Assembly (NCBI GenBank): GCA_008632985.1 | Contig: QPGO01000061.1 | Coordinates: forward strand, 1 to 64,000 | Direction: 5' to 3' | Source: Psammoneis japonica | Taxonomy: Eukaryota | Length of the DNA: 64,000 nucleotides | Shown here: piece after piece, positions 1 through 64,000 of the stretch | Numbering within the stretch: the first letter of the stretch is position 1 | Layout of the letters: every line of letters begins with the position of its first letter | Program-made: the position numbers and the translations under genes | Notes under the pieces: model-generated | What the model was told of the DNA's origin: nothing | Databases searched by the model: none | What the model saw: the letters and a program-made list of their open reading frames with translations, nothing else

Positions 1-1337
1 TGCCATGAAGGACCCTCGGGCTTTTGCAGACACTCTCATGGAGAAACACAAGTTCAAGCTCAAGGGCATTGGACCATTGGAGTTCCATCTTGGTTGCAAC
101 TTCACCCATGATCCAGATGGCACCCTGTGCCTGCTCCCCACAAGCACATTGAGCGCATGGTTGACAACTGCACATGCCTCTTTGGGGAGAAGCCCTGCAC
201 TGACATGCTTTCACCCCTTGACAAGGGTGACCACCCTGAGCTTGACACCTCCGAGTTGCTCAACCGGAGGGCATCCACCAATTTCAATCCTTGATTGGTT
301 CCCTGCAATGGCCGCATCTCTTGGTTGCATTGACATTGCTGTGGCTGTCATGTCCCTGTCTGGCTTCCATGCAGTGCCCCACCAAGGCCACCAGACCGTG
401 CCAAATGCATCTGCGGATTCCCCTCTAAGATGCATCATGGTGCCCTCCAAGTGTGCACAAGGAGCCCGACTGTTTGGACCTTCCCAAGCCTGTGTGTGAC
501 TGGGCCCATCTGTGTGTGGGGGTGGAAGAGCTGCTCCCGCAGATGCACCCNCCAAGCCACTTGGCAAGTTTGTCACCACAACACACTGCATTGATGCACA
601 CTTGTTCCATTGCATGCTTGCATCCTCCATTTCCTCAGTGAGTTTCCAGCTGATTGGTTCTCTAAGAAACAAGCAACAGTCGAGACTGCTGTGTGTGGAT
701 CCGAGCTTGTTGCCGCAAGGACATGCGTTGAGCATGTCATTGATCCACGTGTCCCTTTGTGTCACATTGGTGTCCCCATTTGTGAAACATGTCACATGTT
801 TGGGGACAACGAGTTGGTTGTGGACAGTGCTGCCATCCCACACTCCAAGTTACACAAGCGGCACACTGCCCTCTTGTTCCATTGTGTGTGTGAGGCAATT
901 GCCTCCAGTTTCCTCAAGTTTCATTTTATCAAAGGCTCCCACAACCCAGCTGACATCCTCAGCAAGCATTGGGGCTGCTCCCAAGTCTGGAACCTCTTTT
1001 GTCCTCTAATGTTTTGGAACTTCAATCCCAAGGCTTTCAACCAATCTGACCTTGAATCTGTTGCTGTTGACCCCTCAAGCAAACTGGGGAGTGGCAGGAT
1101 TTGAACAAGATTTTAGTTTGTCACGCACAATTGTGTGTGCTCTTAGTTCCGTGTGCGCCATGCGATGCAGTTTGCTTTCAAGCCACATGGCTCACAAGAA
1201 CAATGACAGCAGTGCCTGCATCAACGACACCAGTCTTTAAGCTCCTGTGATGGTCTCTGTGCAGAGACTCATCTGCTGTCCAGACAGCAGCAAGGAGTCA
1301 TTGTTTTCTTCCACCCAGTCATCTTCATTTTCTGTCA
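1..1337 (+). mobile_element. 3' part of a Ty1/copia (CoDi-like) LTR retrotransposon: RT end, RNase H, PPT, 3' LTR; duplicate of 25768-27110
   Basis: KHKFKLKGIGPLEFHLG and RNase H motifs KQATVETAVCGSE, NPADILSKHW. PPT aaactggggag at 1081-1091, then the LTR. Near-identical to 25768-27110 with the same CTCTG flank. Confidence 0.95.
1092..1337 (+). repeat. 3' LTR (246 bp)
   Basis: TG...CTGTCA termini; aligns with LTRs at 20282, 26865 and (reverse) 8781, 15338. Confidence 0.95.
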
Positions 1338-2061
1338 CTCTGGAGCCTTGTGGTTTGCTTTTGTGACCATGCAACTCAAGAAAGAATGCATGACACACTG
1401 CATTCTGCAAATGAGATGGAGCAAAGGAAAGAATGAGCATGACTGCTCAATCTGCCACATTTTTGTTGGCCTTGTGAGGCTCTGCTTTTGCCTTGGCCTT
1501 AGCTCTGGATGCATCACAGTTTGCAGAATTGATGACAGCATGGCCACAGACAATCCCTTGAGAGCGGTCTCTTGATCCTTGCTGCTGCCCTCAACATGGG
1601 TCACTTTTCCAACATGTGGTCCTCCCAAGACAGGGGTGCACAATGTGGTGTCGACTTTGACAACACCTTCCGTAACTTCAAAAGCGACGATGATTTGACA
1701 ATGCTGGGAAACGCAGGGACAATGTCAGGCAAAAAAGAAAAAATCCATTCTGAGAGTCGATCAAGTGCTGAGCTGAAACCACCGCTGCACAAAAAAGCAC
1801 TTCTTGCGCCGCATGGCATGTCCGTCTGCAATCCGCTGGTTCATCCATGAACCTGGTGAATGGCAGACCCTGCGTTTTAGTTATTCCTGTCTGCCTGTCC
1901 TCATGTTTCGGCGATTGTCAATGGCGATTGTAGCGGGAGGAAGTAAAGATACCTCGCGTACAATGATCCTGAACACCGCAATGCGTTAATGATGCTAAGA
2001 ACAGGCCTTTTTATTGAAAGAAGATAAAAGCTGGGTTCTTTTTGTTTTGAGAGAGCATAGC

Positions 2062-3276
2062 ATGGCTCGTTCAACAAGTCGATTTCATTCCACAAACTTT
2101 CTCATTTTGACGGTCTTATTTGCCCTCCTCGGGTCGTTTTACTTTTCTTGGCGTGCGTGTATCCAGATTGATAAGGAACGAATCCAGCATGGCATTGCTT
2201 TGTTCCATGATGGCCGCATCCATAAGGCTGCTACTGTCTCAAGAAAGTGCGCAACGTGGATTCCTCGTGAGAATCGCAAAGTGCTCTTTGTCGATCTGCC
2301 TACCATGGCGACCTTTCAACATACAAAGGAAAACTTGACAGAGAACCTTCTGTCCTTCAAGACGGGAGAGTTCTACATGTCTGCTGCATGTGATTTTGCG
2401 TTACAATCCAACGGCTTTGTAGTTGACGAAACACGATGGGACGACTTTGAAATCATGAAGCTTGAAGAACTCCAATCCTATCACAGAATTGTGGTTGGCT
2501 GTTTGTATTACAATTGGGATGCTTGCCCATGGGGTAAAAGTGATAGAAAAGGCCTTGCAAAAACAGTGAAGAGACTGGGACCAATTCAATGCAAAATGAG
2601 AGTCTTGTACTGGTGGGAGCACGACGAAAACGAGACACCGCAGTTTCTTGGTCTCGACTTTCTACAGCCGCAACAAATCCTGACGCCATATGCTTTTAAC
2701 AAGAAAAACATTCACCTTGGATATTTCCCTCATGACTTGCTGGATACGAGGAATCACATGTCGGTAGCAGAGCGAGAAAGGACTGGCTTAATACTGGGAA
2801 AAGATGCAGCATTTATCCTGTACGAAGAAACCTTGCAGACCTTGGAGGCATTGCTCGACCACAATTTCACTCTGCACTCCACTTGTCATGACGGCAATTG
2901 TTCCATGTTGCCCAAACGAGTAATCAATCATCCATACTTATCTCCTAAACAGTACGCCGCCTTGACAGAACAAGCGGCGTTTCTCCTTGGAGTTGGGTAC
3001 CCCATTACGTCGCCATCTCCAATCGTGGCCATGAGCCGAGGCGCAGCATTCATAAACCCTATACAAGAGGGTGGAGATTCGCAGCACCCTCCCTTGGCAC
3101 ATCTTGGTCCTCCGTATGTATACAACGTGAATTTGACTGACGCACAAGAGGTATTGCGAGCTGCCGAATCAAGCGTAAAGCACAGATTCTCTTCGTTTGT
3201 GCCTGCTGAATTCCGAGTTGAAAGTACAATCGATAGAGTCTGCGCCATGCTGGAGAACGAGTCGCCATGTTTATGA
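2062..3276 (+). CDS. Glycosyltransferase family 18 (MGAT5/GnT-V-like), type II membrane protein, copy 1
   Basis: Intronless ORF with an N-terminal TM segment. LLGVGYPITSPSPIVAMSRGAAFINP, SQHP...GPPYVYNV, LQPQQ and CKMRVL resemble MGAT5 motifs (GLGFPYEGPAPLEAIANGCAFLNP, SQHPY). ATG at 2062 matches the paralog start at 27838. Confidence 0.8.
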   Translation: MARSTSRFHSTNFLILTVLFALLGSFYFSWRACIQIDKERIQHGIALFHDGRIHKAATVSRKCATWIPRENRKVLFVDLPTMATFQHTKENLTENLLSFKTGEFYMSAACDFALQSNGFVVDETRWDDFEIMKLEELQSYHRIVVGCLYYNWDACPWGKSDRKGLAKTVKRLGPIQCKMRVLYWWEHDENETPQFLGLDFLQPQQILTPYAFNKKNIHLGYFPHDLLDTRNHMSVAERERTGLILGKDAAFILYEETLQTLEALLDHNFTLHSTCHDGNCSMLPKRVINHPYLSPKQYAALTEQAAFLLGVGYPITSPSPIVAMSRGAAFINPIQEGGDSQHPPLAHLGPPYVYNVNLTDAQEVLRAAESSVKHRFSSFVPAEFRVESTIDRVCAMLENESPCL

Positions 3277-4421
3277 AAACCTTCTTTGTGGTCCCAAGGC
3301 ATTATATGTATTGACTATAAGAGCTGGAAGCCGCAAAAAAATCCTCAAGTGTCACAACAATTCAACGCCCTACAGTAATCATCCAACATCTTCTCAGTGG
3401 TGTCAAAAATGTTACGACAGAACAAGATACGAAAATGTATCGGCATTGATTCTGACAAAACGTAAGTAGCCTAACCATTGCTGTTTTTGCTCTCTCAAAT
3501 GGAGGATTCTTGGTAGAAACCTATGTACCGGTATGCATACTCCCTTGTAATATTTGAGATCGGATCTTTTCCATCCTAGTCCTAGAACTGAAAAAGACTC
3601 ACGATGGGGAGTGGCATTGATGCAAAAAGACAAATCATTTCCATTCATTAAATTACGAAACCAGTCATGTCGCCTACGAGCATTGCCTCTGCCTCAATCA
3701 CTCAACCAATGTTGTTGAGTTTCTCTATGCGATCATTGGCCAACTTATTGTAACTGGCGTGTTTGTTGTTCACCCAAATTCCAAGCTGGGATTTTTCGCG
3801 TTATCTATTATTGGAACTCTGCAATCACCATATTCGTACGATGCAATTGGACTGGAAACTTCTCCGCCGAGTGCAACAACAGACTCGCTACTAGAGGTAG
3901 GCACTCTAGATGAGAGGGCGGCCGAGCTGGCAGGTGAATCGATGATGAGATTCGATCGGCGCTCAACTTCCAAATGTGTGGAATAGAGAGCGGAGAAGCT
4001 GTCAGGCATAACTCTCGACACAACTACGTGTTATGGAATGAAGCGATCAAACTATAATATTGATGTGAAAGGGTATTTTACATCATCCTTGGTTCGCCGT
4101 TGACAGCAAACGTCAATGCAATCAAATGAAGCCACTTTCGAGTGGCACATGTATGCTTCGAATGGGAAAAAACCAAAAGCCCAACCACGTAGTCTCAGTT
4201 GTCACAATCCAATGACAACTTACGGTTCCCCCCCACACAACAAAACTATAAAAAATATATGAAACATGCATTGCACAGGGAAGAGTCTTCTTTCTTTCGA
4301 CTCTCGAGAGACCGTTCTCCAAATGCAGATAATGTGTATGCAGAACACGAACAACTCCGCACAGCAACTTACCAATGTTCTGCAAATATGCAATATGCAA
4401 ATGAATGATTCATTGGGCATC

Positions 4422-5943
4422 CTACCAGTATTTTTCAGTGTCGATCTCGAACGCCGCAATGTCTTGGTAGTCAGCCTGCTGAGAGGACGTCGCACCTGTG
4501 AAGCCGACGAAGACGTTTCTGTCGATGTCGAACAAATTATTCAACTCCAGATGGTCTACAAGAATGGGACTTTTAGGCCTGCGTCGATGTTGCTGACGAT
4601 CGTGATAGACACGCAAGGTATATCCATCGTAGGTTATCCAGAGGCCTCCGTAATCGTTATTGTAGGTGCGAACTGTCCTCCTGGGGGTTTCGTCCCGCTC
4701 GATGACGTCTCCATTGGGATTGACGACCTGGAGATGAACGTGATCCCCACTGTCATCATTTCTCGTTGGGGTATGATCTGAGGAAAGAGATCCGAGGTGA
4801 GAACGTCCAAAGAGTGAGGCAGCTGAAGAAGATCAACAAGGAAAAGTTTCCACCATGATACTTACATGTATCTAGCTCAACCACGAGTGCAGGTCTAGGT
4901 CCGTCGTAGACACCAAGATCACCGCCGGAATCGCCAACTGCTGAAGTGCCTGCCCTGTCCTGGTGCAAAGTGAATGTCATTCCAGAGCCTGAATTAGCAT
5001 TAGTACCATACATGCGGTAGACCATTTTCATCGAGAAGGAGAAATCGTCCCAATAACTGGTCAGCGGAAGGAACGCGGAAGAGGCGCGCCAATCTCCCCA
5101 ATCGTCAGGAGTGAGACGTATTGCACAACAGTGCGGGCAAAGCCTGATGGTCTTTGGATAACTTCCATCTCGGTAGTCAGATAAAGTATACCCATTCAGT
5201 TCAAAATCCGGGAGCGTGTTACAATTGCCGTCCCATTCATACGCGTAAATATCTTGGTCTGTGCAGCCACCAGGGTCCGTGAGCGTCACATATCCAGTGC
5301 ACGAATCGGTATGACCACACCTGTTCTCAACAGTGAGAGTAACACGGGTTGTACCAATTTGGTAATAACTCCCGGGCCTCTGAGTTTTCCTTCTTAGAGG
5401 ACGACCTGAGGGGTCGTATGACCCGTCGTCAATCGACACCCTGCGATTGCACGAGGGTGGGCCCCTGGCTTCCATGGTCACATCCTTGCAAAGTGCCACA
5501 GGTCTGCAGCAGCAGGTGGGGCAGCAGTAGGTCCCGTCAGTTCCGCCTTCCGGAACGACACCCTTGGGGTCCTCGCCTTTGGGATCATCGGATGGAGCCT
5601 GTTCTTCCTAGATAAAACGCGAAAAGAGAAACACAGAAAAGCAGTGATTTGAGATGATTCGTAATTGGACCGCACTGCAAAAGCGCTGTGCATCATTGCC
5701 AGACCGTGGAAGCGACTTACCTCGACTGGCAAAGCAGAGTTGTCCTTATCCGTGTCTTTATGGCATCGGTAATTGGATTCGTGTGCGAAATGTGCAGATG
5801 CGAACAGCAATGTGTCAGCAAGAACGAGGGCATGAAATTTACTGAGTCTCCAGATCATGTCAACAGTTGGCATGCGCCGCTTCCTCACCTTGAGCATATG
5901 CAGCAAGGATAAGAGAGGCAATAAGCAAGATATCAAATCGCAT
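4422..5943 (-). CDS. Secreted HYR-like + L-type (legume) lectin-domain protein, 4 exons, copy 1
   Basis: Signal peptide MRFDILLIASLILAAYAQ then a gtgagg donor; further GT-AG introns. HYR-like SIDDGSYDP...GTTRVTLTV. Lectin motifs IRLTP, GGDLGVY, VVELDT, WITYD, VFVGFTGAT. Stop at 4422. Confidence 0.85.
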
Positions 5944-6084
5944 GAGAATCGATCGTTAATGACAATGCAAAGGTAGCTGATTCGTTGTTGTTTGTTTTTT
6001 GACTTTTTTCTTTTTTTGGGAACTCCTTTGTGAATACCGTTTGCAGTGCCTTCCGTGCGTTCTGATGGCTCGTATCGTTTGACC

Positions 6085-6312
6085 GATAGGAAGACGAGAC
6101 CAGGCGATGTGTTAAATGTTCGGGAACATTTAAACGGTGAATGCTAGTTCAAGACATGATGTGCTTAGGGCCTAGACAGAAAGTTTTTATCTATTTGTCG
6201 GCAGCCCCATTAAATAACAACTGTCGGAAATATCATGATAAATGTTCACGAACATTTAGAGTCGCGTTTTTGGCGGCGTCGGTCCTCATGTCCACGCACA
6301 ACATCAGCAGCT
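6085..6312. repeat. Dispersed repeat upstream of the lectin genes containing TAAATGTTCnnGAACATTTA palindromes
   Basis: Palindromes at 6112-6133 and 6239-6258. Homologous blocks at ~32215-32700, ~34480-35060 and ~48550-49150. Confidence 0.75.
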
Positions 6313-7072
6313 CGCATCGGAATGCCAATGGCATTCTCCGTTGCAACTCGTCGCCGCCTGTCGAGGCCGTAGCAGCAGTTGTAATTTTGAAGAAGAGAGC
6401 GACATACACCATTAAAAATGGCTGCTGTCCCTCCTGTGGCTGCCGGAGGTGCCCCCCTGCACCCCCGAAGACGCACCAAGAGAAGTGGATGAGCCAAGGG
6501 GATCATTTGGGAGGAGAGCACACCAACCTCCTCAACCGCTGCCGCACCACGGGACCAGCTCCCACATTAGCCACCACTCTTCTTGAACATGTCATTGACT
6601 CCAGCAACATGGTCCCCAAGGCCTTCTTGGCCTTGGCTCGTCACGGAGCAGGCTGCCAAGTCACGTGTGTGTTCACAGACCCTCTGTGCACATCCGTGAC
6701 CCGGTGGACACGTCCCCTTGGGACAGACGAATCTTCTGTTTTCACAGAGACATTTTACCTAGCAATTTTTTAAACATTCTGGAGTCCCCGACCACACCCT
6801 TTGTTGTTGTGGGACCTCAGGTGGCGCCGATCGCACCTGACATGGCGGCCTCGGAAGGAGTTTTGTTGGACGATCACGACCTCATCCTGCCTCAGACAGA
6901 TGGCACTCCTGACACGGAAACCATCCAGGTGTGCCGGCTGGTCCAGGTGCCGCATGCCTGTCTGCACCTGGTTCTTGGTTGAGACTTGCGCCTCTTCAGG
7001 CATGGCGGGAGCTTGGGAGCGCCATCCAGAACGACGGCCGCATGGGAGACTTTGTCCTCTGCTTGACTGGTT

Positions 7073-8296
7073 GTGTGCCATGCTTGCCATGCATGCTGCT
7101 GCAAACCCAGACCCAGTCCATTGCCCAGGCAACTGCACCATGGCTCTTCCCCCACTCACAGTGGGCACGAATCTCTGCAAGAGCATTGCTGGCGTGCGCT
7201 GCTGCAGGACTTGCCGGCCCTGAACACCGCGGCGGTCGACAACACCAACAGAGCATTGGCCTTTGCCAACATTGTCCAAGCTGATGCCGCGTGGGCCAAA
7301 GCAACAAGGATGGCTGCAGCGGTGGCTGTGGCAGCCCCAAAAACAGCATCGGAGGCATTCCTGCAGACCACGCCAATCTGGCTGCTCCTGTCCAGTGTGC
7401 CCGACGCCGCCGCCCTGCCGGACCTGCACCAATCCTGGGCAAATGGCACAAAGGGCAAGTGGCACCTGTGCTTTGCACGCACCTTGGAGGTCCAAGCACA
7501 AGAGCCTGAAGCAGCATCTTGCATCACTCCTGTTGTTTCAAAGGAGCTCTTTGAGATGGTGTTCCAAGGTGAGGTTGCCCCACATGTGCACCAAGTGAAC
7601 AACTTGGCCACGGGAGTCTCCCCATTCACCTGTGGTTTCTTTGTCAATGGGCAAGGATCCACCATCCAAGTCAGAGCCGAGTGCTGCAATCTTTCCCCAG
7701 TGGGAAACCTCACCCCTGCTGTGGCAGAGCAGGAAGAGTTCCGCGCCAAGGATGCACCCTTGCTGTCCTCAATGCATCACTGTGGGTGCATGCTCCAGGG
7801 CACGAGTTTGGTCCTGGATGTAATTCAAGGGGATGATCACCCCCACACAGTGGCATTCCGTCAATTCTGCCTGGAGGATTGGCGGGATTTAGTCGACTTG
7901 TTGGAGCAGTCTGGCACCCTGCTGGTCAAAGGCAATGTCTTGCCGTGCATCCCGCCATTTGCTCGGCCAACCTGCGAGAGTGGTGGAGAACCCGCAGCCC
8001 ATCACCACCAAGGATGGCGGACGAGGCAGAACTGCAGGCAGCACCAGGCGGGAACCAGGTGCTGCCATCATGAACCCCAGCCCAGTCCAATCCTGGTTGA
8101 TGGCCTTCATGCAAGCCGGTGTCCATCTGGCCATGGTGCGATGATTCGCACCACGCACCACCGACTCTGCAGGAGTGCCATGCAAAACATGCTTGTCCCA
8201 TCACTTGGAGGGCACGTGCTTCGTGAACTGCAAGCATTGTGGGATGCAAGGAACCTGTCCCCAAGGGAAAGAATGGCAATGAGCGCTTTCGTCTGA
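7073..8296 (+). pseudogene. Ngaro gag-like region
   Basis: Long ORF upstream of RT. An alternative frame near 8185-8250 reads CLSHHLEGTCFVNC, resembling the zinc finger of DIRS-type gag. Confidence 0.55.
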
Positions 8297-8780
8297 GAAC
8301 ACCTTCCCAACCCACAAGATGGGGGTGTGCCAGCACCGGCACCCACACCGGCGGCCACCTGCTGAAGACCCGGGCCGGCCAGTCCCAGTGCTGGCCTGCA
8401 GCCTGCCTCTGCCAACTTGCAGCAAGGCCCATGTCAGCAGCACCCCCGCAGTGATGAGCCAGGCAAATTAGCAAAGGAACAGGTCAATCTCTCACACCAG
8501 TTGGGCTGGCCCCAGTTCATCACACACTTGCGTGGGGAACCTTGCATGGTGGAGAATGCAGGTCAGCCACCCCATCCAGCTGCCGAGCCACCACAAAGTC
8601 TCCATGACAACAGAGCACCTGCCCAGTTCACCACCCCCAACTGGATGCCAGCCCAGATCCGGATGACCACCGACCGCGGCAGCCATTCATCCACACGCGA
8701 GCACCTGGGCTTCTTCGAGGCTGACATGGCGGACATGATCCACAAGCGCTGCTGGACTGTCCTGCCACACAACAAGGTCG

Positions 8781-9025
8781 TGACAGAAAATGAAGATGAC
8801 TGGGTGGAAGAAAACAATGGCTCCTTGCTGCTGTCTAAATGGCAGATGAGTCTCCATGCAGAGACCGTTGCAGGAGCCGAAAGACTGGTGTCATGATGTC
8901 GGTGCCACTGTTGCCATTCTTGTGAGCCGTGTGGCTCGAGAGCAAACTACATCGCGCGACGCGCGTGGAACTAAGAGCACACACAATTGTGTGTGACAAA
9001 CTAAAATCTTGTTCAAATCTTGTCA
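8781..9025 (-). repeat. 3' LTR of copia A
   Basis: Direct repeat of 15338-15581, adjacent to the PPT. Confidence 0.95.
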
Positions 9026-12000
9026 CTCCCCAGTTTGCTTGAGGGGTCAACAGCGATAGATTCGAAGTCGGATTGGCTGCAAGCCTCGGGATCGAAGTTC
9101 CAAAACATTAGAGGACGAAGGAGGTTCCAGATTTGGGAGTGACCCCAATGCTTGCTGAGGATGTCAGCCGGGTTGCAGGAGCCTTCGATAAAATGAAACT
9201 CAAGGAAACCGGAGGCAATCGCCTCACGTACACGATGGAACAAGAGGGCGGTGTGTTGCTTGTGTGACTTGGAGTGCGGGATGGTGGCACTGTCCACAAC
9301 CAACTTGTTGTCCCCAAACATGTGACATGTTTCACGAATGCGAACGCCAAGGTGACGCAAAGTGATGCGCAAATCAATGATCTGCTCAACGCATGTCCTT
9401 GTGGCAACAAACTCGGATCCACACGCAGCAGTCTCGACTGTTGCTTGTTTCTTGGAGAACCAATCAGCCGGAAACTCATTGAGGAAATGGAGGATGCCGG
9501 TGACAGAGCGTCCAGTGAGCATGCAATGGAACAAGTTCGCATCAACGCAGTGTGTGGTGGTGATGAACTTGCCAAGCAGCTCGGGTGCGTCTTGCGGGAG
9601 CAGCTCTTCTGCCTCCCACACAAAGATTGAGCCCAGTCACACATGGGCTTGGGGAGGTCCGAACAGTTGGGCTCCTTGGTGCGCACTCGGAGGGTGCCAT
9701 GACGCATCTTGGAGAGGAATCCGCAGATGCATTTGGCACGGAGTGGGTGGCCTTGACGGGGCGCTGCACGGAAGCTGGACAGGGACATGACAGCCGCAGC
9801 AATGTCAATGTGACCCAAAGATGCGGCCCATTGCAGGGATCCAATCAAGGATTGGAGTTGGTGGATGCCATCCGGTTTGAGCAATTTGGAGGTGTCGAGC
9901 TCTGGGTGGTCACCCTTGTCAAGGGGTGAAAGCACATCAGTGCAGGGCTTCTCCCCAAAGAGGCATGCGTGGTTGTCAACCATGCACTCAATGCACTTGC
10001 AGGGAGCAAGGCACAGGGTGCCATCTGGGTCGCGGGTGAAGTTGCAGCCAAGATGGAACTCCAATGGTCCAGTGCCCTTGAGCTTGAACTTGTGCTTCTC
10101 CATGAGGGTGTCTGCAAAAGCCTGGGGGTCCTTCATGGCGAAGGCCAGGTCGTCCACATGCACTGCCACATGTTCGCAGTGGTCACCATTCCTGCGCAGC
10201 CAGATGTCGGGTTCGGCTTTGCATGGAAAGAAGCCTTCGGCACGCAAGCAATCGGCAAAGCGTTCATGCCATCTGAGGCCAGAGCTGTGGAGTCCATACA
10301 AGGCCTTGTGGATGACAAGGATGTGTCCTTCCAGGTCGCCGAACTCGGGGCCTGCCATGATGTACAGTTTCTCCTTGGCCACAGCTTCAAGGCAGGCGTT
10401 CCCAATGTCAGTGGCCCAGGTCATTAGTTCATTGAGTTCAGCCAGGAAGATCATCATTCGCAGGCCACAGAGAGACACCACTCCGGAACAGACACTGTTG
10501 ACGGGCACGTCTGTGAGGTGTCCATTGGCAACAAGCCTTGCTTTGTGCCGTCCGTCATGTTTGACGTCACAGATGAGATGCACCTGGATCTTCTTGTGTC
10601 CCAACGGAGCACTGGAATCCTTGTGGTGTCCGCAGTCATGGAAGACTTCGCACTCATCAAGCTGAGTCATCTCGAGGTCCGTTGCATCTCCCCACTTGTG
10701 GTTGCCGTTGCGCTCATCAAGGGTCATGGCATGCTTGCAGTCCCGTGGCACTTCATGCCCGCACTTGCATTGTGGCGCAGTGCAAAAGGAGCGTAACTTG
10801 GCTTGGTTGGCCATGCGGAATGGCTTCTTCTGACGAAGTGCTGTCTTGCAAAAACATCTCCATCCTTTGGTTTCTAGAAGGCCGTGCTCACGCGCATGGA
10901 TGGCACAGGTGATGGGGTTGTCCTTGGCAATGATGGCAAGAGGTTCGGACGTGATCTCCCCATTCTCCCATTCAAGCATGACGTTGTAGCTTGAGCCTTT
11001 CCATGAGGGATCATGGGGTCGCAATGGTCCTTCGAGCGATGCGATGCGTCAGAACTTCCAGAGAGTGGTGTCCTCGTCTTCTTGCTCAATGTGGTGCATG
11101 ATGTCATTGCAGGCTGGGACTTCCTCGCATTCGTCATTGTTGACAGAGCAGATGAACTTGACCAGTTCAGGATTGCCTCCAATTTTTCAGTCGTGGTCCT
11201 CAACGGCTTTGATGATGTGGGCTCTGTGGTGTTGTCCATCCTCTTGTGGCTTCATGAGGAAGGTGCGTCCCATGACATCTTCGGGGTCAAAGACCGGCAT
11301 TTTGGGCATCCTGATCGCCTCCCCATCTGGTGAATCTGGCAAATCCTTGGAGTCGTGGCGGGATTTAATGACAGGGTCAGCAGATTTCTCATCAGGAGGA
11401 TCAAGACGCAGGTTTGGAGCAGACGGGTCACGGGCGGAGCGCATGTTGTAATGGCAGAGAATCTTCTGAGTGTTGTCAGAAAGAATCTTGAACGTCATTT
11501 GGTGACCAACGTGTTCGGCGATGCCAACGAAGTGACCACGTAATTCACGGGATTCGGATGGCCAGTCAGAATCATCCAGGTGGCAGCACACGGGTTCCCA
11601 CCATTGAAAGCAGAGGAGCGGGCTGATGTCGGGAGCAGAGCCGGACAGCACCTTGGTGGAGGTGCACCAGTGGAGCTTGGCGGACGCCGTGTGGTTGAGC
11701 ACAAAACACATGCACATCAGGGCGAGCAGCCAGGTGCAAGCTGGGGACCCGAAGCGATCCATGACAGTGTCAGCCATGGTCTTCACAGTTTGGCAGCGGT
11801 GTTCAGCGAAATTCTGATGCTGGTGGTGAGGCTCGCTTTGCCAACTGGAGATGAAGATGGCACGAAGGATGCCAAGAACCTTGTTGCTGATCTCAACCTG
11901 AGCACGGTCGCTGATGAGCTTGGACGGGGCACCGCAGTTGCGAATGTTGTCTTTGAGGGTGTTGACAAATTCTTTGTCAGTTTTGGTGCCATGCACGTCA

Positions 12001-14552
12001 GTGATGAGAGATTCTGTGCCGACAAAGAGCTGGGCGCTGGTGCAACCAGAGTCAATGGCAGGGGTGTCAGAGTGGACTGTGTCGGTGGCAACGGGTTCAT
12101 CACGTCGGTGGACATTGAGAGCCGGGTTGGGCGATTTGTGCGCCTTTTTCAGGTGCGTGCTGGCATGTGGGCGCACTGCATCGTGCAATCAAAAGTGCGG
12201 CGGACAGTGTCCTTTGGGAGAAAGCCAAAGCAGGGGCGGAGGGACTCAATGTCGGGATCCTTGGGATTGAGTTTGCGCTCATGGCATTCGCAGAAGAAAA
12301 AATCCGATGTCGGGAGCAGGTGATCATCAAGGACGGAGTCTGCAAGCATGGCATTGTTGATGACATGGGGGTGACGACAGTTGCCGAACTCATCAAAGAG
12401 GTTGGCAGTCGGGTCGTCTTGGAGGTCAGACACGGCATCATGCCATGTCTCATCGTCCATGAACTGGTGGTCAAGGACAGATGGATCCCATGGGTGTCCC
12501 ATTCGGCGTCGGTGTGCGGGCGCATGGCGATGTGTGGAAGGCCGGCTTCAATGTTGATGGGAATGATGCATCCATCAATGGTGGTGATGCGCTGCAGACC
12601 ATTGGGGACCTTGATGGACCGATCGTTAACATCGTGTTTGCACCACTCAAGCTGGCCGCAAGAGTGCATCGTCTTCCCCTTTCCAGTGTGGGCATGCTGG
12701 TGAAGGATGGCAATGGCAGGGCCGCGTTGCATGTGGATGACACCACCGGCAGCGACAATGGGGATGACACCTTGGACGTCAACCTGGCAACCAGTGTGGG
12801 CAATGACACAAACATCATCACCGGCGATGCCACTGTTTGCACCACGATCCACAAGAGCACCTTTGTGAGTTGACTTGTGGGTCAAGGCAGAGTAGACGAC
12901 ATTGTGGTTGTTGACGCGACGGTGTTTATGACCGTTGATCTCAATGTCAGTGTCAGTGGGCTTCGCGTCGGAGCGGGCGGAAGGTGCAGATCCGGACGGT
13001 TTCTTGCCAGAATGGGTGGAAGGGGCCATTCAGGTGCCAGGAGACATTGCAAGTTGCCGAGTGGCAGGGGCTTGCACCTGGTGAGATGAGCCAGAATGGG
13101 GCCAGCATTGGCTGCATCGGCTGTGGCGTCAGATGGTGTGAGGTCCGATGCAAGGTCATGGGTGTTGGCGGACAAGTTGATGTTGCTGTCGCTGCCAAGA
13201 CGGAGGTCGTGTAGGTTGACCATCGTCGAGTCATGGCAGTTGCCGGTGTGGGCATTGTGTGAGCCAAGAATGATGGCCTTGGTGGACTGGGGCAAGGTGT
13301 CCCAAATGCACTGATGGTCCGGCAGAATGCGACGCCATTGTTCCCTGGTGAGGAAGTTGCCACAGGTCTGTGCAGCACAAGCTTGGATGACGTCAACATC
13401 ACTGTCGATGTCGAAGAATGCATCATCGTCAGGGTCGTCGGGAACCAGGTCATGTTCGTAGATGGCATGGCGTGGAGCGCAAGGAGTGGTCTTGGGGGTG
13501 AACGTGCTGTCGTGCTGTGCTGCAGCAGAAAGCAGAATTCCACAGTGCTCTTCGCAAGAGAGACCCTTTCCATTCTGCATGCGGAACTGATCAGCTTGAT
13601 TCTTTGCCAAACGGAGTTCTTCGACAGGATGAACGGTGTTCTCAAGCATGGCACATTTCTGGCCAGCAGAGAAATGGTCCGCACCCGGGACAAGAGCTTT
13701 GTGCTTGCAAAGCTGGTCCTGCCAGTGAAGTGTGAAGGCATGAGTGGATCCTTTCCAGGTGCCATCACTAAGGCGAGCAGTGGTGAGGTGCGTGAGAAGG
13801 GTCGAGGACTCCAGGGATGCACGGGTGGAAGCAAGGGTGCACTTGGAGAGGTCACTACAGACCGCTTGAGCATCAGAGGAGCCGACATGTTGACGAACAA
13901 GTGCCTTGCCTTTGTCATTCTGCAAGATCCGTTCAAACACTGTGAACATTTGCTTCTGTTGTTCATCAAAGAGGGCCTTGTCCTCAGCTGTGGAGGGCTT
14001 GTACGTCGGGTCGAGAATGTGTGCGACATCTTGGGAGCGGGCCTGTGCGATGACGGAGGTGTGCCACGTGTGCCACTGTTTGTCAGACTTGGGAACCGCA
14101 AAGGTGAGTGGGTCACGTTTGATGCCTTGTTTAAAGTCACGTGCGGGATCACTTGGTTTGGGTGGCATCGAGCCAGGAGTGGGAGCAGATGGTGCTGCAC
14201 CCATGGAGAGGGATGCCACATGCTCAGGACTAAGACCACAGTTGGTGAACTCCTCTTGTGTGAATGATTGTGGGTCATTGCTGACATCCGCGCCGCCGCG
14301 CACTTTTGCCATGTGCAGGCTAATCAACGCAGCTGTCTGTGCTTTGTAACCACATGGCAAAGGCATTTGATTGGCGCCGTCGTTGCACACAAGGGCATCC
14401 AATTGCATCGGAGTAAAAGTGAAAAGGTCTTGATGCAAATCGGTTCCATCAATGTTGAGGGCGGAGCGCAATGGATTGTCTGCGGCTTGATTCAGAACAG
14501 TGCCTAGAATGTGCTCGAGGCCATCGATTTGCTGTTGCCTGGTGAGAACCAT
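9013..14552 (-). pseudogene. gag-pol of copia A (frameshifted, hypermutated)
   Basis: gag FKQGIKRD; protease LVDRGANSG; integrase ATDTVHSDTPA, SEPHHQHQN; RT DVKHDGRHKARLVA, KALYGL, AVHVDDL; RNase H NPADILSKHW. Confidence 0.93.
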
Positions 14553-15337
14553 GTTGCAACTGGGTGGGTGTCGGAGCCAGCTGGAAGCAGAGTGTGGGGG
14601 CTTGAAACAACTTGAAACTTGACTTGAATCTTGACTTGATGTCTTGAACTGTCTTAAGAGTCAGAAGCCGCCGGGCCATAACATCCCGTTCACAGTCAAG
14701 TGCCAAGCTTCCTGTCCGGTCCACAGAGTTGTGCCTGCACGTCCGAACCCCCGCAGCTGGCGACGCTTTGGGTTGCTGACAAGCTGGCTAGAGGTGGACA
14801 ACACCTCTGAACCATTCTTATTTTGTGTCGGTTGGATGACCCGATCAGGCCGGCCAAATTTGGCGCTGTGGAGGGACGAACAAACGTGGGAAATCATGCA
14901 CCCTCACCCCAACACAGGCTGCAACCACAAACTGCTTCCTCTCACAGTTGTCCTCATGGACCTTGTAGGACTGTAGAAGACCAGCAATCCGGTGTAGATG
15001 TGAGGCGGTAGACTTGGCGTGCGTGGAGCAGAGCCAGAGTCAGGGATTTATGTCGTGTGCGCGTGGACGCGTGCGGATGCATTGGTGGGATCCGCTGCAA
15101 GGAATCCGGAATCTCGGATGTCTGAGAATTCGGGAATTCCTGGCCAAACAAACATCCGTTGAATAAACATATCCAACGATTGGAGGTGTCGGATAAATCC
15201 AAACGTGTAGATTTAATCCAGCATCCAGCAGTGAAGAAGGTAGACACATGCTTCCACCGCCAACGGTGCGCGTCGTCGAAAATTTCTCGATGACGATGAT
15301 GAATGCTCAGTGGACAACAAAGAGCAAGACTGTAATC

Positions 15338-15581
15338 TGACAGAAAATGAAGACAACTGGGTGGAAGAAAACAATGACTCCTTGCTGCTGTCTAAACAGC
15401 AGATGAGTCTCCGTGCAGAGACCGTTGCAGGAGCCGAAAGACTGGTGTCGTGACATCGGTGCACTGTTGTCATTCTTGTGAGCCGTGTGGCTCGAGAGCA
15501 AACTACATCGCGCAACGCGCATGGAACTGAGAGCACACACAATCATGTGTGACAAACTAAAATCTTGTTCAAATCCTGTCA
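15338..15581 (-). repeat. 5' LTR of copia A
   Basis: Direct repeat of 8781-9025. Confidence 0.95.
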
Positions 15582-16459
15582 GGTCGTGCGATTGCCGCAC
15601 TTGCACATGTCGCCAATGGGCGTGGCACCGCAATGCGACCGCCGTCCGTGCACCATCGTTGACTGCAGTTTTCACGGTCTCAATGACGAGACCGTCAAGC
15701 AAGCCCAACCCGATGCCATGCAGTTCAGGTGTGTGCTTGACCAGTTTCTGCATGAAATGTTCTGTGCAGTCCCAAAGCATGGCCCCGTCCACGTGCTCAA
15801 GTTGGACCTGTCAGACGGTTTCTGCCGGGTGGGCCTCTGGCCCCAAGACATGCCAAAGCCAGGGGTGGCCTTCCCAGTTGGCCTGGAAGAAGAACCCTCA
15901 ATTGCCTCACCCTCATGTCTCCCTGTGGGCTGGATGGAAAGCCCACAGTGTTTTTGCATGGGGACAGAAACCATCATGGATCTGACAAACAATTGCACGC
16001 CTGCCACATGGGATCCACCACCCCGCCCACTGGAGTGTGCTGCGGCGACCCCAGTGCCATCAGACGCACCCTTGCGCATCAATGCACCACCTCCTCCCAG
16101 CAACATTCCCACACAGTGGCTTGTCCACATTCCACCGCCGCAATTGCTGCGCCGCCGTCATCGTCGCTGCACCCGACCGTCACAATCCAGCACACCTCAA
16201 CAAGGTCTGACACCACCTCCTGCACATCAATGATCAAGTCTTCCACCCAAACACACCATCCAACAAACATTGGAGACAAGAAACCGTCTCCCTCAAAAAG
16301 CTTTTCAAAGGTGATGCCTCATGGTCCACCATCAAAGTCATCTTGGGCTGGATCGTCGACACTCTGGCTGGGACAATCCAGCTCCCCGCACATTGGCAAC
16401 AAAGACTGCTCTCCATCCTGGAGGAGATGACACCTCACCGGTGCATCTCCAACAAAACC

Positions 16460-17526
16460 ATGTGGGCAAAGTGCTGGCTCCAGTTTCCATCTGACATCGG
16501 TGTCCAAGATCCTCTCCTCACCAGTGTCCGTGACAAAATCCCAGTGCTCTGAGTGTTTGCCCATTGCCTTGGGGATGGATGCCTCAGCCACAGTGGCAAC
16601 CCAATCACAGCTGCACACATTCATGATGAAGTCCTTCATGTCGCAAAGACGTTCACCAAATTGGGGGCCCCAGACCCGCGCCCAACCACCCACGGCACCA
16701 TGGACCCACAACTGTCCCGCTTGTGCAGCGCGCACATGAAAGATGATCCACCCCCCAACCACATCAAGCCCCTGCCAATGCAAGCAGTGCACCACGCACA
16801 GGCTCCAATCAATGCACATTCCACTCTGCTGGACAATGCCATCATTGCATGTCGTGGATCAGACTTTTCTACCTGCTGCATCCTGGCAAGCACTGCAAAG
16901 CTAAGGACAACAACCCCCTTGTGCTCACCAATGTCAAACTGCTCATTGGCCAATGGGCCCTTGACCACCTCTCCTGCCCACTTCACCAACTGTTCCTGGC
17001 CACCCACAGCAGCATCACATTTGATGTGCAGAAAAATCATGAATGCAGCAAAGTCATTGGACACGCCCAAAGCTTGCACTCCAAAGCATGCCTCATCCTT
17101 GCCATCACACGCCGAGTCCATCACCTGCAATCCCATGGGGCCAACGCCTGCACCCCACTGTGTGCAGTTTGTGTTGGTGCACATTGGACACATGTCACCA
17201 GCCGTGCCATTGCAAAAACACTGCAAGTCTCAGCCGTGGTGCTGCCGCACCTTGGCTTCTTGCCCAAGGATGTCACGTCTCGCAGCCTCTGTGCTGGTGG
17301 CGCTGTGGCCTTGCTGTGTGCCAAAGTCAACACGGGCATCACACGCCTGGTTGGACACTGGAAATCTGATGCCATGTTCCGGTGCTTGCACGCACAAGCC
17401 CTCCCATTGATTGCCGGGCCATCCATGAAAATTCCACACCATGGCAATTTTACCTTGCTGCCCGGCACAGAAGTCCCGCCAGTCGTGCAAAATCTCATTC
17501 ATCAAGCCAAGGCCACCAACAACTGA
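16460..17526 (+). pseudogene. Ngaro tyrosine recombinase (inactivated)
   Basis: DPPPNHIKP, FYLLHPGKH (FFLLRPGEY), QKN, SRSLCAGGA (SLRAGGA), GHWKSDAMFRCL (GRWxSDxMxRYL; catalytic Tyr changed to Cys). Confidence 0.88.
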
Positions 17527-18018
17527 CGGGTCCTTGGCAAACCCGCCCTCAGCTCCGCTTCTTGCCCACCCCTTTTTCCTTGTCGGCACTCCAAGAGTGG
17601 TGGCAGGAGGCAGTTCCGGTGCCAGGGACTCACAGCAAAACCCCCAGCAAAGCGCTGACACCACCAGCCACCGCCTCCCAACTGTGGCAGAATGCAGCTC
17701 CCAGCAGTGTTGGTGGTGAATGGCCATTTTAGCAGCAAAGGGGCAAGGACAGATGCACCCAACACCAACCGCAGCCTTGAACGGATCAGAGTGCCAACGG
17801 CATTCTCTGTTGCAACTTGTTGCCACCTGTCAAGGCTGCAGCAGCAGTTGTAATTTTGACCCACCACTCCCGCCCAGGCCGCCTCTGTGGGGCGGTTCTG
17901 GTGCTGGGGAGTCACGGCAAAAACCCCAGCAAAGCGCTGACACCACCAGCCACCGCCTCCCAACTGCTGTGGAGCACAGTCCCCAGCAGTGTTGGTGGCA
18001 AATGGCCAGCTCTTTTGA

Positions 18019-18425
18019 GGGGGGTCATCTCTGCGTTTGTCCTGGAATTGCCGTGGCATTTGAACAAGGATGTTTGCAGTGCTCATTTTTGAATGCAAAA
18101 ACTGTTTACATTCACTCCCAATTGTGCATGAAAATGAGAACATCAGGTGCACAGGCACAGCGATCAAAGCACGATGATGACAGCAATGTCAACACACTTC
18201 AGCTCAAAAACGCAGTGGTCCATCCTCAAACATTTGATGCACATGTGACCTTTGACACACAATGAACACAAAACAAATGAGAGTTGACAGACAGGCCACC
18301 TCCATCACAGACTTGTGTGGCTTGATGTTTTCACAACTGTGAAGCACGGTGAAAATCAGGGGAAATCATGCAAATCACGAGCTGTTTGGTCAAATTGGAG
18401 CTAAAAAAGTGGCAAATGACCCCCC
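18019..18425. mobile_element. ~410-bp MITE with GGGGGGTCAT/ATGACCCCCC TIRs, copy 1
   Basis: Terminal inverted repeats; flanks ttga/tcaa; homologous over its full length to 58083-58478. Confidence 0.8.
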
Positions 18426-20281
18426 TCAAGGTGGCAGCAAAATGTCACATCTTTCTACAGAGGATCACACAGGGCTGCACAAATTAGATGCCAGAGGTTG
18501 TGTGGAAAAAGTGCAAAATTACCGCACTCATCTGCAACCAAAGCCAGTGATGAAATTTCCATTTGTCACACATTGAGTCCTGCAAGAATTCTTGAACAGG
18601 ATTTTCCCAGGACTCATGCCAAAACTGAGCTTGGTTTGGTTTTGCTGTGAGATTCCCCAAAAATTCCCTGGGATTGCCACCTTTTGCCATGATTTTCCAC
18701 GGGAAGAATGATTTCCCGGGGAATCACCACGAATCGTGCTTCATCACATGCATGGTGCACCTGTGAATAAAAAATTGCATGTTGGGAGTTCCCCGTGCTT
18801 CCCTCTCACACATTTCTGCACCTTCCACATGCCGGGATGCAGGAGCCAGACAACAATCAACCAACCACAACAAAAATGGGCAACACGCCATGGTGCACTT
18901 GCACCCCATTTATGATGGCTTTTGTCTGTCAATCATGACACCGTTCAATGCATTTGATGACATCGATTGAATGGGATCTACAGAATGAAACACAAGATGA
19001 AATGTGGTTGCTCATGTGCAGAATGCCAGTGCAATTGAGTTGTCAGTCGTCAGTTGTTCTTTTGTCATGCAGTCCAAAATGTGAGCCACAAGGTGCACAG
19101 CAAAGGCCAAGGCAAAAGCAGAGCCATGCATGGCTGACAATGACAACATGTCAGATTGAACAGTCTCCTTCATTCTTCCAATTGACACATCTTGTGTGCA
19201 GAACAAAGGGGATCGTTCAGATCACTCTTGTGTTGCAGTCACAAATGCAAGCCATGAGGCATCTGGAGTGAAGGACAAGGCAAAGTTGGAACTTCACATC
19301 ACTGACAAAAACATGGTGGATTGATTGATGATGTCATTCTTCCCTTTGACCCATCTCACATGCAGAATGCAGTGGATCTTTTTTTCCTTCTTGTGGTGTG
19401 TGGCCCCAAATGCAAACAACATGTGCTCTTGAGCAAAGGCTGGGGCACAAATGGAGCCGCATGTGAGCATTGTCAACACGCATGATTTAATGGCAAAGTT
19501 CATTTTTCCCTTGCTCTGCCATGAGGGGCCACTTTGTGTCAATTTGTCAATGCATCCATCATGGTCGTCACCCGGCTGAATGAAAATGAGAGAAAGGCAC
19601 ACCGGCCTGACCCAAATCAAGTGGGAATTGCTGCAATGCACTCATTTTTTGTTCCCCTCCCTGAGCCCTTTTGGTCATTCCTTCCCACCAAATTGCCCCC
19701 TCATTCCCTGGGAATTCCCCAAAAGGGTGAGGCAATTCCCCCTTGCCCTTGCCATTTTGGGGAATCCCCAAATGGGCAAAACCAAACTAAGAAACTGAGC
19801 TTGACTTGCAGACAATGGATGATGATGATGCCCCTTCACAAGACCCAGGAAATCATGCATCGTCAAAAGACCATCAAGAGTGGATCTGGGTTGATGCAGT
19901 CAGACTCAGTTTGGTTTCACCCATTTGGGGATTCCTCAAAATGGCCAAGGCAAGGGGGAGTTGCCTTGCCCTTTTGGGGAAAACCCAGGAAATGAGGGCA
20001 CTTTTGTGGGAAGGAACGCCTGAAAGGGCTCAGGGGAGGGGAACAAAAACGAATGGCATGCAGCAATGTGCCGCAATCACAGTCAGGCAGGTGAGCTTTT
20101 ATCCTCATGACGACCAAGCAAGTGATGCAATGTGGCAACATGCTGATGAGACATGGTGCACGACACATTGACACAAAGCAGCCCCTTGTGACAGAGCAAG
20201 GAAAGAAGAAACTTTGCCATTGAATCTGCCATGTCAATGTTGCTCATGCACGGTTCTGTTTTTGCCTTGTCCTTTGCTCTG

Positions 20282-20527
20282 TGACAGGATTTGAACAAGA
20301 TTTTAGTTTGTCACACACAATCATGTGTGCTCTTAGTTCCACGCGCGCTGTGCGACGCAGTTTGCTTTTGAGCCACATGGCTCACAAGAACAACAACAGC
20401 AGCACCGACATCAACGACACCAGTCTTTTGGCTCCTGTGACGGTCTCTGCATGGAGACTCATCTGCTGTTTAGACAGCAGCAAGGAGTCATTGTTTTCTT
20501 CCACCCAGTCATCTTCATTTTCTGTCA
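20282..20527 (+). repeat. 5' LTR of copia B
   Basis: TGACAG...CTGTCA; direct repeat of 26865-27110. Confidence 0.95.
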
Positions 20528-21360
20528 GATTGACACTCTTGCTCATTCTCATCCATTGAGCGGTCATCACTGTCATCAAGAAAAATTTGACTGCACGCAC
20601 CGTTGGTGGTGGAAGCACACACCTGCCTTCTTTGCTGCTGGATGCTGGATTAAATCCATGTGTTTGGATTCATCCAACACCTCCCATCATTGGACATGTT
20701 TGTTCAACGGATGTTTGTTTGGTCAGGAATTCCCAAATTTTCAGACATCCAAGATTCCGGATTCCCTGCAGCAGATTCTACCCTGGTTGGCAGACAGATC
20801 AATCCATCCGCTTGCGTTCACGCGCACACGACATGATCCCTTGACTCTGGCACTGTTCCACGCATGCCAAGTCTGCTGCCTCATGTCTGCACTGGATTGC
20901 TGGTCTTCCACAGTTCTGCAAGGTCCACGAGAATGACTGTGAGAGGAAGCAGTTCATGATCACAGCCTGCATTGGGGCGAGGGTGCATTTCCCACACAAT
21001 TTGTTCGTCCCTCCACAGTGCCAAATTTGGCCAGCCTGATCAGGTTGTCCAACCAATGTAAAACAAGAATGGTTTGGAGGTGTTGTCCACCTCCAGATGG
21101 CTTGTCAGCAGGGTTTTTTAACCCGTTGCTCCGCTCTCAGGCAACCCAAAGTGCCAGCAGCTGCGGGTTCGGACGTGCCGGCACAACTCCATGGACCGGA
21201 CAGGAAGCTCAGCATTTAACTACGAATGGGACAGCAAAACGCTGCGGCTTCTGATTTGCAAGACAGTTCAAGACTTCAAGTCAAGACTCAAGTCAAGTTT
21301 TAAGTCATCTCAGGCTCACCCTCCGACTCTGGCCAGTCCCGACACCCACCTGGTTGCAAC

Positions 21361-24300
21361 ATGGTTCTCACCAGGCAGCAACAGATCAATGGCCTCAAGC
21401 ACATTCTAGGCACTGTTCTCCATCAAGCCGCAGACAGTCCATTGCACTCTGCCCTCAACATTGACAGAACTGATTTGCATCAGGATCTCTTCACTTTTGC
21501 TCCAATGCAAATGGGTTCCCTGGTTTGTGACGATGGCACCAATCAAATGCCCTCACCACGTGGTTACAAAGCACAGATGACTGCGCTGATTAGTCTGTGC
21601 ATGGCAAAGCAATGACCCTCACTTGTTCACATGTGAGGATTTCACTGACTGTCATCACAGTCCTGAGCATGTGGCGTCCCTCTCCATGGGCACAGCACCA
21701 TCTGCTCCCACTCCTGGCTTGTTGCCACCCAAAACACATGACCCCAGGTGTGACTTTAAACAAGGCATCAAATGTGACCCACTTGCCTTCGTGACTCTCT
21801 GGTTCAACAAACAGTGGCACACATGGCACACCTCCATCATTGCACAGGCCTGCTCCCAGGACGTCGACCGCATTCTTGATCCAATGTACAAGCTCTCTAC
21901 AGCTGAGGACAAGGCCCTGTTTGACAAACAACAGAAGTGCATGTTCACTGTGTTCGAATGCATCTTGCAGAATGACAAAGGCAAGGCAACTATTTGTGAA
22001 CATGTTGGCTCCTCTGATGCTCAAGCAGTGCATCGTGACCTGTCCAAGTGCGCCCTTGCATCTGCTCATGCATCCCTGGAGTCCTCAACCCTTCTCATGC
22101 ACCTCACCACTGCTTGCCTCAGTGATGGCACCTGGAAGGGATCCACTCATGCCTTCATGCTTCACTGGCAGGACCAGCTTTGCAAGTGTGAAGCTCTTGT
22201 CCTGGGTGCGTGGACCACTTCTCTGCTGGCCAGAAACGTGTCATGCTTGAGAACGTCGTTCATCCCATCGAAGAACTCTGTTGGCAAAGAATCAGGCCAA
22301 TCAGTTCCGCACGCAGAATGGCAGCAGCCTGTCTTACGAGCAGCACTGTGGACTCCTGCTTTCTGCAGCGGCACAGTGCAACAGTGCGTTCACCCCCAAG
22401 ACAGCTCCTCGCACTCCACGCCGCGCCATCTACGAACATGACCTGGCCCCCGACGATCCTGATGATGAATTGTTCTTCAACATCAACAGTGATGTTAATG
22501 TCATCCAAGCCCATGCTGTGCAGACTCGTGGCAACTCCCTCACCAGGGAACAATGGCATTGCATTCTGCCGGACCATCAGCGCACTTGGGACACCTTGCC
22601 TCAGTCCACCAAGGCCATCATTCTTGGCTCGCGCACTGCCCACACTGGCAACTGCCATGACTTGATGGCAGTCAACCTGCATGACCTTTGTCTTGGCAGC
22701 AACAGCAATGTCAACTTGTCCGCCAAAGCTCATGATCTTGCATCAGCCCTTGCACCATCCGATGCTGCAGCCGATGCAGCCAATGCTGACCCCTTTCTGG
22801 CTCATCTCACCAGGCGCAAGCCTTTGCCACCCGGCAACTTGCAACATCTCCTGGCACCTGAATGGCCCCCTTCCACCCGCTCTGGCAAGAAACCCCCCAG
22901 ATCTGTGCCTTCCATCCACTCCAACAAGAAATCCAACAGATCTGTGTCTTTCCACACTTGAGCTCAATGGTCATAAACACCATCGTGACAATGACCACAA
23001 TGTTGTCTGCTCTGCCTTGACCCACAAATCGACTTGCAAAGGCACTCTTGTGGATCGTGGTGCAAACGGTGGTGTTGCCGGTGATGATGTTTGTGCAATT
23101 GCCCACACTGGTTGCCAGGTTGACATTCAAGGTGTCAATGATCACCAGCTTGTCGACATTCCCATCGTCACAGCCGGCGGTGTCATCCACATGCAGCACG
23201 GACCTGTCATTGCCATTCTTCACCAGCACGCCTGCACTGGAAAAGAGAAGACCATGCACTTGCGGCCAGCTTGAGTGGTGGAAACACGATGTCAATGATT
23301 GGTCCATCAAGGTCCCCAACAGTCTGCAGCGCATCACCACCATTGATGGATGCATCATTCCCATCGACATCAAAGCCGGCCTTCTGCACATCGCCATGCA
23401 CCCGTGCACTGATGCTGAATGGGACAGCCTGCCGCAGGTCGTTCTCACTGGTGATGACACATGGGATCCATCTGTCCTTGACCACCAGTTCATCAATGAT
23501 GAGCAGTGGCATGATGCCATGTCTGACCTCCAAGACGACACAACTGCCAACCTCTTTGATGAGTTTGGCAACTGTCACCACCAACATGTCGTCAACAATG
23601 CCATGCTCACAGACTCCGTCCTTGATGACCACCTGTGCTCCCGACGTCTGATTTTTTCCACAAATGCCATGAACACGAGATCAATCCAAAAGATCCCAAT
23701 TTTGAGTCTCTGCACCCTTGTTTTGGCTTTCTCTCAAAAGACACTGTTTGCCATGCTTTTGATTGCATGATGCAGTGCGCCCGCATGCCAGCCAGCATGC
23801 ACCTGAAAAAGGTGCACAAGTCACCCAACCTTGCTCTCAATGTCCACCAACATGATGAGTCCATTGCCACTGACACGGTGCACTCCGACACCCCTGCCAT
23901 TGACTCTGGATGCACCGGCGCCCAGCTCTTTGTCGGCACAGAATCTCTTGTCATGGATGTGTGCAGAACCAAAACTGACAAGGAATTCATCAACATGCTT
24001 GAAGACAACATTTGCAATTGTGGTGCCCCGTCCAAGCTCATCAGCAACCGTGCTCAAGTTGAGATCAGCAACAAGGTTCTTGGCATCCTTTGTGCCCTCT
24101 TCATCTCGAGTTGGCAAAGCAAGCTTCACCAACAGCATCAGAATTTTTCTGAACACCACCACCAAACTGTGAAGACCATGGCCAACACCATCATGGATTG
24201 CTTCGGGTCTCCGGCTCACACCTGGCTGCTTGCCCTGATGTGCATGTGCTTTGTGCTCAACCACATGGCATCTGCCAACCTCCACTGGCATGCCCTCACC

Positions 24301-26877
24301 AAGGTGCTTTCTGGCTCTGCTCCCAACATCAACCCACTCCTTCATTTTCAATGGTGGGAACCCGTGTGCTGTCACCTGGATGATTCCGACTGGCCGTCCG
24401 AATCAAGTGAGTTACATGGTTGCTTTGTTGGCATTGCCAAACATGTGGGTCATCAGATGACATTCAAGATTCTTTCTGACAACACTCAGAAGATTCTCCA
24501 CCGCTCAAAAGTGCGTTCCACCCGTGATCCGTCTGCTCCAAACCTGTGTCTTGATCCTCCTGACAACATGTCTGCCAAACCCATCATCAAATCCCTTCAC
24601 GACTCTGGGGATTCACCGGATTCACCAGATGGGGAGGCAATCAGGATGCCCAAAATGCCAGTTTTTGACCCCAAGGATGTCATTTGATGCACCTTCCTCA
24701 TGAAGCCACAGGAGGACGGACAACACCACAGAGCTCGTGTCGTCAAAGCCTTTGAGGACAATGACTGGAAAATTGGAGACAACCCTGAACCAGTCAAGTT
24801 CATTTGCTTTGTCAACAATGATGGGTGTGAGGAAGTCCCAGCCCACAATGACATCATGCACCACATCAAGCAAGAAGACGAGAACACTGCCCTCTGGAAG
24901 TTCCAGTGCATCATCTCACATGAAGGACCATTGCAACCCCATGATCCCTCTTGGAAAGGCTCAAGTTACAACGTCATGCTTGAGTGGGACAATGGGGAGA
25001 TCCCGTCCAAACCCCATGCCATCATTGCCAAGGATGATCCCATCACCTGTGCCATCTGTGCACATGAGCATGGCCTCATTGAAACCGAAGGATGATGGAG
25101 ATGTTTTTGCAAGACAGCTCTGCATCAGAAGAAGCCATTCTGCATGGCCAGTCAAGCCAAGTTACACTCCTTTTGCACTGCACCACGGTGCAAGCACGGG
25201 TGTGAAGTGCCCCAGGACTGCAAGCATGCCTTGGCCCTTGATGAGTGCAAAAGCAACCGCAAGTGGGGAGATGCAATGGACCTCAAGATGACTCAGCTTG
25301 ATGAGTGCAAGGTCTTCCACGACTGCAGACATTGCAAGGATTCCAGCGCTCCATCAGGACACAAGAAGATCCAGGTGCATCTCATCTGCGATGTCAAACA
25401 TGACAGACGGCACAAAGCAAGGCTTGTTGCCAATGGACACCTCACAGACGTGCCTGTCAAAACAGTGTCTGTTCAACAAACTAGAGACTTGGGCCACCAA
25501 CATTGGGAATGCATGTCTCAAAGCTGCAACCAAGGAGAAACTGTGCATCACAGCAGGCCCCAAGTTTGGCAAGCTGGAAGGACACATCCTTGTCATCCAC
25601 AAGGCCTTGTGCGGACTCCACAGCTCTGGCCTCAGATGGCATGAACGCTTTGCCGATTGCTTGCGTGCAGAAAGTTTCTTCCTGTGCAAAGCCGAACCCA
25701 ACATCTGGCTGCACAGGAATGGTGACCACTGCAAATGCATGGCAGTGCATGTGGACAACCTGGCCTTTGCCATGAAGGACCCTCAGGCTTTTGCAGACAC
25801 TCTCATGGAGAAACACAAGTTCAAGCTCAAGGGCATTGGACCATTGGAGTTCCATCTTGGTTGCAACTTCACCCATGATCCAGATGGCACCCTGTGCCTT
25901 GCTCCCCACAAGCACATTGAGCGCATGGTTGACAACTGCACATGCCTCTTTGGGGAGAAGCCCTGCACTGACATGCTTTCACCCCTTGACAAGGGTGACC
26001 ACCCTGAGCTTGACACCTCCGAGTTGCTCAAACCGGAGGGCATCCACCAATTTCAATCCTTGATTGGTTCCCTGCAATGGGCCGCATCTCTTGGTTGCAT
26101 TGACATTGCTGTGGCTGTCATGTCCCTGTCTGGCTTCCATGCAGTGCCCCACCAAGGCCACCCAGACCGTGCCAAATGCATCTGCGGATTCCCCTCTAAG
26201 ATGCATCATGGTGCCCTCCAAGTGTGCACCAAGGAGCCCGACTGTTTGGACCTTCCCAAGCCTGTGTGTGACTGGGCCCAATCTGTGTGTGGGGAGGTGG
26301 AAGAGCTGCTCCCGCAAGATGCACCCAAGCCACTTGGCAAGTTTGTCACCACAACACACTGCATTGATGCACACTTGTTCCATTGCATGCTTGCATCCTC
26401 CATTTCCTCAGTGAGTTTCCAGCTGATTGGTTCTCTGAGAAACAAGCAACAGTCGAGACTGCTGTGTGTGGATCCGAGCTTGTTGCCGCAAGGACATGCG
26501 TTGAGCATGTCATTGATCCACGTGTCCCTTTGTGTCACATTGGTGTCCCCATTTGTGAAACATGTCACATGTTTGGGGACAACAAGTTGGTTGTGGACAG
26601 TGCTGCCATCCCACACTCCAAGTTACACAAGCGGCACACTGCCCTCTTGTTCCATTGTGTGTGTGAGGCAATTGCCTCCAGTTTCCTCAAGTTTCATTTC
26701 ATCAAAGGCTCCCACAACCCAGCTGACATCCTCAGCAAGCATTGGGGCTGCTCCCAAGTCTGGAACCTCTTTTGTCCTCTAATGTTTTGGAACTTCAATC
26801 CCAAGGCTTTCAACCAATCTGACCTTGAATCTGTTGCTGTTGACCCCTCAAGCAAACTGGGGAGTGGCAGGATTTGA
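21361..26877 (+). pseudogene. gag-pol of copia B (stops, frameshifts, heavily hypermutated)
   Basis: Starts MVLTRQQQI as in copy A; LVDRGANGG, ATDTVHSDTPA, DVKHDRRHKARLVA, AVHVDNL, NPADILSKHW. Confidence 0.93.
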
Positions 26878-27110
26878 ACAAGATTTTAGTTTGTCACGCA
26901 CAATTGTGTGTGCTCTTAGTTCCGTGTGCGCCATGCGATGCAGTTTGCTTTCAAGCCACATGGCTCACAAGAACAATGACAGCAGTGCCTGCATCAACGA
27001 CACCAGTCTTTAAGCTCCTGTGATGGTCTCTGTGCAGAGACTCATCTGCTGTCCAGACAGCAGCAAGGAGTCATTGTTTTCTTCCACCCAGTCATCTTCA
27101 TTTTCTGTCA
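26865..27110 (+). repeat. 3' LTR of copia B
   Basis: Follows the PPT; followed by the TSD. Confidence 0.95.
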
Positions 27111-27837
27111 CTCTGGAGCCCTTGTGGTTTGCATTTGTGACCATGCAACTCAAGAAAGAATGCATGACACACTGCATTCTGCAAATGAGATGGAGCAAAG
27201 GAAAGAATGAGCATGACTGCTCAATCTGCCACATTTTTGTTGGCCTTGTGAGGCTCTGCTTTTGCCTTGGCCTTAGCTCTGGATGCATCACAGTTTGCAG
27301 AATTGATGACAGCATGGCCACAGACAATCCCTTGAGAGCGGTCTCTTGATCCTTGCTGCTGCCCTCAACATGGGTCACTTTTCCAACATGTGGTCCTCCC
27401 AAGACAGGGGTGCACAATGTGGTGTCGACTTTGACAACACCTTCCGTAACTTCAAAAGCGACGATGATTTGACAATGCTGGGAAACGCAGGGACAATGTC
27501 AGGCAAAAAAGAAAAAATCCATTCTGAGAGTCGATCAAGTGCTGAGCTGAAACCACCGCTGCACAAAAAAGCACTTCTTGCGCCGCATGGCATGTCCGTC
27601 TGCAATCCGCTGGTTCATCCATGAACCTGGTGAATGGCAGACCCTGCGTTTTAGTTATTCCTGTCTGCCTGTCCTCATGTTTCGGCGATTGTCAATGGCG
27701 ATTGTAGCGGGAGGAAGTAAAGATACCTCGCGTACAATGATCCTGAACACCGCAATGCGTTAATGATGCTAAGAACAGGCCTTTTTACTGAAAGAAGATA
27801 AAAGCTGGGTTCTTTTTGTTTTGAGAGAGCGTGTAGC

Positions 27838-29052
27838 ATGGCTCGTTCAACAAGTCTATTTTATTCGACAAGCTTTCTCGTTTTGACGGTCTCATTTGCC
27901 CTCCTCGGGTCGTTTTACTTTTCTTGGCGTGTGTGTATCCAGATTGATAAGGAACGAATTCAGCATGACATTGTTTCGTTCCATGATGGCCGCATCCATA
28001 AGGCTGCTACTGTCTCAAGAAAGTGCGCAACGTGGATTCCTCGTGAGAATCGCAAAGTGCTCTTTGTCGATCTGCCTACCATGGCGACCTTTCAACGTAC
28101 AAAGGAAAACTTGACAGAGAACCTTCTGTCCTTCAAGACGGGAGAGTTCTACATGTCTGCTGCATGTGATTTTGCGTTACAATCCAACGGCTTTGTAGTT
28201 GACGAAACACGATGGGACGACTTTGAAATCATGAAGCTTGAAGAACTCCAATCCTATCACAGAATTGTGGTTGGCTGTTTGTATTACAATTGGGATGCTT
28301 GCCCATGGGGTAAAAGTGATAGAAAAGGCCTTGCAAAAACAGTGAAGAGACTGGGACCAATTCAATGCAAAATGAGAGTCTTGTACTGGTGGGAGCACGA
28401 CGAAAACGAGACACCGCAGTTTCTTGGTCTCGACTTTCTACAGCCGCAACAAATCCTGACGCCATATGCTTTTAACAAGAAAAACATTCACCTTGGATAT
28501 TTCCCTCATGACTTGCTGGATACGAGGAATCACATGTCGGTACCAGAGCGAGAAAGGACTGGCTTAATACTGGGAAAAGATGCGGCATTTATCCTGTACG
28601 AAGAAACCTTGCAGACCTTGGAGGTGTTGCTCGACCACAACTTCACTCTGCACTCCACTTGTCATGACGGCAATTGTTCCATGTTGCCCAAACGAGTAAT
28701 CAATCATCCATACTTATCTCCTAAACAGTACGCCGCCTTGACAGAACAAGCGGCGTTTCTCCTTGGAGTTGGGTACCCCATTACGTCGCCATCTCCAATC
28801 GTGGCCATGAGCCGAGGCGCAGCATTCATAAACCCTATACAAGAGGGTGGAGATTCGCAGCACCCTCCCTTGGCACATCTTGGTCCTCCGTATGTATACA
28901 ACGTGAATTTGACTGACGCACAAGAGGTATTGCGAGCTGCCGAATCAAGCGTGAAGCACAGATTCTCTTCGTTTGTGCCTGCTGAATTCCGAGTTGAAAC
29001 TATAATCGATAGAGTCTGCGCCATGCTGGAGAATGAGTCGCCATGTTTATGA
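27838..29052 (+). CDS. Glycosyltransferase family 18 (MGAT5-like), copy 2
   Basis: 404-aa ORF nearly identical to 2062-3276; differences cluster at the N-terminus. Confidence 0.8.
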   Translation: MARSTSLFYSTSFLVLTVSFALLGSFYFSWRVCIQIDKERIQHDIVSFHDGRIHKAATVSRKCATWIPRENRKVLFVDLPTMATFQRTKENLTENLLSFKTGEFYMSAACDFALQSNGFVVDETRWDDFEIMKLEELQSYHRIVVGCLYYNWDACPWGKSDRKGLAKTVKRLGPIQCKMRVLYWWEHDENETPQFLGLDFLQPQQILTPYAFNKKNIHLGYFPHDLLDTRNHMSVPERERTGLILGKDAAFILYEETLQTLEVLLDHNFTLHSTCHDGNCSMLPKRVINHPYLSPKQYAALTEQAAFLLGVGYPITSPSPIVAMSRGAAFINPIQEGGDSQHPPLAHLGPPYVYNVNLTDAQEVLRAAESSVKHRFSSFVPAEFRVETIIDRVCAMLENESPCL

Positions 29053-29269
29053 AAACCTTCTTTGTGGTCCCAAGGCATTACATATTATATTGACTATAAG
29101 AGCTGGAAGCCTCAACAAAATCCTCAAGTGTCACAGAAGTTTAACGCCCTACAGTAATCATTCCAACATCTTCTCAGTGGTGAAAAAAAGCTACGACAGA
29201 ACAAGATACGAAAATGTATCGGTATTGATTCTGACAAAATGTATGTAGCCTAACCATTGCTGCTTTATG

Positions 29270-29295
29270 CTCTCTCTCTCTCTCTCTCTCTCTCT
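29270..29295. repeat. (CT)n microsatellite
   Basis: About 13 CT units; only about 3 at the paralogous site near 3490. Confidence 0.9.
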
Positions 29296-30583
29296 GATGG
29301 AGGATTCTTGGTAGATCCTATGTATGCGTACTCCCTTGGCATATTTGAGATCGGATCTTTTCTTTAAGACGATCGCGGTACAAATAAAATGCGCCATCCT
29401 AGAACTGTAAAAGATCCCTCAAAACAATCCGACCTCGTCATCTCGTCCACGCTTCGAGATACGCGTTTCGAACAGTTTGTCTCTGCCAGTATTCTTGCAG
29501 AACCACAAACAGTCCACTCCTTTGCTTACATTGTAAACAGAAATCGTCGCCCCGCCAAAGCCTTCTCCAGGTTTGAGGCTGTGCAACAAAATGCGATCGT
29601 ACATTAAAATCGATGAAGGCTTTCGCAAAGCAACAAAGGTTATTGTCCGTCTTACTCTAGAATGTACCGACCAGCGTCACGAATTCCTCCCACCGTCTTG
29701 GAAGGCCTCATGTCTCTACTCAAGTCTTTGTTTCCAATCAAAACGACGAAAAAAGACTCACGATGCGGAGTGGCATTGATGCAAAAAAAAAAACAAATCA
29801 TTTACATTCATTAAATTACAAAACCAGTCATGTCGCCTACGAGGATCGCCTCTGCCTCAATCACTCAACCAATGTTGTTGAGTTTTTCGATGTGATCATT
29901 CGCCAATTTATTCTAACTGGCGTTTTGGTTGCTAACCCAAATTCCAAGCCGGGATTTTCCGCGTTATCTATTGGAAGTCTGCACAGTTACCATACTCATA
30001 CGATGCAATTGGACTGGAAACTTCTCAGCCTCGTGCAACAACAGATCTCGAGGTAGGCACTAGATGAGAGGGCGGCCGAGCTGGCCGGTGAAAATCGATG
30101 ATGAGATTCGATCGGCGCTCAACTTCCAAATATGTGAAATAGAAAGTAGAGAAACTGTAGGGCAAAACTCTCGACACAATAATCTATGTGTTATGGAATG
30201 AAGTGATCAAACTATAATGTTAATGTGAAAGGGTATTTTACATCATCCTTGGTTCGCCGTTGACAAGCTACGTCCAAGTGATGCAAACGTCCATGCAATC
30301 AAATGAAGCACGTTCGAGTGGCACATGTATGCTTCGAATGTGGGAAGAAACCAAAAGCCCGACCACGGAGTCTCAGTTATTGCAATCCAATGACAACTTA
30401 CGGTTCCTCCCCAACGAAAGTGTTAATACAAAGTATGAAACATGCAATGCACAGGGAAATGCCCTCCTTCTTTCTACTCTCGAGAGACCATTCTCCAAAT
30501 GCAGATACTGAATATGTATGCAGAACACGAGGCAACTTACCAATGTTCTGCAAATATGCAATATGCAACAAATAAATTAATCC

Positions 30584-32065
30584 TTACCAGTCGTCCAAGT
30601 AGTGCTTAGTGCTGATCTGGAACGCCGCAACGTCATGGTTGTCGGCTTCGTCTAAGGTCCCGGCTGTGAAGCCGACGAAGACCTGTCGGTCTCTGGAGTA
30701 TCCGCCGAATCTGCAGGCCAGACATGTATGGGCTCGGAGAACGGGGTAGGAAGGCTTGCGTCTATGTTGCCAACGATCGTGATAGACAGACACGGTTGAT
30801 CTATCGTAGTCTACCCACAAGCCTCCATAATCTCCGGCTAACGTGCGAACTGGACGATAGGAGGTTTCGGCAAGCTCTTCGATAGTTCCGTCGTCCTTGA
30901 CGAACTGGATATGAATGTGATTCATACTGTCGTCATTTTTATTTGTCGTCTTGTCTGAGAAAAGAGAGATCCAAGGTGAGAACATCCAAAGAGTGAGGCA
31001 GCTGAAGAAGATTAACAAGGAAAAAGTTTCCACCATGATACTTACATGAATCTATCTCAACCACAAGTGCAGGTTTAGGTCCACCGTGGTCATAGACACC
31101 AAGAGCACCGCCGGGATTGCCAACGGAATAAGCACTATCCTTGTGCATGGTGAATGTCATTCCAGAGGCTGCCCCAGCGTTATTACCATACATGCGGTAG
31201 ACCATTTTCATCGAGAAGAAGAAATCGTTCCGAGACATGGTCAGCGGAAGGAACGCGGAAGAGGCTTGTTCACTTGGCCTGTCAGGAGTGAGACGTATTG
31301 CGCAACAGTGCGGGCAAAGCCTGATGGTCTTTGGATAATCGCTGTATTCTTTTAAAGAATACCCATTGAGTTCAAAATCCGGGACATCGTCGCAATGGCC
31401 GCGCCAATCATACTCGTTAAGGTCTGCGCAGCCACCAGGGTCCGTGAGCGTCACATATCCAATGCACGAATCGGTTTGACCACACCTGTTCGTAACAGTG
31501 AGAGTAACACGGGTTGTACCGATTTGGTAATAACTCCCGGGCTTCTGATTTTTCCTTACGAGAGGACGACCCGAGGGGTCGTATGACCCGTCGTCAATCG
31601 ACACCCACCTGCGATCGCACGCGGGTGGGCGCCTGGCTTTCATGGTCACATCCTTGCAAAGTGCCACAGGTCTGCAGCAGCAGTGAGGGCAGCAGTAGGC
31701 CCCGTCAGTTCCGCCTTCTGGAACGACACCGTCGGGGTCCTAAAGAGAAACACAGAGAAGCAGTGATTTGAGACGATTCATGATTGGACCGATGCCGAAG
31801 CGCTGTGCATCATTGCCAGACCATATGGAAGCGACTTACCTCCACTGGCAAAGCAGGAGAGTTGTCCTTATCCGTGTCTTAAAGGCATCAGTAATTGCAT
31901 TCGTGTGCGAAATGTGCAGATGCGAACAGCAATGTGTCAGCAAGAACGAGGGCATGAAATTTACCGAGTCTCCAAATCATGTCAACAGTTGGCATGCGCT
32001 GCTTCCTCACCTTGAGCATGCGCAACAAGGATAAGAGAGGCTATAAGGAAGGTATCAAATCGCAT
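30584..32065 (-). CDS. Secreted HYR-like + L-type lectin protein, copy 2
   Basis: Same 4-exon structure; VVEIDS, WVDYD, VFVGFTAGT; stop at 30584. Confidence 0.85.
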
Positions 32066-35000
32066 GAGAATCGATCGTTACTATAACAATGCAAAAGTAG
32101 CTGATTCGTTGTCGTCGTGTTTTGACTTTTTCTTTTTTATGGGAAGTCCTTTGTGTGAATACCGATTGCATGCAGTGCCTCGTCCTTTGGTTTGTCTGAT
32201 GGCTCCACTTCTCGCCCAATAGGAAGACGAGACCAAGCGATGTCTTAAATGTTCAGGAACATTTAAACGGTGAATGGGAATTCAAGACATGATGTACTTA
32301 ACGAGAAAGTTTTTAATTATTTGTAGTCAGGGCATAATGAATGAATACGGTGAATAAGAATTAATTAAAGGCAAGATGTATTTAACGAGAAAGTTATTAT
32401 CCAATTGTCGGAAATATCCAACTTTAAATGACATTATTGAATATGGAACATGTTCTTGGCAGAGATCATACAACCATCAAGCCATCGACATCGTCATGAT
32501 AAATGTTCAAGAACATTTAAAGTCGCGTTTTTGACAGCGTCCTGGATGTCCCACGCGCGGACAACATCAGCAGCTTGTTTTTAAATGTCAGAGAACATTT
32601 AGAGTCGCGTTTTTGCACACAACAGCTTCCGTTTTTTACCGTTCGCGAAAAAAGTTCGCACACTCTGTTTCTTGGACAAAATTTCACTCATCATCCACGT
32701 CACGACCCCACCCTTCCAATCGATCTTCTGCATCGAATCCCCAAGAGCTGCGCCTGATGACTCGCCCCAGCCCCAGCAGGTGGGGGCTTGTGCTGCTGGG
32801 CTGTGACACCAACAGTTTTTGTCACATGCAGCAGTGGGCGCCCGCACATTTTTGCACAACTGTGGCAGAATTTTGTGCCACTTTGTGCAGCGAATTTGCT
32901 GGGAAATCCACTTGACAACATTTTTGGCGTGTTGTTTTGCTCAAAGCCAGCATCCTTGCCCCCCCCCCAAGTGATTGCAAATGACCACATGGCTTTTGAG
33001 CACAAGAAGCTGCCTGTTCGCTCGTGCACTGAGCTGGCACAGTGTGCTGCTTGATTGACAAAAAAGGGAGCTCAATTTCTGGAGCACTTGGCTCAATCAT
33101 CTAGAGCTGGTGGCTGCTGCCGAGCATGCTTGAGTCATCATCTGTGCAGCACCATCAAAGAAGTGTGGACAATGTCAGTGGATGTCTTCAGCCATTGTGC
33201 AACTTGGGGCGGTGCACTGCACTTGCTTTCTCAAGGGTGAAACACAAGAATTTCAACAACGACACACAGATTTGCAAGGTTGCAAGATGCACACCTTTGC
33301 TCGCTCACACCGCCATTGGAGCAGACTTCAATGATGTCATGCGAGCAACACCGCCGCAGTGCTGCACTCATGTTTGTGCCCAGCACTGCATTTGTGTGGA
33401 ACATGGGTCACCTGTGCTGCACTGGTGGTTTGTCTGTGTCAGTTTTTTGTGCCTTTTACTTTGACAGATTTCTCAACATCTCTTGATCTTTGGAGTTTTT
33501 GCTGTAGCTCCTTGACTGCATCTCAAATGCGTGCCTTGTTGCACCCTTCCAAGCCCTCTCTCACATCATGTTGTGCCTTGAAGTTCTTGTGGCTGGCCAA
33601 CTTTGTTGCTGCAGCATGTGCCAGGCTCACTCAAGACAGAGGTTTTGCCTTTTGGGGTTGAAGCACTTCAATGTCCCTGTCAGACATCTCAGAGAAGTCT
33701 TTGACACTGTCCAGAGTGGTTGCGTGTTTTCTTGATTGGCGGCTGTGTGAGTGTTGTGCCCAGCTCTCAGCATGCTCTGGCAACTTGACTTTGACTTTAC
33801 AGCGAATCTGACTGTGCTTCTTCTGCATCTCTTCTGCACCCCTTTTGCATCTTCTGCTGTCATTCCCTTGGCTGGGAAAAGCAATGCTGATGCACCAAGT
33901 GATGACTCAACTCTCTTCACATGCTTGGGCTTTGACTGCAATGAAAACAGCCCTCAATCTCAGGAGGTGCCTTTGACAGCTCAACCTCTCTGACACTCAT
34001 GTTTTGAATGATGCACTGATCATGTCTGCACAACCCTCATCATGTGGGCATCTCCTTCAATGCAGCAGAGCAAGTTTGCTTAAACTCTGGGATTTTGGCA
34101 CACACTCTGGTGTGTCCCACTTGCCAAAAGGCACTGTGCTGCCCACCAAATGAAGGTGCTTCATCTTTTCATAAAGCACTCTTTCAACTGAGACAATGTT
34201 TGCCATTTCAAGGCTGCACATCTCTTGTTGCTGCACTGCACCAGGGCTGGCAGCAGGGGATGCATCTTGCTGATGTCAAGCACCACTTCTTCCGCATGTT
34301 GCTTCTGTCCACCTGCCAAGTTTTTTGTCAACAGTTGACCCATTGTGCTGTGACCACTGGGCTGCAATCTCCATTTGTTGTTGCAATGTTGTGGTGATAA
34401 ATGCTTCTGCACACCTTTTGCTTTTTGCACCTCATGCCACACCATGCTTTGAGTGCAAAATCTCAAAGTGTGCAATTGACTAGAAGATGAGACCAGATGA
34501 TGTCTCAAATGACATTCAGGAACATTTGACCAATTCAAGACACGATGCATTTAAGGAAAAAACAATTGTCAGTTTGTCAGCTTGCCCAAAATTAAGACAA
34601 GCCAGACAATGCCCTGAATGTTCAGGAACCTGATGCATTTTAGGACAAATGCTTTTTTCAATTTGTCAGAAACCTCTGAACCTAAATGACATTGTTGTGT
34701 GTGGAATGTGTTGCAAAAGCATTCCTGGCACGGAGCATGCAACATTGTCAAGGTCAACACTGGCATGACGAATGTTCAAGAAGATTTAAAGTTGCATTTT
34801 TGTGTCCATGTCCCACTGGTGGCAGCTGCTGCTGCAGCTTGTTGAGTGTCAAAGAACATTTGTGAGTTGCATTTTTGTGTGCAACAGCTTCCAACTTTTT
34901 TTGTCATTTGCTAAAAAAGTTCATGCACTCCATTTCTTGGACAAAATTTCACTCTGAATCAAAAGGGTTTCTGCACAGAAATGGCAATCTTCTGTGTCAC

Positions 35001-36279
35001 AGCCCTTTGGCAATCATCCACATCACATGACCCCACTCTTCCAACCAATCTTCTGCTGCACATGGGATCCCGTTGTGCCAGCAAGCAGCAGTCATCCCTT
35101 TTTGCCTCAACCCAAAGCTTCAGAGGGCTTCTGAGGGGTTGTCAAGGGTCTGAGAAAGTTGCTCATGATGTTGTGGGCAAGCCAGCAGGGCTCCATTGTC
35201 ACGTGTGCCAGGCTTGTTGGTGCACTTGGCAGCATGATTGGCAGTTGAGTGCCCTCAACACAAATGGGTCTCACCCATTGTTTTTGATGCCACACTCAGC
35301 ATGCCAACCCCAGATTTCACCCATGTCATCAGCACAGATTGGCCCCATGTGGGCTCTTTCTTGGGCATGTGCTCCAATTCTTTGTCTTGCGTGCCAGCCC
35401 CTTCTTGGGCCTTCTTCTTCTGGCCAGCTTTGCACTGTTTTTTGCATGCAGAACAAGTGTGTTTGGTGCACCCAACTGTGTCACAGCCACAACAATGTTC
35501 AATGTTTTGTGATGACAGAGTCCTTCAGAGAGCAAGGTTGGTTTGGGGCAGTTTTAGGTTGTCAGGGCAATGCAAAGAGCAAGGTGACCATAAATCCACT
35601 TGGTCTGATGAGTGAAGTGACTTCTGTTGCAAATTGTTTGTCCTCTCTGCAACACTTCTGCATGAATTTTCTGGCAGTCAACTCACTCTGGCTTTGGCAA
35701 AGTCTGAGCAAATGTTGACAGAGGGTGAGATTAGTGCAGGGGTTTGGGCACACTGAAATGCAACAACAACGGCAGATGGAGAAATCTCCTGAGCACCACA
35801 ACAACTCCCTTTTGACTTGGTTCAAGAATGGCAGCACAGAGGAACAAGCAGTGATTCTGAAGACTCTGCTGGTGACACAGAAGAGGCCACTTCTTCCTGC
35901 CAACCACAGTGCACAGTGCATGGCAGGCCAATCTTCACCACTTCTGATCAGCTTGCCACAAGTCTTGGCGACAAAGCCAACAAGGCCAACAGGACCAAGG
36001 TCCAACAGCTGGCATCTTTGGGGACCTCCGTGGGGTCACAAAGTTGGCACTTGTGCTCCAAATGCTTGACAAGGTCTGGCTTTTTGTTGAAGACTTGGTG
36101 GTTAAAGAACTTTTGGAGGGGATGTGCTCAATGTTTTGGTCAGAGTGGCAGAGCCTGTGTCTGCTGACAATGCACTGTCTGTCTGTGTTCTTGTCTTGAC
36201 TGAGCTTTGGTCATGAGCTTGGTGCAATCCTCTCAAGGGTTGGGGAGTCAAGCAATGATGCAGCGAGCTTCTCCTTTGC

Positions 36280-38700
36280 GCAGCCAAATTCACAAATGTG
36301 AGAAATGTTGGCCATCTGTCCTGCTGCAACAGTCTCTGGAACCTTGCCATCAAGTTCAAAGATGTCATGGACTGCCACTCTTGAGTTCACAAACAGCTCC
36401 CTCAGCGGTGTTGGGCCAAGGAGTGCAAGGCTCAGTTTGTCAGATGTGACAGTCAGCCTCCCTTGCTTTCTCATTGAATTGCTCCACCATCTCTTCTTTT
36501 GCCCCATTGACTGTCATGGTGTGGGGCACACTGTCCTGCATGAAGAGTGATGACATGCCTTGTGCACCAGATGTTCAGACTTCAAGGGACAGGCACATGC
36601 CAGCCCATTGGACATTTCAAAAACTTGTGCACAACCATTCCCTCATCTGGATTTGACAGAGGAGAACATGGAATCAGAGCACATCTCCTTTGCAGTGTGC
36701 CTGCATCACAGTTGGTGGTCACATGTCCAAAAGCAATGCAACAATGTCAGGTGCAAGACCATTCAAGCATCACACTGAGTGATGACCTTGATGGCATTCT
36801 TGACATCTTTCAGGCCAATGGACCAGCTCTTGGCCAAATGATCAGCCTGGACCTGGAGTTCTTGTCATTTCATCTTGAGTGAGGAGAGACTGACAGAAGC
36901 AAGAAGCATGTGGTCATCATGTGTGTTTGAGATGTCACACAATGGTTGCTTCCCCAGAGAGTCTGAGATTCTTTTGAGCCATGGCACATGAGAGCTTTGC
37001 ACTCATGATTTGAGCCTGAGGACATGCTGCACTGTCCCCAGTCTTGTGCACACAGCCAAGAGAATCCATCATGAAATTCTCTCTGGCTTGGTCATGCTCT
37101 GTCACTTGTGGGTTCCACTCTTGGGACTTGCAGGTCAAGTCATGTGCAACACTGCACTGCATGGTTGCTTTGTGCTCAGAAGTGGGTGGCTGGTGGGCTT
37201 GACAGTGGTGAAGTGACTGGCAACCTCACACAACTGTCTGCCATGTTGTCATGAAATTTGCACCATCTGCCTCCTTGATGATCAGTCACAGCACGCAATT
37301 GATTGTCAGGCTTTGTCAACAGAACTTTCAGTTTTAAGGAAATCTCTGCATCACTCAGCCACAACTGCATGGGGCACAAGAGATTGTGCTCAAGATGCAG
37401 TGTGTGGACAGCCTGGTGGACAACCAGGATGTGGGGTTGACCCATGGTGGGTTCCATGTGCACATTGCAGCACCACCAACCATGCACAAACACACGCCAG
37501 CACCAAGATTTGGGTCACACCCTGCAACATCTGCTGGGTGCTCATGAACAAGCAGCATTGAAGCATGCTTTCCTGGTGCACTTGCACCAGCATTGCTGTC
37601 TGCTTCAGCCCAACTTTCCTCATGCACAACTGTCAACATGGCAGTGTCTGAGTCAAGTGCAAGGATTGCAATGGACTGAGTTGCACAGTCAGAGGGGAGG
37701 ACAGTCAGCCCTGGTTCTTCTTGAACAGCTCACACACTGGAGCCATGTTGTCATGATCACAATGTTGCTTGGTGGTGGGAGGCTTTTGCTGAGTCCTCAG
37801 CCTTGGATTTGCCTCCAGCCAGAGTCAGATGGACCCTTGAGCTAGACAGGAATGGCAGCAATGGTTTTTGTGAGTGCCTCAATCTACTTGGCATTGTCAG
37901 CGTTGGCGGCCTTGGATGACTTGTCCTTTGGTGTGTGACCGCATCTTGCAAGGATTTCAGTTTCTTCTTGGCCTTGGAAGACATGGTGTTGTGCTCCTTG
38001 GGAAGACAGCAGTTGTCTTTGATGTCTTTGGTGAGAACAACATCATGCTTGCACTTGCCAGTCTCAAAAGCATCAATTTGCAGCTGTTTCCTGTTGCTGC
38101 CAGGCTTGGCCTGCTTGACAAAGTCCTCAAACAGGATGATGCAAGCCTCAAATGACATGTCCTTTTCAATTTGCAAAAGTTGTTGGATCTTGGAATGATG
38201 TTCCTTGAGTGTGCATTGTTCAACATGAACATGCATGCAACTCTCAAAGAAGTTCCAGCTGTGATGTTTGTCGTGGTGCACAGAAAACCCATTCCCCCCA
38301 AGATGGAGCCCAACTTGGGGGACTTTTCCCTCCCTTGACATGTCTGGCTGCTGGCCCCTCCACTGCCACATGTGGAGGGGTCCTGCTGCAACTTGAGGGT
38401 TTCCCGTCTGTGTTGCATCATGTCAAGGGTTGTCATGTCAAGGTGGCTCACCTGACTTGCACTCCCATGATGTCACCCAAGAATGTCACTCGCTCCAGTT
38501 CTGAGACTTGTTGATGTCACACTGTGATGCAATTTTGCAACATCAGATCCACTCCACCCCACAGGGATGACGTCACCATTGCAACGTCAGAATTTTTGAC
38601 CTGGCCCGTCTGTGCTAGACTCTGAAATGGGTGTTTGTGCTGTCTCACATTGTGCATTTTCTGTCTTGGCTCAGCAGTTTTGCCCAATCTGACGCTTCGC
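36280..38700 (-). mobile_element. Degenerate, truncated copia (different CoDi-like family): gag end, protease region, integrase
   Basis: WNFFESCMHVHVEQ, CCLPKEH (YYxPxEY), GCDPNLG, HILVVHQAVH...HNLLCPMQL, DSMFSSVKSR*GNGCAQVF, EPCTPWPNTAE, GKVPET...ISHICEFG. Ends are approximate. Confidence 0.8.
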
Positions 38701-41338
38701 ATTTCGACACATGATGGAATCATTGTGCAACAACTGGCAACAGTGTGCTGTTCTGCTGTTGGTCAAACCATCCTGTTGTTTCCACTTCTGCCAAATTTGT
38801 CACTGTCGGATGCCACACCAGCTGCCGTTCCTGTGATCTCATGCTTCCATCTTTTGTTTTTCTTCCAGAGATGCGCCCTCCGCTCTGCAACTGTTGGTTG
38901 CCACAAGCAATGCAATGTGCCACCCCACAGCACCTGTTGTTCTTTGCACATCCAACCCACTCTGTGGTCATTCTCCATCCTCTTGGTTTTGCAACATTTG
39001 CATTTGAACCCAACAAGCTCCCACCTGTGAAAGACATTTGCAGCAGCAAGAGAGCCGTGTGCCATTCTTGTTGTCAATGGAAAGAACATTGCAAGTCACA
39101 CGTGTGGCACACACTTGCCTCTTTGATGTCTTTGTCCTCCTCAGCCTGCTTGGTTTCCCGCTCTGCATCTTTAAAAGCAAACCTTGCAGCATCAATCTTG
39201 ATTGTTTCTCTTGTCTGTGGCATCCTGTCCATTCATTGGCTGTGATGGTTTGGGGGTTCCTGTTGTTGGTGCCATTCATGTGGGAGGAAGACCGAGTGCA
39301 CCCCCGGTTGCGCTCCACCACCAGTTGTCCATGCTTTCTGTCCAATGTTCAGTCAAAAAGCAGATTTGTGTGCTGGTTGCAGCTCCATCAGATGTGTCCT
39401 CTGCAGTTTTCAAAGTTTTCACAGTTGCTGTTTGCAGGTGCTGGAAATGTCCATCGCCGAAGTTCTCAAATTTGAATTTAAACAATGATGACGTGCGGTT
39501 GTAAATTTGTTCACAATGCAGTCATTTTGAACAATGCAGGCATGCAGCCTTTTAAAAAGTTTGTTTCAAACCAACGTTTTCCTTTGTTGATGAAGATCCC
39601 TGGCCCAATGTCCAATTTCCTTGTGATGTGGACGCCTTTTTGTGCGGCACGTCACAAATGCAATGTCAAATTTTAGGCCCAATGCACCACTTGCAGTCTG
39701 GCAGCTGCCATTGACGGTGCCACCGTGGCCCCAACCCATGCTTGACATTGTCAAAGCAGCTCCTGCTCACTCCATGGTGGAGTTTGTGTCTTTTGTAGCT
39801 GCCACTGCCACAGCCCCTCCCCGTGCCTTTTTGTGGGTTGACAGTGCATTGCCACAGCCCCTGACTCTGTGATTTGCAACGTGCTCGACAGCAGAGTTCA
39901 TTTTCCATGATTTTTGAATTTTCCACTTAGTTTTTTTTTGTGAGTGCATCCATCATTGTTGGTCATCATGTCCTCCACAGAGTTTCAGGGTTGCCACAAC
40001 CAGCAAAATGCCAACAATTCACATGCACTGGCTTTTGGGGGCAGCCCAACCCTTTTGACAGAGATTTTGGGTCTACAACATTGAATGGCACCCCCCTTCC
40101 TTGGAGGTGCCACTCTCAGTCTTGCCGGGGAGCAAACCCATGGCTCTCTGAGGCGGTCTCAATGTTCAGAGGTGGGGGGGATGGCCAAAGGCATCCCAGG
40201 CCACGTGAGCAACTTTGCAGAAAGATGTCACCTGGGCACAGCTGCAGCCGGCAACCCAGGCAGTTGCTCAAAATGTTTGGAGACAAGGAGCATGGCATCA
40301 ACTCAAGCCACCCAAATGACATGGTGTCAGCTTGAGCTGCCCCACATGACATGGCATTTTCCTGTAGAAACATGGACAAAGATTAAAGGAAAACAAGAGG
40401 TTGAGAAGACAAAAAATGCGCTGAATCAACATGATCCGTCAAATGCTGTGGAGTGATTCACTGACTGAGAATGTGAGAATGAAATGACAGCATGATGACA
40501 CAAGCAGTTTTTGTTCATTTTTGGACTTTTTCTCACCTCTCTTTTCACAGATGCACTCGTCAGAAGCAAAATAAATCATGCCATGAAATCCAGCAATGGT
40601 TGACGATGCCGTCAAGGTGGTTTCAGTGGTGGTTGGCGGTTGGCGGTGGTGTGTGTTGAAATGGGCAAGGATGAGAGGGAAATCTGACCTGACCATTGTG
40701 ACACAGCATGACATTTCACTGTGTGGTCCATGACACTGCATGGTGTGCCAGAATCTGACATTGTGGTGGTGACATCAGCAGTCATGTGGGAACAATGTGA
40801 AACATCATGAGCACACAGAGGGAAATCTGACCTTGCATTGTGATGTTTCACTGTGGTGAGCCAGAATCTGACATTGCGGCCATGACATCACAGCATGCAT
40901 TGACACGGGGAAGTTTCATGGATGGTGTGCTCATTGAAATGTCCAGACAGAAACACAACAAAACAATGCTGTTAATGGAAAAATGTCTGGTGTGACATTG
41001 CCAAGCAGAGGGACATCAACACAAGGGAGGTTTGGGGGGAAAGTCACTTGAGATGGTGCACCCCTGACATGGAAACCCAACACAAGGGACTCCCTTGAGA
41101 ACAAGTCCTTTGCAATGGAAAAAACACCCTCAAGCTGTCCAAAGTCTGGTGAAACCCATTTTTCCTGTGTGGGACAGCTGGGCCAAGTGCTTTTTGGCAG
41201 AAGTGGCATGTTGTCCACATTGTTGGGAACCAAAAAAGAACAGTTGCACAAGTTTGGTGTGCTGTCCTGCCATCCTGCTTGCACTGGACGGACTTGGCAC
41301 AAGCCCATTGAAATGCTCTCTGGTGATGCTGGAGATGA

Positions 41339-41560
41339 TCTCCCAAGAAACTTTGACTTTGTCATCAATGAAAGTTTCAGCAGGCTGGGGATTTGTTGCT
41401 GCAGCCAGGTGAGGAGCTTGGGCAATCATCTCTTCACACACATTGGCACATCTCCCAAGAAACTTTGACTTTGTCATTAATTGAAGTTTCAGCAGGCTGG
41501 GGATTTGTTGCTTCAGCCAGGTGAAGGGCTTGGACAATCATCTCTTCACACACATTGGTG
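41339..41560. repeat. ~112-bp tandem duplication within a degenerate unknown ORF
   Basis: Two copies of atctcccaagaaactttgactttgtc...tcttcacacacattgg. Confidence 0.85.
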
Positions 41561-42430
41561 CAGTTGGTCTGGATGTCATCAATTTTGGGGGGAATGGCTT
41601 GGCTGTCACGAGTGGCCATGACAGGCAGGCTTGCAGATGCTCTTGAACTAATTCCATCATCTCATGCAGCCAAGTTGTTGTCAATGATGACAGGTGGAAC
41701 TTTTGCATCTTGTCGGCTCCTTCAGCAGTGCAAAGGTGATGACACCCCACATGGCAAATTCTTCACTTTTTGGTTGTGATCCACAATCATGCTTCTTTTG
41801 CTGCCACAAATCCAGTGCAGCATTCACTTGTCCCCAGCATTCAGGAGAAAAGAGCACAACACCCTGTCTGCCTCTCTGTCTCCCTCCCAGATTTTGGGTG
41901 TTGTCACTTGCAAGGATGATTGCAGTGACAGTCTGTTTGTGCAATGACTCCTGCACACATTTTGTGCTTTCATCCATCCCTGCCTCCTGCAGCCTTGTCC
42001 AGCCAGCTTGACCCAACACTTGGATTGGGCTGGAGGTGGTGGGGATGAATGAAAGTGCAAAATGTGCTGCACGTGGCAACACCCAATGCTTTTTTGCTGA
42101 TCAAGCCATGAAAAAAAGCCACACTTTTGCCACAAGAGCAAAAATGGTGACTGGACTGCACTTGGTGCATCATGTTTTGACAAGAGTTTGATGTTTGGCA
42201 GCCTTCATCCAATCTTTTGCATCAACAAGGATGTGATGCAGTTGTTGGAACAAGTGGAGTTGGTGTTGTGGTTTTTTCATTCATTTTTTTGTGAACTGTG
42301 ATTGATGAGCCATGGTCAGTCACACTTGGAGTGGATGTCATCTTGCATCTGTGCAGTTTGCCACACAGCATTGCACAAATTTTGTCAATTGCTCAACCTT
42401 TTTGCAAAAAGCATTTTGAGCCAGCATGAA

Positions 42431-42986
42431 TGGTGTTTCCCATCTGTGCATTTTGGTTGGACCAAATTGGCATTTTGGTCAAACCAAAATGCTTTTTTTG
42501 TCAACCAAATTGCCAGACCGACCAAATCAATTTGGTCAACCAAATTTACATTTGCAAAATCTTGACCAAATTTGTTCTACAGAGACCATCAATGTCAAGC
42601 CCAGAAGACAACAAAAGCCTGTCAATGTGCTGAATGTGGCACCAGAATTAATTTGAATTTTGCACGCATGGCATGTGAAGAGCTGGACGTGACAACTGCC
42701 CCTTGCTCATGTGGCTGCATTGACCACACAATGTCCACTTTCTCTCTTTCATGTGTGTTTCTGCACAAACAATGCTGATGTGGCTTCTAAGAAATTTGCG
42801 TGGCATGTTGACATGCATGTTTTCCAATGGAAGATTCCCGCTGAAAGCGCTCCTAATTCCGCAGATCAAAATGATGTTTTTGGGAAGCAAAACAATTTTG
42901 GCAGAGAGCTTCAACTTTTGTCAACAAGTTTGCACCAACCAAAACAGCAATTTGGGTGGACCAAAATGCACATTCAGGAAACACCA
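42431..42986. mobile_element. MITE with ~40-bp imperfect TIRs and internal ACCAAA/TTTGGT repeats
   Basis: tggtgtttcc...tgtgcattttggt at the left end; accaaaatgcaca...ggaaacacca at the right end. Confidence 0.7.
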
Positions 42987-44079
42987 ATCAACCAAAAGTG
43001 TCTTGAAACATCTGGGAGGAATGAAGATCCTAGACATTGAGAGTGGTCGGTCCCCCCACTTTTTTTGCTCACATTTGACCAAAACAGCTGGTGATTTTCT
43101 GCCCAAATGTTTTTTTGCTGCACTTGCAGCATGGCAACCATTGTGACTTTAGACAATCCAGGTGAGTGCAAAGGAGGGTCACTGCCATCACACTCACTTC
43201 AGAACAATATTCTCCACGTGACAGATCATTGATGTGATGTGGAAGTGTGATGGCAAAAAACTGTGTTTTTGAGAACAGTCCATGCATGCAAACCAGAACC
43301 AATGCAACCACCTGCTTGCCACCTGCTGTTTTTTATTTCTTGTGAACCACACAATTCAAACAATGCAAAGAAGCACCACAAAAACCAAAGACACAGGGTG
43401 AAAACTTTTCAAAATCAATTGGCAAATTTTTCTCCATTGCTCCTGGATCTTTGTTTTCCTTGTTGCCTTTTTTGCTTGTGGTGTCAAGCTCTGCAGCAAT
43501 GTTTCTAACTGCATCTGCACAATCGTTGTTGGCTGACAAGAACTCTGCCTCACCCGAATGCACAAATTCAAGGCTCTGTCTGATCCTTGGGAGCGTTGAA
43601 TGCCAAGGTGCCCAAGCAACAACAACTTTTGTTTTGCCAACTTTTGCAAGCCACTCTCCTGTCTTGATGCATGTCACCAAGCACTTGTTTGACATCATCT
43701 GCAGACACATGGCTGTCTGCACCTGCCTCAATGACAACATCATGAAGATCATCTTGCACAAGCCAAAGCCTCTTCTTGTGCAGACTTGGCATCCTCGTTG
43801 GAAGTTGAAGCACATGCCTTGTGCAAGATCAAACCACTTTTCAAGAGGACTGATTCATCATTCAACAATGCACACAAACCAGAATCACAAGAAAGTGTCC
43901 ACAGCAGACAGATCAACAGTGTGCGAAATGCTGTTTTTATGGTGTGTGGCATGTGGAGTCTGCAGAGTGCAGATGATTGACGGTGTGAGATCACGAGCTG
44001 TTTGGACCTTGCACGCAAATCTCAGTGTTGTGTTTCACAACATGTGTCAGTGTCTCAGCATTTTCTTTGTTCTGAATGC

Positions 44080-45572
44080 TGTGGAGTGGGGCGTGGCTGC
44101 AGAGAGCAGAGAGCAGAGAGAAATTGTTTTTCCTGCCGACAGCTTTTTGACAGATCACAATCATGACGAAAGCCTTGACGACAACGCCGATGGGGTTTGC
44201 TCCCCAGTCAAGCAGCACCTTCCAAAATGGGCTCCCGACCCTCCATCGCACAATGGTCCATTTTCTTTGCAACACATCCTTTGCATTGTTTTGGTTTTCA
44301 CCATTTTCCTCATCTTCTCCAACCTCAGCACAGTTTCGTCGACCCTCTCTTCCTCATCCTCTCTGCCTCTGAGTGCCAACCCTTTGCTTTCCTTCCTTTC
44401 TTCAACTGACTTCAAACAATGACACAGCTCCACACCACCCCTTCCTGTCACCTCCAACAGCCCCACCTCCCAAATTTCTCCACCCCGTCATTGACACAGC
44501 CCCACACCACCCCTTCCTGACACCTCCAATGGCCCCGCCTCCCAAATTTCTCCGTCCCGTCTCTGCCTCTCAACCATGCCAACACCATCAGCAATTGCTC
44601 CGGTTGCCAACTGTGTCACTCTGCTGGATTAAAAGCCAGCAGTTTTCCCAAAACACACTCTTTGACCAGGCACCTGCCAGTTCTCTCTGCTGTTTGTTGC
44701 TTCGGCATGGACGAGTTGTTCCTCGACCCGGATTCATTTGATGACCCTTCTGATTGCTCCTCCAAGTGCAACCCTTCTGATGACTCCTGCTGTGAGTGCA
44801 ACCCTTCTGACATCCATCCTCAATCCAACAATCACAACTGGACCACCACCTGAATGATTTCCTTCCTTCTTTCCTCGGTTTGTCCCACGAATGACAACGC
44901 TGCCGCATGCTCCAATGCTCCAACAACCTTTGACTCCCAAAGTTGGTGTCAACAAGACTTCCCAAATCTCATCTCTCATCCTTCCCTGCATCGGTCTTAC
45001 TCTGACTTGGACTTGCCAGACCCAACTTGGCATGATGCCATTCTCCCACCGATCACCTTCCGCCCAAGTCCTCCACCTGCTCCCCATCTTCCTCCGTTTG
45101 CTGTCCTTCCTCTGCCACCCCATTTTGCCCATTTTCTCTTCGATCCTTCGGCTCCTCCCTGCTCAATCCCCAAGCTTCCATCCTTTCGTTGCCCTCCTCG
45201 AGTCCACCGTTTCCTCCACCAACTTGGCATTACCTCCAATCCATCCTTTTGTCCTTTCCTTGTGCTCGCCTCGCCGTGGACCCCCACATTTTCACACCAT
45301 CACCAGACCTTGCCCTCCTCCTTCGCGAGCGCTTCTACGACGAGACAGCCTGTGGTGAACCTCCCCCCTCCTTCATCTACCGAGTTCCCACATCCCTTCT
45401 TCACTTTGACAACTTTCTTCTCTACATCGACAACTGCCTTGACAACTCTTTAGACAGTGTCCGCACTCTCGGCCAACCCTTTTTGTCTCCATATCCGAGC
45501 GCACTCCGCGCGACTCTCCCACCACCTATATTTTCTCCAGTCTACTCCCCTCCAACACCATCATACCGGTAG
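44080..45572 (+). pseudogene. Degenerate Pro-rich ORF of unknown origin with internal 72-bp and 30-bp tandem repeats
   Basis: Successive frameshifted ORFs; duplication at 44421-44561; DPSDCSSKCNPSDDSCCECNPSD repeats. Confidence 0.4.
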
Positions 45573-46920
45573 ACACCCTAATCATTAGACTACACTACAA
45601 GATTTCCAACTGCACGGTCATCAAAGATCAATGAAGGGTGCAAGCTCGGCGACGGGTAACAAAGCAACCAAGTTTGCTCTCTTGTCTGCCTTTTCTTCTG
45701 TTGGCACTGACAGCAAAAAGCATCAAATTTTGCGCTTGGTGATTCCCCTGGGGCCGGCGCCAACAGCACGAAATGTTATCGATTTCCTCTGATCAGTTAG
45801 AATCCACTCTAGTAGCTAGTCAAGAGTGACACAGGAGACAGGAGCAGCAGCTGCCATTATTGCACCGATTGTCAGCGAGGACACATCATGATGCAAAGAT
45901 TTCTTTCTTTTTTTTGTCATTGAAAGGATTGAAGGACTGTTGGATATTCCTCGACAGCTGAAGCTCTTTTTGGTGTAAAGCTCTAGTAGCGAATAATTCG
46001 CTACCTCTTCCCTGGGATAAAGGCTGGCGACAAGATTCTGCATTACCGATTACCGTATGTTCTCTTTGGCAGCGTGGTGCAATAACGACAGTATGGTTGT
46101 GGGCGCTCATCTCTCGGCCACGAGCTACATTTGTTACCAAAGGGCATCACTGTTCAATACTCATCGAGCTTCTATGGACAACAATTCCAAACAACAACGT
46201 GCCCATTCACAGCTTACAACTGTACAGGATGCGAAATTTCTTCGCCTCAATAAAATGGATGGTTGCTTCCGAATACGACATCGTCTCTTCTGAACTTCCA
46301 ACTGCATTGAAAGGAGAGCAAAGAAACTGCCGTGCAAAGCTCTCGAAGCAATGATCTACGTGTTATGGAATGAAGTGATCAGATTATGATATTTATGTGA
46401 AAGGTTATTTTACATCATCCTTGGTTCGCCGTTGACAAGCTACGTCCAAGTGATGCAAACGTCCATGCACTCAAATGAAGCCACGTTCGAGTGGCACATG
46501 TTGTACGCTTCGAAGGGGAAAAGACCAAAAGCTCAACCACGTAGTCTCAGTTTTCACAATCCAATGACAACTTACAGTCCCTCCCCCAACGAAAGTGTCA
46601 TACAAAGTATGAAACATGCAATGCGCAGGGAAATGCTCTCCTTCTTTCGGCTCTCGAGAGACCGTTCTCCAAATGCAGATACTGAATATGTTTGCAGAAC
46701 ACGAATAACTCCATTCAGCAACTTACCATGTTCTGCAAATATGCAATATGCAAATAAATGATTCAATGGGTAGCCTTGTAGTCCAAGTAGTGCTCACTGC
46801 TGATCTAGAACGCCGCAATGTCGTGGTAGTCGCCTGCACCAGAGTATGTCCCGGCAGCAACTTACCATGTTCTGCAAAAATATGCAACATGCAAATAAAT
46901 GATTCAATGGGTAGCCTACT

Positions 46921-48476
46921 CTAGTCCAAGAAGTGCTCACTGCTGATCTCGAACGCCGCAATGTCATGGTAGTCGCCTTCACCAGTGTATGTCCCGGCTG
47001 TGAAGCCGACAAAGACCTGTCGGCCCTTTGTGAACAAATCGGACAAAAAAAGCTGGGCTTCGAGAATATGATTGGAAGGCTTGTTTCTATGTTGCCGACT
47101 ATCATGATAGACATACACGGTTGATCCATCGTAGTCTACCCACAAGCCTCCATAATCTCCGTCTGACGTGCGAACTGTACGACTGCCGGTTTCGGCAAGC
47201 TCGGCGTTAGTTCCTTCATTGTTGATGACCTGGATATGTACGTGATTCCCACTGTCGTCGTGTTCCACTGGGGTATGATCTGAGGAAAGAGAGATCCAAG
47301 GTGAGAACGTCCAAAGGGTATGGCAGCTGAAAAAGATCAACAAAGGAAAAGTTTAAACCATGATACTTACATGAATCTAGCTCAACCACGAGTGCAGGTT
47401 TAGGTCCACTGTCGTAGACACCAAGATCACCGCCCCAACCACCTAAGGCTGAAGTGCCTGCACTGTCCTGGTGCATGGTGAATGTCATTCCAGAGGCTGA
47501 CCCATCGTTAGCACCATACATGCGGTAGACCATTTTCATTGAGAAGAAGAAATCGTCCCAATACATGGTCAGTGGAAGGAACGCGGAAGAGGCTTGTCTA
47601 TCTGCACGGTCAGCACTGAGACGTATTGCGCAACAGTGCGGGCAGAGATTGATGGTCCTTGGATAATATCTGCATTCTGATAAAGAACACCCATTCAGTT
47701 CAAAATCCGGGACCGTGTCACAATGGCCGCCCCAATCATACTCGTAAACTTCTCCCTGGTCTGTGCAGCCACCAGGGTCCGTGAGCGTCACATATCCAGT
47801 GCACGTGTCGGTCCCACCACACTCATTCTCCACGGTGAGAGTAACACGGGTTGTACCAATTTGGTAATAACTCCCAGGCTCCTGGGTTTTCCTTACGAGA
47901 GGACGACCGCTTCGATCGTATGACCCGTTGTCAATCGACACCCACCTGCGCTTGCACCAGGGTGGGCCCCTGGCGTGCATGGTCACATCCTTGCAAAGTG
48001 CCACAGGTCTGCAGCAGCAGGTGGGGCAGCACTGGGTCTCGTGGCTGTCAGTTCCGCCTTCCGGAACGACACCCTCAGGGTCCTCGCCTTTGGAATCATC
48101 GAACGGAGCCTGCTCTTCCCGGATAAAACGCTAAAAGAGAAACACAGAAAAGGAGTGATTCTTCATTCTTTGAGATGATTCATGATTGGACCTCACTGCC
48201 GAAGCACCGTACATCATTTGCCAGACCATGGAAGAGGCTTACCTCGACGGGCAAAGCAGCAGAGTTGTCCTTATCCGTGTCTTTATGGCATCAGTAATTG
48301 CATTCGTGTGCGAAATGTGCAGATGCGAACAGCAATGTGTCAGCAAGAACGAGGGCATGAAATTTTGGAATTTACCGAGTCTCCAAATCATGTCAACAGT
48401 TGGCATGCTCCGCTTCCTCACCTTGAGCATACGCAGCAAGGATAAGAGAGGCTGTAAGGAAGGTATCAAATCGCAT
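46921..48476 (-). CDS. Secreted HYR-like + L-type lectin protein, copy 3
   Basis: Same exon structure; VVELDS, WVDYD, VFVGFTAGT; stop at 46921. Confidence 0.85.
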
Positions 48477-48549
48477 GAGAATCGATCGTTACTATAACAA
48501 TGCAAAAGTAGCTGATTCGTTGTCGTCGTGTTCTGACTTTTTTCTTTTT

Positions 48550-48935
48550 ATGGGAGCCGCGTTTTGGTTTGCAGTTCAGTGTCTTTCGGTCTTGGTCTGA
48601 TGCTCGTCTCGACCAATAGGAAGACGAGATCAGACGATGCTTTAAATGTGCAGGAACATTTAACGTGGTGAAATGGAATTCAAGACATGATGTACTTAAG
48701 GAGAAAGTAATTATTTATGGGAGCCGCGTTTTGTTTTTCAGTTCGGTGTGATGCTCGTCTCGACCAATGGGAAGACGAGTCCAGACGATGTCTTAAATGT
48801 GCAGGAACATTTAACGTGGTGAATTGGAATTCAAGGCATAATGTATTTAGGGGAAAACTAATTATCAATTTGTCGGCTCGCCCAACAGGAAGGCGAGACC
48901 AGACGATGGTCTTAAATGATCAGGAACATTTAATG
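48550..48935. repeat. Tandem ~150-bp repeats (about 2.5 units) upstream of lectin copy 3
   Basis: Repeated tgggagccgcgtttt...gaagacgag...ttaaatgtgcaggaacatttaa units. Confidence 0.85.
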
Positions 48936-49149
48936 AATTTACTGCAAGAAACTTGTCATCAAGTTGGCGGACTAATGACATCATTGAACATGGAACATTT
49001 TGTGAAAGTTTGCCCTAGAGAGAGCTGCTCTAGAGAGCAGAGAGCCAAGCAGAGAGCAAGCAACATTGTCAAGGTTGACATCGGCGTGACAAATGTTCCA
49101 GAACAATTGTCGTTGCATTTCTGACGGCATGTCCCACGCACATCAGCAG

Positions 49150-52100
49150 CTTGTCAACTGAGGCGGTGCGAGTGCAAATTGTCTCAGATTCTGCGTGTGC
49201 AGAACTCATCACATTTTCCACACAAATCTCCAAAGTCACCTTGCCTGCTTCAACTGAACTTGATGGTCACTTGACAAAGTGTTCGCAGTGCTTGCTTTCA
49301 CTCTCCTTGATTTGTTTGCAGACACAGTGCCGCAAACTCACACAAACTTCTTCTTTGCATCTTTTTCGGAAGGAAGCAGCAGCCAACTTTTGCAACTCGG
49401 GGCTGCGAGGATGCGAGTTGTGTGAATCTTGGTCCATCCCTTGGTGTGCAAAGAGAGCTGCACGAGCACTCGTGCTGTGCTTGTGCACTGCACCACTGCT
49501 CACATCATCATCTCAGTCACAGCCGCACATTGCTGTTTCAACACACGCTGAGCTGCTGAGCTGCTGAGACTGTGTCATGGCCACCTGACCACTGTGCATC
49601 AACAGAGACCATGTTGCCACTGAGTGAGACACAAAAGGAGCGCATCAAATGTGCCAAGCACAGTTGTCAATCCGTGCACCAAGAAAAAGTCTTCACCAAC
49701 TGCAACATCCACTGGCAGCAGCAATGCCACAGTGACAAGTGCCGCGCATGCTGCTGCTGTGGACAATCTCATGAGGGCCAATGGAACAGAGCTTTCCCAA
49801 GAGTCAGCAATCAAGCTTTTTGAGCAGCATGAAAAAGAAAATGATGAGTGCCTTTTTGATGAATTGGATGCACAAGATGACAAGGAGGAAGCAAAAGAGA
49901 GGCCATCATGAAAAGCTTGATTGGTCTGCTGTGGTGGATGAAAGTTGCACCCACTCTACAACAAAAACAATGATGGGAAGATTGCAGGCAAACAATCCAC
50001 AAAACAACATTTTTTTCAAGCATCAAAGAAACAACAAAGATCAGAGGTCTTCAATGCCAGAAATGTGGGACAACCACAAGGAGAGAGTTGGTGTGCACTG
50101 AGCTGTGAGACAGCCTGGGAAAGGGTGAAAAGCACAGCCTTCTCAAAGGCAAAATGTGGCATGAGATGCTTGGTGTCAATCTTGAATTGATTTGCAAAAA
50201 TGTCATCCATGAGATGGGCCTGATGCATGTCACAATCATGCAAAGCTGACAATGGCGTCTCTTGTGGTTGGTTGTGGCAGAGAAGCCAAATTTCTGCACT
50301 GGAATGAACTCCAGTGGGATGATTTGTTTCTTGCTGTGGAAGGCATGTGAGCTTGACTGAAAACTTTGTTGCAGCAGATGTTGTGTTTCCAAGGTTTCTG
50401 TGCTGTGTTCAGTGGACCCTGGGAGCATTCTTTTCCATGGAAGATGGCTTGCACTGGTGCAACAGCTCAGACAAAAAAGCTTGCAACCATGTTCCCAGAT
50501 CTTTGGCAGACCTCTGATGCATCTGTGGTGGTGCAACTCACAAAATTGACAAAAGACAACTCAAACATTCAGATGCAGTGGACACTCAATTTGTCTTGAA
50601 ACACTCATGATGTTGGCTCCAATGCTGAGCTTTCAATTCATCCAGATGTTGTGCCAGAGAGGAGCAATGCCTTGCTGGTTGCTTCTTGGCTGTCAACAAC
50701 AGCAAGCTGTGAACCAGAGTGAATCCTTTGGCAGGAATGGCACCAGCCAATGCACCAGCTGGATTTGACAATTCACAAGCTGTGGTGCATCCAGCAAGCC
50801 CGGTGCTCTTGTGGGTTGTGTTGCAGCAGAAGAAATGGACTGACTTGTGTCATGCTGTCTGTGCCTCATGTCAAAGTTTTCATCCTCTGCTGCATGTGAC
50901 ACTGCCAAGTTGGCAATGAGGTGCCCTGTGGTGCACAAGGAGTTTTGCCATGGGAACTGGTTGGGTGCAAAACAGTGTCCTCTGTTGAGAAAGCCTGGCT
51001 GGCAATGTCTCCAGGGGAGGCACACCACAAATTGGCAGCATGGGCAGGGATTGTTGACAAGGCATGTGAATTGAAAACAGTCATGTGCCAGATGTGGCTA
51101 ACACAACTTTATGGAAACCATCAAAGAGCAGTTGCAAGTGATCAAGAAGCTTTCACTGTCAAATTTAGATCTTCAACAAAAGTGAGCTCTCATGGATCCA
51201 AAGTTTTGGGATTTTGGACATTGATGATGACCACATTCCTGTCATCCATTGCAACAATGCTGAAGGCAGTGTTCCATTTGTGGGCAGCTGAGGAACCAGA
51301 AACCAAAGAACCAACTGTGGAACAGGAAATGGACAATGAAAATGTGGCTGCATCTGACAACATTGAAACCATTGAAAGCACTGCTGCAGCCAACAAAACA
51401 CTCAATGGAAGCAATGGCATCCTGCAGGAGCTTCTTTGGACATTTGTTGAATCTGTGGTGTGAACAATGAAACACTGCATGAGGCCAAGCAGCAGCATGC
51501 AGCATGACAAGAAAGCATTGGTTGTTTGACTGGTTGACAAAAATGAGCTTTGCAAGGGGCACAAGCTGTGCAATGCCATGCCTGACTTGGTGCCTTGAAA
51601 AGATGTTCATTTCTGTTGCAGGGCAACGGAGCTTGTGGAATCTGTTTTGACTGATCTGCAAGAATCCAGGCCCAAAGCTGAAACCAAGTGGCAGTCCCGC
51701 CAATGAGACAATCAGGTGCAGCCTCAAATGATGGCATGGCACCATTTGTGCAACCTTGTGTGGCAATGCACAAATGCACAAAATTCCTCTGTCAAGAAGA
51801 TGCCACAGACTGGCCAGTTGAGTCTCATTGAATTGGCAATGAACTGTTCTGCAGAATGCATGGCTTCACTGAGAGTTGCAACAGCAGCACTCCTTGACTT
51901 TTTCTGCGCCCTTGGGACAAATTTTTTGTCCCGGCATTTTCTCTTTTTCAACGCAAGTGCAACCACTGGTTTTGTTGCTGTTTGTGTTCAACCACATGTT
52001 TCTTGGTGCAAAAGGCAGTTGGAGGAAACCAGCATGCTGCAGAGAGACTGTGCCCAGAGTTGTGGACCAATGCCAATGGACAGAATGCCAGCAGAGATGC

Positions 52101-55100
52101 CAGAGGCAGAGCAGAAGACACACCTGCATTTTCTGTGGATGAAAATGAAACAAAACAGGTGTTGCACCAGGATTGGCTGGTGATGAATTGATCCAATGCA
52201 TGTCAGGCCCAGCAAGACAGATTTAACAGCAAGTGCTGTCACTGAGGATTGTTGTGACAAAGGGAAAACAAACCAATGTCAGAATCATGTTGTTGCTGAT
52301 GACGCAGTGCTTTGTGCATGCTGCAACAAGAACAACTGCATCTTGGCTGCCTTTTCAGGAATGATTTCAGGAATGATCATCAACTCCAATGTTGCAGACA
52401 GTGTTCTGCAACCACTTGTTGCAATTGGTCATGGGGTTGTTTGTTGGAAGAAGGGCCTCTCCAATGACACAAGGTTGGGCACATTGTGTGCAGAGGCATT
52501 TGCCCACATGCTCCTGAAGAACAATTTTGTTGTGTGGCACACAGAGTGCAAGAGCAACAACAAGGACAGCTGTTTGATGTCAGACTGCAATGTGGAGTTT
52601 GATGACAAAGGAAACCCCACTGGAAGGGAAGACTTGTGTGAGATGGTGATGCCAGACATCGCCATTGCTGAGCCAGAGGATGCAGACAGATCAAGCTCAT
52701 TCACCATTTTGGAAAAAAGACTCTGAAGAGCCCACAGAGCAAGGTGTGCTCAAGGAAATGGTGAGCACATTCAAGGAGGTGTGGAAGAACTCCCTCACAA
52801 GAGCCAAAACAAATGCATCAAGAAGGTGAGAATGGAGCAAACAACACAGGAGCAATTGTCCATTTTGATGAAGGTCATGACTGAGCTAGACAGCAACAAG
52901 AACCTGCCAGACATGGTGCTGAGAAGAGAAAGTGCATGAGACACCCAAAGCACACTTCACAGCAGGAAACTCCAGAAATGGAGTTGAAGAAGGTGCATCC
53001 AGGAGACGATGCAAAACACCCAGGAAGTGCAAAGGATGGTTGCTGAGGGCAAACAAGTTCTTTGAGCAACTGGCAAGGGAAATCAAGCAAGACACTGCAA
53101 GCAAACAACCAAGCCAATGGGAGGATTTGCACAGAAAACTTGTGGCTGATCATGAAAAGAAAGAGGAAAAAGAGAACAACAAGCCAGGGGATGGAGGCGA
53201 CAACATGGTGAACTGTGCCAAGACATGCAAACTAGAGTCAACACCAGCCCAGCAGTCAACATGTAAAAACAGCAACCACGCTGTTGCAAATGAGATTGCA
53301 GACAAAGTGTGCAAAGCAGCAGTGACATCATTGGAAATGACATTGTGGAGCAAATCTAAATTGTGAACCCAAATTCCAGCATGCTGGTTGGCAAGCAAAT
53401 TGAAAGGATGCACCAAAAAATGGCAAGCCAGGAAACCAGTCACCCAATCTGTTGTCAGTCAGTTGTCGACAGTCATCAAATGGAGTGTCACTCTTGAGTC
53501 AACTTGTTGGATTGAAACAAACTTGTTGGTTTGCACACATCTTTGATTCCAAGCCAACATTTGTTGGAGGTGCAGGACATTTGTTTGTTTTTAAATCACA
53601 TCTGTTTGTCACAAACAGATGTGATTCATTGCAAATCTGACTGATTTGGTCACAAACAAATTGACGTGCTCAAGCTCACACATGTTGAGGGAGACTGAGG
53701 TCTGGTCATCCATGGACATGAGGATTCGTTGACTCAGGCCCCTGATGCAGCATTTGGCAGAAGCCCATCTGTCCAACATTTGCAGCTCTTGCTTTGCTGA
53801 TGTCAAGCATGAAGTGCACCAGGAGCTGGCCCCAGAAAATGTTGGTCAAAGCCTGATTTCCAAGCTTGGCTGGCAGCACATGGCCAGCCATCCACTGGCA
53901 AGGATGCAGAGTTTTGGGAGTGTGTCAGTCAGCTTGGGTTGAAGGAAGGATGTCTGCTTCCACTGGTGATGGAAGAGGCAGTCCTGCATGATGCATCTTT
54001 GCTGTCACTCAATGTTTGAGTTGTTTCCTGGGTTGCATTGTGTCTGATGAGATGATGCCCTAAATTGTCAAGGAGATGGACAGGCAAAACAAAGCATTCT
54101 TGTCAGTTTGTGCTGCCAAAGATTTTTTTAAACCCCTTCCCTTCACTTCTAAATCTTTCAGAAGCACCAGCCGTCTTTGGTTTGGAAAGGCAGTGTTGGC
54201 AGGGGCAAGGGATTTCTTTGTTGTCTGAAGCCGGCGGTGTCAACAATGCTTTGTGAAGGGTGACACTTGTTGGTTGGCAACAGTTTTTACATTCGAAAAA
54301 CAACTGAAAATGCTGAAAATGCATTTCCTTGTGGAGAAGCCACACACACCATGTGACATCCAGGATCATTCACCCATCATGTTGGAGGGGGCAGCATTTT
54401 TCAAGAAGCTGTGTCTGACAGCTCCTTGATGGCAGGAGCAGCAACGGAGGACTCACACACAAAACAGATGTCATCATCATCAGCATCTCCTGGAGGCTGT
54501 GACATGCACCAGGTTGTCCTCCAACAAGAGATTCCCAGCATTGTTCCTTGGGTTAGGGGCAGCTGCTGTTGCATCAACTGCATTGTGAAATTCTTGACAG
54601 AAAATGGATGAATGCAAGTGCACACTTGTCCATCATCAGGAATGCACCCATTTGCCACTTCTTGACAAGAGCAGACAGCTTGCACACAAGGTGGCAGCTC
54701 CTCTTGTGTCTCCTTCCCACTGTGTCATTGGGTCCAATTGGACAGAGTGCATTCATTCCCAATGGCTTGTTCACCCCATTTGTGCCCAGGACAATGTGTT
54801 CTGTGTCATGGTTGTGACATTTGGCTTCTCTGGCAAAAAGCATTTCCAAGAAATTGTTTTTATCTGATTTACAAATGAATTAAGTCACTGTTCCTTTTTG
54901 TCAGCTGCAAAAAACCAACATGTGAAACCCCTGCGTTGGTTTGAATGTGCATGAAAACATGGCGGCCACTTCTCCTTCCCCTGTTCTGCTGCCCAGGTGA
55001 ACTCCGCACCCAGCGTTGCGTTTTTTGGAAAGTTGGACTCAGAGTGACTCTTGGCATTGGACCCGGTGTCAGCTGGTGAGACGTCGGATTTGAACTGGCA

Positions 55101-55400
55101 CGGGGACATGGCGCTGGTGCAGCGGATTGGGGGTCACCCGTGGAGATGGCGCTGGTGCAGCGCGACGAGTCGTCGGATTGGGGGTCGCTTGAGCCGCTTG
55201 AGGAGATGGCACTGCTGCAGCGCAACAAGTCAGATTGGGGGGCACTGGAGGAGTTGGCGATGGTGCAGCAAGACGAGCTGGACCGGGGGTCGTCTGAGAA
55301 CTCACTGCAAGTCGGCGGCCTCCGATCAAAATCAATTGTGGGCTGAAAGACGAGTTGTTGAGGACTGTCTGCTGAAGGAACCTTGGCTCAGGAAATTCGA
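49150..55400. mobile_element. Highly degenerate, probably DNA-transposon-derived block (unclassified)
   Basis: TA/CG-depleted throughout. + strand AEAFAHMLLKNNFVVW...RKCKGW resembles an EAF/GWS-type TE accessory ORF as I recall it. - strand 53400-54850 is weakly Plavaka-like. Family not established. Confidence 0.45.
55084..55298. repeat. Imperfect ~50-60-bp tandem repeats
   Basis: Recurring gagatggcgctggtgcagcg...ggattgggggtc units. Confidence 0.7.
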
Positions 55401-55787
55401 TCACAGAAACGACCGCTGGGATTCAAGTCTATCTCTTAAAGACTGGTGCCAGAGCAATCCACGCCATCGAGTTCAAAGACAGCATGCACAGAGTCAACAT
55501 TCATTAACACGCCAACAAACGTCATGAGTCAGTCCACGGACAACAGAATCGAACGGTTCGATGAACTCTTCTATCAGAGCGCTTCACAGACGGCCTATTG
55601 CACAATTTTCTTGGAGAATGAGAAGCCGATACATTTTCCTAGACAATGAATAACGTCTATTGCCAACTCGTACAGTTCATATTTGAGACGCTTTCCAAAA
55701 TTTTTGGTTGTATGAGATTTCCGTAGAGGAACACAGTCGCGGAGTTAACCAAGAGGCTAGGTACTTGTGCAGCATTGCTCTCTTGAT

Positions 55788-56907
55788 TTACTTTGTAGAA
55801 GATGACAAGGCCCAGCGTGTCCCTTTTGTGATGGGATCAGCCTGGTGCCACACGCTCTGTAGTTGATTGGTAAATGAGAGCAAGAAGTCAGCAAAAGAAG
55901 CAGACAAGTCAAACAAGGAAAGAACCGGGCTTCTCCTGGCCTACGTTCGCTACCAGAGTCTCCAGCAACCATCATCAACCTACCTATCAATAAACGCGAC
56001 ATCACCCGATCTGGTATCGTAATGTAGCTCTTGTGGTTTCTTTGTGGTTGGGTCTTTTCCGTCCCAAAATGTCAGTCCTCCGCCTTGAAAGGAATTGAAC
56101 TCTTCTGAAGCTGACCAGCGATCAATCGGCAATGCCACCACGACAGAGCCGTCCACTTTTCCGGCGCCATCCACATGCTATTAAGAGAGAAACCCAGAGA
56201 GTGAATGAGTGAGTGATGAACAAGCTAGGAGAGACGCATAATCAGGCTTTTCCAACAACATACCTTGAGCAGAGCTTGCTCTCCCGGAGCTGGTGTGTAT
56301 CTGGTTATGAAAGTCATAAGCCGTGAGACATTAATATCTGTTTTAATTGAATGCTGTTGTCGGTACCAAGTAACAAACAACTCATTACAAGATTCAAGCA
56401 GAGGCTGAAAGAGTTGTAGCAAGTTGAGATTGGGTTCTGTGCAGGGTATGCCTCCCTCCATAACTTCCAAGTAACAACTTATTTTCCATTCTCGAATTTT
56501 AGCAACTCCTCCATTGTAAGTTACAGTCTGAGGATTGAAATGTTCTAACAACTAGGAAAGAGCGAATCCAGGTACTGTGGATGAACGGCCTCACGAAGCA
56601 CCAAATGACGCAACTTGGATAACTTCTTTCGTAGCACTTGCTTGACAATCTCTTCCTGTACCCAGGACGGACAATTGAATGCACAACGGGAGTCTCTACG
56701 ATGAACGACCTGTCCTCGTTCTCACCTATCCAACGTGACAATACATTCAGTATAATGGGCATTGTGAGATTGTTCAGCACGCAAAGTAAGCTCAGCAAAA
56801 GGCACGCTCGTTTTCGACTTACATTTTCCCGCTTGATCGTCCTCCTTTGACTTTACAAAATTCAAACCATCTGTAACATCTTCCAATGCCTTTTCTACCC
56901 CCATCAT
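55788..56907 (-). pseudogene. 2OG-Fe(II) oxygenase (prolyl-hydroxylase-like) gene with lesions
   Basis: FITRY...LLK|HVDG (HxD), FQGGGLTF, GDVAFID, WHQADPITKGTRWAL; two GT-AG introns. In-frame TGA at 56722-56724; frameshifts near 56553 and 55808. Confidence 0.75.
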
Positions 56908-58082
56908 GCTATCTTTGCTCGTGGTAATTCCCCTGCTTGTTGTGTTTCAAATAATGTCGATGATTCTTCATCGTCCGCATTGAGCATCGTCGCTGCGTCG
57001 CGTGAGTGCACTAAACATAGCGGACGGACGGACAGACTAACGAGCATCGTTTTGGCGCGGCGCGCTGGTGCTCTGCGCGCTCAATGACGCTCCGGCGGTG
57101 GGACGAGAGTGATTCCTGTTGATCACACCAGAACACTGCCAGCCCCACATGGAGTGTGATTGCACCACCTGGTTTGCTCACCTGAGTGTGAGCTGCACTT
57201 GGAGCTCTGCACAGACCAGCATGTCTTTTGTGCCTGACCAGCAGACTGGGGAGAAGCCACGCACACTTTTTCGCTCATGGCGAGTTGGCCCAGGAGGGCA
57301 GGCAGCAAAAGGCAGTTCCATGTCTTGAGCCCAATCACTTCCTCTGGCAAATGGGAAGCTGAGCTGTGTCACTTCAAAGACTCATCAGTTTGCACTTCAT
57401 CACATCAGATGCACAGCTCACAAGCGGGCTGAGCCACTCTCACATGTTTGCTTCCAGCAAAGGCAGCCTCTTCTGGCTGGTGTGAGTTTCTCTCAGAGCT
57501 CATGTTGGGGGTTGGTTTGGGCAGCAGCAGCAGAGCTGGAGTTCTTGGGCCACTTTGCATTGTTTGTGCTGACAAAGCAACCAGCCACACTGCTGCTGGC
57601 ACTGCCAGGAGCTGTGCCCCACCTGCCACACCCCCACAACCTCTTTTGACCTCTTGTTGTTGCTTGGTGATTGGCGAGCTGCACCACACAAGAAAGTGAG
57701 AAAGAGCAGCTTGAAAAAAGAGGAAAAACAGAAAGAAGACCTGCTTTTCTTGCTTTGTTTTTCAATGCCACCAGAGCAACAAGGAGCATGCTTCTGCTCC
57801 TCCCTGCACTTTTTGTCTTCAGAGTGCAAAAGATGCTTTGCAGACACACACACCCCTGCTGCGAGCACTCCAAAAGAAAAGGGCTGCCAAAACAAAAAAG
57901 AGGCAGAGAGGAGCACAGCAAGAAGAGAGCACCCCAGCAGCGGCGGTGCAGCAGAGAAGAAAAACAAGAGCTGATGCTGTTGTGCAGGGGCAGCTCTTGT
58001 TGCCAGTGGCTTGTTTCCCTTTTGTCCTCTCCCACAGACAAGTGTTTCTGCCCTGGTGTGGTGCACGCAAGATGCTTCTCAA

Positions 58083-58478
58083 GGGGGGTCATCTCTGTGT
58101 TTGTCCTAAAATTGCCGTTGCATTTGAATGAGGTTTTTCACAGTGTTTGTTTTTGAATGCAAGAATTGCTCGCGGTCACACCCGATCGCACACGAAAACG
58201 AGAACCATCAACACCGCGATCTCGAAGCACGACAATGATGACAATCATCGACATTTCTCAAAAAACGTAGTTTGCCGTCTGCCAACTTTTCATGCATGTG
58301 CAATCTTTGACACACAACAAACACAAAACAAATGAGAGTTGGCAGATGGACCACCTCCGTCACAGACTCATGGCTTGTTGTTTTCACCACGGTGAAGCAC
58401 GGTGAAATTCAGGAAAAATCATGCGAAACACAAGCCATTGGCCGAATTCGAGCTAAAAAAAGTAGCAACCGACCACCC
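58083..58478. mobile_element. ~400-bp MITE, copy 2 of 18019-18425
   Basis: GGGGGGTCAT...GACCACCC; right flank TTAA, left flank TCAA. Confidence 0.8.
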
Positions 58479-58504
58479 TTAAGAAGTTGGAGAGAGGAGA
58501 GTGC

Positions 58505-58723
58505 GATCTGGGGGAAGTCTCCAGCCAGCAGCTGGCTGAAAAAAGTCTGATCGTCAGTGCGTTTGGGGGGTTTTGCAAGTGCAATTTTTACGCACGCAAA
58601 AGAAGACGAGTCTGTCCAGCGTTCACCAAAACCCCCTAACGCACAGATTGACAGACTCTTTCAGTACAATTTCTACACAAAATTCTTCAGCCAGCAGCGC
58701 TGGCTGGAGACTTCCCCCAGATC
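58505..58723. repeat. ~220-bp hairpin/MITE with nested inverted repeats
   Basis: gatctgggggaagtctccagccagc / gctggctggagacttcccccagatc (perfect 25 bp), plus inner gtgcgtttggggggttttg / caaaaccccctaacgcac. Confidence 0.85.
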
Positions 58724-58902
58724 ACGAATCACGAGTCGTTCAGTCACGACCATTTTCCTGCTTGGCACAGACTCAAGACCGTGAGTGACGGCCGCCAATG
58801 GCGTTGGCGTTTTCGCTGGTTTGAACTGCCACTCCTGTACACAGGGAACAAAGTAGTGCAAGCTTGACGGATCGCGTTGTAATTGATGATTTCTGCAAGA
58901 GG

Positions 58903-60311
58903 ATGGGAAAATGTGGAATTTCAAGAATCGCATGTCGAATTCTTTCTGGACGACCCAAGGTCCATACTACTGTGACGACGACGACGGCACTTCGATTCAT
59001 CCACACTCGCGAGGATAGAGTCTTGATATGCGGTGATGGAGATCTATCCTACGGGGCTTCTATTTCCAAAGAGCTACAAGAAAGAGGCACAGCATTGACA
59101 GTATCGGTGCTTGAATCTCGAGACGAACACCGCAACGGTAGGAGTATTGTGCATGTTTCTCGTCCTTGCTATGTTTGCAAAGAGAACCCATTCACAATAC
59201 CAACTTTTTTTTTTGCTTTTACAGTCTACCGTCATTCCGAAAAGAACGCTGAGATTATCGAGGAACACGGTCATTCTATTCGATTTGAAACCAACGCCAC
59301 AAGGCTAATGGATTACCCTGATTTGTTGGACGATCCCTTTGATCGAATCCAATTCAATTTCCCGCATTGGAGAGGAAAAACAAACATTCGACACAATAGG
59401 TACGTGCGATTGATTCAATCAATATTCAAAATTACCTTGGGTATCTTACATTGCTTTCCCATGTGATGCTTTTGAAAGAAGACAGTTGCTTTCGGACTTT
59501 TTTGCTTCATGCAACCACGTCTTGTGTCCTTCTGGACAAGTGCACGTGGCGCTCATGGATCGTCAAGGTGGATCGACAGCCCAAACCTTGAGGGATTGGA
59601 AACAAAGTTGGATGGCTGCACATTATGCTGCTCAACAAAATCTGTTATTGACAAACGTGGCGCCCTTTCAGGTGAGCTCTTTTTTTCGTTTGGAGTATCT
59701 ACCACATGATTATTATTGACGATTGGTGCCACAGTACTTTTTGCTTTTTGCCATGCTCACACTCTCACTTTTTTGGTCTTTAGGCCAATTACAACTTGAG
59801 TGCCTATCAATGGCGAGATCGAGCTTTTCGAATAAAGGGTGAGCCTCTCTTGTACATTTTTTGTGCTCCCGACAATCCATCATGTCTTGCTCCGGAGCAT
59901 TTGCAACTCTATAGCTATTTTCGAATCTTGCTTCGACATGACCAAGAGGAGACAATCAATGGAGAATCATCTCCTCCATCAAGTCAAGTATGGGTGCTCT
60001 CAAACTATATACAAGACCGCATTCCGCAAGGTTGGAGAGCACAGGTCGAATTCCTCGATTGGGTCGACGGAACAGCCATGATGCGAGATCCTGAACCGTA
60101 TTGGTGGGCCGCCTATGGCATTGTGATTTGTGGACAAGAACGAGCCTTGACACGAGACGAGGCAGAAGAGTGCCGCGTACGACTTGTCGATGAAATGGTG
60201 CAAGACGCCGAATGGACGATACGACAGCGATCCAACTGGGTCATTTCCAATCCGTGTCCATATCCTTTGTTACAGCACTACATCAAGAAGAAACCAACTG
60301 AAAAACAATAG
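58903..60311 (+). CDS. BMT5/DUF2431-like rRNA (uridine-N3) methyltransferase domain protein, 4 exons
   Basis: VLICGDGDLSY, NATRL, FDRIQFNFPH, LLSDFFAS...GQVHVAL. Introns starting at 59138, 59400 and ~59672 splice in frame. Confidence 0.85.
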
Positions 60312-60351
60312 ATCATTGGCAATCATCAGCTGAGCTACAGATGCTAGAATC

Positions 60352-60605
60352 TTACAAATGAAACTTTCTGCACGTCGTGTCCATCTCTTTACGCTTGTGA
60401 ATCCATTCACATTCACCAAACATGGCATCAAAAGTGCCCTCCTGAATCCACCGGAGCTTGAGAGGAAACCGAGGTCCCAATTCTTGCAACCTCGCCTCAC
60501 TGGTCTTGGGCGGCTTTGTTTCTTCGTTAATGTCGATGATGCCATGTGCAAAGACAAAGCCCCACTGGTTGTGAAAATTGCCACCTGCTGTCTCCCTGAA
60601 ACTCG
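60352..60605 (-). pseudogene. RPF1: 3' remnant of ribosome production factor 1 (Brix domain)
   Basis: FHNQ...RLQELGPRFPLKLRWIQEGTFDAMFGECEWIHKRKEMDTTCRKFHL* matches the RPF1 C-terminus (QELGPRFTLKL...GTFD...GEYEW...EMDTSRRKFHL). No recognisable 5' part. Confidence 0.88.
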
Positions 60606-61315
60606 AGCATTGTTCATGCAGACAACTGATTTGCCACATTCATTTTGACAGAGAGAGCACACTCACTTTTCAACACTTTGTTGAACAAAGTTTTTTGACA
60701 GAACATCCAGCTCATTGCCAAATTGAAGAAGCAGCTCAGAGCTTTGTCAACTTCTCAAGAGACCGACAGACATCTGTCATGTGCGGCAATGTCACCCAGG
60801 ATTCCACTGCACAGCAACCCCCCAACTCTTGATCAGGAGGTTTCTTGTGCAATTTGTCAGATGTGGCTGTTGAATTCCAAAAATGACAGATGGCAATGTG
60901 TTCCTGCCCTGGGCGGGACTCTGTGTGGCACTGGGCCTGCAGAATTTTGCGCGCAAGCTCTGTGAAATTTGATGCTTGCTGCAGGTGCTGGAGGTCCAAA
61001 TGGGGCCCACCAACCCAAACAACTTTGCAAGCTGCAGTGCTCAGGGTGTTGGCATGCATCACTTTAAGAGCCATTGCAGGCAGCCTTGGGGTTAATTTGT
61101 TGCCCGCACAGCCCATTCTTGCCTTTCAAAAACTTGCAAACTCAGCCAACTGTGTTTGCATTTTGCTGCAAATTGAAAAAAGAGAAAAAAGCGAAGCTCT
61201 CTGCTGCTTTGGCCCTGGCTGCAAAGCTCACTCCATGCTGCCCATCAACATGCAGCGCAACTTTCCAAGTGAAGAGTGTGCGGTGATCATCTGCCGCCAA
61301 AGCAGCTCACAAGTG

Positions 61316-61583
61316 CAGGCCTGTTCCAGCTCCAGGTGCTCCGCGCCATGGGCTCGATTCCCATCATTTGCCCAATTTTTAGGTTTGGCACAACCAACTT
61401 TTTCCAAATCCGTTTTTTGCCAAATCGAAGGGCAAGTGTGCACTTTGCATGCATTTTCGGGTGTACACTCACCTTTCAATTTTCGAAATGATCAAAATTG
61501 AAGGAGTTTGATGCACTGAACTGTGCAGAAAATCGGCCTCTCGCATGATGAAAAGCAGATCACCTGGAGCTGGAACAGGCCTG
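61316..61583. mobile_element. 268-bp MITE with perfect 23-bp TIRs (Tc1/mariner-like CAG termini)
   Basis: caggcctgttccagctccaggtg / cacctggagctggaacaggcctg; flanked by TG and CA. Confidence 0.8.
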
Positions 61584-62430
61584 CAGCTGCAGGAAAGAAG
61601 TGCAGATCCTCCACACTTTGTGGCTGTTGGGTCTGTCCACCACCCTGCTGCATCTGTCTTTCATTTCATTGCACTCTTTTTCCCCACCAACTCGAGAAGA
61701 AAGGTGGAGCCCTTTGACTGCTCGACATCATCAAGAGCACAATTCTTGCAGAAATGATGAGCGACTCCTGACAAAAACAACAAACATGTGCATGATCACA
61801 AACAACAGCTGCAAAGTGGCCTGCTGAGTCATTTCTTGTGCAAGCAGTGAGCAGCAAGCTGATCTTTTGAGCTTGCCCCGCCCTCTTGCAAATGGAAAAC
61901 ATGGTTTGATGTCATGGCGATGTGATGTTGCACCACGGAGAGAGAACTTGTGTGTGCTGTTTCACTGCATTTTGCGTTTGTGCACATGCACCCACAGGAA
62001 GAGTGTCAAATGAATGTGTTGGACTCAATGATGTCATCACACATCACGCACACCCACATCCCATGGCACTTCCGAAGGGGTGATGTGACGTGATAGCCGT
62101 GAGAGCTCGAGATAGAACTCGATCAGCCGAGGGAGCACAGGAGTCTTTTTCAAATAGACCAGTTTTCGCGGGAAAGAAGTCGCTAAATTTTTTCAAACTT
62201 ACTATATTTCTGTATACATAAATGAATCATACATGTATACCCATCTTGATACAATTATTCACCGCCGAAGTCATCATTGGTCCACAATTTTTGATAGTGA
62301 ATTCGGCGACTTGTGCCGCCCAAAATTTCGTCTCACTTTTCTCCCTCCAATTTTGTCTTATTTCTTTGGTTGACACCAGTTGCAATACATTATCAAGTAA
62401 ATTAGCCCTCTACGGCAGTAACACTCCAAG

Positions 62431-63103
62431 ATGGTGATGCAGATTGTGGACAAGATGCTCAAGGCATGCTGCTCTGATGGCCTTCCTTTTATGCATGGAA
62501 AGGAGGACAAGAATGACAAACCGGAGCAGAAACCTGTTCAGACACAGCCGGTGCAAAAGAAAAAGCGAAAGTTCGATCCGGTGAATGCCGGTGGCAGCAA
62601 GCTGAGGTAAGGGGAGAAAGGGAAGAAATCTTGGAAAAACTCCTATAATAGAGATGTATTGAATGTGTCACGTAATTCACTTCTGTTGTGATTCATCGTG
62701 CAAATATAGCGGCAAGGCGACAAAATACGAAGACTACGATTGGGACCGCCTACCCAGGAACGCCAAGACCGCTGCTGGCAAACTCGGCTTTGACCAGGAG
62801 GCGTGGGATAACGAAGGATGGCCTGAATGCGAAGATAAGTGGTGGGAAGATCTCACGGTTGAGCAGAGAGCCGGGGCCGAAGAGCTAGGCTGGGACAAGG
62901 ACGCTTGGGATAACAAATACGAGGAGAAGAACTGGGATGACCTCCCACCAAAGGTGAAAGCAGCCGCCACCACTTTGGGTTTCTCCAAAGAAATGTGGGA
63001 TGGCGAAGAGTGGCCGGAGCTCGGGTGGTGGGACGAGATGACACCCGAGAATAGGTCAGCGGCCATGGTTCTTGGGTACACAAAGTACTACTGGGATGTC
63101 TAG
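62431..63103 (+). CDS. Trp-rich repeat protein (WxxL...AAxxLG...WD repeats), 2 exons
   Basis: Exon 62431-62606, intron gtaagg...atag 62607-62709, exon 62710-63103 in frame; four WxxL/M...LG...WD repeats. Confidence 0.8.
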
Positions 63104-63653
63104 AGCGCCATCACCCCCCCCCCAAGGCTAAATGTTATGAAACGAAGTCCTACCATTATGTGATAAATTTCTGAGGAGTCGTTCTGTACTGAGTTAGAAT
63201 ATGTTTTATGATAAAGAACTGCATTTAAACACTGATTTTCTATCTGCTTTTAACTCCTCGGAACAGCATGCAGGCACGACGGCACGACGACGATCCTGTC
63301 CTATTGGTGACAGGACAAAGCGCTTCTTGATGATACCGATCGTGGCATCTATAGTATGTATATTTGTTACTCGTTTATAATCTGTCACTAAAGTGCCGTC
63401 GGTTGGTCAGCATGATCGTTGCGGCTCTCTTGTGCATCCATTCGAATTGTTACGGTACACCTCTGTCATCCGACTGATCGTCCATCGGCATCGGTGTAAA
63501 ACACCGCATGTAAAGAACTGCTAGAAGACCCACCGCACTCGCGTCCTCGAAAATGGACTTACTGCTGAGGCAAAATCTATCGAACCACCCCTCCATTGGC
63601 AACCAAGTCAAGCTCTCAAGTTCAAGTTGCCGAATACTCTCTATTTAGCAAGG

Positions 63654-64000
63654 TCACCGAATATGATTTAGTTTGCCCTGTGAAGACAAGGTGCCGTAGA
63701 GCTCAACATTATCAGACAGTTCGCTACCCTGCTTCGACACGAGCGGAACAGCATCGCTGCCACGAGGAGTCTCTGACCACTCTGGGAGATAATTCTGTTC
63801 TCGAGCTCTTTGAGTAGAGGTTAGGAATTTGCGCCCCAAATAGTTCTTTTGCAGAGTCGCACAGGGAAACTCCACCAACAAGGCCAAGACAAACGCAATG
63901 ACAAAGCTCACCACCGTCACGGCAACATAATTCATGGCAATGGACAGCACGGAAAAACTAGCCTTTTGTGTATCGCTCAACTGCCACACAAAGAGGCAAA
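63654..64000 (-). CDS. C-terminus of a probable acyltransferase-3 family membrane protein (partial)
   Basis: Hydrophobic helix ending FVLALLVEFPCATLQK, typical of the family; open to the window edge. Confidence 0.6.
   Translation of the reverse strand, partial: CLFVWQLSDTQKASFSVLSIAMNYVAVTVVSFVIAFVLALLVEFPCATLQKNYLGRKFLTSTQRAREQNYLPEWSETPRGSDAVPLVSKQGSELSDNVELYGTLSSQGKLNHIR

Follow-up and report, generated by a model that had tools for sequence, protein, structure and literature searches.

RIP, as described in Neurospora and other ascomycetes, disables mobile DNA through densely placed transitions at a single dinucleotide, turning CpA into TpA; it acts on DNA after integration and leaves compositional domains beside normal genes. 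It is triggered by duplication, with thresholds of about 0.4-1 kb and about 80% identity, and an RID/DNMT4-type enzyme that is active before meiosis is needed. The decay of CpG in methylated transposons, by deamination of 5-methylcytosine, converts CG to TG or CA, and diatom transposons are CG-methylated according to the accessible text of PMC9998398. The known case closest to the locus described here is the TpA hypermutation of Bigelowiella natans. In mutation-accumulation lines of this chlorarachniophyte, the accessible text of Mettrop et al. (bioRxiv 10.64898/2026.01.13.699255) reports hypermutation from A:T to G:C, only at TpA, in a giant-virus region that is integrated, silent and single-copy. 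The targets are integrated giant-virus and virophage DNA, mutated at about 1000 times the background rate in some lines, and reverse transcriptase and DDE domains are over-represented among TpA-depleted coding sequences (same source, accessible text). Searches of the literature on diatom hypermutation, RIP and TA depletion gave no description of a TA-erasing process in diatoms among the matches listed; a SPLASH paper among them uses the terms in other senses.

We analysed a window of 64 kb (64,000 bp, the whole stretch of DNA studied) from the alga Psammoneis japonica, taken to be a diatom. A two-state segmentation on T followed by A divided it into six TA-erased domains that alternate with six normal islands, listed here without strand:

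1-1877, erased domain at the window start (TA o/e 0.09)
1878-6413, normal island A, with GT18-A and lectin A (TA o/e 0.59, CG o/e 0.92)
6419-27651, erased domain with both full Copia elements (TA o/e 0.09, CG o/e 0.48)
27652-32637, normal island B, with GT18-B (+) and lectin B (-) (segmentation, profile matches, contig depth)
32642-45334, erased domain without a match in the searches for its origin (TA o/e 0.06, CG 0.20)
45336-49031, normal island C, with lectin C (-) (segmentation, profile matches)
49066-55428, erased domain, its first ~90 bp homologous to normal segments of islands A and B
55430-57038, normal island
57047-58448, small erased block of 1.4 kb
58454-60390, normal island with a BMT5-like methyltransferase gene at 58825-59716 (+) (segmentation, profile matches)
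60395-62091, small erased block of 1.7 kb
62094-63982, normal island

Together the erased domains cover 45,265 bp (45.3 kb) and hold 191 TA (TA o/e 0.02-0.09, CG o/e 0.20-0.48, TG and CA at 1.6-1.85), whereas the normal islands hold 797 TA in 18,653 bp (18.7 kb; TA o/e 0.46-0.70, CG 0.82-0.98). Alternating blocks reach down to 1.4-1.9 kb. The borders are steps in TA: the 2-lnL support intervals of the 11 borders are 44-173 bp wide, and each of the 11 borders named in the original prediction lies within about 100 bp of a change point. On the normal side TA o/e stays at 0.52-0.64 in all distance classes from the borders, so that no leak is visible within this window. A search for terminal repeats or target-site duplications around the two small erased blocks found nothing convincing.

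As in B. natans, in so far as the accessible text of the preprint describes it, TpA alone is attacked, giving TpG or CpA, and discrete regions are affected, which in B. natans are foreign or silent DNA, while the remaining genome is normal. The chlorarachniophyte was seen mutating live, whereas here we see a fossil footprint only; the TA o/e of its virus region is 0.45 in that text, whereas the erased domains here have lost nearly all TA (0.02-0.09) and also show a nested CpG decay. The same text has no treatment of border sharpness, of the sparing of gene duplicates or of position dependence within one repeat family.

Two kinds of duplicated genes lie in islands A to C:

2062-3273, plus strand, GT18-A, 404 aa from the first ATG (PF15024, E 3.6e-26, in ORF 1999-3273)
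27838-29049, plus strand, GT18-B (PF15024, E 1e-26, in ORF 27802-29049)
4425-5607, minus strand, lectin A, in ORF blocks 4759-5607 and 4425-4832 (profile matches; Lectin_legB 29.1 bits, cut-off 26.3)
30587-31739, minus strand, lectin B (profile matches)
46924-48130, minus strand, lectin C (profile matches)

The GT18 family assignment is based on Pfam and the atlas, and a word-indexed search gave no GT18 relatives at E 1e-5. Counted from the ATGs at 2062 and 27838, the copies differ by 22 substitutions in 1212 bp (dS 0.038, dN/dS 0.73); their proteins are 96.5% identical over 404 aa and, as had been claimed, normal in Tyr (3.5-3.7%). They had been described as near-identical 1.2-kb duplicates, of which the near-identity stands and the size does not: the duplicated unit is a segment of at least 6.2 kb, in which 1-3571 matches 25768-29362, including 1877 bp of erased DNA, and beyond 3571/29362 the homology goes on, at 80.5%, as far as 6204 and 32330. 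In the read set unique DNA has a depth of 52-59, vs. 106 for a contig over 27894-28982, indicating that the two GT18 copies are real. The erased stretch 1-1877, made up of a Copia 3′ part (1-1338, plus sense) and 540 bp of another repeat, is 99% identical to the equally erased 25768-27651 (8 substitutions, 9 indel events). As the 99%-identical part includes 1.9 kb of already erased DNA, the near-identity must be younger than that erasure, and the earlier caveat of a very recent duplication applies fully to GT18. The differences between the copies look, from their pattern, like the outcome of gene conversion. We regard the GT18 pair as weak evidence at best on duplication and targeting. Four of the five clean substitutions in the erased part of this young duplicate interconvert TA or CG with TG/CA (not significant, about p 0.09 by hand); we dropped them as evidence of mutation after duplication because, by our estimate, any transition has this effect at ~40% of positions.

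The lectin genes are a better-suited case. Their L-type lectin and HYR domain matches are weak, with the Lectin_legB gathering score passed in two of three paralogs, and their exon-1 proteins are 70-76% identical with 4.2-5.7% Tyr, in agreement with the earlier view of three paralogs with normal Tyr. Transversions amount to 7.7-9.2% between lectin paralogs, 2.3% between Copia copies and 0-0.8% between LTR pairs, which makes the lectin paralogs older than the Copia copies; their dN/dS of 0.60-0.96 indicates weak constraint. At their origin the paralogs matched each other fully over more than 2.4 kb, and they bear no trace of a TA-erasing attack since. Polarised changes from TA to TG/CA were seen at 14 of 237 lineage-sites in the three lectin units, vs. 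80 of 1350 for ordinary A:T transitions in AA, AT and TT contexts (Fisher p = 1.0). Each lectin lineage kept 67-69 of 79 ancestral TA, and conserved Tyr codons of Copia were kept in 3 of 38 cases (p = 6e-22). Neutral sites, where the original prediction had placed its decisive check, behaved likewise: TA loss in the non-ORF flanks of the lectins was 10/132 vs. 43/828 for the ordinary A:T transitions (p = 0.30), with no excess of TA to TG/CA. As a test of discreteness, these comparisons find TA mutation confined to bounded regions and the lectin units losing TA at the background rate. The lectin paralogs are the real test, and from their alignments it looks as if duplication is not sufficient for TA erasure. 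With tblastn at E up to 1 we recovered no fourth lectin and no further GT18 gene body in an erased state. Segmentation and paralog comparisons thus both confirm the overall observation that duplicated genes are spared and domain borders are sharp.

TE hallmarks within the window are limited to three Copia copies, the 3′ part at the window start and two full elements:

8780-15581, minus strand, Copia copy 1, LTRs 8781-9025 and 15338-15581 (RVT_2, E 2e-22)
20281-27110, plus strand, Copia copy 2, LTRs 20281-20527 and 26864-27110 (profile match; contig joints)

Copy 2 lies within a different repeat, itself present about five times (joints 20276 to 27111, overlap 5, depth 285). The summed depth of the Copia family is 2,900-42,800 vs. 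about 57 for unique DNA (50-750 times), and the two pol ORFs encode 0.2-0.6% Tyr, 5.6-5.8% Cys and 5.3-5.4% His. TG/CA discordance between the copies was rejected as a stand-alone proof of independent TA loss, since ancestral CG can give the same pattern, and was replaced by a test on 21 columns in which Tyr makes up at least 80% among 40 metagenome Copia homologs. In the copy pair these columns read Cys/His or His/Cys (7), Cys/Cys (8), His/His (2), Tyr/Tyr (1), Tyr/Cys (1) and other (2). Tyr codons (TAY) are now TGY or CAY in 17/19 informative columns of copy 1 and 18/19 of copy 2, while control residues are kept (conserved Cys 5/5, His 17/19, Trp 12/12); discordant Cys/His columns number 7 of 17, vs. 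about 7.6 expected under independent loss. Between the LTRs of a pair there are 16 and 27 differences; transitions account for 16 and 25 of these, and TG/CA discordances for 4 and 7. To judge from these codons and LTRs, the Copia copies evidently lost TA independently, after integration.

CG changes in the same domains follow another course. As in the decay of methylated transposons, CG gives way to TG/CA (140 CG-TG and 139 CG-CA sites in the Copia pair), although such decay leaves the TA loss unexplained. CG loss is uneven between domains, over the o/e range given above, and also between the two Copia copies, and it fades over the outer ~300 bp of domains, where TA loss is a step. The CpG decay, slower and graded, is nested inside the TA-erased domains, so that the two footprints are separate.

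Whether a sequence is erased can be followed within one family. A ~450-bp repeat ends each lectin island. The three island-end copies are spared, and a fourth is erased:

34483-35056, plus strand, copy D of the island-end repeat, erased, within the erased domain 32642-45334 (alignment to island-end copies)

At 38 columns with TA in a normal-side copy, copy D has TA in 4, TG/CA in 21, CG in 2 and another state in 11, vs. 34 TA, 18 TG/CA and 28 other in the normal-vs-normal control (Fisher p = 6.6e-5); copy D is only about 70% identical to copies A, B and C and carries short internal tandem repeats, so that individual columns are uncertain. The border also cuts this family at differing homologous points: what is still normal at about 6239-6260 in A and about 32500-32520 in B has been erased in C, where the homologous segment starts at 49066.

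Single-copy DNA is erased as well. Contigs of run X1 over 32092-34814, 34848-35785 and 35855-38324 have depths of 56.7-59.3, equal to that of unique genes, and differ from the assembly by 6, 0 and 4 letters. Thus ~5.7 kb of the erased sequence (32.6-38.3 kb) occurs once in the read set at a likeness of at least 90%, a limit below which independent erasure alone pushes copies. It looks as though duplication is not necessary today for the erased state, and this stretch may have been multi-copy when it was erased. The main target in B. natans is likewise single copy, according to the accessible text. As the lectins are spared, single-copy DNA is erased and one repeat family is split by position, duplication would be neither sufficient nor necessary, and position, rather than repetition, appears to decide the fate of a sequence. 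These results, including the spared lectin flanks, support the earlier claim that homology alone does not decide targeting. TE identity, which had been offered as an alternative guide, fits less well than position, with a TE hallmark in only the three Copia copies and no Pfam, sequence or profile match in ~27 kb of erased DNA, which may have been multi-copy at the time of erasure. Pfam searches (49 ORFs of 180 aa or more, 125 ORFs of 90-179 aa) recovered, among erased-domain ORFs, only RVT_2 in the Copia copies; a sub-threshold MASE2 match was taken as chance. A 358-aa ORF (43346-44419) gave no relative by word-indexed search and no match by whole-library HMMER, and a 267-aa ORF (34915-35715) gave atlas scores of 0.80, which is noise level.

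We favour, with a probability of roughly 0.6, a DNA-level mutation of TpA after integration, confined to domains that are set by position, are probably silenced and had mobile or foreign DNA as their seed. TpA would be changed to TpG or CpA, i.e., A:T to G:C, on integrated DNA; the mark defining the domains may be chromatin-like or RNA-guided, and the enzyme is putatively a DNA adenine deaminase, as proposed for B. natans. Domains are at least 90% erased whatever their content, be it high-copy Copia, now-single-copy DNA or the stray copy of an elsewhere intact sequence, and gene islands are left alone, duplicated or not. The GT18 and lectin duplicates would then owe their escape to a place beyond the marked domains and not to being unique or young. 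A tentative extension, which we consider possible but doubtful, is that the TpA eraser follows a mark of position whose edges are sharp almost to the nucleotide, blind to copy number and family, and that gene islands, those with duplicates among them, are actively insulated. This mark would be other than CpG methylation, because TA loss reaches the domain edge where CpG decay is weaker. Such mark-guided A-to-G editing might be a defence shared by diatoms and chlorarachniophytes, in which case it could be old within SAR lineages.

An unlikely alternative is a RIP-like process that recognises homology and whose requirements (high copy number, identity well above 85%, or rare sexual phases) the gene duplicates miss, GT18 being too young and the lectins too diverged. 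The clearest targets here are indeed repeats, with Copia at very high depth; the transversion clock puts the identity of the lectin paralogs at already only about 85% by the time of the dated Copia insertions, the near-identity of GT18 arose after the co-duplicated DNA had been erased, and diatoms carry DNMT4 enzymes related to fungal RID (PMC9998398, accessible text). Yet RIP creates TpA from CpA, whereas here TpA is removed and CpA/TpG are enriched, and duplication, its trigger, leaves the lectins, GT18 and three repeat copies spared while single-copy DNA is erased. The lectins, once identical over more than 2.4 kb, lack any trace of attack, and the border cuts one homologous unit variably. 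We consider it quite unlikely that purifying selection removed hypermutated duplicate alleles and left the untouched ones visible. Each of the five gene copies still has long open reading frames, and a regional all-or-none attack would let selection protect linked non-coding flanks too. Constraint is weak in both families, however, and a gene present in two or three redundant copies should be able to lose one; the flanks show TA loss at background only, and erased DNA comes to within 184 bp of the GT18-A start codon with no graded damage. The caveat of purifying selection raised earlier, taken as acting on whole attacked alleles, is weakened but keeps some probability.

Editing before integration, either ADAR-like on element RNA or by deamination of cDNA, with the sharp borders as element ends, is very improbable. 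ADAR enzymes favour U before the edited A (bioRxiv 10.64898/2026.01.13.699255, accessible text), and TGY is about twice as frequent as CAY on the sense strand at conserved Tyr codons. ADAR-type editing predicts the same edits in both LTRs and sense-only A to G, and neither is seen here: each element had two equal LTRs when it integrated, and most of the differences that now separate them are TG/CA discordances or TA or CG vs. TG/CA, and TG and CA outcomes are randomly interspersed on one strand (70 runs vs. 69 expected). Copy D and the erased DNA that flanks the elements are, moreover, not retroelement bodies. We find it hardly credible that modified bases in silent DNA were misread as G or C by long reads. 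Some residual long-read noise is suggested by an N at 551 and by the nine small indel events between the first 1.9 kb and its twin, mostly of one base in a short single-letter run. Strand-symmetric misreading should, however, also create CG, which is depleted, and the X1 contigs agree with the assembly over 6.1 kb, across the 32640 border and through erased DNA, except for 10 letters in total; X1 may share its sample with the assembly and is therefore a second data set, not a second strain.

If the eraser is aimed by position or mark and not by homology, its logic of genome defence would be unlike RIP and closer to guided editing of silenced DNA. The process, so far in print for a single chlorarachniophyte, would also reach another algal group, one of major ecological weight. 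Natural controls within one window are provided by gene duplicates both old and young, by LTR pairs that can be dated, by erased DNA in single copy and by a border-straddling repeat family, and borders narrower than 200 bp, where TA loss and CpG decay diverge, are a place to seek enzyme and guide. The erased DNA at single-copy depth (5.7 kb), the erased fourth repeat copy and the fade of CG against the step of TA are new here. Among the listed differences between the X1 contigs and the assembly in the single-copy erased part, two are TA vs. TG/CA and 7/9 are switches between TA or CG and TG/CA (unpolarised; p about 0.03, calculated by hand), a suggestive result at most.

The DNA of the window is eukaryotic, with a single N at 551. 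Dinucleotide profiles and a two-state segmentation separated the 64 kb into domains of two types: six erased domains, in which TA has been rewritten near-completely to TG or CA (191 TA in 45,265 bp; observed/expected ratio (o/e) 0.02-0.09 for TA, 0.20-0.48 for CG, and 1.6-1.85 for TG and CA), and six normal islands that keep TA (797 TA in 18,653 bp; TA o/e 0.46-0.70, CG o/e 0.82-0.98). The segmentation recovered all 11 composition switches listed in the original prediction. Likelihood support intervals of the borders were 44-173 bp wide, a resolution limit set by TA density. On the normal side TA o/e was 0.52-0.64 in all border-distance classes, and no leak of erasure onto that side was seen at any distance class in the window. 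One 1.9-kb normal island, hemmed in by a 1.4-kb and a 1.7-kb erased block, holds the following gene:

58825-59716, + strand, BMT5-like rRNA methyltransferase gene in two ORF blocks (PF10354 match)

The nature and timing of the change were examined on two Copia copies:

8780-15581, - sense, Copia copy 1, full element, RVT_2 found
20281-27110, + sense, Copia copy 2, full element, RVT_2 found

Of 6698 sites, 965 differ between the two copies, 808 by transition and 157 by transversion. On the transversion clock (distance 2.3% vs. 7.7-9.2% for the lectin units described below), the two elements postdate the lectin duplication. Dinucleotides discordant between TG and CA numbered 136 between the Copia copies vs. 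4-9 in lectin pairs. Ancestral CG could yield many of these 136 discordances, and therefore conserved Tyr codons were used instead, in 21 columns at which at least 80% of 40 metagenome homologs have Tyr. Residues in copy 1/copy 2 were C/H or H/C in seven columns, C/C in eight, H/H in two, Y/Y in one, Y/C in one and other residues in two. Discordant columns thus made up 7/17, with an expectation of ~7.6/17 under independent loss, and the control columns were largely kept (Cys 5/5, His 17/19, Trp 12/12). Differences within the LTR pairs were transitions in 16/16 cases for copy 1 and 25/27 for copy 2, with 4 and 7 TG/CA discordances, respectively. The Tyr columns and LTR pairs show that erasure is a TpA-specific A:T to G:C change that occurred at the DNA level after integration, separately in each copy, and was ~90% complete. 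TG and CA outcomes are intermixed and do not cluster by strand (70 runs vs. 69 expected). Contigs from run X1, a read set whose contigs and depths were compared with the assembly, link 20276 straight to 27111 at a depth of ~285, the overlap being 5 bases (20276-20281, 27110-27116); copy 2 is therefore nested in a different repeat that has about five copies, the others being without the insertion, and is probably flanked by a 5-bp target duplication.

The real test of escape from erasure is provided by three lectin paralogs, identified by domain matches and paralog comparison:

4425-5607, - strand, lectin A
30587-31739, - strand, lectin B
46924-48130, - strand, lectin C

The lectin units (the third spans 46290-48718) share 82-84% pairwise identity across 2.3-2.7 kb, with transitions about as frequent as transversions; dS is 0.19-0.70 and dN/dS 0.60-0.96. 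Having three copies, we could polarise the direction of changes. TA to TG/CA changes occurred at 14/237 lineage-sites, compared with 80/1350 A:T transitions in AA, AT and TT contexts (p = 1.0), and 67-69 of 79 ancestral TA were kept per lineage. No excess was found at the non-ORF flanks of the lectins either, where the rate of TA to TG/CA (10/132) did not differ significantly from that of ordinary A:T transitions in other contexts (43/828, p = 0.30). The excess at neutral sites of the duplicated genes that the original prediction had named as its refutation was not found. As predicted, the duplicated GT18 and lectin genes also keep Tyr (3.5-5.7% vs. 0.2-0.6% in the Copia pol ORFs).

The second set of duplicates is the GT18 pair:

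2062-3273, + strand, GT18-A gene (PF15024)
27838-29049, + strand, GT18-B gene (PF15024)

The pair (dS 0.038) belongs to a segmental duplication, at least 6.2 kb long, which begins at the window edge and comprises a near-identical part (1-3571 matching 25768-29362) and a diverged part (3591-6204 vs. 29750-32330, 80.5%). The near-identical part carries 1877 bp of previously erased DNA, consisting of the 3' end of a Copia element together with 540 bp from a different repeat, in which the TG/CA outcomes are identical between the duplicates, with eight substitutions (three next to N) and nine small indel events. As the outcomes in both erased copies agree, the near-identity postdates the erasure. 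The caveat that a very recent duplication could contribute to the sparing fits GT18, its near-identity being younger than the linked erasure, and the pair is a weak test of escape that adds little. Its sparing nevertheless carries some slight weight, in that Copia copy 1 is wholly erased, yet similar in age to the pair, as judged from its low LTR divergence (no transversions among 244 sites, and just three differences outside the erasure or CpG type). The differences between the gene parts of GT18-A and GT18-B form a mosaic, with 15 positions in 2014-2201 (13 substitutions and one 2-bp indel), six substitutions in 2202-3176 and further ones beyond 3177, a pattern resembling the outcome of gene conversion in an older duplicate. 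The X1 contig over GT18-B has a depth of 106 vs. 52-59 for unique DNA, and therefore two GT18 copies exist. At 28167-28245 this contig shows five letters unlike copy B; they differ from copy A too, since the A-B comparison shows no difference there, and may stem from another haplotype or from an additional copy. A (CT)n microsatellite at 29266-29287 (vs. 3486), which in copy B exceeds that of copy A by ~19 bases, is placed exactly where the near-identity ends. Between 1-560 and 25768-26330, eight small indel events, mostly of one base in short single-letter runs, together with the N at 551, suggest leftover long-read assembly error close to the start of the window or contig.

Erased DNA that is at present single copy (at likeness of at least 90%) was also observed. 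Three X1 contigs, 32092-34814 (depth 56.7), 34848-35785 (59.3) and 35855-38324 (57.4), have the depth of unique genes, whereas the summed depth over the Copia region is 2,900-42,800. They contain 6, 0 and 4 letters unlike the assembly, and the first of them spans the 32640 border. The erased sequence is thereby confirmed by a second set of data, which may derive from the same sample. Erased DNA also holds a 358-aa open frame (43346-44419, + strand), of a length that we roughly estimate to be well past chance even with TGA as the sole common stop; no relative was found among 1.84 billion representative proteins.

One repeat family lies on both sides of the border. A ~450-bp repeat forms the right end of every lectin island, and a fourth copy, copy D, lies within an erased domain:

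6050-6320, repeat copy at the end of island A
32210-32731, repeat copy at the end of island B
48620-49154, repeat copy at the end of island C
34483-35056, copy D

At 38 columns where a normal-side copy has TA, copy D has TA in 4, TG/CA in 21, CG in 2 and other dinucleotides in 11, vs. TA 34, TG/CA 18 and other 28 in the control comparison of normal copies (p = 6.6e-5); the alignment is ~70% identical with short internal repeats, so that individual columns are uncertain and the aggregate is sound. One segment retains its TA in copies A and B, yet in C, past 49066, it is erased; hence, the border crosses the family at differing homologous points.

Loss of CG is a separate, uneven process. In erased domains CG o/e fell with distance from the border, from 0.78 (0-100 bp) to 0.52 (100-200), 0.49 (200-400), 0.31 (400-800) and 0.34 (>800 bp), and TA o/e was 0.00-0.07 across every class, the absence of TA in the first 100 bp being partly by construction. 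CG o/e was 0.40-1.19 in the outer ~300 bp of the domains vs. 0.08-0.48 in the interiors, with TA wholly gone up to the edge, and 10 of the 11 outer 300-bp edges exceeded their own interior. Examples of edges with retained CpG are:

32642-32941
45035-45334
49066-49365
55129-55428
58149-58448

CpG decay is therefore nested within the TA-erased domains, the two footprints having different borders. At 12 conserved Arg columns, Copia copy 2 has Cys or His where copy 1 has Arg.

Erasure is thus confined to step-edged domains, indifferent to present copy number and sequence family, and distinct from CpG decay. We propose that the erased domains bear a positional mark recruiting a DNA adenine deaminase; such a mark could be silent chromatin or RNA-guided and seeded by mobile or foreign DNA, and islands of active genes would be insulated from the eraser. 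The original prediction had placed targeting in chromatin state or TE identity rather than homology alone. This inference is supported in part: that homology alone is not the rule stands, now on firmer evidence from the lectins, the single-copy erased DNA and copy D, and TE identity fits worse than position. A homology trigger with strict requirements is a possible explanation for the sparing of gene duplicates, but it must account for copy D and for the stretch of erased single-copy DNA. Purifying selection, by removing wholly hit alleles, could likewise leave duplicates clean, an explanation weakened by the high dN/dS, the redundant copies and the clean flanks. Editing before integration is contradicted by the LTR pairs, and an assembly artefact is unlikely, as the X1 contigs agree and CG is depleted.

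Among known systems, RIP is the nearest classical one in logic, but it is mismatched in mutation direction and duplication trigger. Diatom DNMT4 enzymes are described as related to fungal RID, with function unknown, in a paper on diatom DNA methyltransferases (PMC9998398). No description of TpA erasure in diatoms was found among the literature matches listed. The closest published parallel is Bigelowiella natans, in which TpA-only hypermutation was observed live in mutation-accumulation lines, in some lines only, and targeted an integrated giant-virus region that is single copy and transcriptionally silent, as well as a virophage region; its authors proposed an ADAT2-like candidate enzyme with RNA or epigenetic guidance (bioRxiv 10.64898/2026.01.13.699255).

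As to the eraser in the window, sense TGY (Cys) is about twice as frequent as CAY (His) at the conserved Tyr codons of Copia copy 1 (9091-11984, - strand; 11 vs. 6) and copy 2 (23971-26799, + strand; 13 vs. 5), which hints at a mild strand bias. At repeat column 512, TA in A (6239) and B (32500) corresponds to CG in copy D (34742-34775); if this column is aligned correctly, both bases of one TpA were altered and the eraser would occasionally make a new CpG.

Follow-up and report, generated by a model that had tools for sequence, protein, structure and literature searches.

Probable DNA-level TpA to TpG/CpA hypermutation of integrated transposon-derived DNA in Psammoneis japonica

Approximately 70% of the window (the entire 64,000-nucleotide stretch of Psammoneis japonica DNA analyzed here, positions 1 to 64,000 of contig QPGO01000061.1) carries a TpA-erasing signature. 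Our preferred reading, to which we give a probability of roughly 0.78, is that it is the product of a fixed DNA-level hypermutation of TpA to TpG/CpA, which would act post-integration on transposon-derived DNA and leave the adjacent genes untouched. Each event would be a transition from A:T to G:C that could fall on either strand of the palindromic dinucleotide, and the process would inactivate silenced insertions irreversibly. All mutation events here are inferred from fixed differences between sequences. The case appears to be a saturated example of a rare type of genome defence that has hardly been described; we know of one prior report, in the unrelated alga Bigelowiella natans.

Architecture of the TpA-depleted blocks and the spared genes

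TA constitutes 0.43% of the dinucleotides in the 45,119 bp of TpA-free blocks versus 4.2% in the 18,881 bp of gene blocks, an approximately tenfold loss across 45 kb of the 64-kb window. TG and CA stand at 10.9% each in the former versus 7.5% in the latter, and CG at 2.3% versus 4.8%, which bears out the decay of CpG to TpG/CpA noted earlier in the same DNA; the rise of TpG/CpA in the TpA-free blocks equals in amount the fall of TpA plus CpG. Sliding-window observed/expected ratios (O/E), which the original prediction had proposed as a check, confirmed both the depletion and the TpG/CpA excess: between positions 7001 and 27000 the per-kb TpA O/E is 0.00-0.26 and the mean TpG/CpA O/E 1.53-1.94, as against 0.47-0.75 and 1.10-1.36 in the gene blocks. 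The limits first assigned to the signature, 6430..27620 (106 TA versus 1163 +/- 26 expected from 200 mononucleotide shuffles), proved too narrow, as TpA-free blocks also occur elsewhere in the window. The longest runs without any TA span 1,439 bp (22974-24413) and 1,312 bp.

The main TpA-free block (6413..27652; 107 TA versus 1166 +/- 29 in shuffles; TG 2174, CA 2313, CG 711) is a nest of transposon-derived DNA with step-like edges at 6413 and 27652. It contains two Copia-type LTR retrotransposons that are 85.6% identical and retain intact target-site duplications. Copy A (8781..15581, reverse strand; RVT_2, E 2.1e-22) has gag, integrase-like and RT ORFs, with its 5' LTR at 15338..15581 and its 3' LTR at 8781..9025, both on the reverse strand and bounded by the duplication CGACC (15582-15586 and 8776-8780). 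Copy B (20282..27110, forward strand; RVT_2, E 4.1e-10) has forward-strand LTRs at 20282-20527 and 26865-27110, with the duplication CTCTG at 20277-20281 and 27111-27115. Both copies inserted into older TpA-free sequence (15587..20276, forward strand), in which an RT-like fragment (15583-16230) gives a weak RVT_1 match (E 1.3e-3). The predicted recombinase with its RCL motif is represented by the string GHWKSDAMFRCLH within 16747-17523, a putative tyrosine recombinase C-terminus for which a Pfam scan gave no match. TpA-free sequence at 6413..8775 (forward strand) encodes a 409-aa ORF without Tyr (7067-8293), whose protein family has no name.

The block at 1..1900 (forward strand; 12 TA in 1,900 bp) belongs to a segmental duplication and duplicates the 3' part of copy B and its flank. 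An unclassified, strongly CpG-poor TpA-free block at 32637..45231 (50 TA versus 844 +/- 23 in shuffles; CpG O/E 0.05-0.45) had no Pfam match in our scan, and the sole match in the likewise unclassified CpG-poor and TpA-free block at 49031..55430 (19 TA versus 438 +/- 16) was MASE2 on ORF 51245-51865 (E 9.2e-4, 19.6 bits versus a 25-bit cut-off). Two short, unclassified TpA-free blocks lie at 57038..58454 (3 TA in 1,417 bp) and 60528..62094 (5 TA in 1,567 bp). The MASE2 match and a Clathrin_bdg match (E 6.4e-3), both under Pfam cut-offs, are probably due to chance. Thus, by Pfam, the Copia copies and the one weak RT match are the only recognizably transposon-derived sequences, with no mobile-element family beyond weak RVT_1 in the other TpA-free blocks, and no family is assigned to some 24 of the 45 kb that are TpA-free.

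The spared block at 27653..32636, which served as the internal control, encodes a GT18-family glycosyltransferase and L-type-lectin/HYR ORFs (Pfam matches) and has paralogues at 1901-6412 and 46290-48491. Its 226 TA versus 370 in shuffles amount to an ordinary mild depletion.

Loss of conserved tyrosines and comparison with relatives

The altered motifs HVDD and DIGNAC and the Tyr-free integrase ORF that had been described from the first inspection are all present in the sequence, and the codons deduced for the sister-copy sites (TAC/TGC, ATG/ACA and CAT/TGC) are correct. The copy A ORFs have 0.3-0.6% Tyr, 3.0-5.6% Cys and 4.7-6.9% His, and the integrase-like ORF of copy B (23629-24687) has 0% Tyr. 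Polarity was assessed in columns where 75% or more of a set of 12 outgroup Copia proteins carry Tyr: the 23 such columns in copy A hold 2 Y, 9 C, 5 H and 7 other residues, and the 16 in copy B hold 0 Y, 8 C, 2 H and 6 other. Hence, outgroup-conserved Tyr is replaced by Cys or His, encoded by TGY or CAY, in 14/23 and 10/16 columns respectively. Among the matches listed, 120 relatives have a median of 4.35% Tyr (minimum 2.2%) compared to 0-0.6% in the ORFs of the window; 80 relative loci have a median TpA O/E of 0.745 (minimum 0.31), and none of their 1-kb windows displays the TpA-free signature. The 120 listed relatives keep Tyr and the 80 loci have normal TpA, which speaks against His or Cys being natural to the family at these positions. 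A second ORF family, unrelated to Copia, shows the same loss: ORF 7067-8293 has 0% Tyr versus 1.6-2.9% in 11 aligned relatives (from 105 relatives at E <= 1e-3, with a Pfam domain in 0 of the 10 scanned). The wider statement that all retroelements have lost Tyr is shown for the Copia copies only, together with the single weak RVT_1 match; for the other blocks Pfam provides no mobile-element family.

TpA is mildly under-represented in most genomes, the gene blocks here are also mildly TpA-low (O/E 0.5-0.75), and CpG decay does add to TG/CA; one might hence invoke native avoidance of or selection against TA, or CpG decay alone as the source of the TG/CA excess. We accord this explanation next to no probability. 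The relatives have normal TpA and Tyr, the effect extends to the non-coding LTRs and to each of the six reading frames, and even the catalytic YVDD motif is destroyed. In the coding part, copies A and B compared with the 80 relative loci show a loss of 483 TA and 156 CG (638 in all) and a gain of 271 TG and 349 CA (620 in all) per 10,000 tetranucleotides, so that CpG loss supplies only about a quarter of the gain (156 of 620). Normal relatives, non-coding loss, the destroyed YVDD and the CpG shortfall together refute it.

Timing and strand of the changes

The LTR pair of copy A has 16 mismatches, including 4 TG/CA, 1 TA/CA, 4 CG/TG and 3 other. The 4 TG/CA discordant sites compare with 0.22 expected from CpG decay (P 8.5e-5), the 7 in the LTRs of copy B with 1.5 expected (P 9e-4), and each pair has one TA/CA site. 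TG in one LTR against CA in the other LTR of the same element places the change in DNA, post-integration and on both strands. Each Copia copy still had its TA steps on insertion and lost them later, so that source copies must escape, and saturation is reached while an element is still young. At the 136 discordant sites between copies A and B the outcomes split 68:68 with no runs (z 0.17), i.e. runs of same-strand events are absent. This sister-copy discordance, previously offered as evidence, is indeed observed but is confounded by double CpG decay, which by our estimate could explain about 80 of the 136 sites; the clean evidence for TpA conversion is provided by the Tyr codons and the LTR pairs. 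Segment 552-1900 is transposon DNA of a recent duplication; its 11 residual TA steps take 2 of 5 substitutions (P 0.0026), by which the process would be still active on its remaining targets. The LTR pairs, the 68:68 split and the step-like block edges uphold the claim of a DNA-level, both-strand, TpA-specific change.

These data also bear on the idea that an ADAR-like activity edited A to I in double-stranded RNA of the transposons, or that cDNA was edited in reverse transcription, before the edited copy integrated. The recognizable victims are retroelements, and ADAR-type enzymes favor a 5' U (Discussion of 10.64898/2026.01.13.699255). However, the two LTRs of an element are copied from one template, and yet 4 and 7 sites read TG in one and CA in the other, the strands are affected equally, the non-LTR flanks past the target-site duplications are just as TpA-free, and 2/5 differences between the recent genomic duplicates are at TpA. 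The LTR pairs thus refute such editing for the bulk of the events, and we consider it hardly credible.

Methylated motifs are known to cause A/G and C/T errors in nanopore basecalling, and the single-base homopolymer indels adjoining an N at 551 resemble long-read assembly errors and suggest a long-read assembly; modified bases (6mA read as G, 5mC read as T) miscalled by a signal-based long-read platform might therefore mimic the signature. Nevertheless, contigs from one public run match 15555-17671 (2,117 bp, 4 TA; k=31, word depth 48-54) with 0 differences; the library type of this run is unrecorded, and as the runs containing the sequence come from one sample in one study, possibly the assembly's own source, the check is not independent. 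Noisy long reads would not yield such exact contigs, making an artefact unlikely, and both-strand miscalls would mix TG and CA at each site and break the contigs. The run's contigs of the repeat family display transition differences with no general reversion to TA, the LTR pairs and sister copies carry fixed, differing outcomes, and the B. natans signature came from Illumina reads (10.64898/2026.01.13.699255). An artefact is thus very improbable and largely refuted already.

Target choice, flanking preference and candidate chemistry

The three paralogous GT18/lectin gene blocks keep a TpA O/E of about 0.5-0.75, even though two of them share about 99% identity across the initial 1.3 kb, while a TpA-free stretch exists at single-copy read depth. 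As near-identical gene paralogues keep their TpA, the process is not repeat-induced like RIP, contradicting the description "reverse RIP" in its repeat-induced sense. Rather, it would target integrated transposon DNA and halt at the edge of a transposon block, with a candidate enzyme probably recruited by the transposon-silencing machinery and not by sequence duplication. The exclusion of RIP, 5mC decay and one-strand RNA editing argued in the original prediction remains in force.

TA steps are erased in the RTAY context, and in part survive as YTAR. Survival relative to the family baseline is 0.009 for ATAC/GTAT, 0.017 for ATAT, 0.065 for GTAC, 0.15 for CTAG, 0.31 for CTAA/TTAG and 0.34 for TTAA, and the ranking is identical with the gene blocks as baseline; the process thus prefers purine-TA-pyrimidine flanks. 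The flank profiles of TpA loss and CpG loss are uncorrelated (Spearman -0.2 and -0.01, n = 10), and hence CpG decay is a separate process. It is also slower, with young copies having a CpG O/E of 0.4-0.8 while TpA is already at 0.05-0.1.

A mutagenic base mark at palindromic TpA of silenced transposons, operating without a deaminase as the TpA counterpart of 5mC decay, is an unlikely alternative, albeit the one with most to commend it. Such a mark (thymine converted to 5-hydroxymethyl- or 5-formyl-uracil by a TET/JBP-type enzyme, or N6-methyladenine) predicts the same outcome, TA to CA/TG on both strands, with 5hmU or 5fU giving mainly T to C changes. The dinucleotide is symmetric, its two strands take the changes independently and in equal number (68:68, with no runs) as expected of a two-strand mark, and the erasure is co-localized with CpG decay, which is itself left by a different epigenetic mark. 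Moreover, according to the available passages of PMC11572971, 5hmU marks silenced dinoflagellate transposons, and the thymine that it replaces in Crypthecodinium cohnii lies preferentially in TA and TC. Nonetheless, TpC is not depleted here (TC/GA 6.2% versus 7.1% in gene blocks), and those passages do not report 5hmU-rich dinoflagellate genomes as TpA-free.

The most likely chemistry, which we place a little short of even odds, is enzymatic deamination of the adenine in TpA to hypoxanthine, which would be replicated as G; an attacked A and an attacked T are indistinguishable in sequence. ADAT/TadA enzymes edit a Y-U-A context in the tRNA anticodon loop. The preference for R before TA differs from this and would not favor a simple moonlighting of ADAT2/3.

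Comparison with known systems

The earlier statement that no mechanism had been described is outdated: Mettrop et al., in an unreviewed preprint (bioRxiv 10.64898/2026.01.13.699255), present TpA to TpG/CpA hypermutation of viral DNA that has integrated into the Bigelowiella natans genome. Mutation-accumulation lines gave a direct measurement there: of 231 de novo mutations in two viral insertions, 230 changed A to G or T to C, always at TpA, and the authors propose an ADAT2-like deaminase as the candidate enzyme. As here, the changes are exclusively A:T to G:C transitions on both strands, the hits are confined to foreign or selfish DNA in an otherwise normal genome, and the scars are TpA-depleted, CpA/TpG-enriched 1-kb clusters, a class in which the preprint's cut-offs place 43/64 windows of our sequence. 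TpA-poor coding sequences of B. natans are likewise enriched in RT and DDE domains. However, its events were seen in real time, unlike the fixed differences used here; its NCLDV (giant-virus) insert is far from saturation (3.3% TpA) and its virophage insert is not depleted (9.2%), whereas the LTR retrotransposons here are saturated (0.4-0.6%). Two host ORFs of the window had no near-identical match among the 5.8 billion proteins of a large collection. The overlap with CpG decay seen here has no counterpart in the available preprint text, in which "CpG" is never mentioned. Similarly, the flank preference is absent from its abstract, Results, Discussion and dinucleotide methods, with the word "trinucleotide" not occurring and Figure 2B captioned "specific mutation motif".

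The 5hmU of dinoflagellates (PMC11572971, available passages) is comparably a transposon-linked DNA feature of a protist with a TA (and TC) preference, but is an epigenetic mark and not a reported mutational signature. Animal APOBEC3/ADAR systems share retroelement hypermutation with a nearest-neighbor preference, driven in their case by deaminases; they edit cDNA or RNA prior to integration on one strand (G to A or A to G), as opposed to the post-integration, strand-symmetric change here. Deamination of 5mC likewise converts CpG to TpG/CpA on both strands within the same blocks, but cannot remove TpA, is slower here and has a different flank profile. RIP of ascomycete fungi is similar in being an irreversible mutational defence that leaves transitions in transposons in a dinucleotide context and a sharp-edged compositional scar. 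Nevertheless, it converts C to T, chiefly in CpA, so that TpA arises, while here TpA is destroyed and CpA/TpG created; it responds to duplication and strikes duplicated genes, while here paralogues of up to about 99% identity are spared; and it yields AT-rich DNA, while the process here raises GC (0.53-0.58 versus 0.48 in relatives).

Extent and composition of the TpA-free blocks

The depletion of TpA in favor of TpG and CpA, originally predicted for 6430-27620, was confirmed and extends beyond this interval to six blocks (1-1900, 6413-27652, 32637-45231, 49031-55430, 57038-58454 and 60528-62094) totaling 45,119 bp. In 6430-27620 only 106 TA steps are observed against 1163 +/- 26 expected (200 shuffles), and the longest TA-free stretches reach 1,439 bp. 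The sliding-window ratios proposed in the original prediction recover the depletion at the level of individual kilobases, with TpA observed/expected (O/E) values of 0.00-0.26 and TpG/CpA O/E values of 1.5-1.9 in 7001-27000, as against 0.47-0.75 and 1.1-1.4 per kb in the gene-like blocks that lie between the TpA-free ones. The transitions between the two states are step-like: at 6413, 27652, 32637, 45231, 49031 and 55430 a TA spacing of hundreds of bases gives way to one of 10-50 bases across a single interval.

The TpA-free blocks show raised GC, with gain of CpA/TpG and loss of TpA. TA constitutes 0.43% of their dinucleotides versus 4.2% in the gene blocks, a 10-fold depletion, and CG 2.3% versus 4.8%, whereas TG and CA rise to 10.9% each from 7.5%. 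Thus, the gain of TG and CA (6.8 points) matches the loss of TA and CG (6.3 points). AA/TT is almost the same in both (7.2% versus 8.0%) and ApT drops only slightly (5.6% versus 7.0%). The combined frequency of TAA and TAG falls from 18.2 to 3.2 per kb in the TpA-free blocks, and it is because of this scarcity that 55 stop-to-stop ORFs of at least 150 aa, counted in all frames, are present in 6000-28000.

The possibility that these changes are base-calling artefacts was evaluated using public sequencing data. Three runs, all from one sample of one study and with no library type on record, match parts of the window. Contigs of one of them (X1), at a word depth of 48-54, show 0 differences over 15555-16458 and 16457-17671 (2,117 bp with 4 TA), and as they are exact k=31 contigs they argue against noisy signal-based reads as the source. 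Miscalling on two strands would also be expected to mix TG and CA at one and the same site, which likewise argues against it. The X1 match is a platform check rather than an independent replication, and X1 may be the source of the assembly itself. Parts of the assembly are of long-read quality, as shown by homopolymer indels near the single N at 551: beside it, 1-551 departs from its duplicate at 25774-26324 by a 3-bp gap and seven homopolymer-type indels of one base each, as might be expected of a contig end left unpolished after long-read assembly.

Carrier elements and the direction of change

The main block contains two inverted copies of the same retrotransposon, copy A (8781-15581, minus strand; LTRs of 244-245 nt, target-site duplication CGACC) and copy B (20282-27110, plus strand; target-site duplication CTCTG). 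Both match the RVT_2 domain and display the other features of the Ty1/Copia group, namely an integrase-like region upstream of the reverse transcriptase (RT) and 5-bp target-site duplications, with an ORF order of gag, integrase-like and RT, and LTRs of the form TGACAGG...CTGTCA. Their mutated integrase ORFs recovered no Pfam rve match. The summed word depth of X1 contigs runs into the thousands over both copies as against about 50-200 over unique sequence, indicating that the family is highly repeated. Strong local GC skews occur in the TpA-free blocks (+0.21 in 12001-14000, -0.23 in 16001-18000 and -0.34 in 44001-46000); in copies A and B these track element orientation, the sense strand having more CA than TG (582 versus 457 concordant sites).

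The peptide strings and codons on which the original prediction was built, with Cys or His in place of conserved Tyr, were found to be correct. That intact members of the family might natively possess His or Cys at these positions is contradicted by the relatives: the best 120 of the 1,550 relatives of the RT region, reaching 65% identity, keep Tyr, with a median of 4.35% (minimum 2.2%), alongside 1.2% Cys and 3.6% His. The five Copia ORFs of the window have 0-0.6% Tyr, 3.0-5.9% Cys and 4.7-7.4% His. At columns with Tyr in at least 75% of 12 outgroups, copy A has 2 Tyr, 9 Cys, 5 His and 7 other residues (23 columns) and copy B 0, 8, 2 and 6, respectively (16 columns), the last class being enlarged because the C-terminal part is out of frame in both ORFs. 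The Cys and His codons at these columns are TGY and CAY, pointing to an ancestral TAY. Most other residues are far better kept in copy A, such as Gly (31 of 37 columns) and Pro (23 of 26); after Tyr the next most altered residue is Thr (6 of 19). A comparable loss is seen in an ORF unrelated to Copia (7067-8293), which has 0% Tyr versus 1.6-2.9% in 11 aligned relatives.

As a nucleotide-level baseline, 80 metagenomic loci of the Copia family were kept from 267 confirmed ones. Their TpA O/E has a median of 0.745 and a minimum of 0.31, and none of the 80 has a 1-kb window with the signature of TpA erasure, although mutated copies could have escaped the peptide patterns used. Relative to this baseline, the sense strand of the coding part of copies A and B has changed per 10,000 tetranucleotides by -483 for TA and -156 for CG and by +271 for TG and +349 for CA, so that losses and gains balance in total. 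The fixed differences between the two copies comprise 808 transitions and 154 transversions. Four relatives from other organisms (L004, L007, L049 and L017), with CpG O/E of 0.16-0.24 and TpA O/E of about 0.5, represent ordinary methylation decay without TpA erasure. The locus with the lowest TpA O/E of the 80 (L059; 0.31, TG/CA 1.42) may be a mild case of erasure. In a further Copia relative, P0001 on a 1.86-Mb ENA contig, the RT region occurs twice in one 1,070-aa product with Tyr intact, which is due to a nested or tandem element.

Timing and strand symmetry

As an element integrates with two identical LTRs, the differences between them record later events. The LTR pair of copy A (246 columns) shows 16 mismatches, made up of 4 TG/CA sites (8 mismatches), 1 TA/CA, 4 CG/TG and 3 others; that of copy B shows 27, with 7 TG/CA sites, 1 TA/CA, 6 one-sided CpG changes and 6 others. 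Double CpG decay would account for only 0.22 and 1.5 TG/CA sites, respectively (P 8.5e-5 and 9e-4). This excess indicates that, once the element had inserted, each of its LTRs underwent its own change of a shared ancestral TA, on one strand or the other; the bulk of the changes therefore cannot stem from editing of RNA or cDNA. The presence of TAC in copy A where copy B has TGC implies that each copy arrived with its TA steps intact.

The original prediction had also argued from sites resolved differently in the two copies. Such TG/CA discordant sites do exist (136), but the argument is weaker than it first appears, as by our estimate about 80 of them are explicable by double CpG decay. Their outcomes split 68:68 without runs (z 0.17), and strand-coordinated bursts were rejected on this test. 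Editing of the APOBEC or ADAR type before integration, which would affect one strand and leave the LTRs identical, is ruled out as the main source by this even split together with the LTR differences; it departs from the pattern in the window in both timing and strand symmetry.

A recent segmental duplication includes transposon sequence at 552-1900 (11 TA, 25 CG); of the 5 substitutions there, TA and CG steps each account for 2 (P 0.0026 for TA), so that the process seems to be still active on residual TA steps.

A flank rule distinct from CpG decay

Survival of TA relative to the family baseline depends strongly on the flanking bases, increasing from ATAC/GTAT (0.009), ATAT (0.017), ATAG/CTAT (0.024) and GTAC (0.065) through ATAA/TTAT (0.10), CTAG (0.15), CTAC/GTAG (0.16) and GTAA/TTAC (0.17) to CTAA/TTAG (0.31) and TTAA (0.34). 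The order is unchanged when the gene blocks serve as the baseline. Thus, RTAY is erased in preference to YTAR, and a pyrimidine precedes most of the TA steps that copies A and B retain. Where the two LTRs of an element differ at 1.2-2.4% of other sites, 91-99% of its RTAY sites have been lost, which permits only a rough inference of rate. A strand-specific flank model was abandoned, as per-tetranucleotide subtraction of either the gene-block or the family baseline was unbalanced in individual contexts; since this imbalance arises because the flanks mutate too, only totals and survival ratios were used.

Deamination of 5-methylcytosine fails as the source of the whole TG/CA excess, given a CG loss of 156 against a TG and CA gain of 620 per 10,000 and an LTR discordance above the CpG expectation. 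The flank profiles of CpG loss and TpA loss are uncorrelated (Spearman -0.2 and -0.01, n=10), and CpG loss is slower: young copies retain a CpG O/E of 0.4-0.8 when their TpA O/E is already 0.05-0.1, while older blocks have a CpG O/E of 0.04-0.2. This difference in flank profile and pace indicates two processes acting in the same territory.

A modification-based source, namely thymine hydroxylation, was retained as an alternative for the TpA changes: in the available part of one study this modification marks silenced dinoflagellate transposons and prefers TA and TC steps (PMC11572971). However, TpC is not depleted in the TpA-free blocks.

Duplicated genes are spared

A gene pair coding for a GT18-family glycosyltransferase and a lectin/HYR protein is present in three copies (1999-6143, 27802-32080 and 46290-48491) with TpA O/E of 0.5-0.75. 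Over the first 1.3 kb two of these share about 99% identity, yet all have ordinary TpA; conversely, 16003-17336 is of unique-level depth in X1, yet TpA-free. Hence, targeting follows transposon identity or chromatin state and not copy number as such. This separates the process from fungal RIP, which is triggered by duplication whatever the content, whereas here three paralogous blocks are spared; RIP is also opposite in direction, changing C to T at CpA and thereby creating TpA and AT-rich DNA. Accordingly, the original interpretation stands with respect to a DNA-level, TpA-specific and transposon-restricted process, but its likeness to a repeat-induced one does not, since gene paralogues escape.

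The segmental duplication (1-6100 versus 25774-32100, period about 25.8 kb) includes the 3' end of copy B, its flank and the GT18 and L-type-lectin/HYR genes; the third gene pair, at 46290-48491, is more diverged. Divergence is 0.4% in the transposon part, about 2% in the adjoining gene part and 8-30% in the lectin part. Divergence has thus been faster in the genes than in the adjoining dead transposon, possibly through diversifying selection, gene conversion or mosaic assembly. Leakage of the process into the neighboring gene was considered for 13 clustered differences between the gene paralogues at 1991-2240 and rejected, as these are not TpA-specific.

Relationship to known mutational defenses

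To our knowledge, mutational genome defense is textbook matter only for fungal RIP and animal APOBEC/ADAR. The original prediction considered no such mechanism to have been described in diatoms, but the kind is no longer new to the literature: the accessible portion of a recent preprint on B. natans provides one prior sighting of a DNA-level, TpA-specific A:T to G:C process, at low saturation and in viral inserts (bioRxiv 10.64898/2026.01.13.699255). According to that portion, 231 of 302 nuclear mutations in mutation-accumulation lines lay within two viral inserts, 230 of the 231 being A to G or T to C changes, each of which lay at TpA; the rate, seen in some lines only, was about 6e-7 per site per generation, about 1000-fold above background; RT and DDE domains were over-represented among TpA-poor coding sequences; and the authors suggested an ADAT2-like protein as the enzyme (bioRxiv 10.64898/2026.01.13.699255). 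The words diatom, stramenopile and CpG do not occur in the preprint text (bioRxiv 10.64898/2026.01.13.699255). In the literature covered, which excludes most subscription journals, it alone describes TpA-specific hypermutation, and no report was found for diatoms.

The window shares with B. natans changes that are almost exclusively A to G or T to C (here as fixed differences, not de novo mutations), the conversion of TpA to TpG or CpA depending on the strand, and confinement to foreign or selfish DNA with host genes at background. It differs in that the signature is saturated and located in LTR retrotransposons. It is thus a new case of a barely known kind of hypermutation, and adds to the B. 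natans case by proving from LTRs that the process acts after integration, by providing a flank rule, by separating the process from CpG decay and by showing that duplicated genes are spared. It represents the end state of the process, with whole retrotransposon families having lost TA, Tyr codons and TAA/TAG stops shortly after insertion. Tentatively, and with a probability we put at roughly one in three, TpA erasure might be a widespread, heterochromatin-coupled genome defense of protists in at least two distant lineages, in which a natural enzyme with an R-TA-Y preference would edit adenine or modify thymine in double-stranded chromosomal DNA, and here it, rather than methylation alone, might be the main killer of new retrotransposon copies.

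Several features offer handles for finding the enzyme: the RTAY flank rule as a substrate motif for in vitro assays, the residual YTAR sites that can be watched in mutation-accumulation lines, and a genome that must harbor strong activity. An enzyme that naturally changes A to G in chromosomal DNA would also be of interest for base editing.

Other content of the TpA-free blocks

Copies A and B are inserted in older TpA-free sequence, which holds a weak, sub-threshold RVT_1 fragment (E 1.3e-3). Several X1 contigs join the flanks of copy B, 20279 to 27116-27122, without the element and with 2-8 other letters at the joint; the simplest reading is that these come from other copies of the older repeat family without the copy B insertion. 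The translation of 16747-17523 (plus strand; ...VGHWKSDAMFRCLH...) obtained no Pfam match, and we take it to resemble the C-terminal catalytic region of DIRS/Crypton-type tyrosine recombinases with Tyr changed to Cys. A search of 119 stop-to-stop ORFs of the TpA-free blocks against Pfam returned only sub-threshold matches to RVT_1, MASE2 and Clathrin_bdg, of which those to MASE2 (E 9.2e-4) and Clathrin_bdg (E 6.4e-3) are probably due to chance. Recognizably transposon-derived DNA is only part of the affected sequence, and the remaining blocks are putative in this regard. Two host ORFs had no near-identical protein among 5.8 billion proteins (0 and 1 matches, the latter without a name), which argues against an annotated genome such as that of B. 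natans, whose proteome is public, and neither rRNA nor tRNA was detected in the 64-kb window. TpA-free blocks defeat homology-based transposon annotation, most lacking a match to Pfam mobile-element families, and inflate the number of spurious ORFs; for both reasons annotators of protist genomes need to be aware of the signature.

The 409-aa ORF at 7067-8293 belongs to a family of unnamed proteins of about 700 aa, with 105 relatives at E <= 1e-3 (best 50% identity). None of 10 scanned relatives has a Pfam domain, and the ORF may code for an undescribed transposon protein. None of the three runs is listed as RNA; one of them, X2, covers the gene block and leaves most transposon bins without cover. 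The sole hint of a diatom origin of the window is that, for one of the Copia relatives, the nearest Atlas cluster lists Bacillariophyta for its single recorded member.

Follow-up and report, generated by a model that had tools for sequence, protein, structure and literature searches.

Eroded blocks and gene islands of the window

Segmentation by TA density divides the window, the whole stretch of 64,000 nt analysed here, into seven depleted and seven normal blocks. The depleted blocks amount to 43,790 bp with 175 TA and rho TA values of 0.02–0.10, whereas the normal blocks, which are gene islands, amount to 20,210 bp with 817 TA and rho TA values of 0.39–0.66; compared class against class, rho TA is 0.07 versus 0.57. 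The edges of the depleted blocks are sharp at 500-bp resolution, with copia elements inside and islands outside (Table 1). Depletion is limited to TA and CG, and CA and TG are gained (rho CA 1.75, rho TG 1.76), indicating that the two strands are affected about equally, while AA (rho 1.17 versus 1.11) and AG (0.98 versus 0.97) are unchanged by erosion. The loss of TA is more complete than that of CpG in the copia-rich blocks, where rho TA is 0.07–0.10 and rho CG 0.37–0.59.

Table 1. Principal features of the window, numbered from its first nucleotide.
Feature	Position	Strand	Content or basis
Eroded block	1–1750		Duplicates end of copia B and neighbouring repeat
Eroded block	6606–14774		39 TA, 18 YTAR; takes in most of copia A
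Copia-type LTR retrotransposon A	8780–15581	-	RVT_2; tblastn to intact relatives; LTR alignment
Near-normal-TA patch within copia A	14775–15414		640 bp, 15 TA, rho 0.39, 3 YTAR
Eroded block	15415–27524		51 TA, 25 YTAR; contains copia B and unclassified repeats
Copia-type LTR retrotransposon B	20282–27111	+	Family of A; tblastn to intact relatives
Gene island, unmutated, control	27525–32669		228 TA, 17% YTAR
Unmutated paralogue (island flank), proxy ancestor of 34476–34954	32216–32689	+	Match in purine/pyrimidine (RY) space
Eroded block	32670–45292		50 TA: 31 YTAR, 18 one-TAY, 1 RTAY
Decayed copy of island flank 32216–32689, inside eroded block	34476–34954	+	RY-space match
Eroded block	49114–55430		18 TA, 12 YTAR; rho TA 0.04, rho CG 0.20
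Small eroded block	57111–58437		2 TA
Small eroded block	60510–62003		5 TA, 4 YTAR

Copia A, with LTRs at 8781–9025 and 15338–15581, retains 50 TA and is TA-eroded with CpG partly kept; the patch near its end looks like one that escaped. Copia B has LTRs at 20281–20527 and 26864–27110, and the depth of its family in run X1 is 6,000–48,800, compared with about 57 for single-copy DNA. Positions 1–3571, spanning the first eroded block, match 25768–29362 at 98.4% identity, and 58075–58484, overlapping the small eroded block at 57111–58437, is related to 18011–18431 in purine/pyrimidine space. The paralogues of the control island, at 1751–6605 and 45293–49113, are likewise unmutated.

Block 32670–45292 has a rho TA of 0.06, a rho CG of 0.20, and a CA/TG value of 1.8. 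Its 86 ORFs gave no credible Pfam matches, the longest of them (43346–44422) gave no homologues, and tblastn detected no copia remnant in it. Contig depth over 32955–38290 is ∼1–3 times single-copy at 80% likeness, a summed depth that does not equal copy number. The description of the eroded regions as transposable-element blocks, made from the sequence alone, thus holds for the two copia elements and is unproven for this block.

Survival of TA according to flanking bases

The sequence-only reading held that the TA sites surviving erosion are mostly YTAR, and counting bears this out. NTAN tetramers were sorted by the number of strands carrying TAY, which is zero for YTAR, one for YTAY and RTAR (one-TAY), and two for RTAY. 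Depletion is far from equal across these classes: depleted and normal blocks contain, respectively, 98 and 133 YTAR (per-kb ratio 0.340), 70 and 454 one-TAY (0.071), and 7 and 230 RTAY (0.014; chi2 = 139.5, 2 df, p = 5e-31). YTAR makes up 56% of surviving TA in the depleted blocks versus 16.3% in the islands, and the fraction in the depleted blocks remains 0.56–0.57 when block edges are trimmed by 300 or 500 bp. Block by block it is 0.46–0.80 in the depleted and 0.09–0.20 in the normal set, so that the excess is present in 7/7 depleted and 0/7 normal blocks. The five sites offered as examples by the earlier reading were located at 33101, 34785, 34681, 37841, and 39672. Tetramers and their reverse complements are mostly concordant (CTAA 0.46 and TTAG 0.44; ATAA 0.050 and TTAT 0.055), and TAY trinucleotides fall about 29-fold, from 45.2 to 1.58 per kb, compared with a 5.6-fold fall of TAR from 35.6 to 6.34 per kb. 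That protection of YTAR is not absolute, as also proposed, is seen in its own depletion of about 3-fold; the aactaag versus aactgag difference cited for it corresponds to the column of the copia A LTR alignment that pairs TTAG with TCAG.

As a second baseline, intact relatives of the copia elements, 79 loci totaling 387,175 bp, contain 3,712 YTAR among 19,753 TA. Because YTAR is therefore only 18.8% of TA in intact relatives, ancestral composition is rejected as the source of the excess. For block 32670–45292, the observed 31/50 has a binomial p of 4e-13 against the island fraction of 0.163 and 2e-11 against 0.188.

These counts were fitted with a model of independent hits on each strand at a rate set by the base 3′ of A. 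Relative rates by +1 base are T 2.82, C 1.68, G 0.68, and A 0.45, and a strand-additive model predicts a one-TAY survival of 0.069 where 0.071 is observed. Likelihood-ratio comparison favors a purine/pyrimidine model over a single rate (chi2 = 169) and four rates over the purine/pyrimidine model (chi2 = 25.7, p = 3e-6), with a goodness of fit of 19.6 on 12 df. Decomposition assigns a 2.8–3.5-fold effect to the +1 position and a 1.1–1.4-fold effect to the −2 position; an A followed by a pyrimidine is hit ∼3–4 times faster than one followed by a purine. A further A at +2 may be protective, although this effect may come partly from neighboring TA steps, as in TATA. The enzyme-like preference for TAY/RTA suggested beforehand accordingly finds support in a survival difference that is genuine, large, and symmetric between strands, as expected if each strand were subject to a 5′-T-A-Y-3′ (equivalently R-T-A) preference. 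The accompanying analogy to the TAC preference of TadA does not stand in that form, since the rate at TAT is no lower than that at TAC.

Direction, strand, and timing of the change

That TA is the ancestral state, lost to CA or TG, is shown by three polarized comparisons. Among 95 conserved-Tyr sites of copia A and B, 8 are kept and 76 have become Cys (50) or His (26), with 11 other. At first codon bases, A has changed to G at 14/15 sites preceded by T but at 2/221 others, including 0/11 preceded by A. In the flank pair 32216–32689 and 34476–34954, which hold 27 versus 7 TA and 22 versus 3 CG, the normal copy carries TA in 13/13 TA differences, and the decayed copy has kept 3/10 YTAR and 0/16 other contexts, the lost YTAR among those listed all being TTAA. 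Over all polarized sites YTAR is kept in 13/32 cases and other contexts in 7/52 (odds ratio 4.4, p = 0.008); the samples are small, and this evidence agrees with the static counts but is thinner.

An explanation invoking no flank preference, in which the YTAR excess derives from ancestral composition or from new TA created by ordinary C-to-T change at CA/TG, draws on the failure of the Pfam, homologue, and tblastn copia searches to identify ancestors for block 32670–45292, and some apparently surviving TA could indeed be new. It is nevertheless largely refuted and retains very little probability: both independent baselines lie far below the 56% of survivors, the excess recurs in 7/7 blocks of different origin, none of 132 conserved His, Cys, or Trp codons has gained TA, and the flank-pair polarity and the context dependence of polarized survival oppose it as well.

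Restriction to TpA also bears on error-prone repair of the kind seen in the second phase of antibody hypermutation, in which frequent T:G mismatches from 5-methylcytosine deamination in methylated repeats would draw patch synthesis by a polymerase-eta-like enzyme that miscopies WA. TA and CpG loss do share the same blocks, and polymerase eta acting via non-canonical mismatch repair is described as favoring WA, of which TA is an instance on both strands (PMC7884765). However, WA covers AA, and AA and AG are unchanged; first-codon A preceded by A is unaffected where A preceded by T has almost always changed; a by-product should not outpace its trigger, as TA loss outpaces CpG loss in the copia blocks; and near-exclusive transitions with saturation do not resemble the errors that a polymerase makes. 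This route is consequently improbable.

The data support assigning the change to the strand whose A is followed by a pyrimidine, with tests of differing strength. Tyrosines in YTAY context became Cys in 22 cases versus His in 8. One-TAY pair sites divide 19:13, which by itself gives p = 0.38, and pooling them with the YTAY tyrosines yields 41:21 (p = 0.015). However, Tyr divided by preceding base, 22:8 versus 28:18, shows no significant difference (Fisher p = 0.33), and the Tyr data are described equally well by a constant Cys share of 0.66 and by the context model. Copia A and B also agree in their Tyr columns above independence (CC 16, HH 7, CH 11), so some of the erosion may have been inherited, not acquired by each element on its own. 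The balance of products, which presumes an even strand split of CpG-derived products, assigns a share of 0.71 (bootstrap 0.59–0.86) to the TAY strand, and 0.83 in block 32670–45292; with the island baseline it shows no preference in the two copia-rich blocks (0.37, 0.50), and at YxxY sites of copia A the share is 0.47 when intact relatives serve as the baseline. RTAR sites in coding orientation have become nearly all CA (37 versus 2 and 41 versus −5), which favors context over a sense-strand bias.

The process works on DNA after integration. This is shown by CA/TG differences between the two LTRs of single elements (4 in A, 7 in B), by mutation of the non-transposon flank copy inside an eroded block, and by differences at TA that separate the window from contigs of run X1. 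Over 32589–37941 the window and X1 differ at nine sites in all, three of them TA/TG or TA/CA and five CpG, to be read bearing in mind that X1 may be the assembly's own sample. The same evidence bears on RNA or cDNA editing before integration, ADAR-like or linked to reverse transcription and carried in by retrotransposition. ADAR acts on double-stranded RNA with a preference for a 3′ G, opposite to the order found here, in which pyrimidines exceed purines and G at +1 is slow. Its preference for U 5′ of the edited A (Mettrop et al.) does fit, and the best-resolved targets in the window are retrotransposons. The LTRs, however, were identical at integration, the strands are hit about equally, and the gene-flank copy and the X1 differences at TA in single-copy DNA count against it, so that editing of this kind is refuted for the bulk of changes.

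A candidate mutator and its relation to known systems

Taken together, the surviving-TA pattern is read as the footprint of a post-integration mutator on chromosomal DNA, likely an adenine deaminase with a T-A-Y pocket, a reading to which a probability of about 0.6 is assigned. Such a mutator would be active within bounded silent domains, converting TpA to TpG or CpA through independent hits on either strand, at a per-strand rate set mainly by the 3′ neighbor of the changed A (T > C > G > A) and with little effect of the base 5′ of T. YTAR would then outlive the other contexts because it is slow on both strands, and RTAY, fast on both, would vanish first. The agent is most likely an adenine deaminase, converting A to inosine that is read as G and drawn to methylated or heterochromatic repeats; the CpG decay in eroded blocks probably arises separately, from methylation of cytosine.

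Chemistry on thymine would leave the same record, since A-to-G on one strand is T-to-C on the other, and all tetramer, rate, and product counts are compatible with it. A TET/JBP-like dioxygenase or other enzyme could modify the T of 5′-R-T-A-3′ in silent DNA, for example to 5-hydroxymethyl- or 5-formyluracil, which would mispair with G. Base J in kinetoplastids and 5-hydroxymethyluracil in dinoflagellates favor T residues that precede A, and 5-formyluracil gives rise to transitions from A:T to G:C. The sole experimental report (Mettrop et al., bioRxiv 10.64898/2026.01.13.699255) proposes adenine deamination instead and names an ADAT2-like candidate, and the thymine route is considered unlikely.

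More broadly, and tentatively, diatoms, perhaps wider SAR algae including Bigelowiella, may carry a dedicated DNA adenine deaminase that rewrites 5′-T-A-Y-3′ to T-G-Y on either strand of silent methylated repeats until transposons are dead. We know of no natural enzyme that defends a genome by deaminating adenine in chromosomal DNA. If it exists, a T-A-Y deaminase would be a natural counterpart of RIP and APOBEC for A-to-G change, of interest to builders of base editors, and the +1 order would be an enzymatic fingerprint that could be matched to candidate deaminases and to the Bigelowiella de novo mutation list. The flank rule is in any case a testable specification that could help find the enzyme, because candidates can be compared on TAT, TAC, TAG, and TAA oligonucleotides. 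In such genomes repeat finders, gene callers, and ages from LTR divergence are badly misled, as exemplified by copia A and B, which share 85.6% identity in bases but 94–97% in purine/pyrimidine space.

Among known systems, ADAR-type editing was rejected given LTR pairs that diverged after integration and a slow +1 G. Polymerase-eta WA hotspots in antibody somatic hypermutation resemble the present case in A:T mutations, a 5′ T/A requirement, and TA hot on both strands (PMC7884765), but differ in that AA is unaffected here, nearly all changes are transitions, and sites are saturated; the unchanged AA/AG and A-preceded sites do not fit WA mutagenesis.

APOBEC3, which hypermutates retroviruses and retroelements, is a host deaminase identified by the strand-specific and flank-dependent mark it leaves on mobile-element DNA. 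The present signature is likewise flank-dependent and found in mobile-element DNA, but it consists of A:T to G:C changes, affects both strands, and arises after integration, whereas APOBEC3 converts C to U on one strand of single-stranded cDNA during reverse transcription. The target A of TadA/ADAT2 follows U/T (U33-A34), the TadA context being UACG, and their natural substrates are tRNA loops rather than chromosomal DNA. The A-to-I chemistry proposed here and the T directly 5′ of the target A are shared with these enzymes; unlike TadA, the +1 base is T at least as readily as C, with pyrimidines preferred, and no G is needed at +2. Wild-type TadA is reportedly capable of sequence-specific DNA editing. 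Among TadA-derived base editors, the engineered variant ABE8e A48E acts on A in a YAC context (PMC13109818).

RIP of Neurospora and other ascomycetes is similar in its dense, domain-wide transitions that kill repeats and in its dinucleotide preference and ratio footprint. It turns CpA into TpA and thus makes TA (PMC2621366 and PMC7882544), whereas here TpA becomes CpA/TpG and TA is lost; fungal RIP was rejected on the polarity of Tyr codons, first-codon A's, and the flank pair. Three island paralogues at about 80–86% identity are untouched, and the gene part of the 98.4% duplicate is unmutated, suggesting that duplication alone may not be the trigger. The depth close to single-copy over 32955–38290, which is much of an eroded block, bears on the same point.

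The closest relative comes from Bigelowiella natans, where integrated DNA of giant viruses and virophages undergoes hypermutation limited to TpA (Mettrop et al.). This is the only description found by literature search, and its main text, in the parts available, gives no flank rule beyond the dinucleotide; the phenomenon otherwise rests on this one 2026 preprint from another alga. Both cases show almost exclusively A-to-G/T-to-C change at TpA only, which here corresponds to the first-codon and Tyr counts, together with TpA depletion and a rise in CpA and TpG, clustered in domains whose DNA is foreign or transposon-like. Genes are spared here, with copia elements inside the domains and islands outside (block 32670–45292 being of unproven identity). 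Bigelowiella is a chlorarachniophyte and the host here apparently a diatom; erosion is also much deeper, with rho TA 0.02–0.10 versus 0.45 in their NCLDV region, and CpG is lost too. The preprint reports 231 new mutations, and a +1 bias among them could show whether both lineages have one enzyme.

Context dependence of TA survival in the eroded blocks

Segmentation by TA density indicates that two kinds of DNA alternate along the 64-kb window, with borders that are sharp at 500-bp resolution. The seven eroded blocks are listed in the table, together with copia A and copia B, two LTR retrotransposons of the same copia-type family. Pooled, the eroded blocks retain 175 TA in 43,790 bp (rho TA 0.02-0.10); CG is largely lost from them (rho 0.20-0.59), and CA and TG reach ∼1.7-1.9 times the expected level. 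The normal blocks, also seven, have 817 TA over 20,210 bp (rho TA 0.39-0.66) and contain genes of ordinary kinds, among them a GT18-like ORF, closest to basidiomycete clusters in the protein atlas, and a BMT5-like ORF. The remaining dinucleotides exhibit no difference between the compartments (AA 1.17 versus 1.11, AG 0.98 versus 0.97). The assembly has one N, at window position 551.

Eroded blocks and copia elements in the window
Feature	Position	Strand	Remark
Eroded block	1-1750		almost TA-free
Eroded block	6606-14774		almost TA-free
copia A	8780-15581	minus	RVT_2
Eroded block	15415-27524		almost TA-free
copia B	20282-27111	plus	RVT_2
Eroded block (finding block)	32670-45292		almost TA-free
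Eroded block	49114-55430		almost TA-free
Eroded block	57111-58437		almost TA-free
Eroded block	60510-62003		almost TA-free

Counts of the 16 NTAN tetramers in eroded DNA were compared, per kb, with those in normal DNA. Sites with TAY on neither strand (YTAR) number 98 in eroded and 133 in normal DNA (ratio 0.340), those with TAY on one strand (YTAY or RTAR) 70 and 454 (0.071), and those with TAY on both strands (RTAY) 7 and 230 (0.014). Depletion is thus unequal across the tetramers (heterogeneity of the three classes, chi2 139.5, 2 df, p 5e-31), and the picture is the same after normalization to all Y-R steps with identical flanks. Reverse-complement tetramer pairs mostly match in survival, as expected of a strand-symmetric process. 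The sequence-only reading had reported, from the finding block, that the TA sites remaining there are mostly YTAR, and this observation is confirmed: 31 of the 50 TA in that block are YTAR, 18 carry TAY on one strand and one is RTAY, an excess of YTAR over the island fraction of 0.163 with a binomial p of 4e-13. The YTAR share is 46-80% in every one of the seven eroded blocks versus 9-20% in every one of the seven normal blocks, and is unaffected by trimming of block edges or by separating isolated from clustered survivors. The reported near absence of TAC, TAT, GTA and ATA likewise holds, TAY trinucleotides being depleted ∼29-fold in the finding block and TAR 5.6-fold; the five sites cited as examples and the LTR case were found where they had been placed. 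As that reading had also allowed, YTAR protection is not absolute, since YTAR as a whole is itself depleted 3-fold and a decayed gene-flank copy described below has lost 7 of 10 YTAR sites.

These counts were fitted by Poisson likelihood to a model in which the A of each strand is struck independently, survival of xTAy being exp(-(r[y] + r[complement of x])). Two rates, for purine and pyrimidine, improve on a single rate (chi2 169, 1 df), and four rates improve on two (chi2 25.7, 2 df, p 3e-6), with a goodness of fit of 19.6 on 12 df. The fitted rates by the base 3' of A are T 2.82, C 1.68, G 0.68 and A 0.45. Survival at sites with TAY on one strand is 0.071, versus 0.069 predicted from the geometric mean of YTAR and RTAY. 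An A at +2 appears ∼2-fold protective (likelihood-ratio test p 2e-6), an effect that is tentative because adjacent TA steps such as TATA can imitate it; it could be a genuine preference or could follow from overlap between TA steps. Survival of TA before NA is about double that before other +2 bases (TACA 0.12 versus TACC/TACT 0.02), and TATA is absent from the eroded blocks (0 versus 62). CpG survival also varies with the flanks, from 0.24 to 0.90 (less than 4-fold), a range far narrower than that for TA; it is ∼0.25 between A/T (ACGA, TCGA, TCGT) and 0.65-0.90 between G/C (CCGC, GCGG, CCGG), and reverse-complement flank pairs differ by up to ∼1.7-fold.

Ancestral composition was considered as an explanation of the YTAR excess and rejected. 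The protein collection contains more than 1000 intact copia relatives at 55-66% identity, and 79 related intact loci (387,175 bp) were taken as the baseline. The patterns used in the locus search contained tyrosines, so that only intact relatives were returned and the set serves as a baseline and not as a replication. Their 19,753 TA are 18.8% YTAR, 49.7% with TAY on one strand and 31.5% RTAY; the islands have 16.3%, 55.6% and 28.2%, and the survivors 56%, 40% and 4%. Among 1-kb windows over these 79 loci a single one is at rho TA 0.25 and none is below. Because the intact loci resemble the islands and not the survivors, an ancestral YTAR:RTAY bias of ∼25-fold, as would be needed, is excluded for the copia family; a bias of that size is implausible for the non-copia blocks.

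Direction and strand of the change

Codons of copia A and B were mapped to conserved columns defined by 40 intact relatives. At the 95 conserved-tyrosine sites TAY is kept in 8, and is now TGY (Cys) in 50, CAY (His) in 26 and another codon in 11. None of 132 conserved His, Cys or Trp codons in the two elements bears TA, and the formation of new TA from CA or TG is therefore rare. Conserved Ile, Met, Thr, Asn and Lys columns exhibit G in place of the first-position A at 14 of 15 sites with a preceding T, versus 2 of 221 sites with another base there; with its 15 sites this cross-codon test does not suffice to rank TAT, TAC and TAA. Where Leu, Ile or Val is conserved, YTA (Leu) shows 8 kept and 3 visible losses, and RTA (Ile, Val) 1 kept and 5 visible losses.

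The unmutated island flank 32216-32689 has a decayed copy inside the finding block, at 34476-34954. The normal copy has 27 TA and 22 CG versus 7 and 3 in the decayed copy, and holds TA in all 13 differences that involve TA. When survival is polarized, the normal or TA-bearing copy standing in for the ancestor, 13 of 32 YTAR sites are kept versus 7 of 52 in other contexts (odds ratio 4.4, p 0.008). A segmental duplication (1-3571 and 25768-29362; 98.4% identical over 3,560 aligned bases) covers the end of copia B, a repeat next to it and the initial part of a GT18-like gene; as a test of recent mutation this pair is uninformative, because 6 of its 8 TA differences are in the unmutated gene part.

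Survival counts cannot separate a pyrimidine 3' of the changed A from a purine 5' of the T on the same strand, a distinction that strand-resolved data allow. YTAY tyrosines changed at the sense A in 22 cases and at the antisense A in 8. Pairs in which one copy kept TA give 19 changes on the TAY strand versus 13 on the other (alone p 0.38), and the two sets pooled give 41:21 (p 0.015). A product balance, in which the excess of YTGY and RCAR over baseline is compared with that of YCAY and RTGR after removal of CpG-derived products, split evenly, yields 641 versus 262 inferred events, a TAY-strand share of 0.71 (bootstrap 0.59-0.86), with 0.83 in the finding block. In copia coding orientation RTAR sites yield almost solely CA (37 versus 2 and 41 versus -5), and the tyrosine bias therefore reflects context and not the sense strand. 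Survival and strand share combined give an effect of 2.8-3.5-fold for the +1 base and 1.1-1.4-fold for the -2 base.

Some results tell against this preference. Tyrosines split by the preceding base do not differ significantly (22:8 versus 28:18, p 0.33), and the context model fits the tyrosine sites no better than a constant Cys share does. The product balance with the island baseline indicates no preference in two copia-rich blocks (0.37, 0.50), and the TAY-strand share at YxxY sites of copia A with the intact-relative baseline is 0.47. Agreement between copia A and B at tyrosine columns is above independence (16 CC, 7 HH, 11 CH), and part of their erosion may go back to a shared source that had been mutated before.

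Action in place, and the repeats of the window

Copia A and B share 85.6% base identity, differing by 808 transitions and 157 transversions, and are 94-97% identical in purine/pyrimidine space; between island paralogues the transition/transversion ratio is near 1. The LTRs of one element are identical when integrated, and CA-versus-TG differences between them now number 4 in copia A and 7 in copia B. The gene-flank copy at 34476-34954 was mutated after coming to lie inside the eroded block. Contigs of X1, the one public sequencing run that contains the window (0.83 of words) and which may be the assembly's own sample, differ from the window at 9 positions in 32589-37941, all of them transitions (5 CpG, 3 TpA, 1 other). 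The gains of CA (1.75) and TG (1.76) are equal, and both strands are therefore struck; because of this overall equality, GC-skew peaks in the window are not read as strand asymmetry. An origin of the changes in RNA or cDNA edited prior to integration is opposed by the LTR pairs, the flank copy, the X1 differences and the two-strand action, and is rejected. The conversion of TpA to TpG or CpA is a post-integration, domain-restricted, two-strand process that follows the +1 rule T > C > G > A.

At conserved Arg columns CGN is mostly kept in copia A and mostly lost in copia B, and TA is nearly gone from both; TA erosion is faster than CpG erosion and seems uncoupled from it. Repair synthesis of the polymerase-eta kind is disfavored as the source of the changes, since AA remains intact and the loss of TA runs ahead of that of CpG. 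A 640-bp patch of copia A (14775-15414; the internal 5' end and part of an LTR) retains 15 TA in normal context proportions, and its counterpart in copia B is eroded, so that erosion within one element can be patchy. Three paralogous island segments (3591-6204, 29750-32330 and 46290-48718), which have weak lectin/HYR-like Pfam matches, are 84-86% identical with transitions about equal to transversions; they are un-eroded despite repetition within 45 kb, and sequence duplication by itself may thus not be the trigger of the mutator. A short unclassified repeat (19059-19520, 27108-27299 and 1335-1525; 84-89% identical in purine/pyrimidine space) adjoins copia LTRs and has tandem-like copies near 19.1-19.5 kb.

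The protein collection contains no copies of the same copia family, the best identity being 66%, and the four hits on long contigs are distant and contain tandem RT matches. In the protein atlas a copia relative adjoins a cluster named 'Blackbeard family protein'; the available text of PMC2806351 gives Blackbeard as a diatom CoDi element, which is a weak hint at a diatom as the source of the window. Over copia B the summed depth of X1 contigs is 6,000-48,800 versus ∼57 for single-copy DNA, and although such depth is not copy number, it hints at a very high number of copies of the family, along with solo-LTR-like joints. Low-depth parts of the X1 contig layout (20282-40281) carry no evidential weight.

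In the finding block, depth at 80% likeness suggests roughly 1-3 copies for 32955-38290, a rough figure because summed depth is not copy number, and, equally roughly, about 10 copies for 38291-40281 versus hundreds for the copia family. Pfam searches of 86 ORFs of this block and 44 of block 49114-55430 returned only 5 sub-threshold matches at chance level, and an exhaustive HMMER search with the longest ORF of the finding block (43346-44422) returned no homologues. A tblastn search with 25 copia polyproteins gave no match beyond copia A, copia B and the duplicate, and none in the finding block.

Candidate mechanism and relation to known systems

The process probably reflects deamination of adenine to inosine by a putative enzyme with a T-A-Y pocket, which would be recruited to silent repeat DNA. 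CpG decay is probably a separate outcome of cytosine methylation; according to the available text of PMC9998398, transposons of diatoms have CpG methylation, and a RID-related DNMT4 whose function is unknown occurs in many diatoms. Modification directed at thymine in R-T-A would leave an identical footprint in the sequence, and is considered an unlikely source of it. In full-text searches, TpA-restricted hypermutation was found described only in a 2026 preprint on Bigelowiella natans by Mettrop et al., which reports 231 de novo mutations and whose main text gives no flank rule past the dinucleotide and makes no mention of diatoms; the searches returned nothing on TpA erosion of transposons in diatoms. 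A TpA-restricted mutator is a barely known kind of system.

The enzyme-like preference for TAY/RTA proposed in the sequence-only reading is supported as a flank rule, and its likening to the TAC preference of TadA is a lead only. The adenosine target of TadA in tRNA is U33-A34, which the 5' T found here matches. Engineered TadA edits A within YAC, as the available text of PMC13109818 states, whereas at +1 in the eroded blocks T is at least equal to C.
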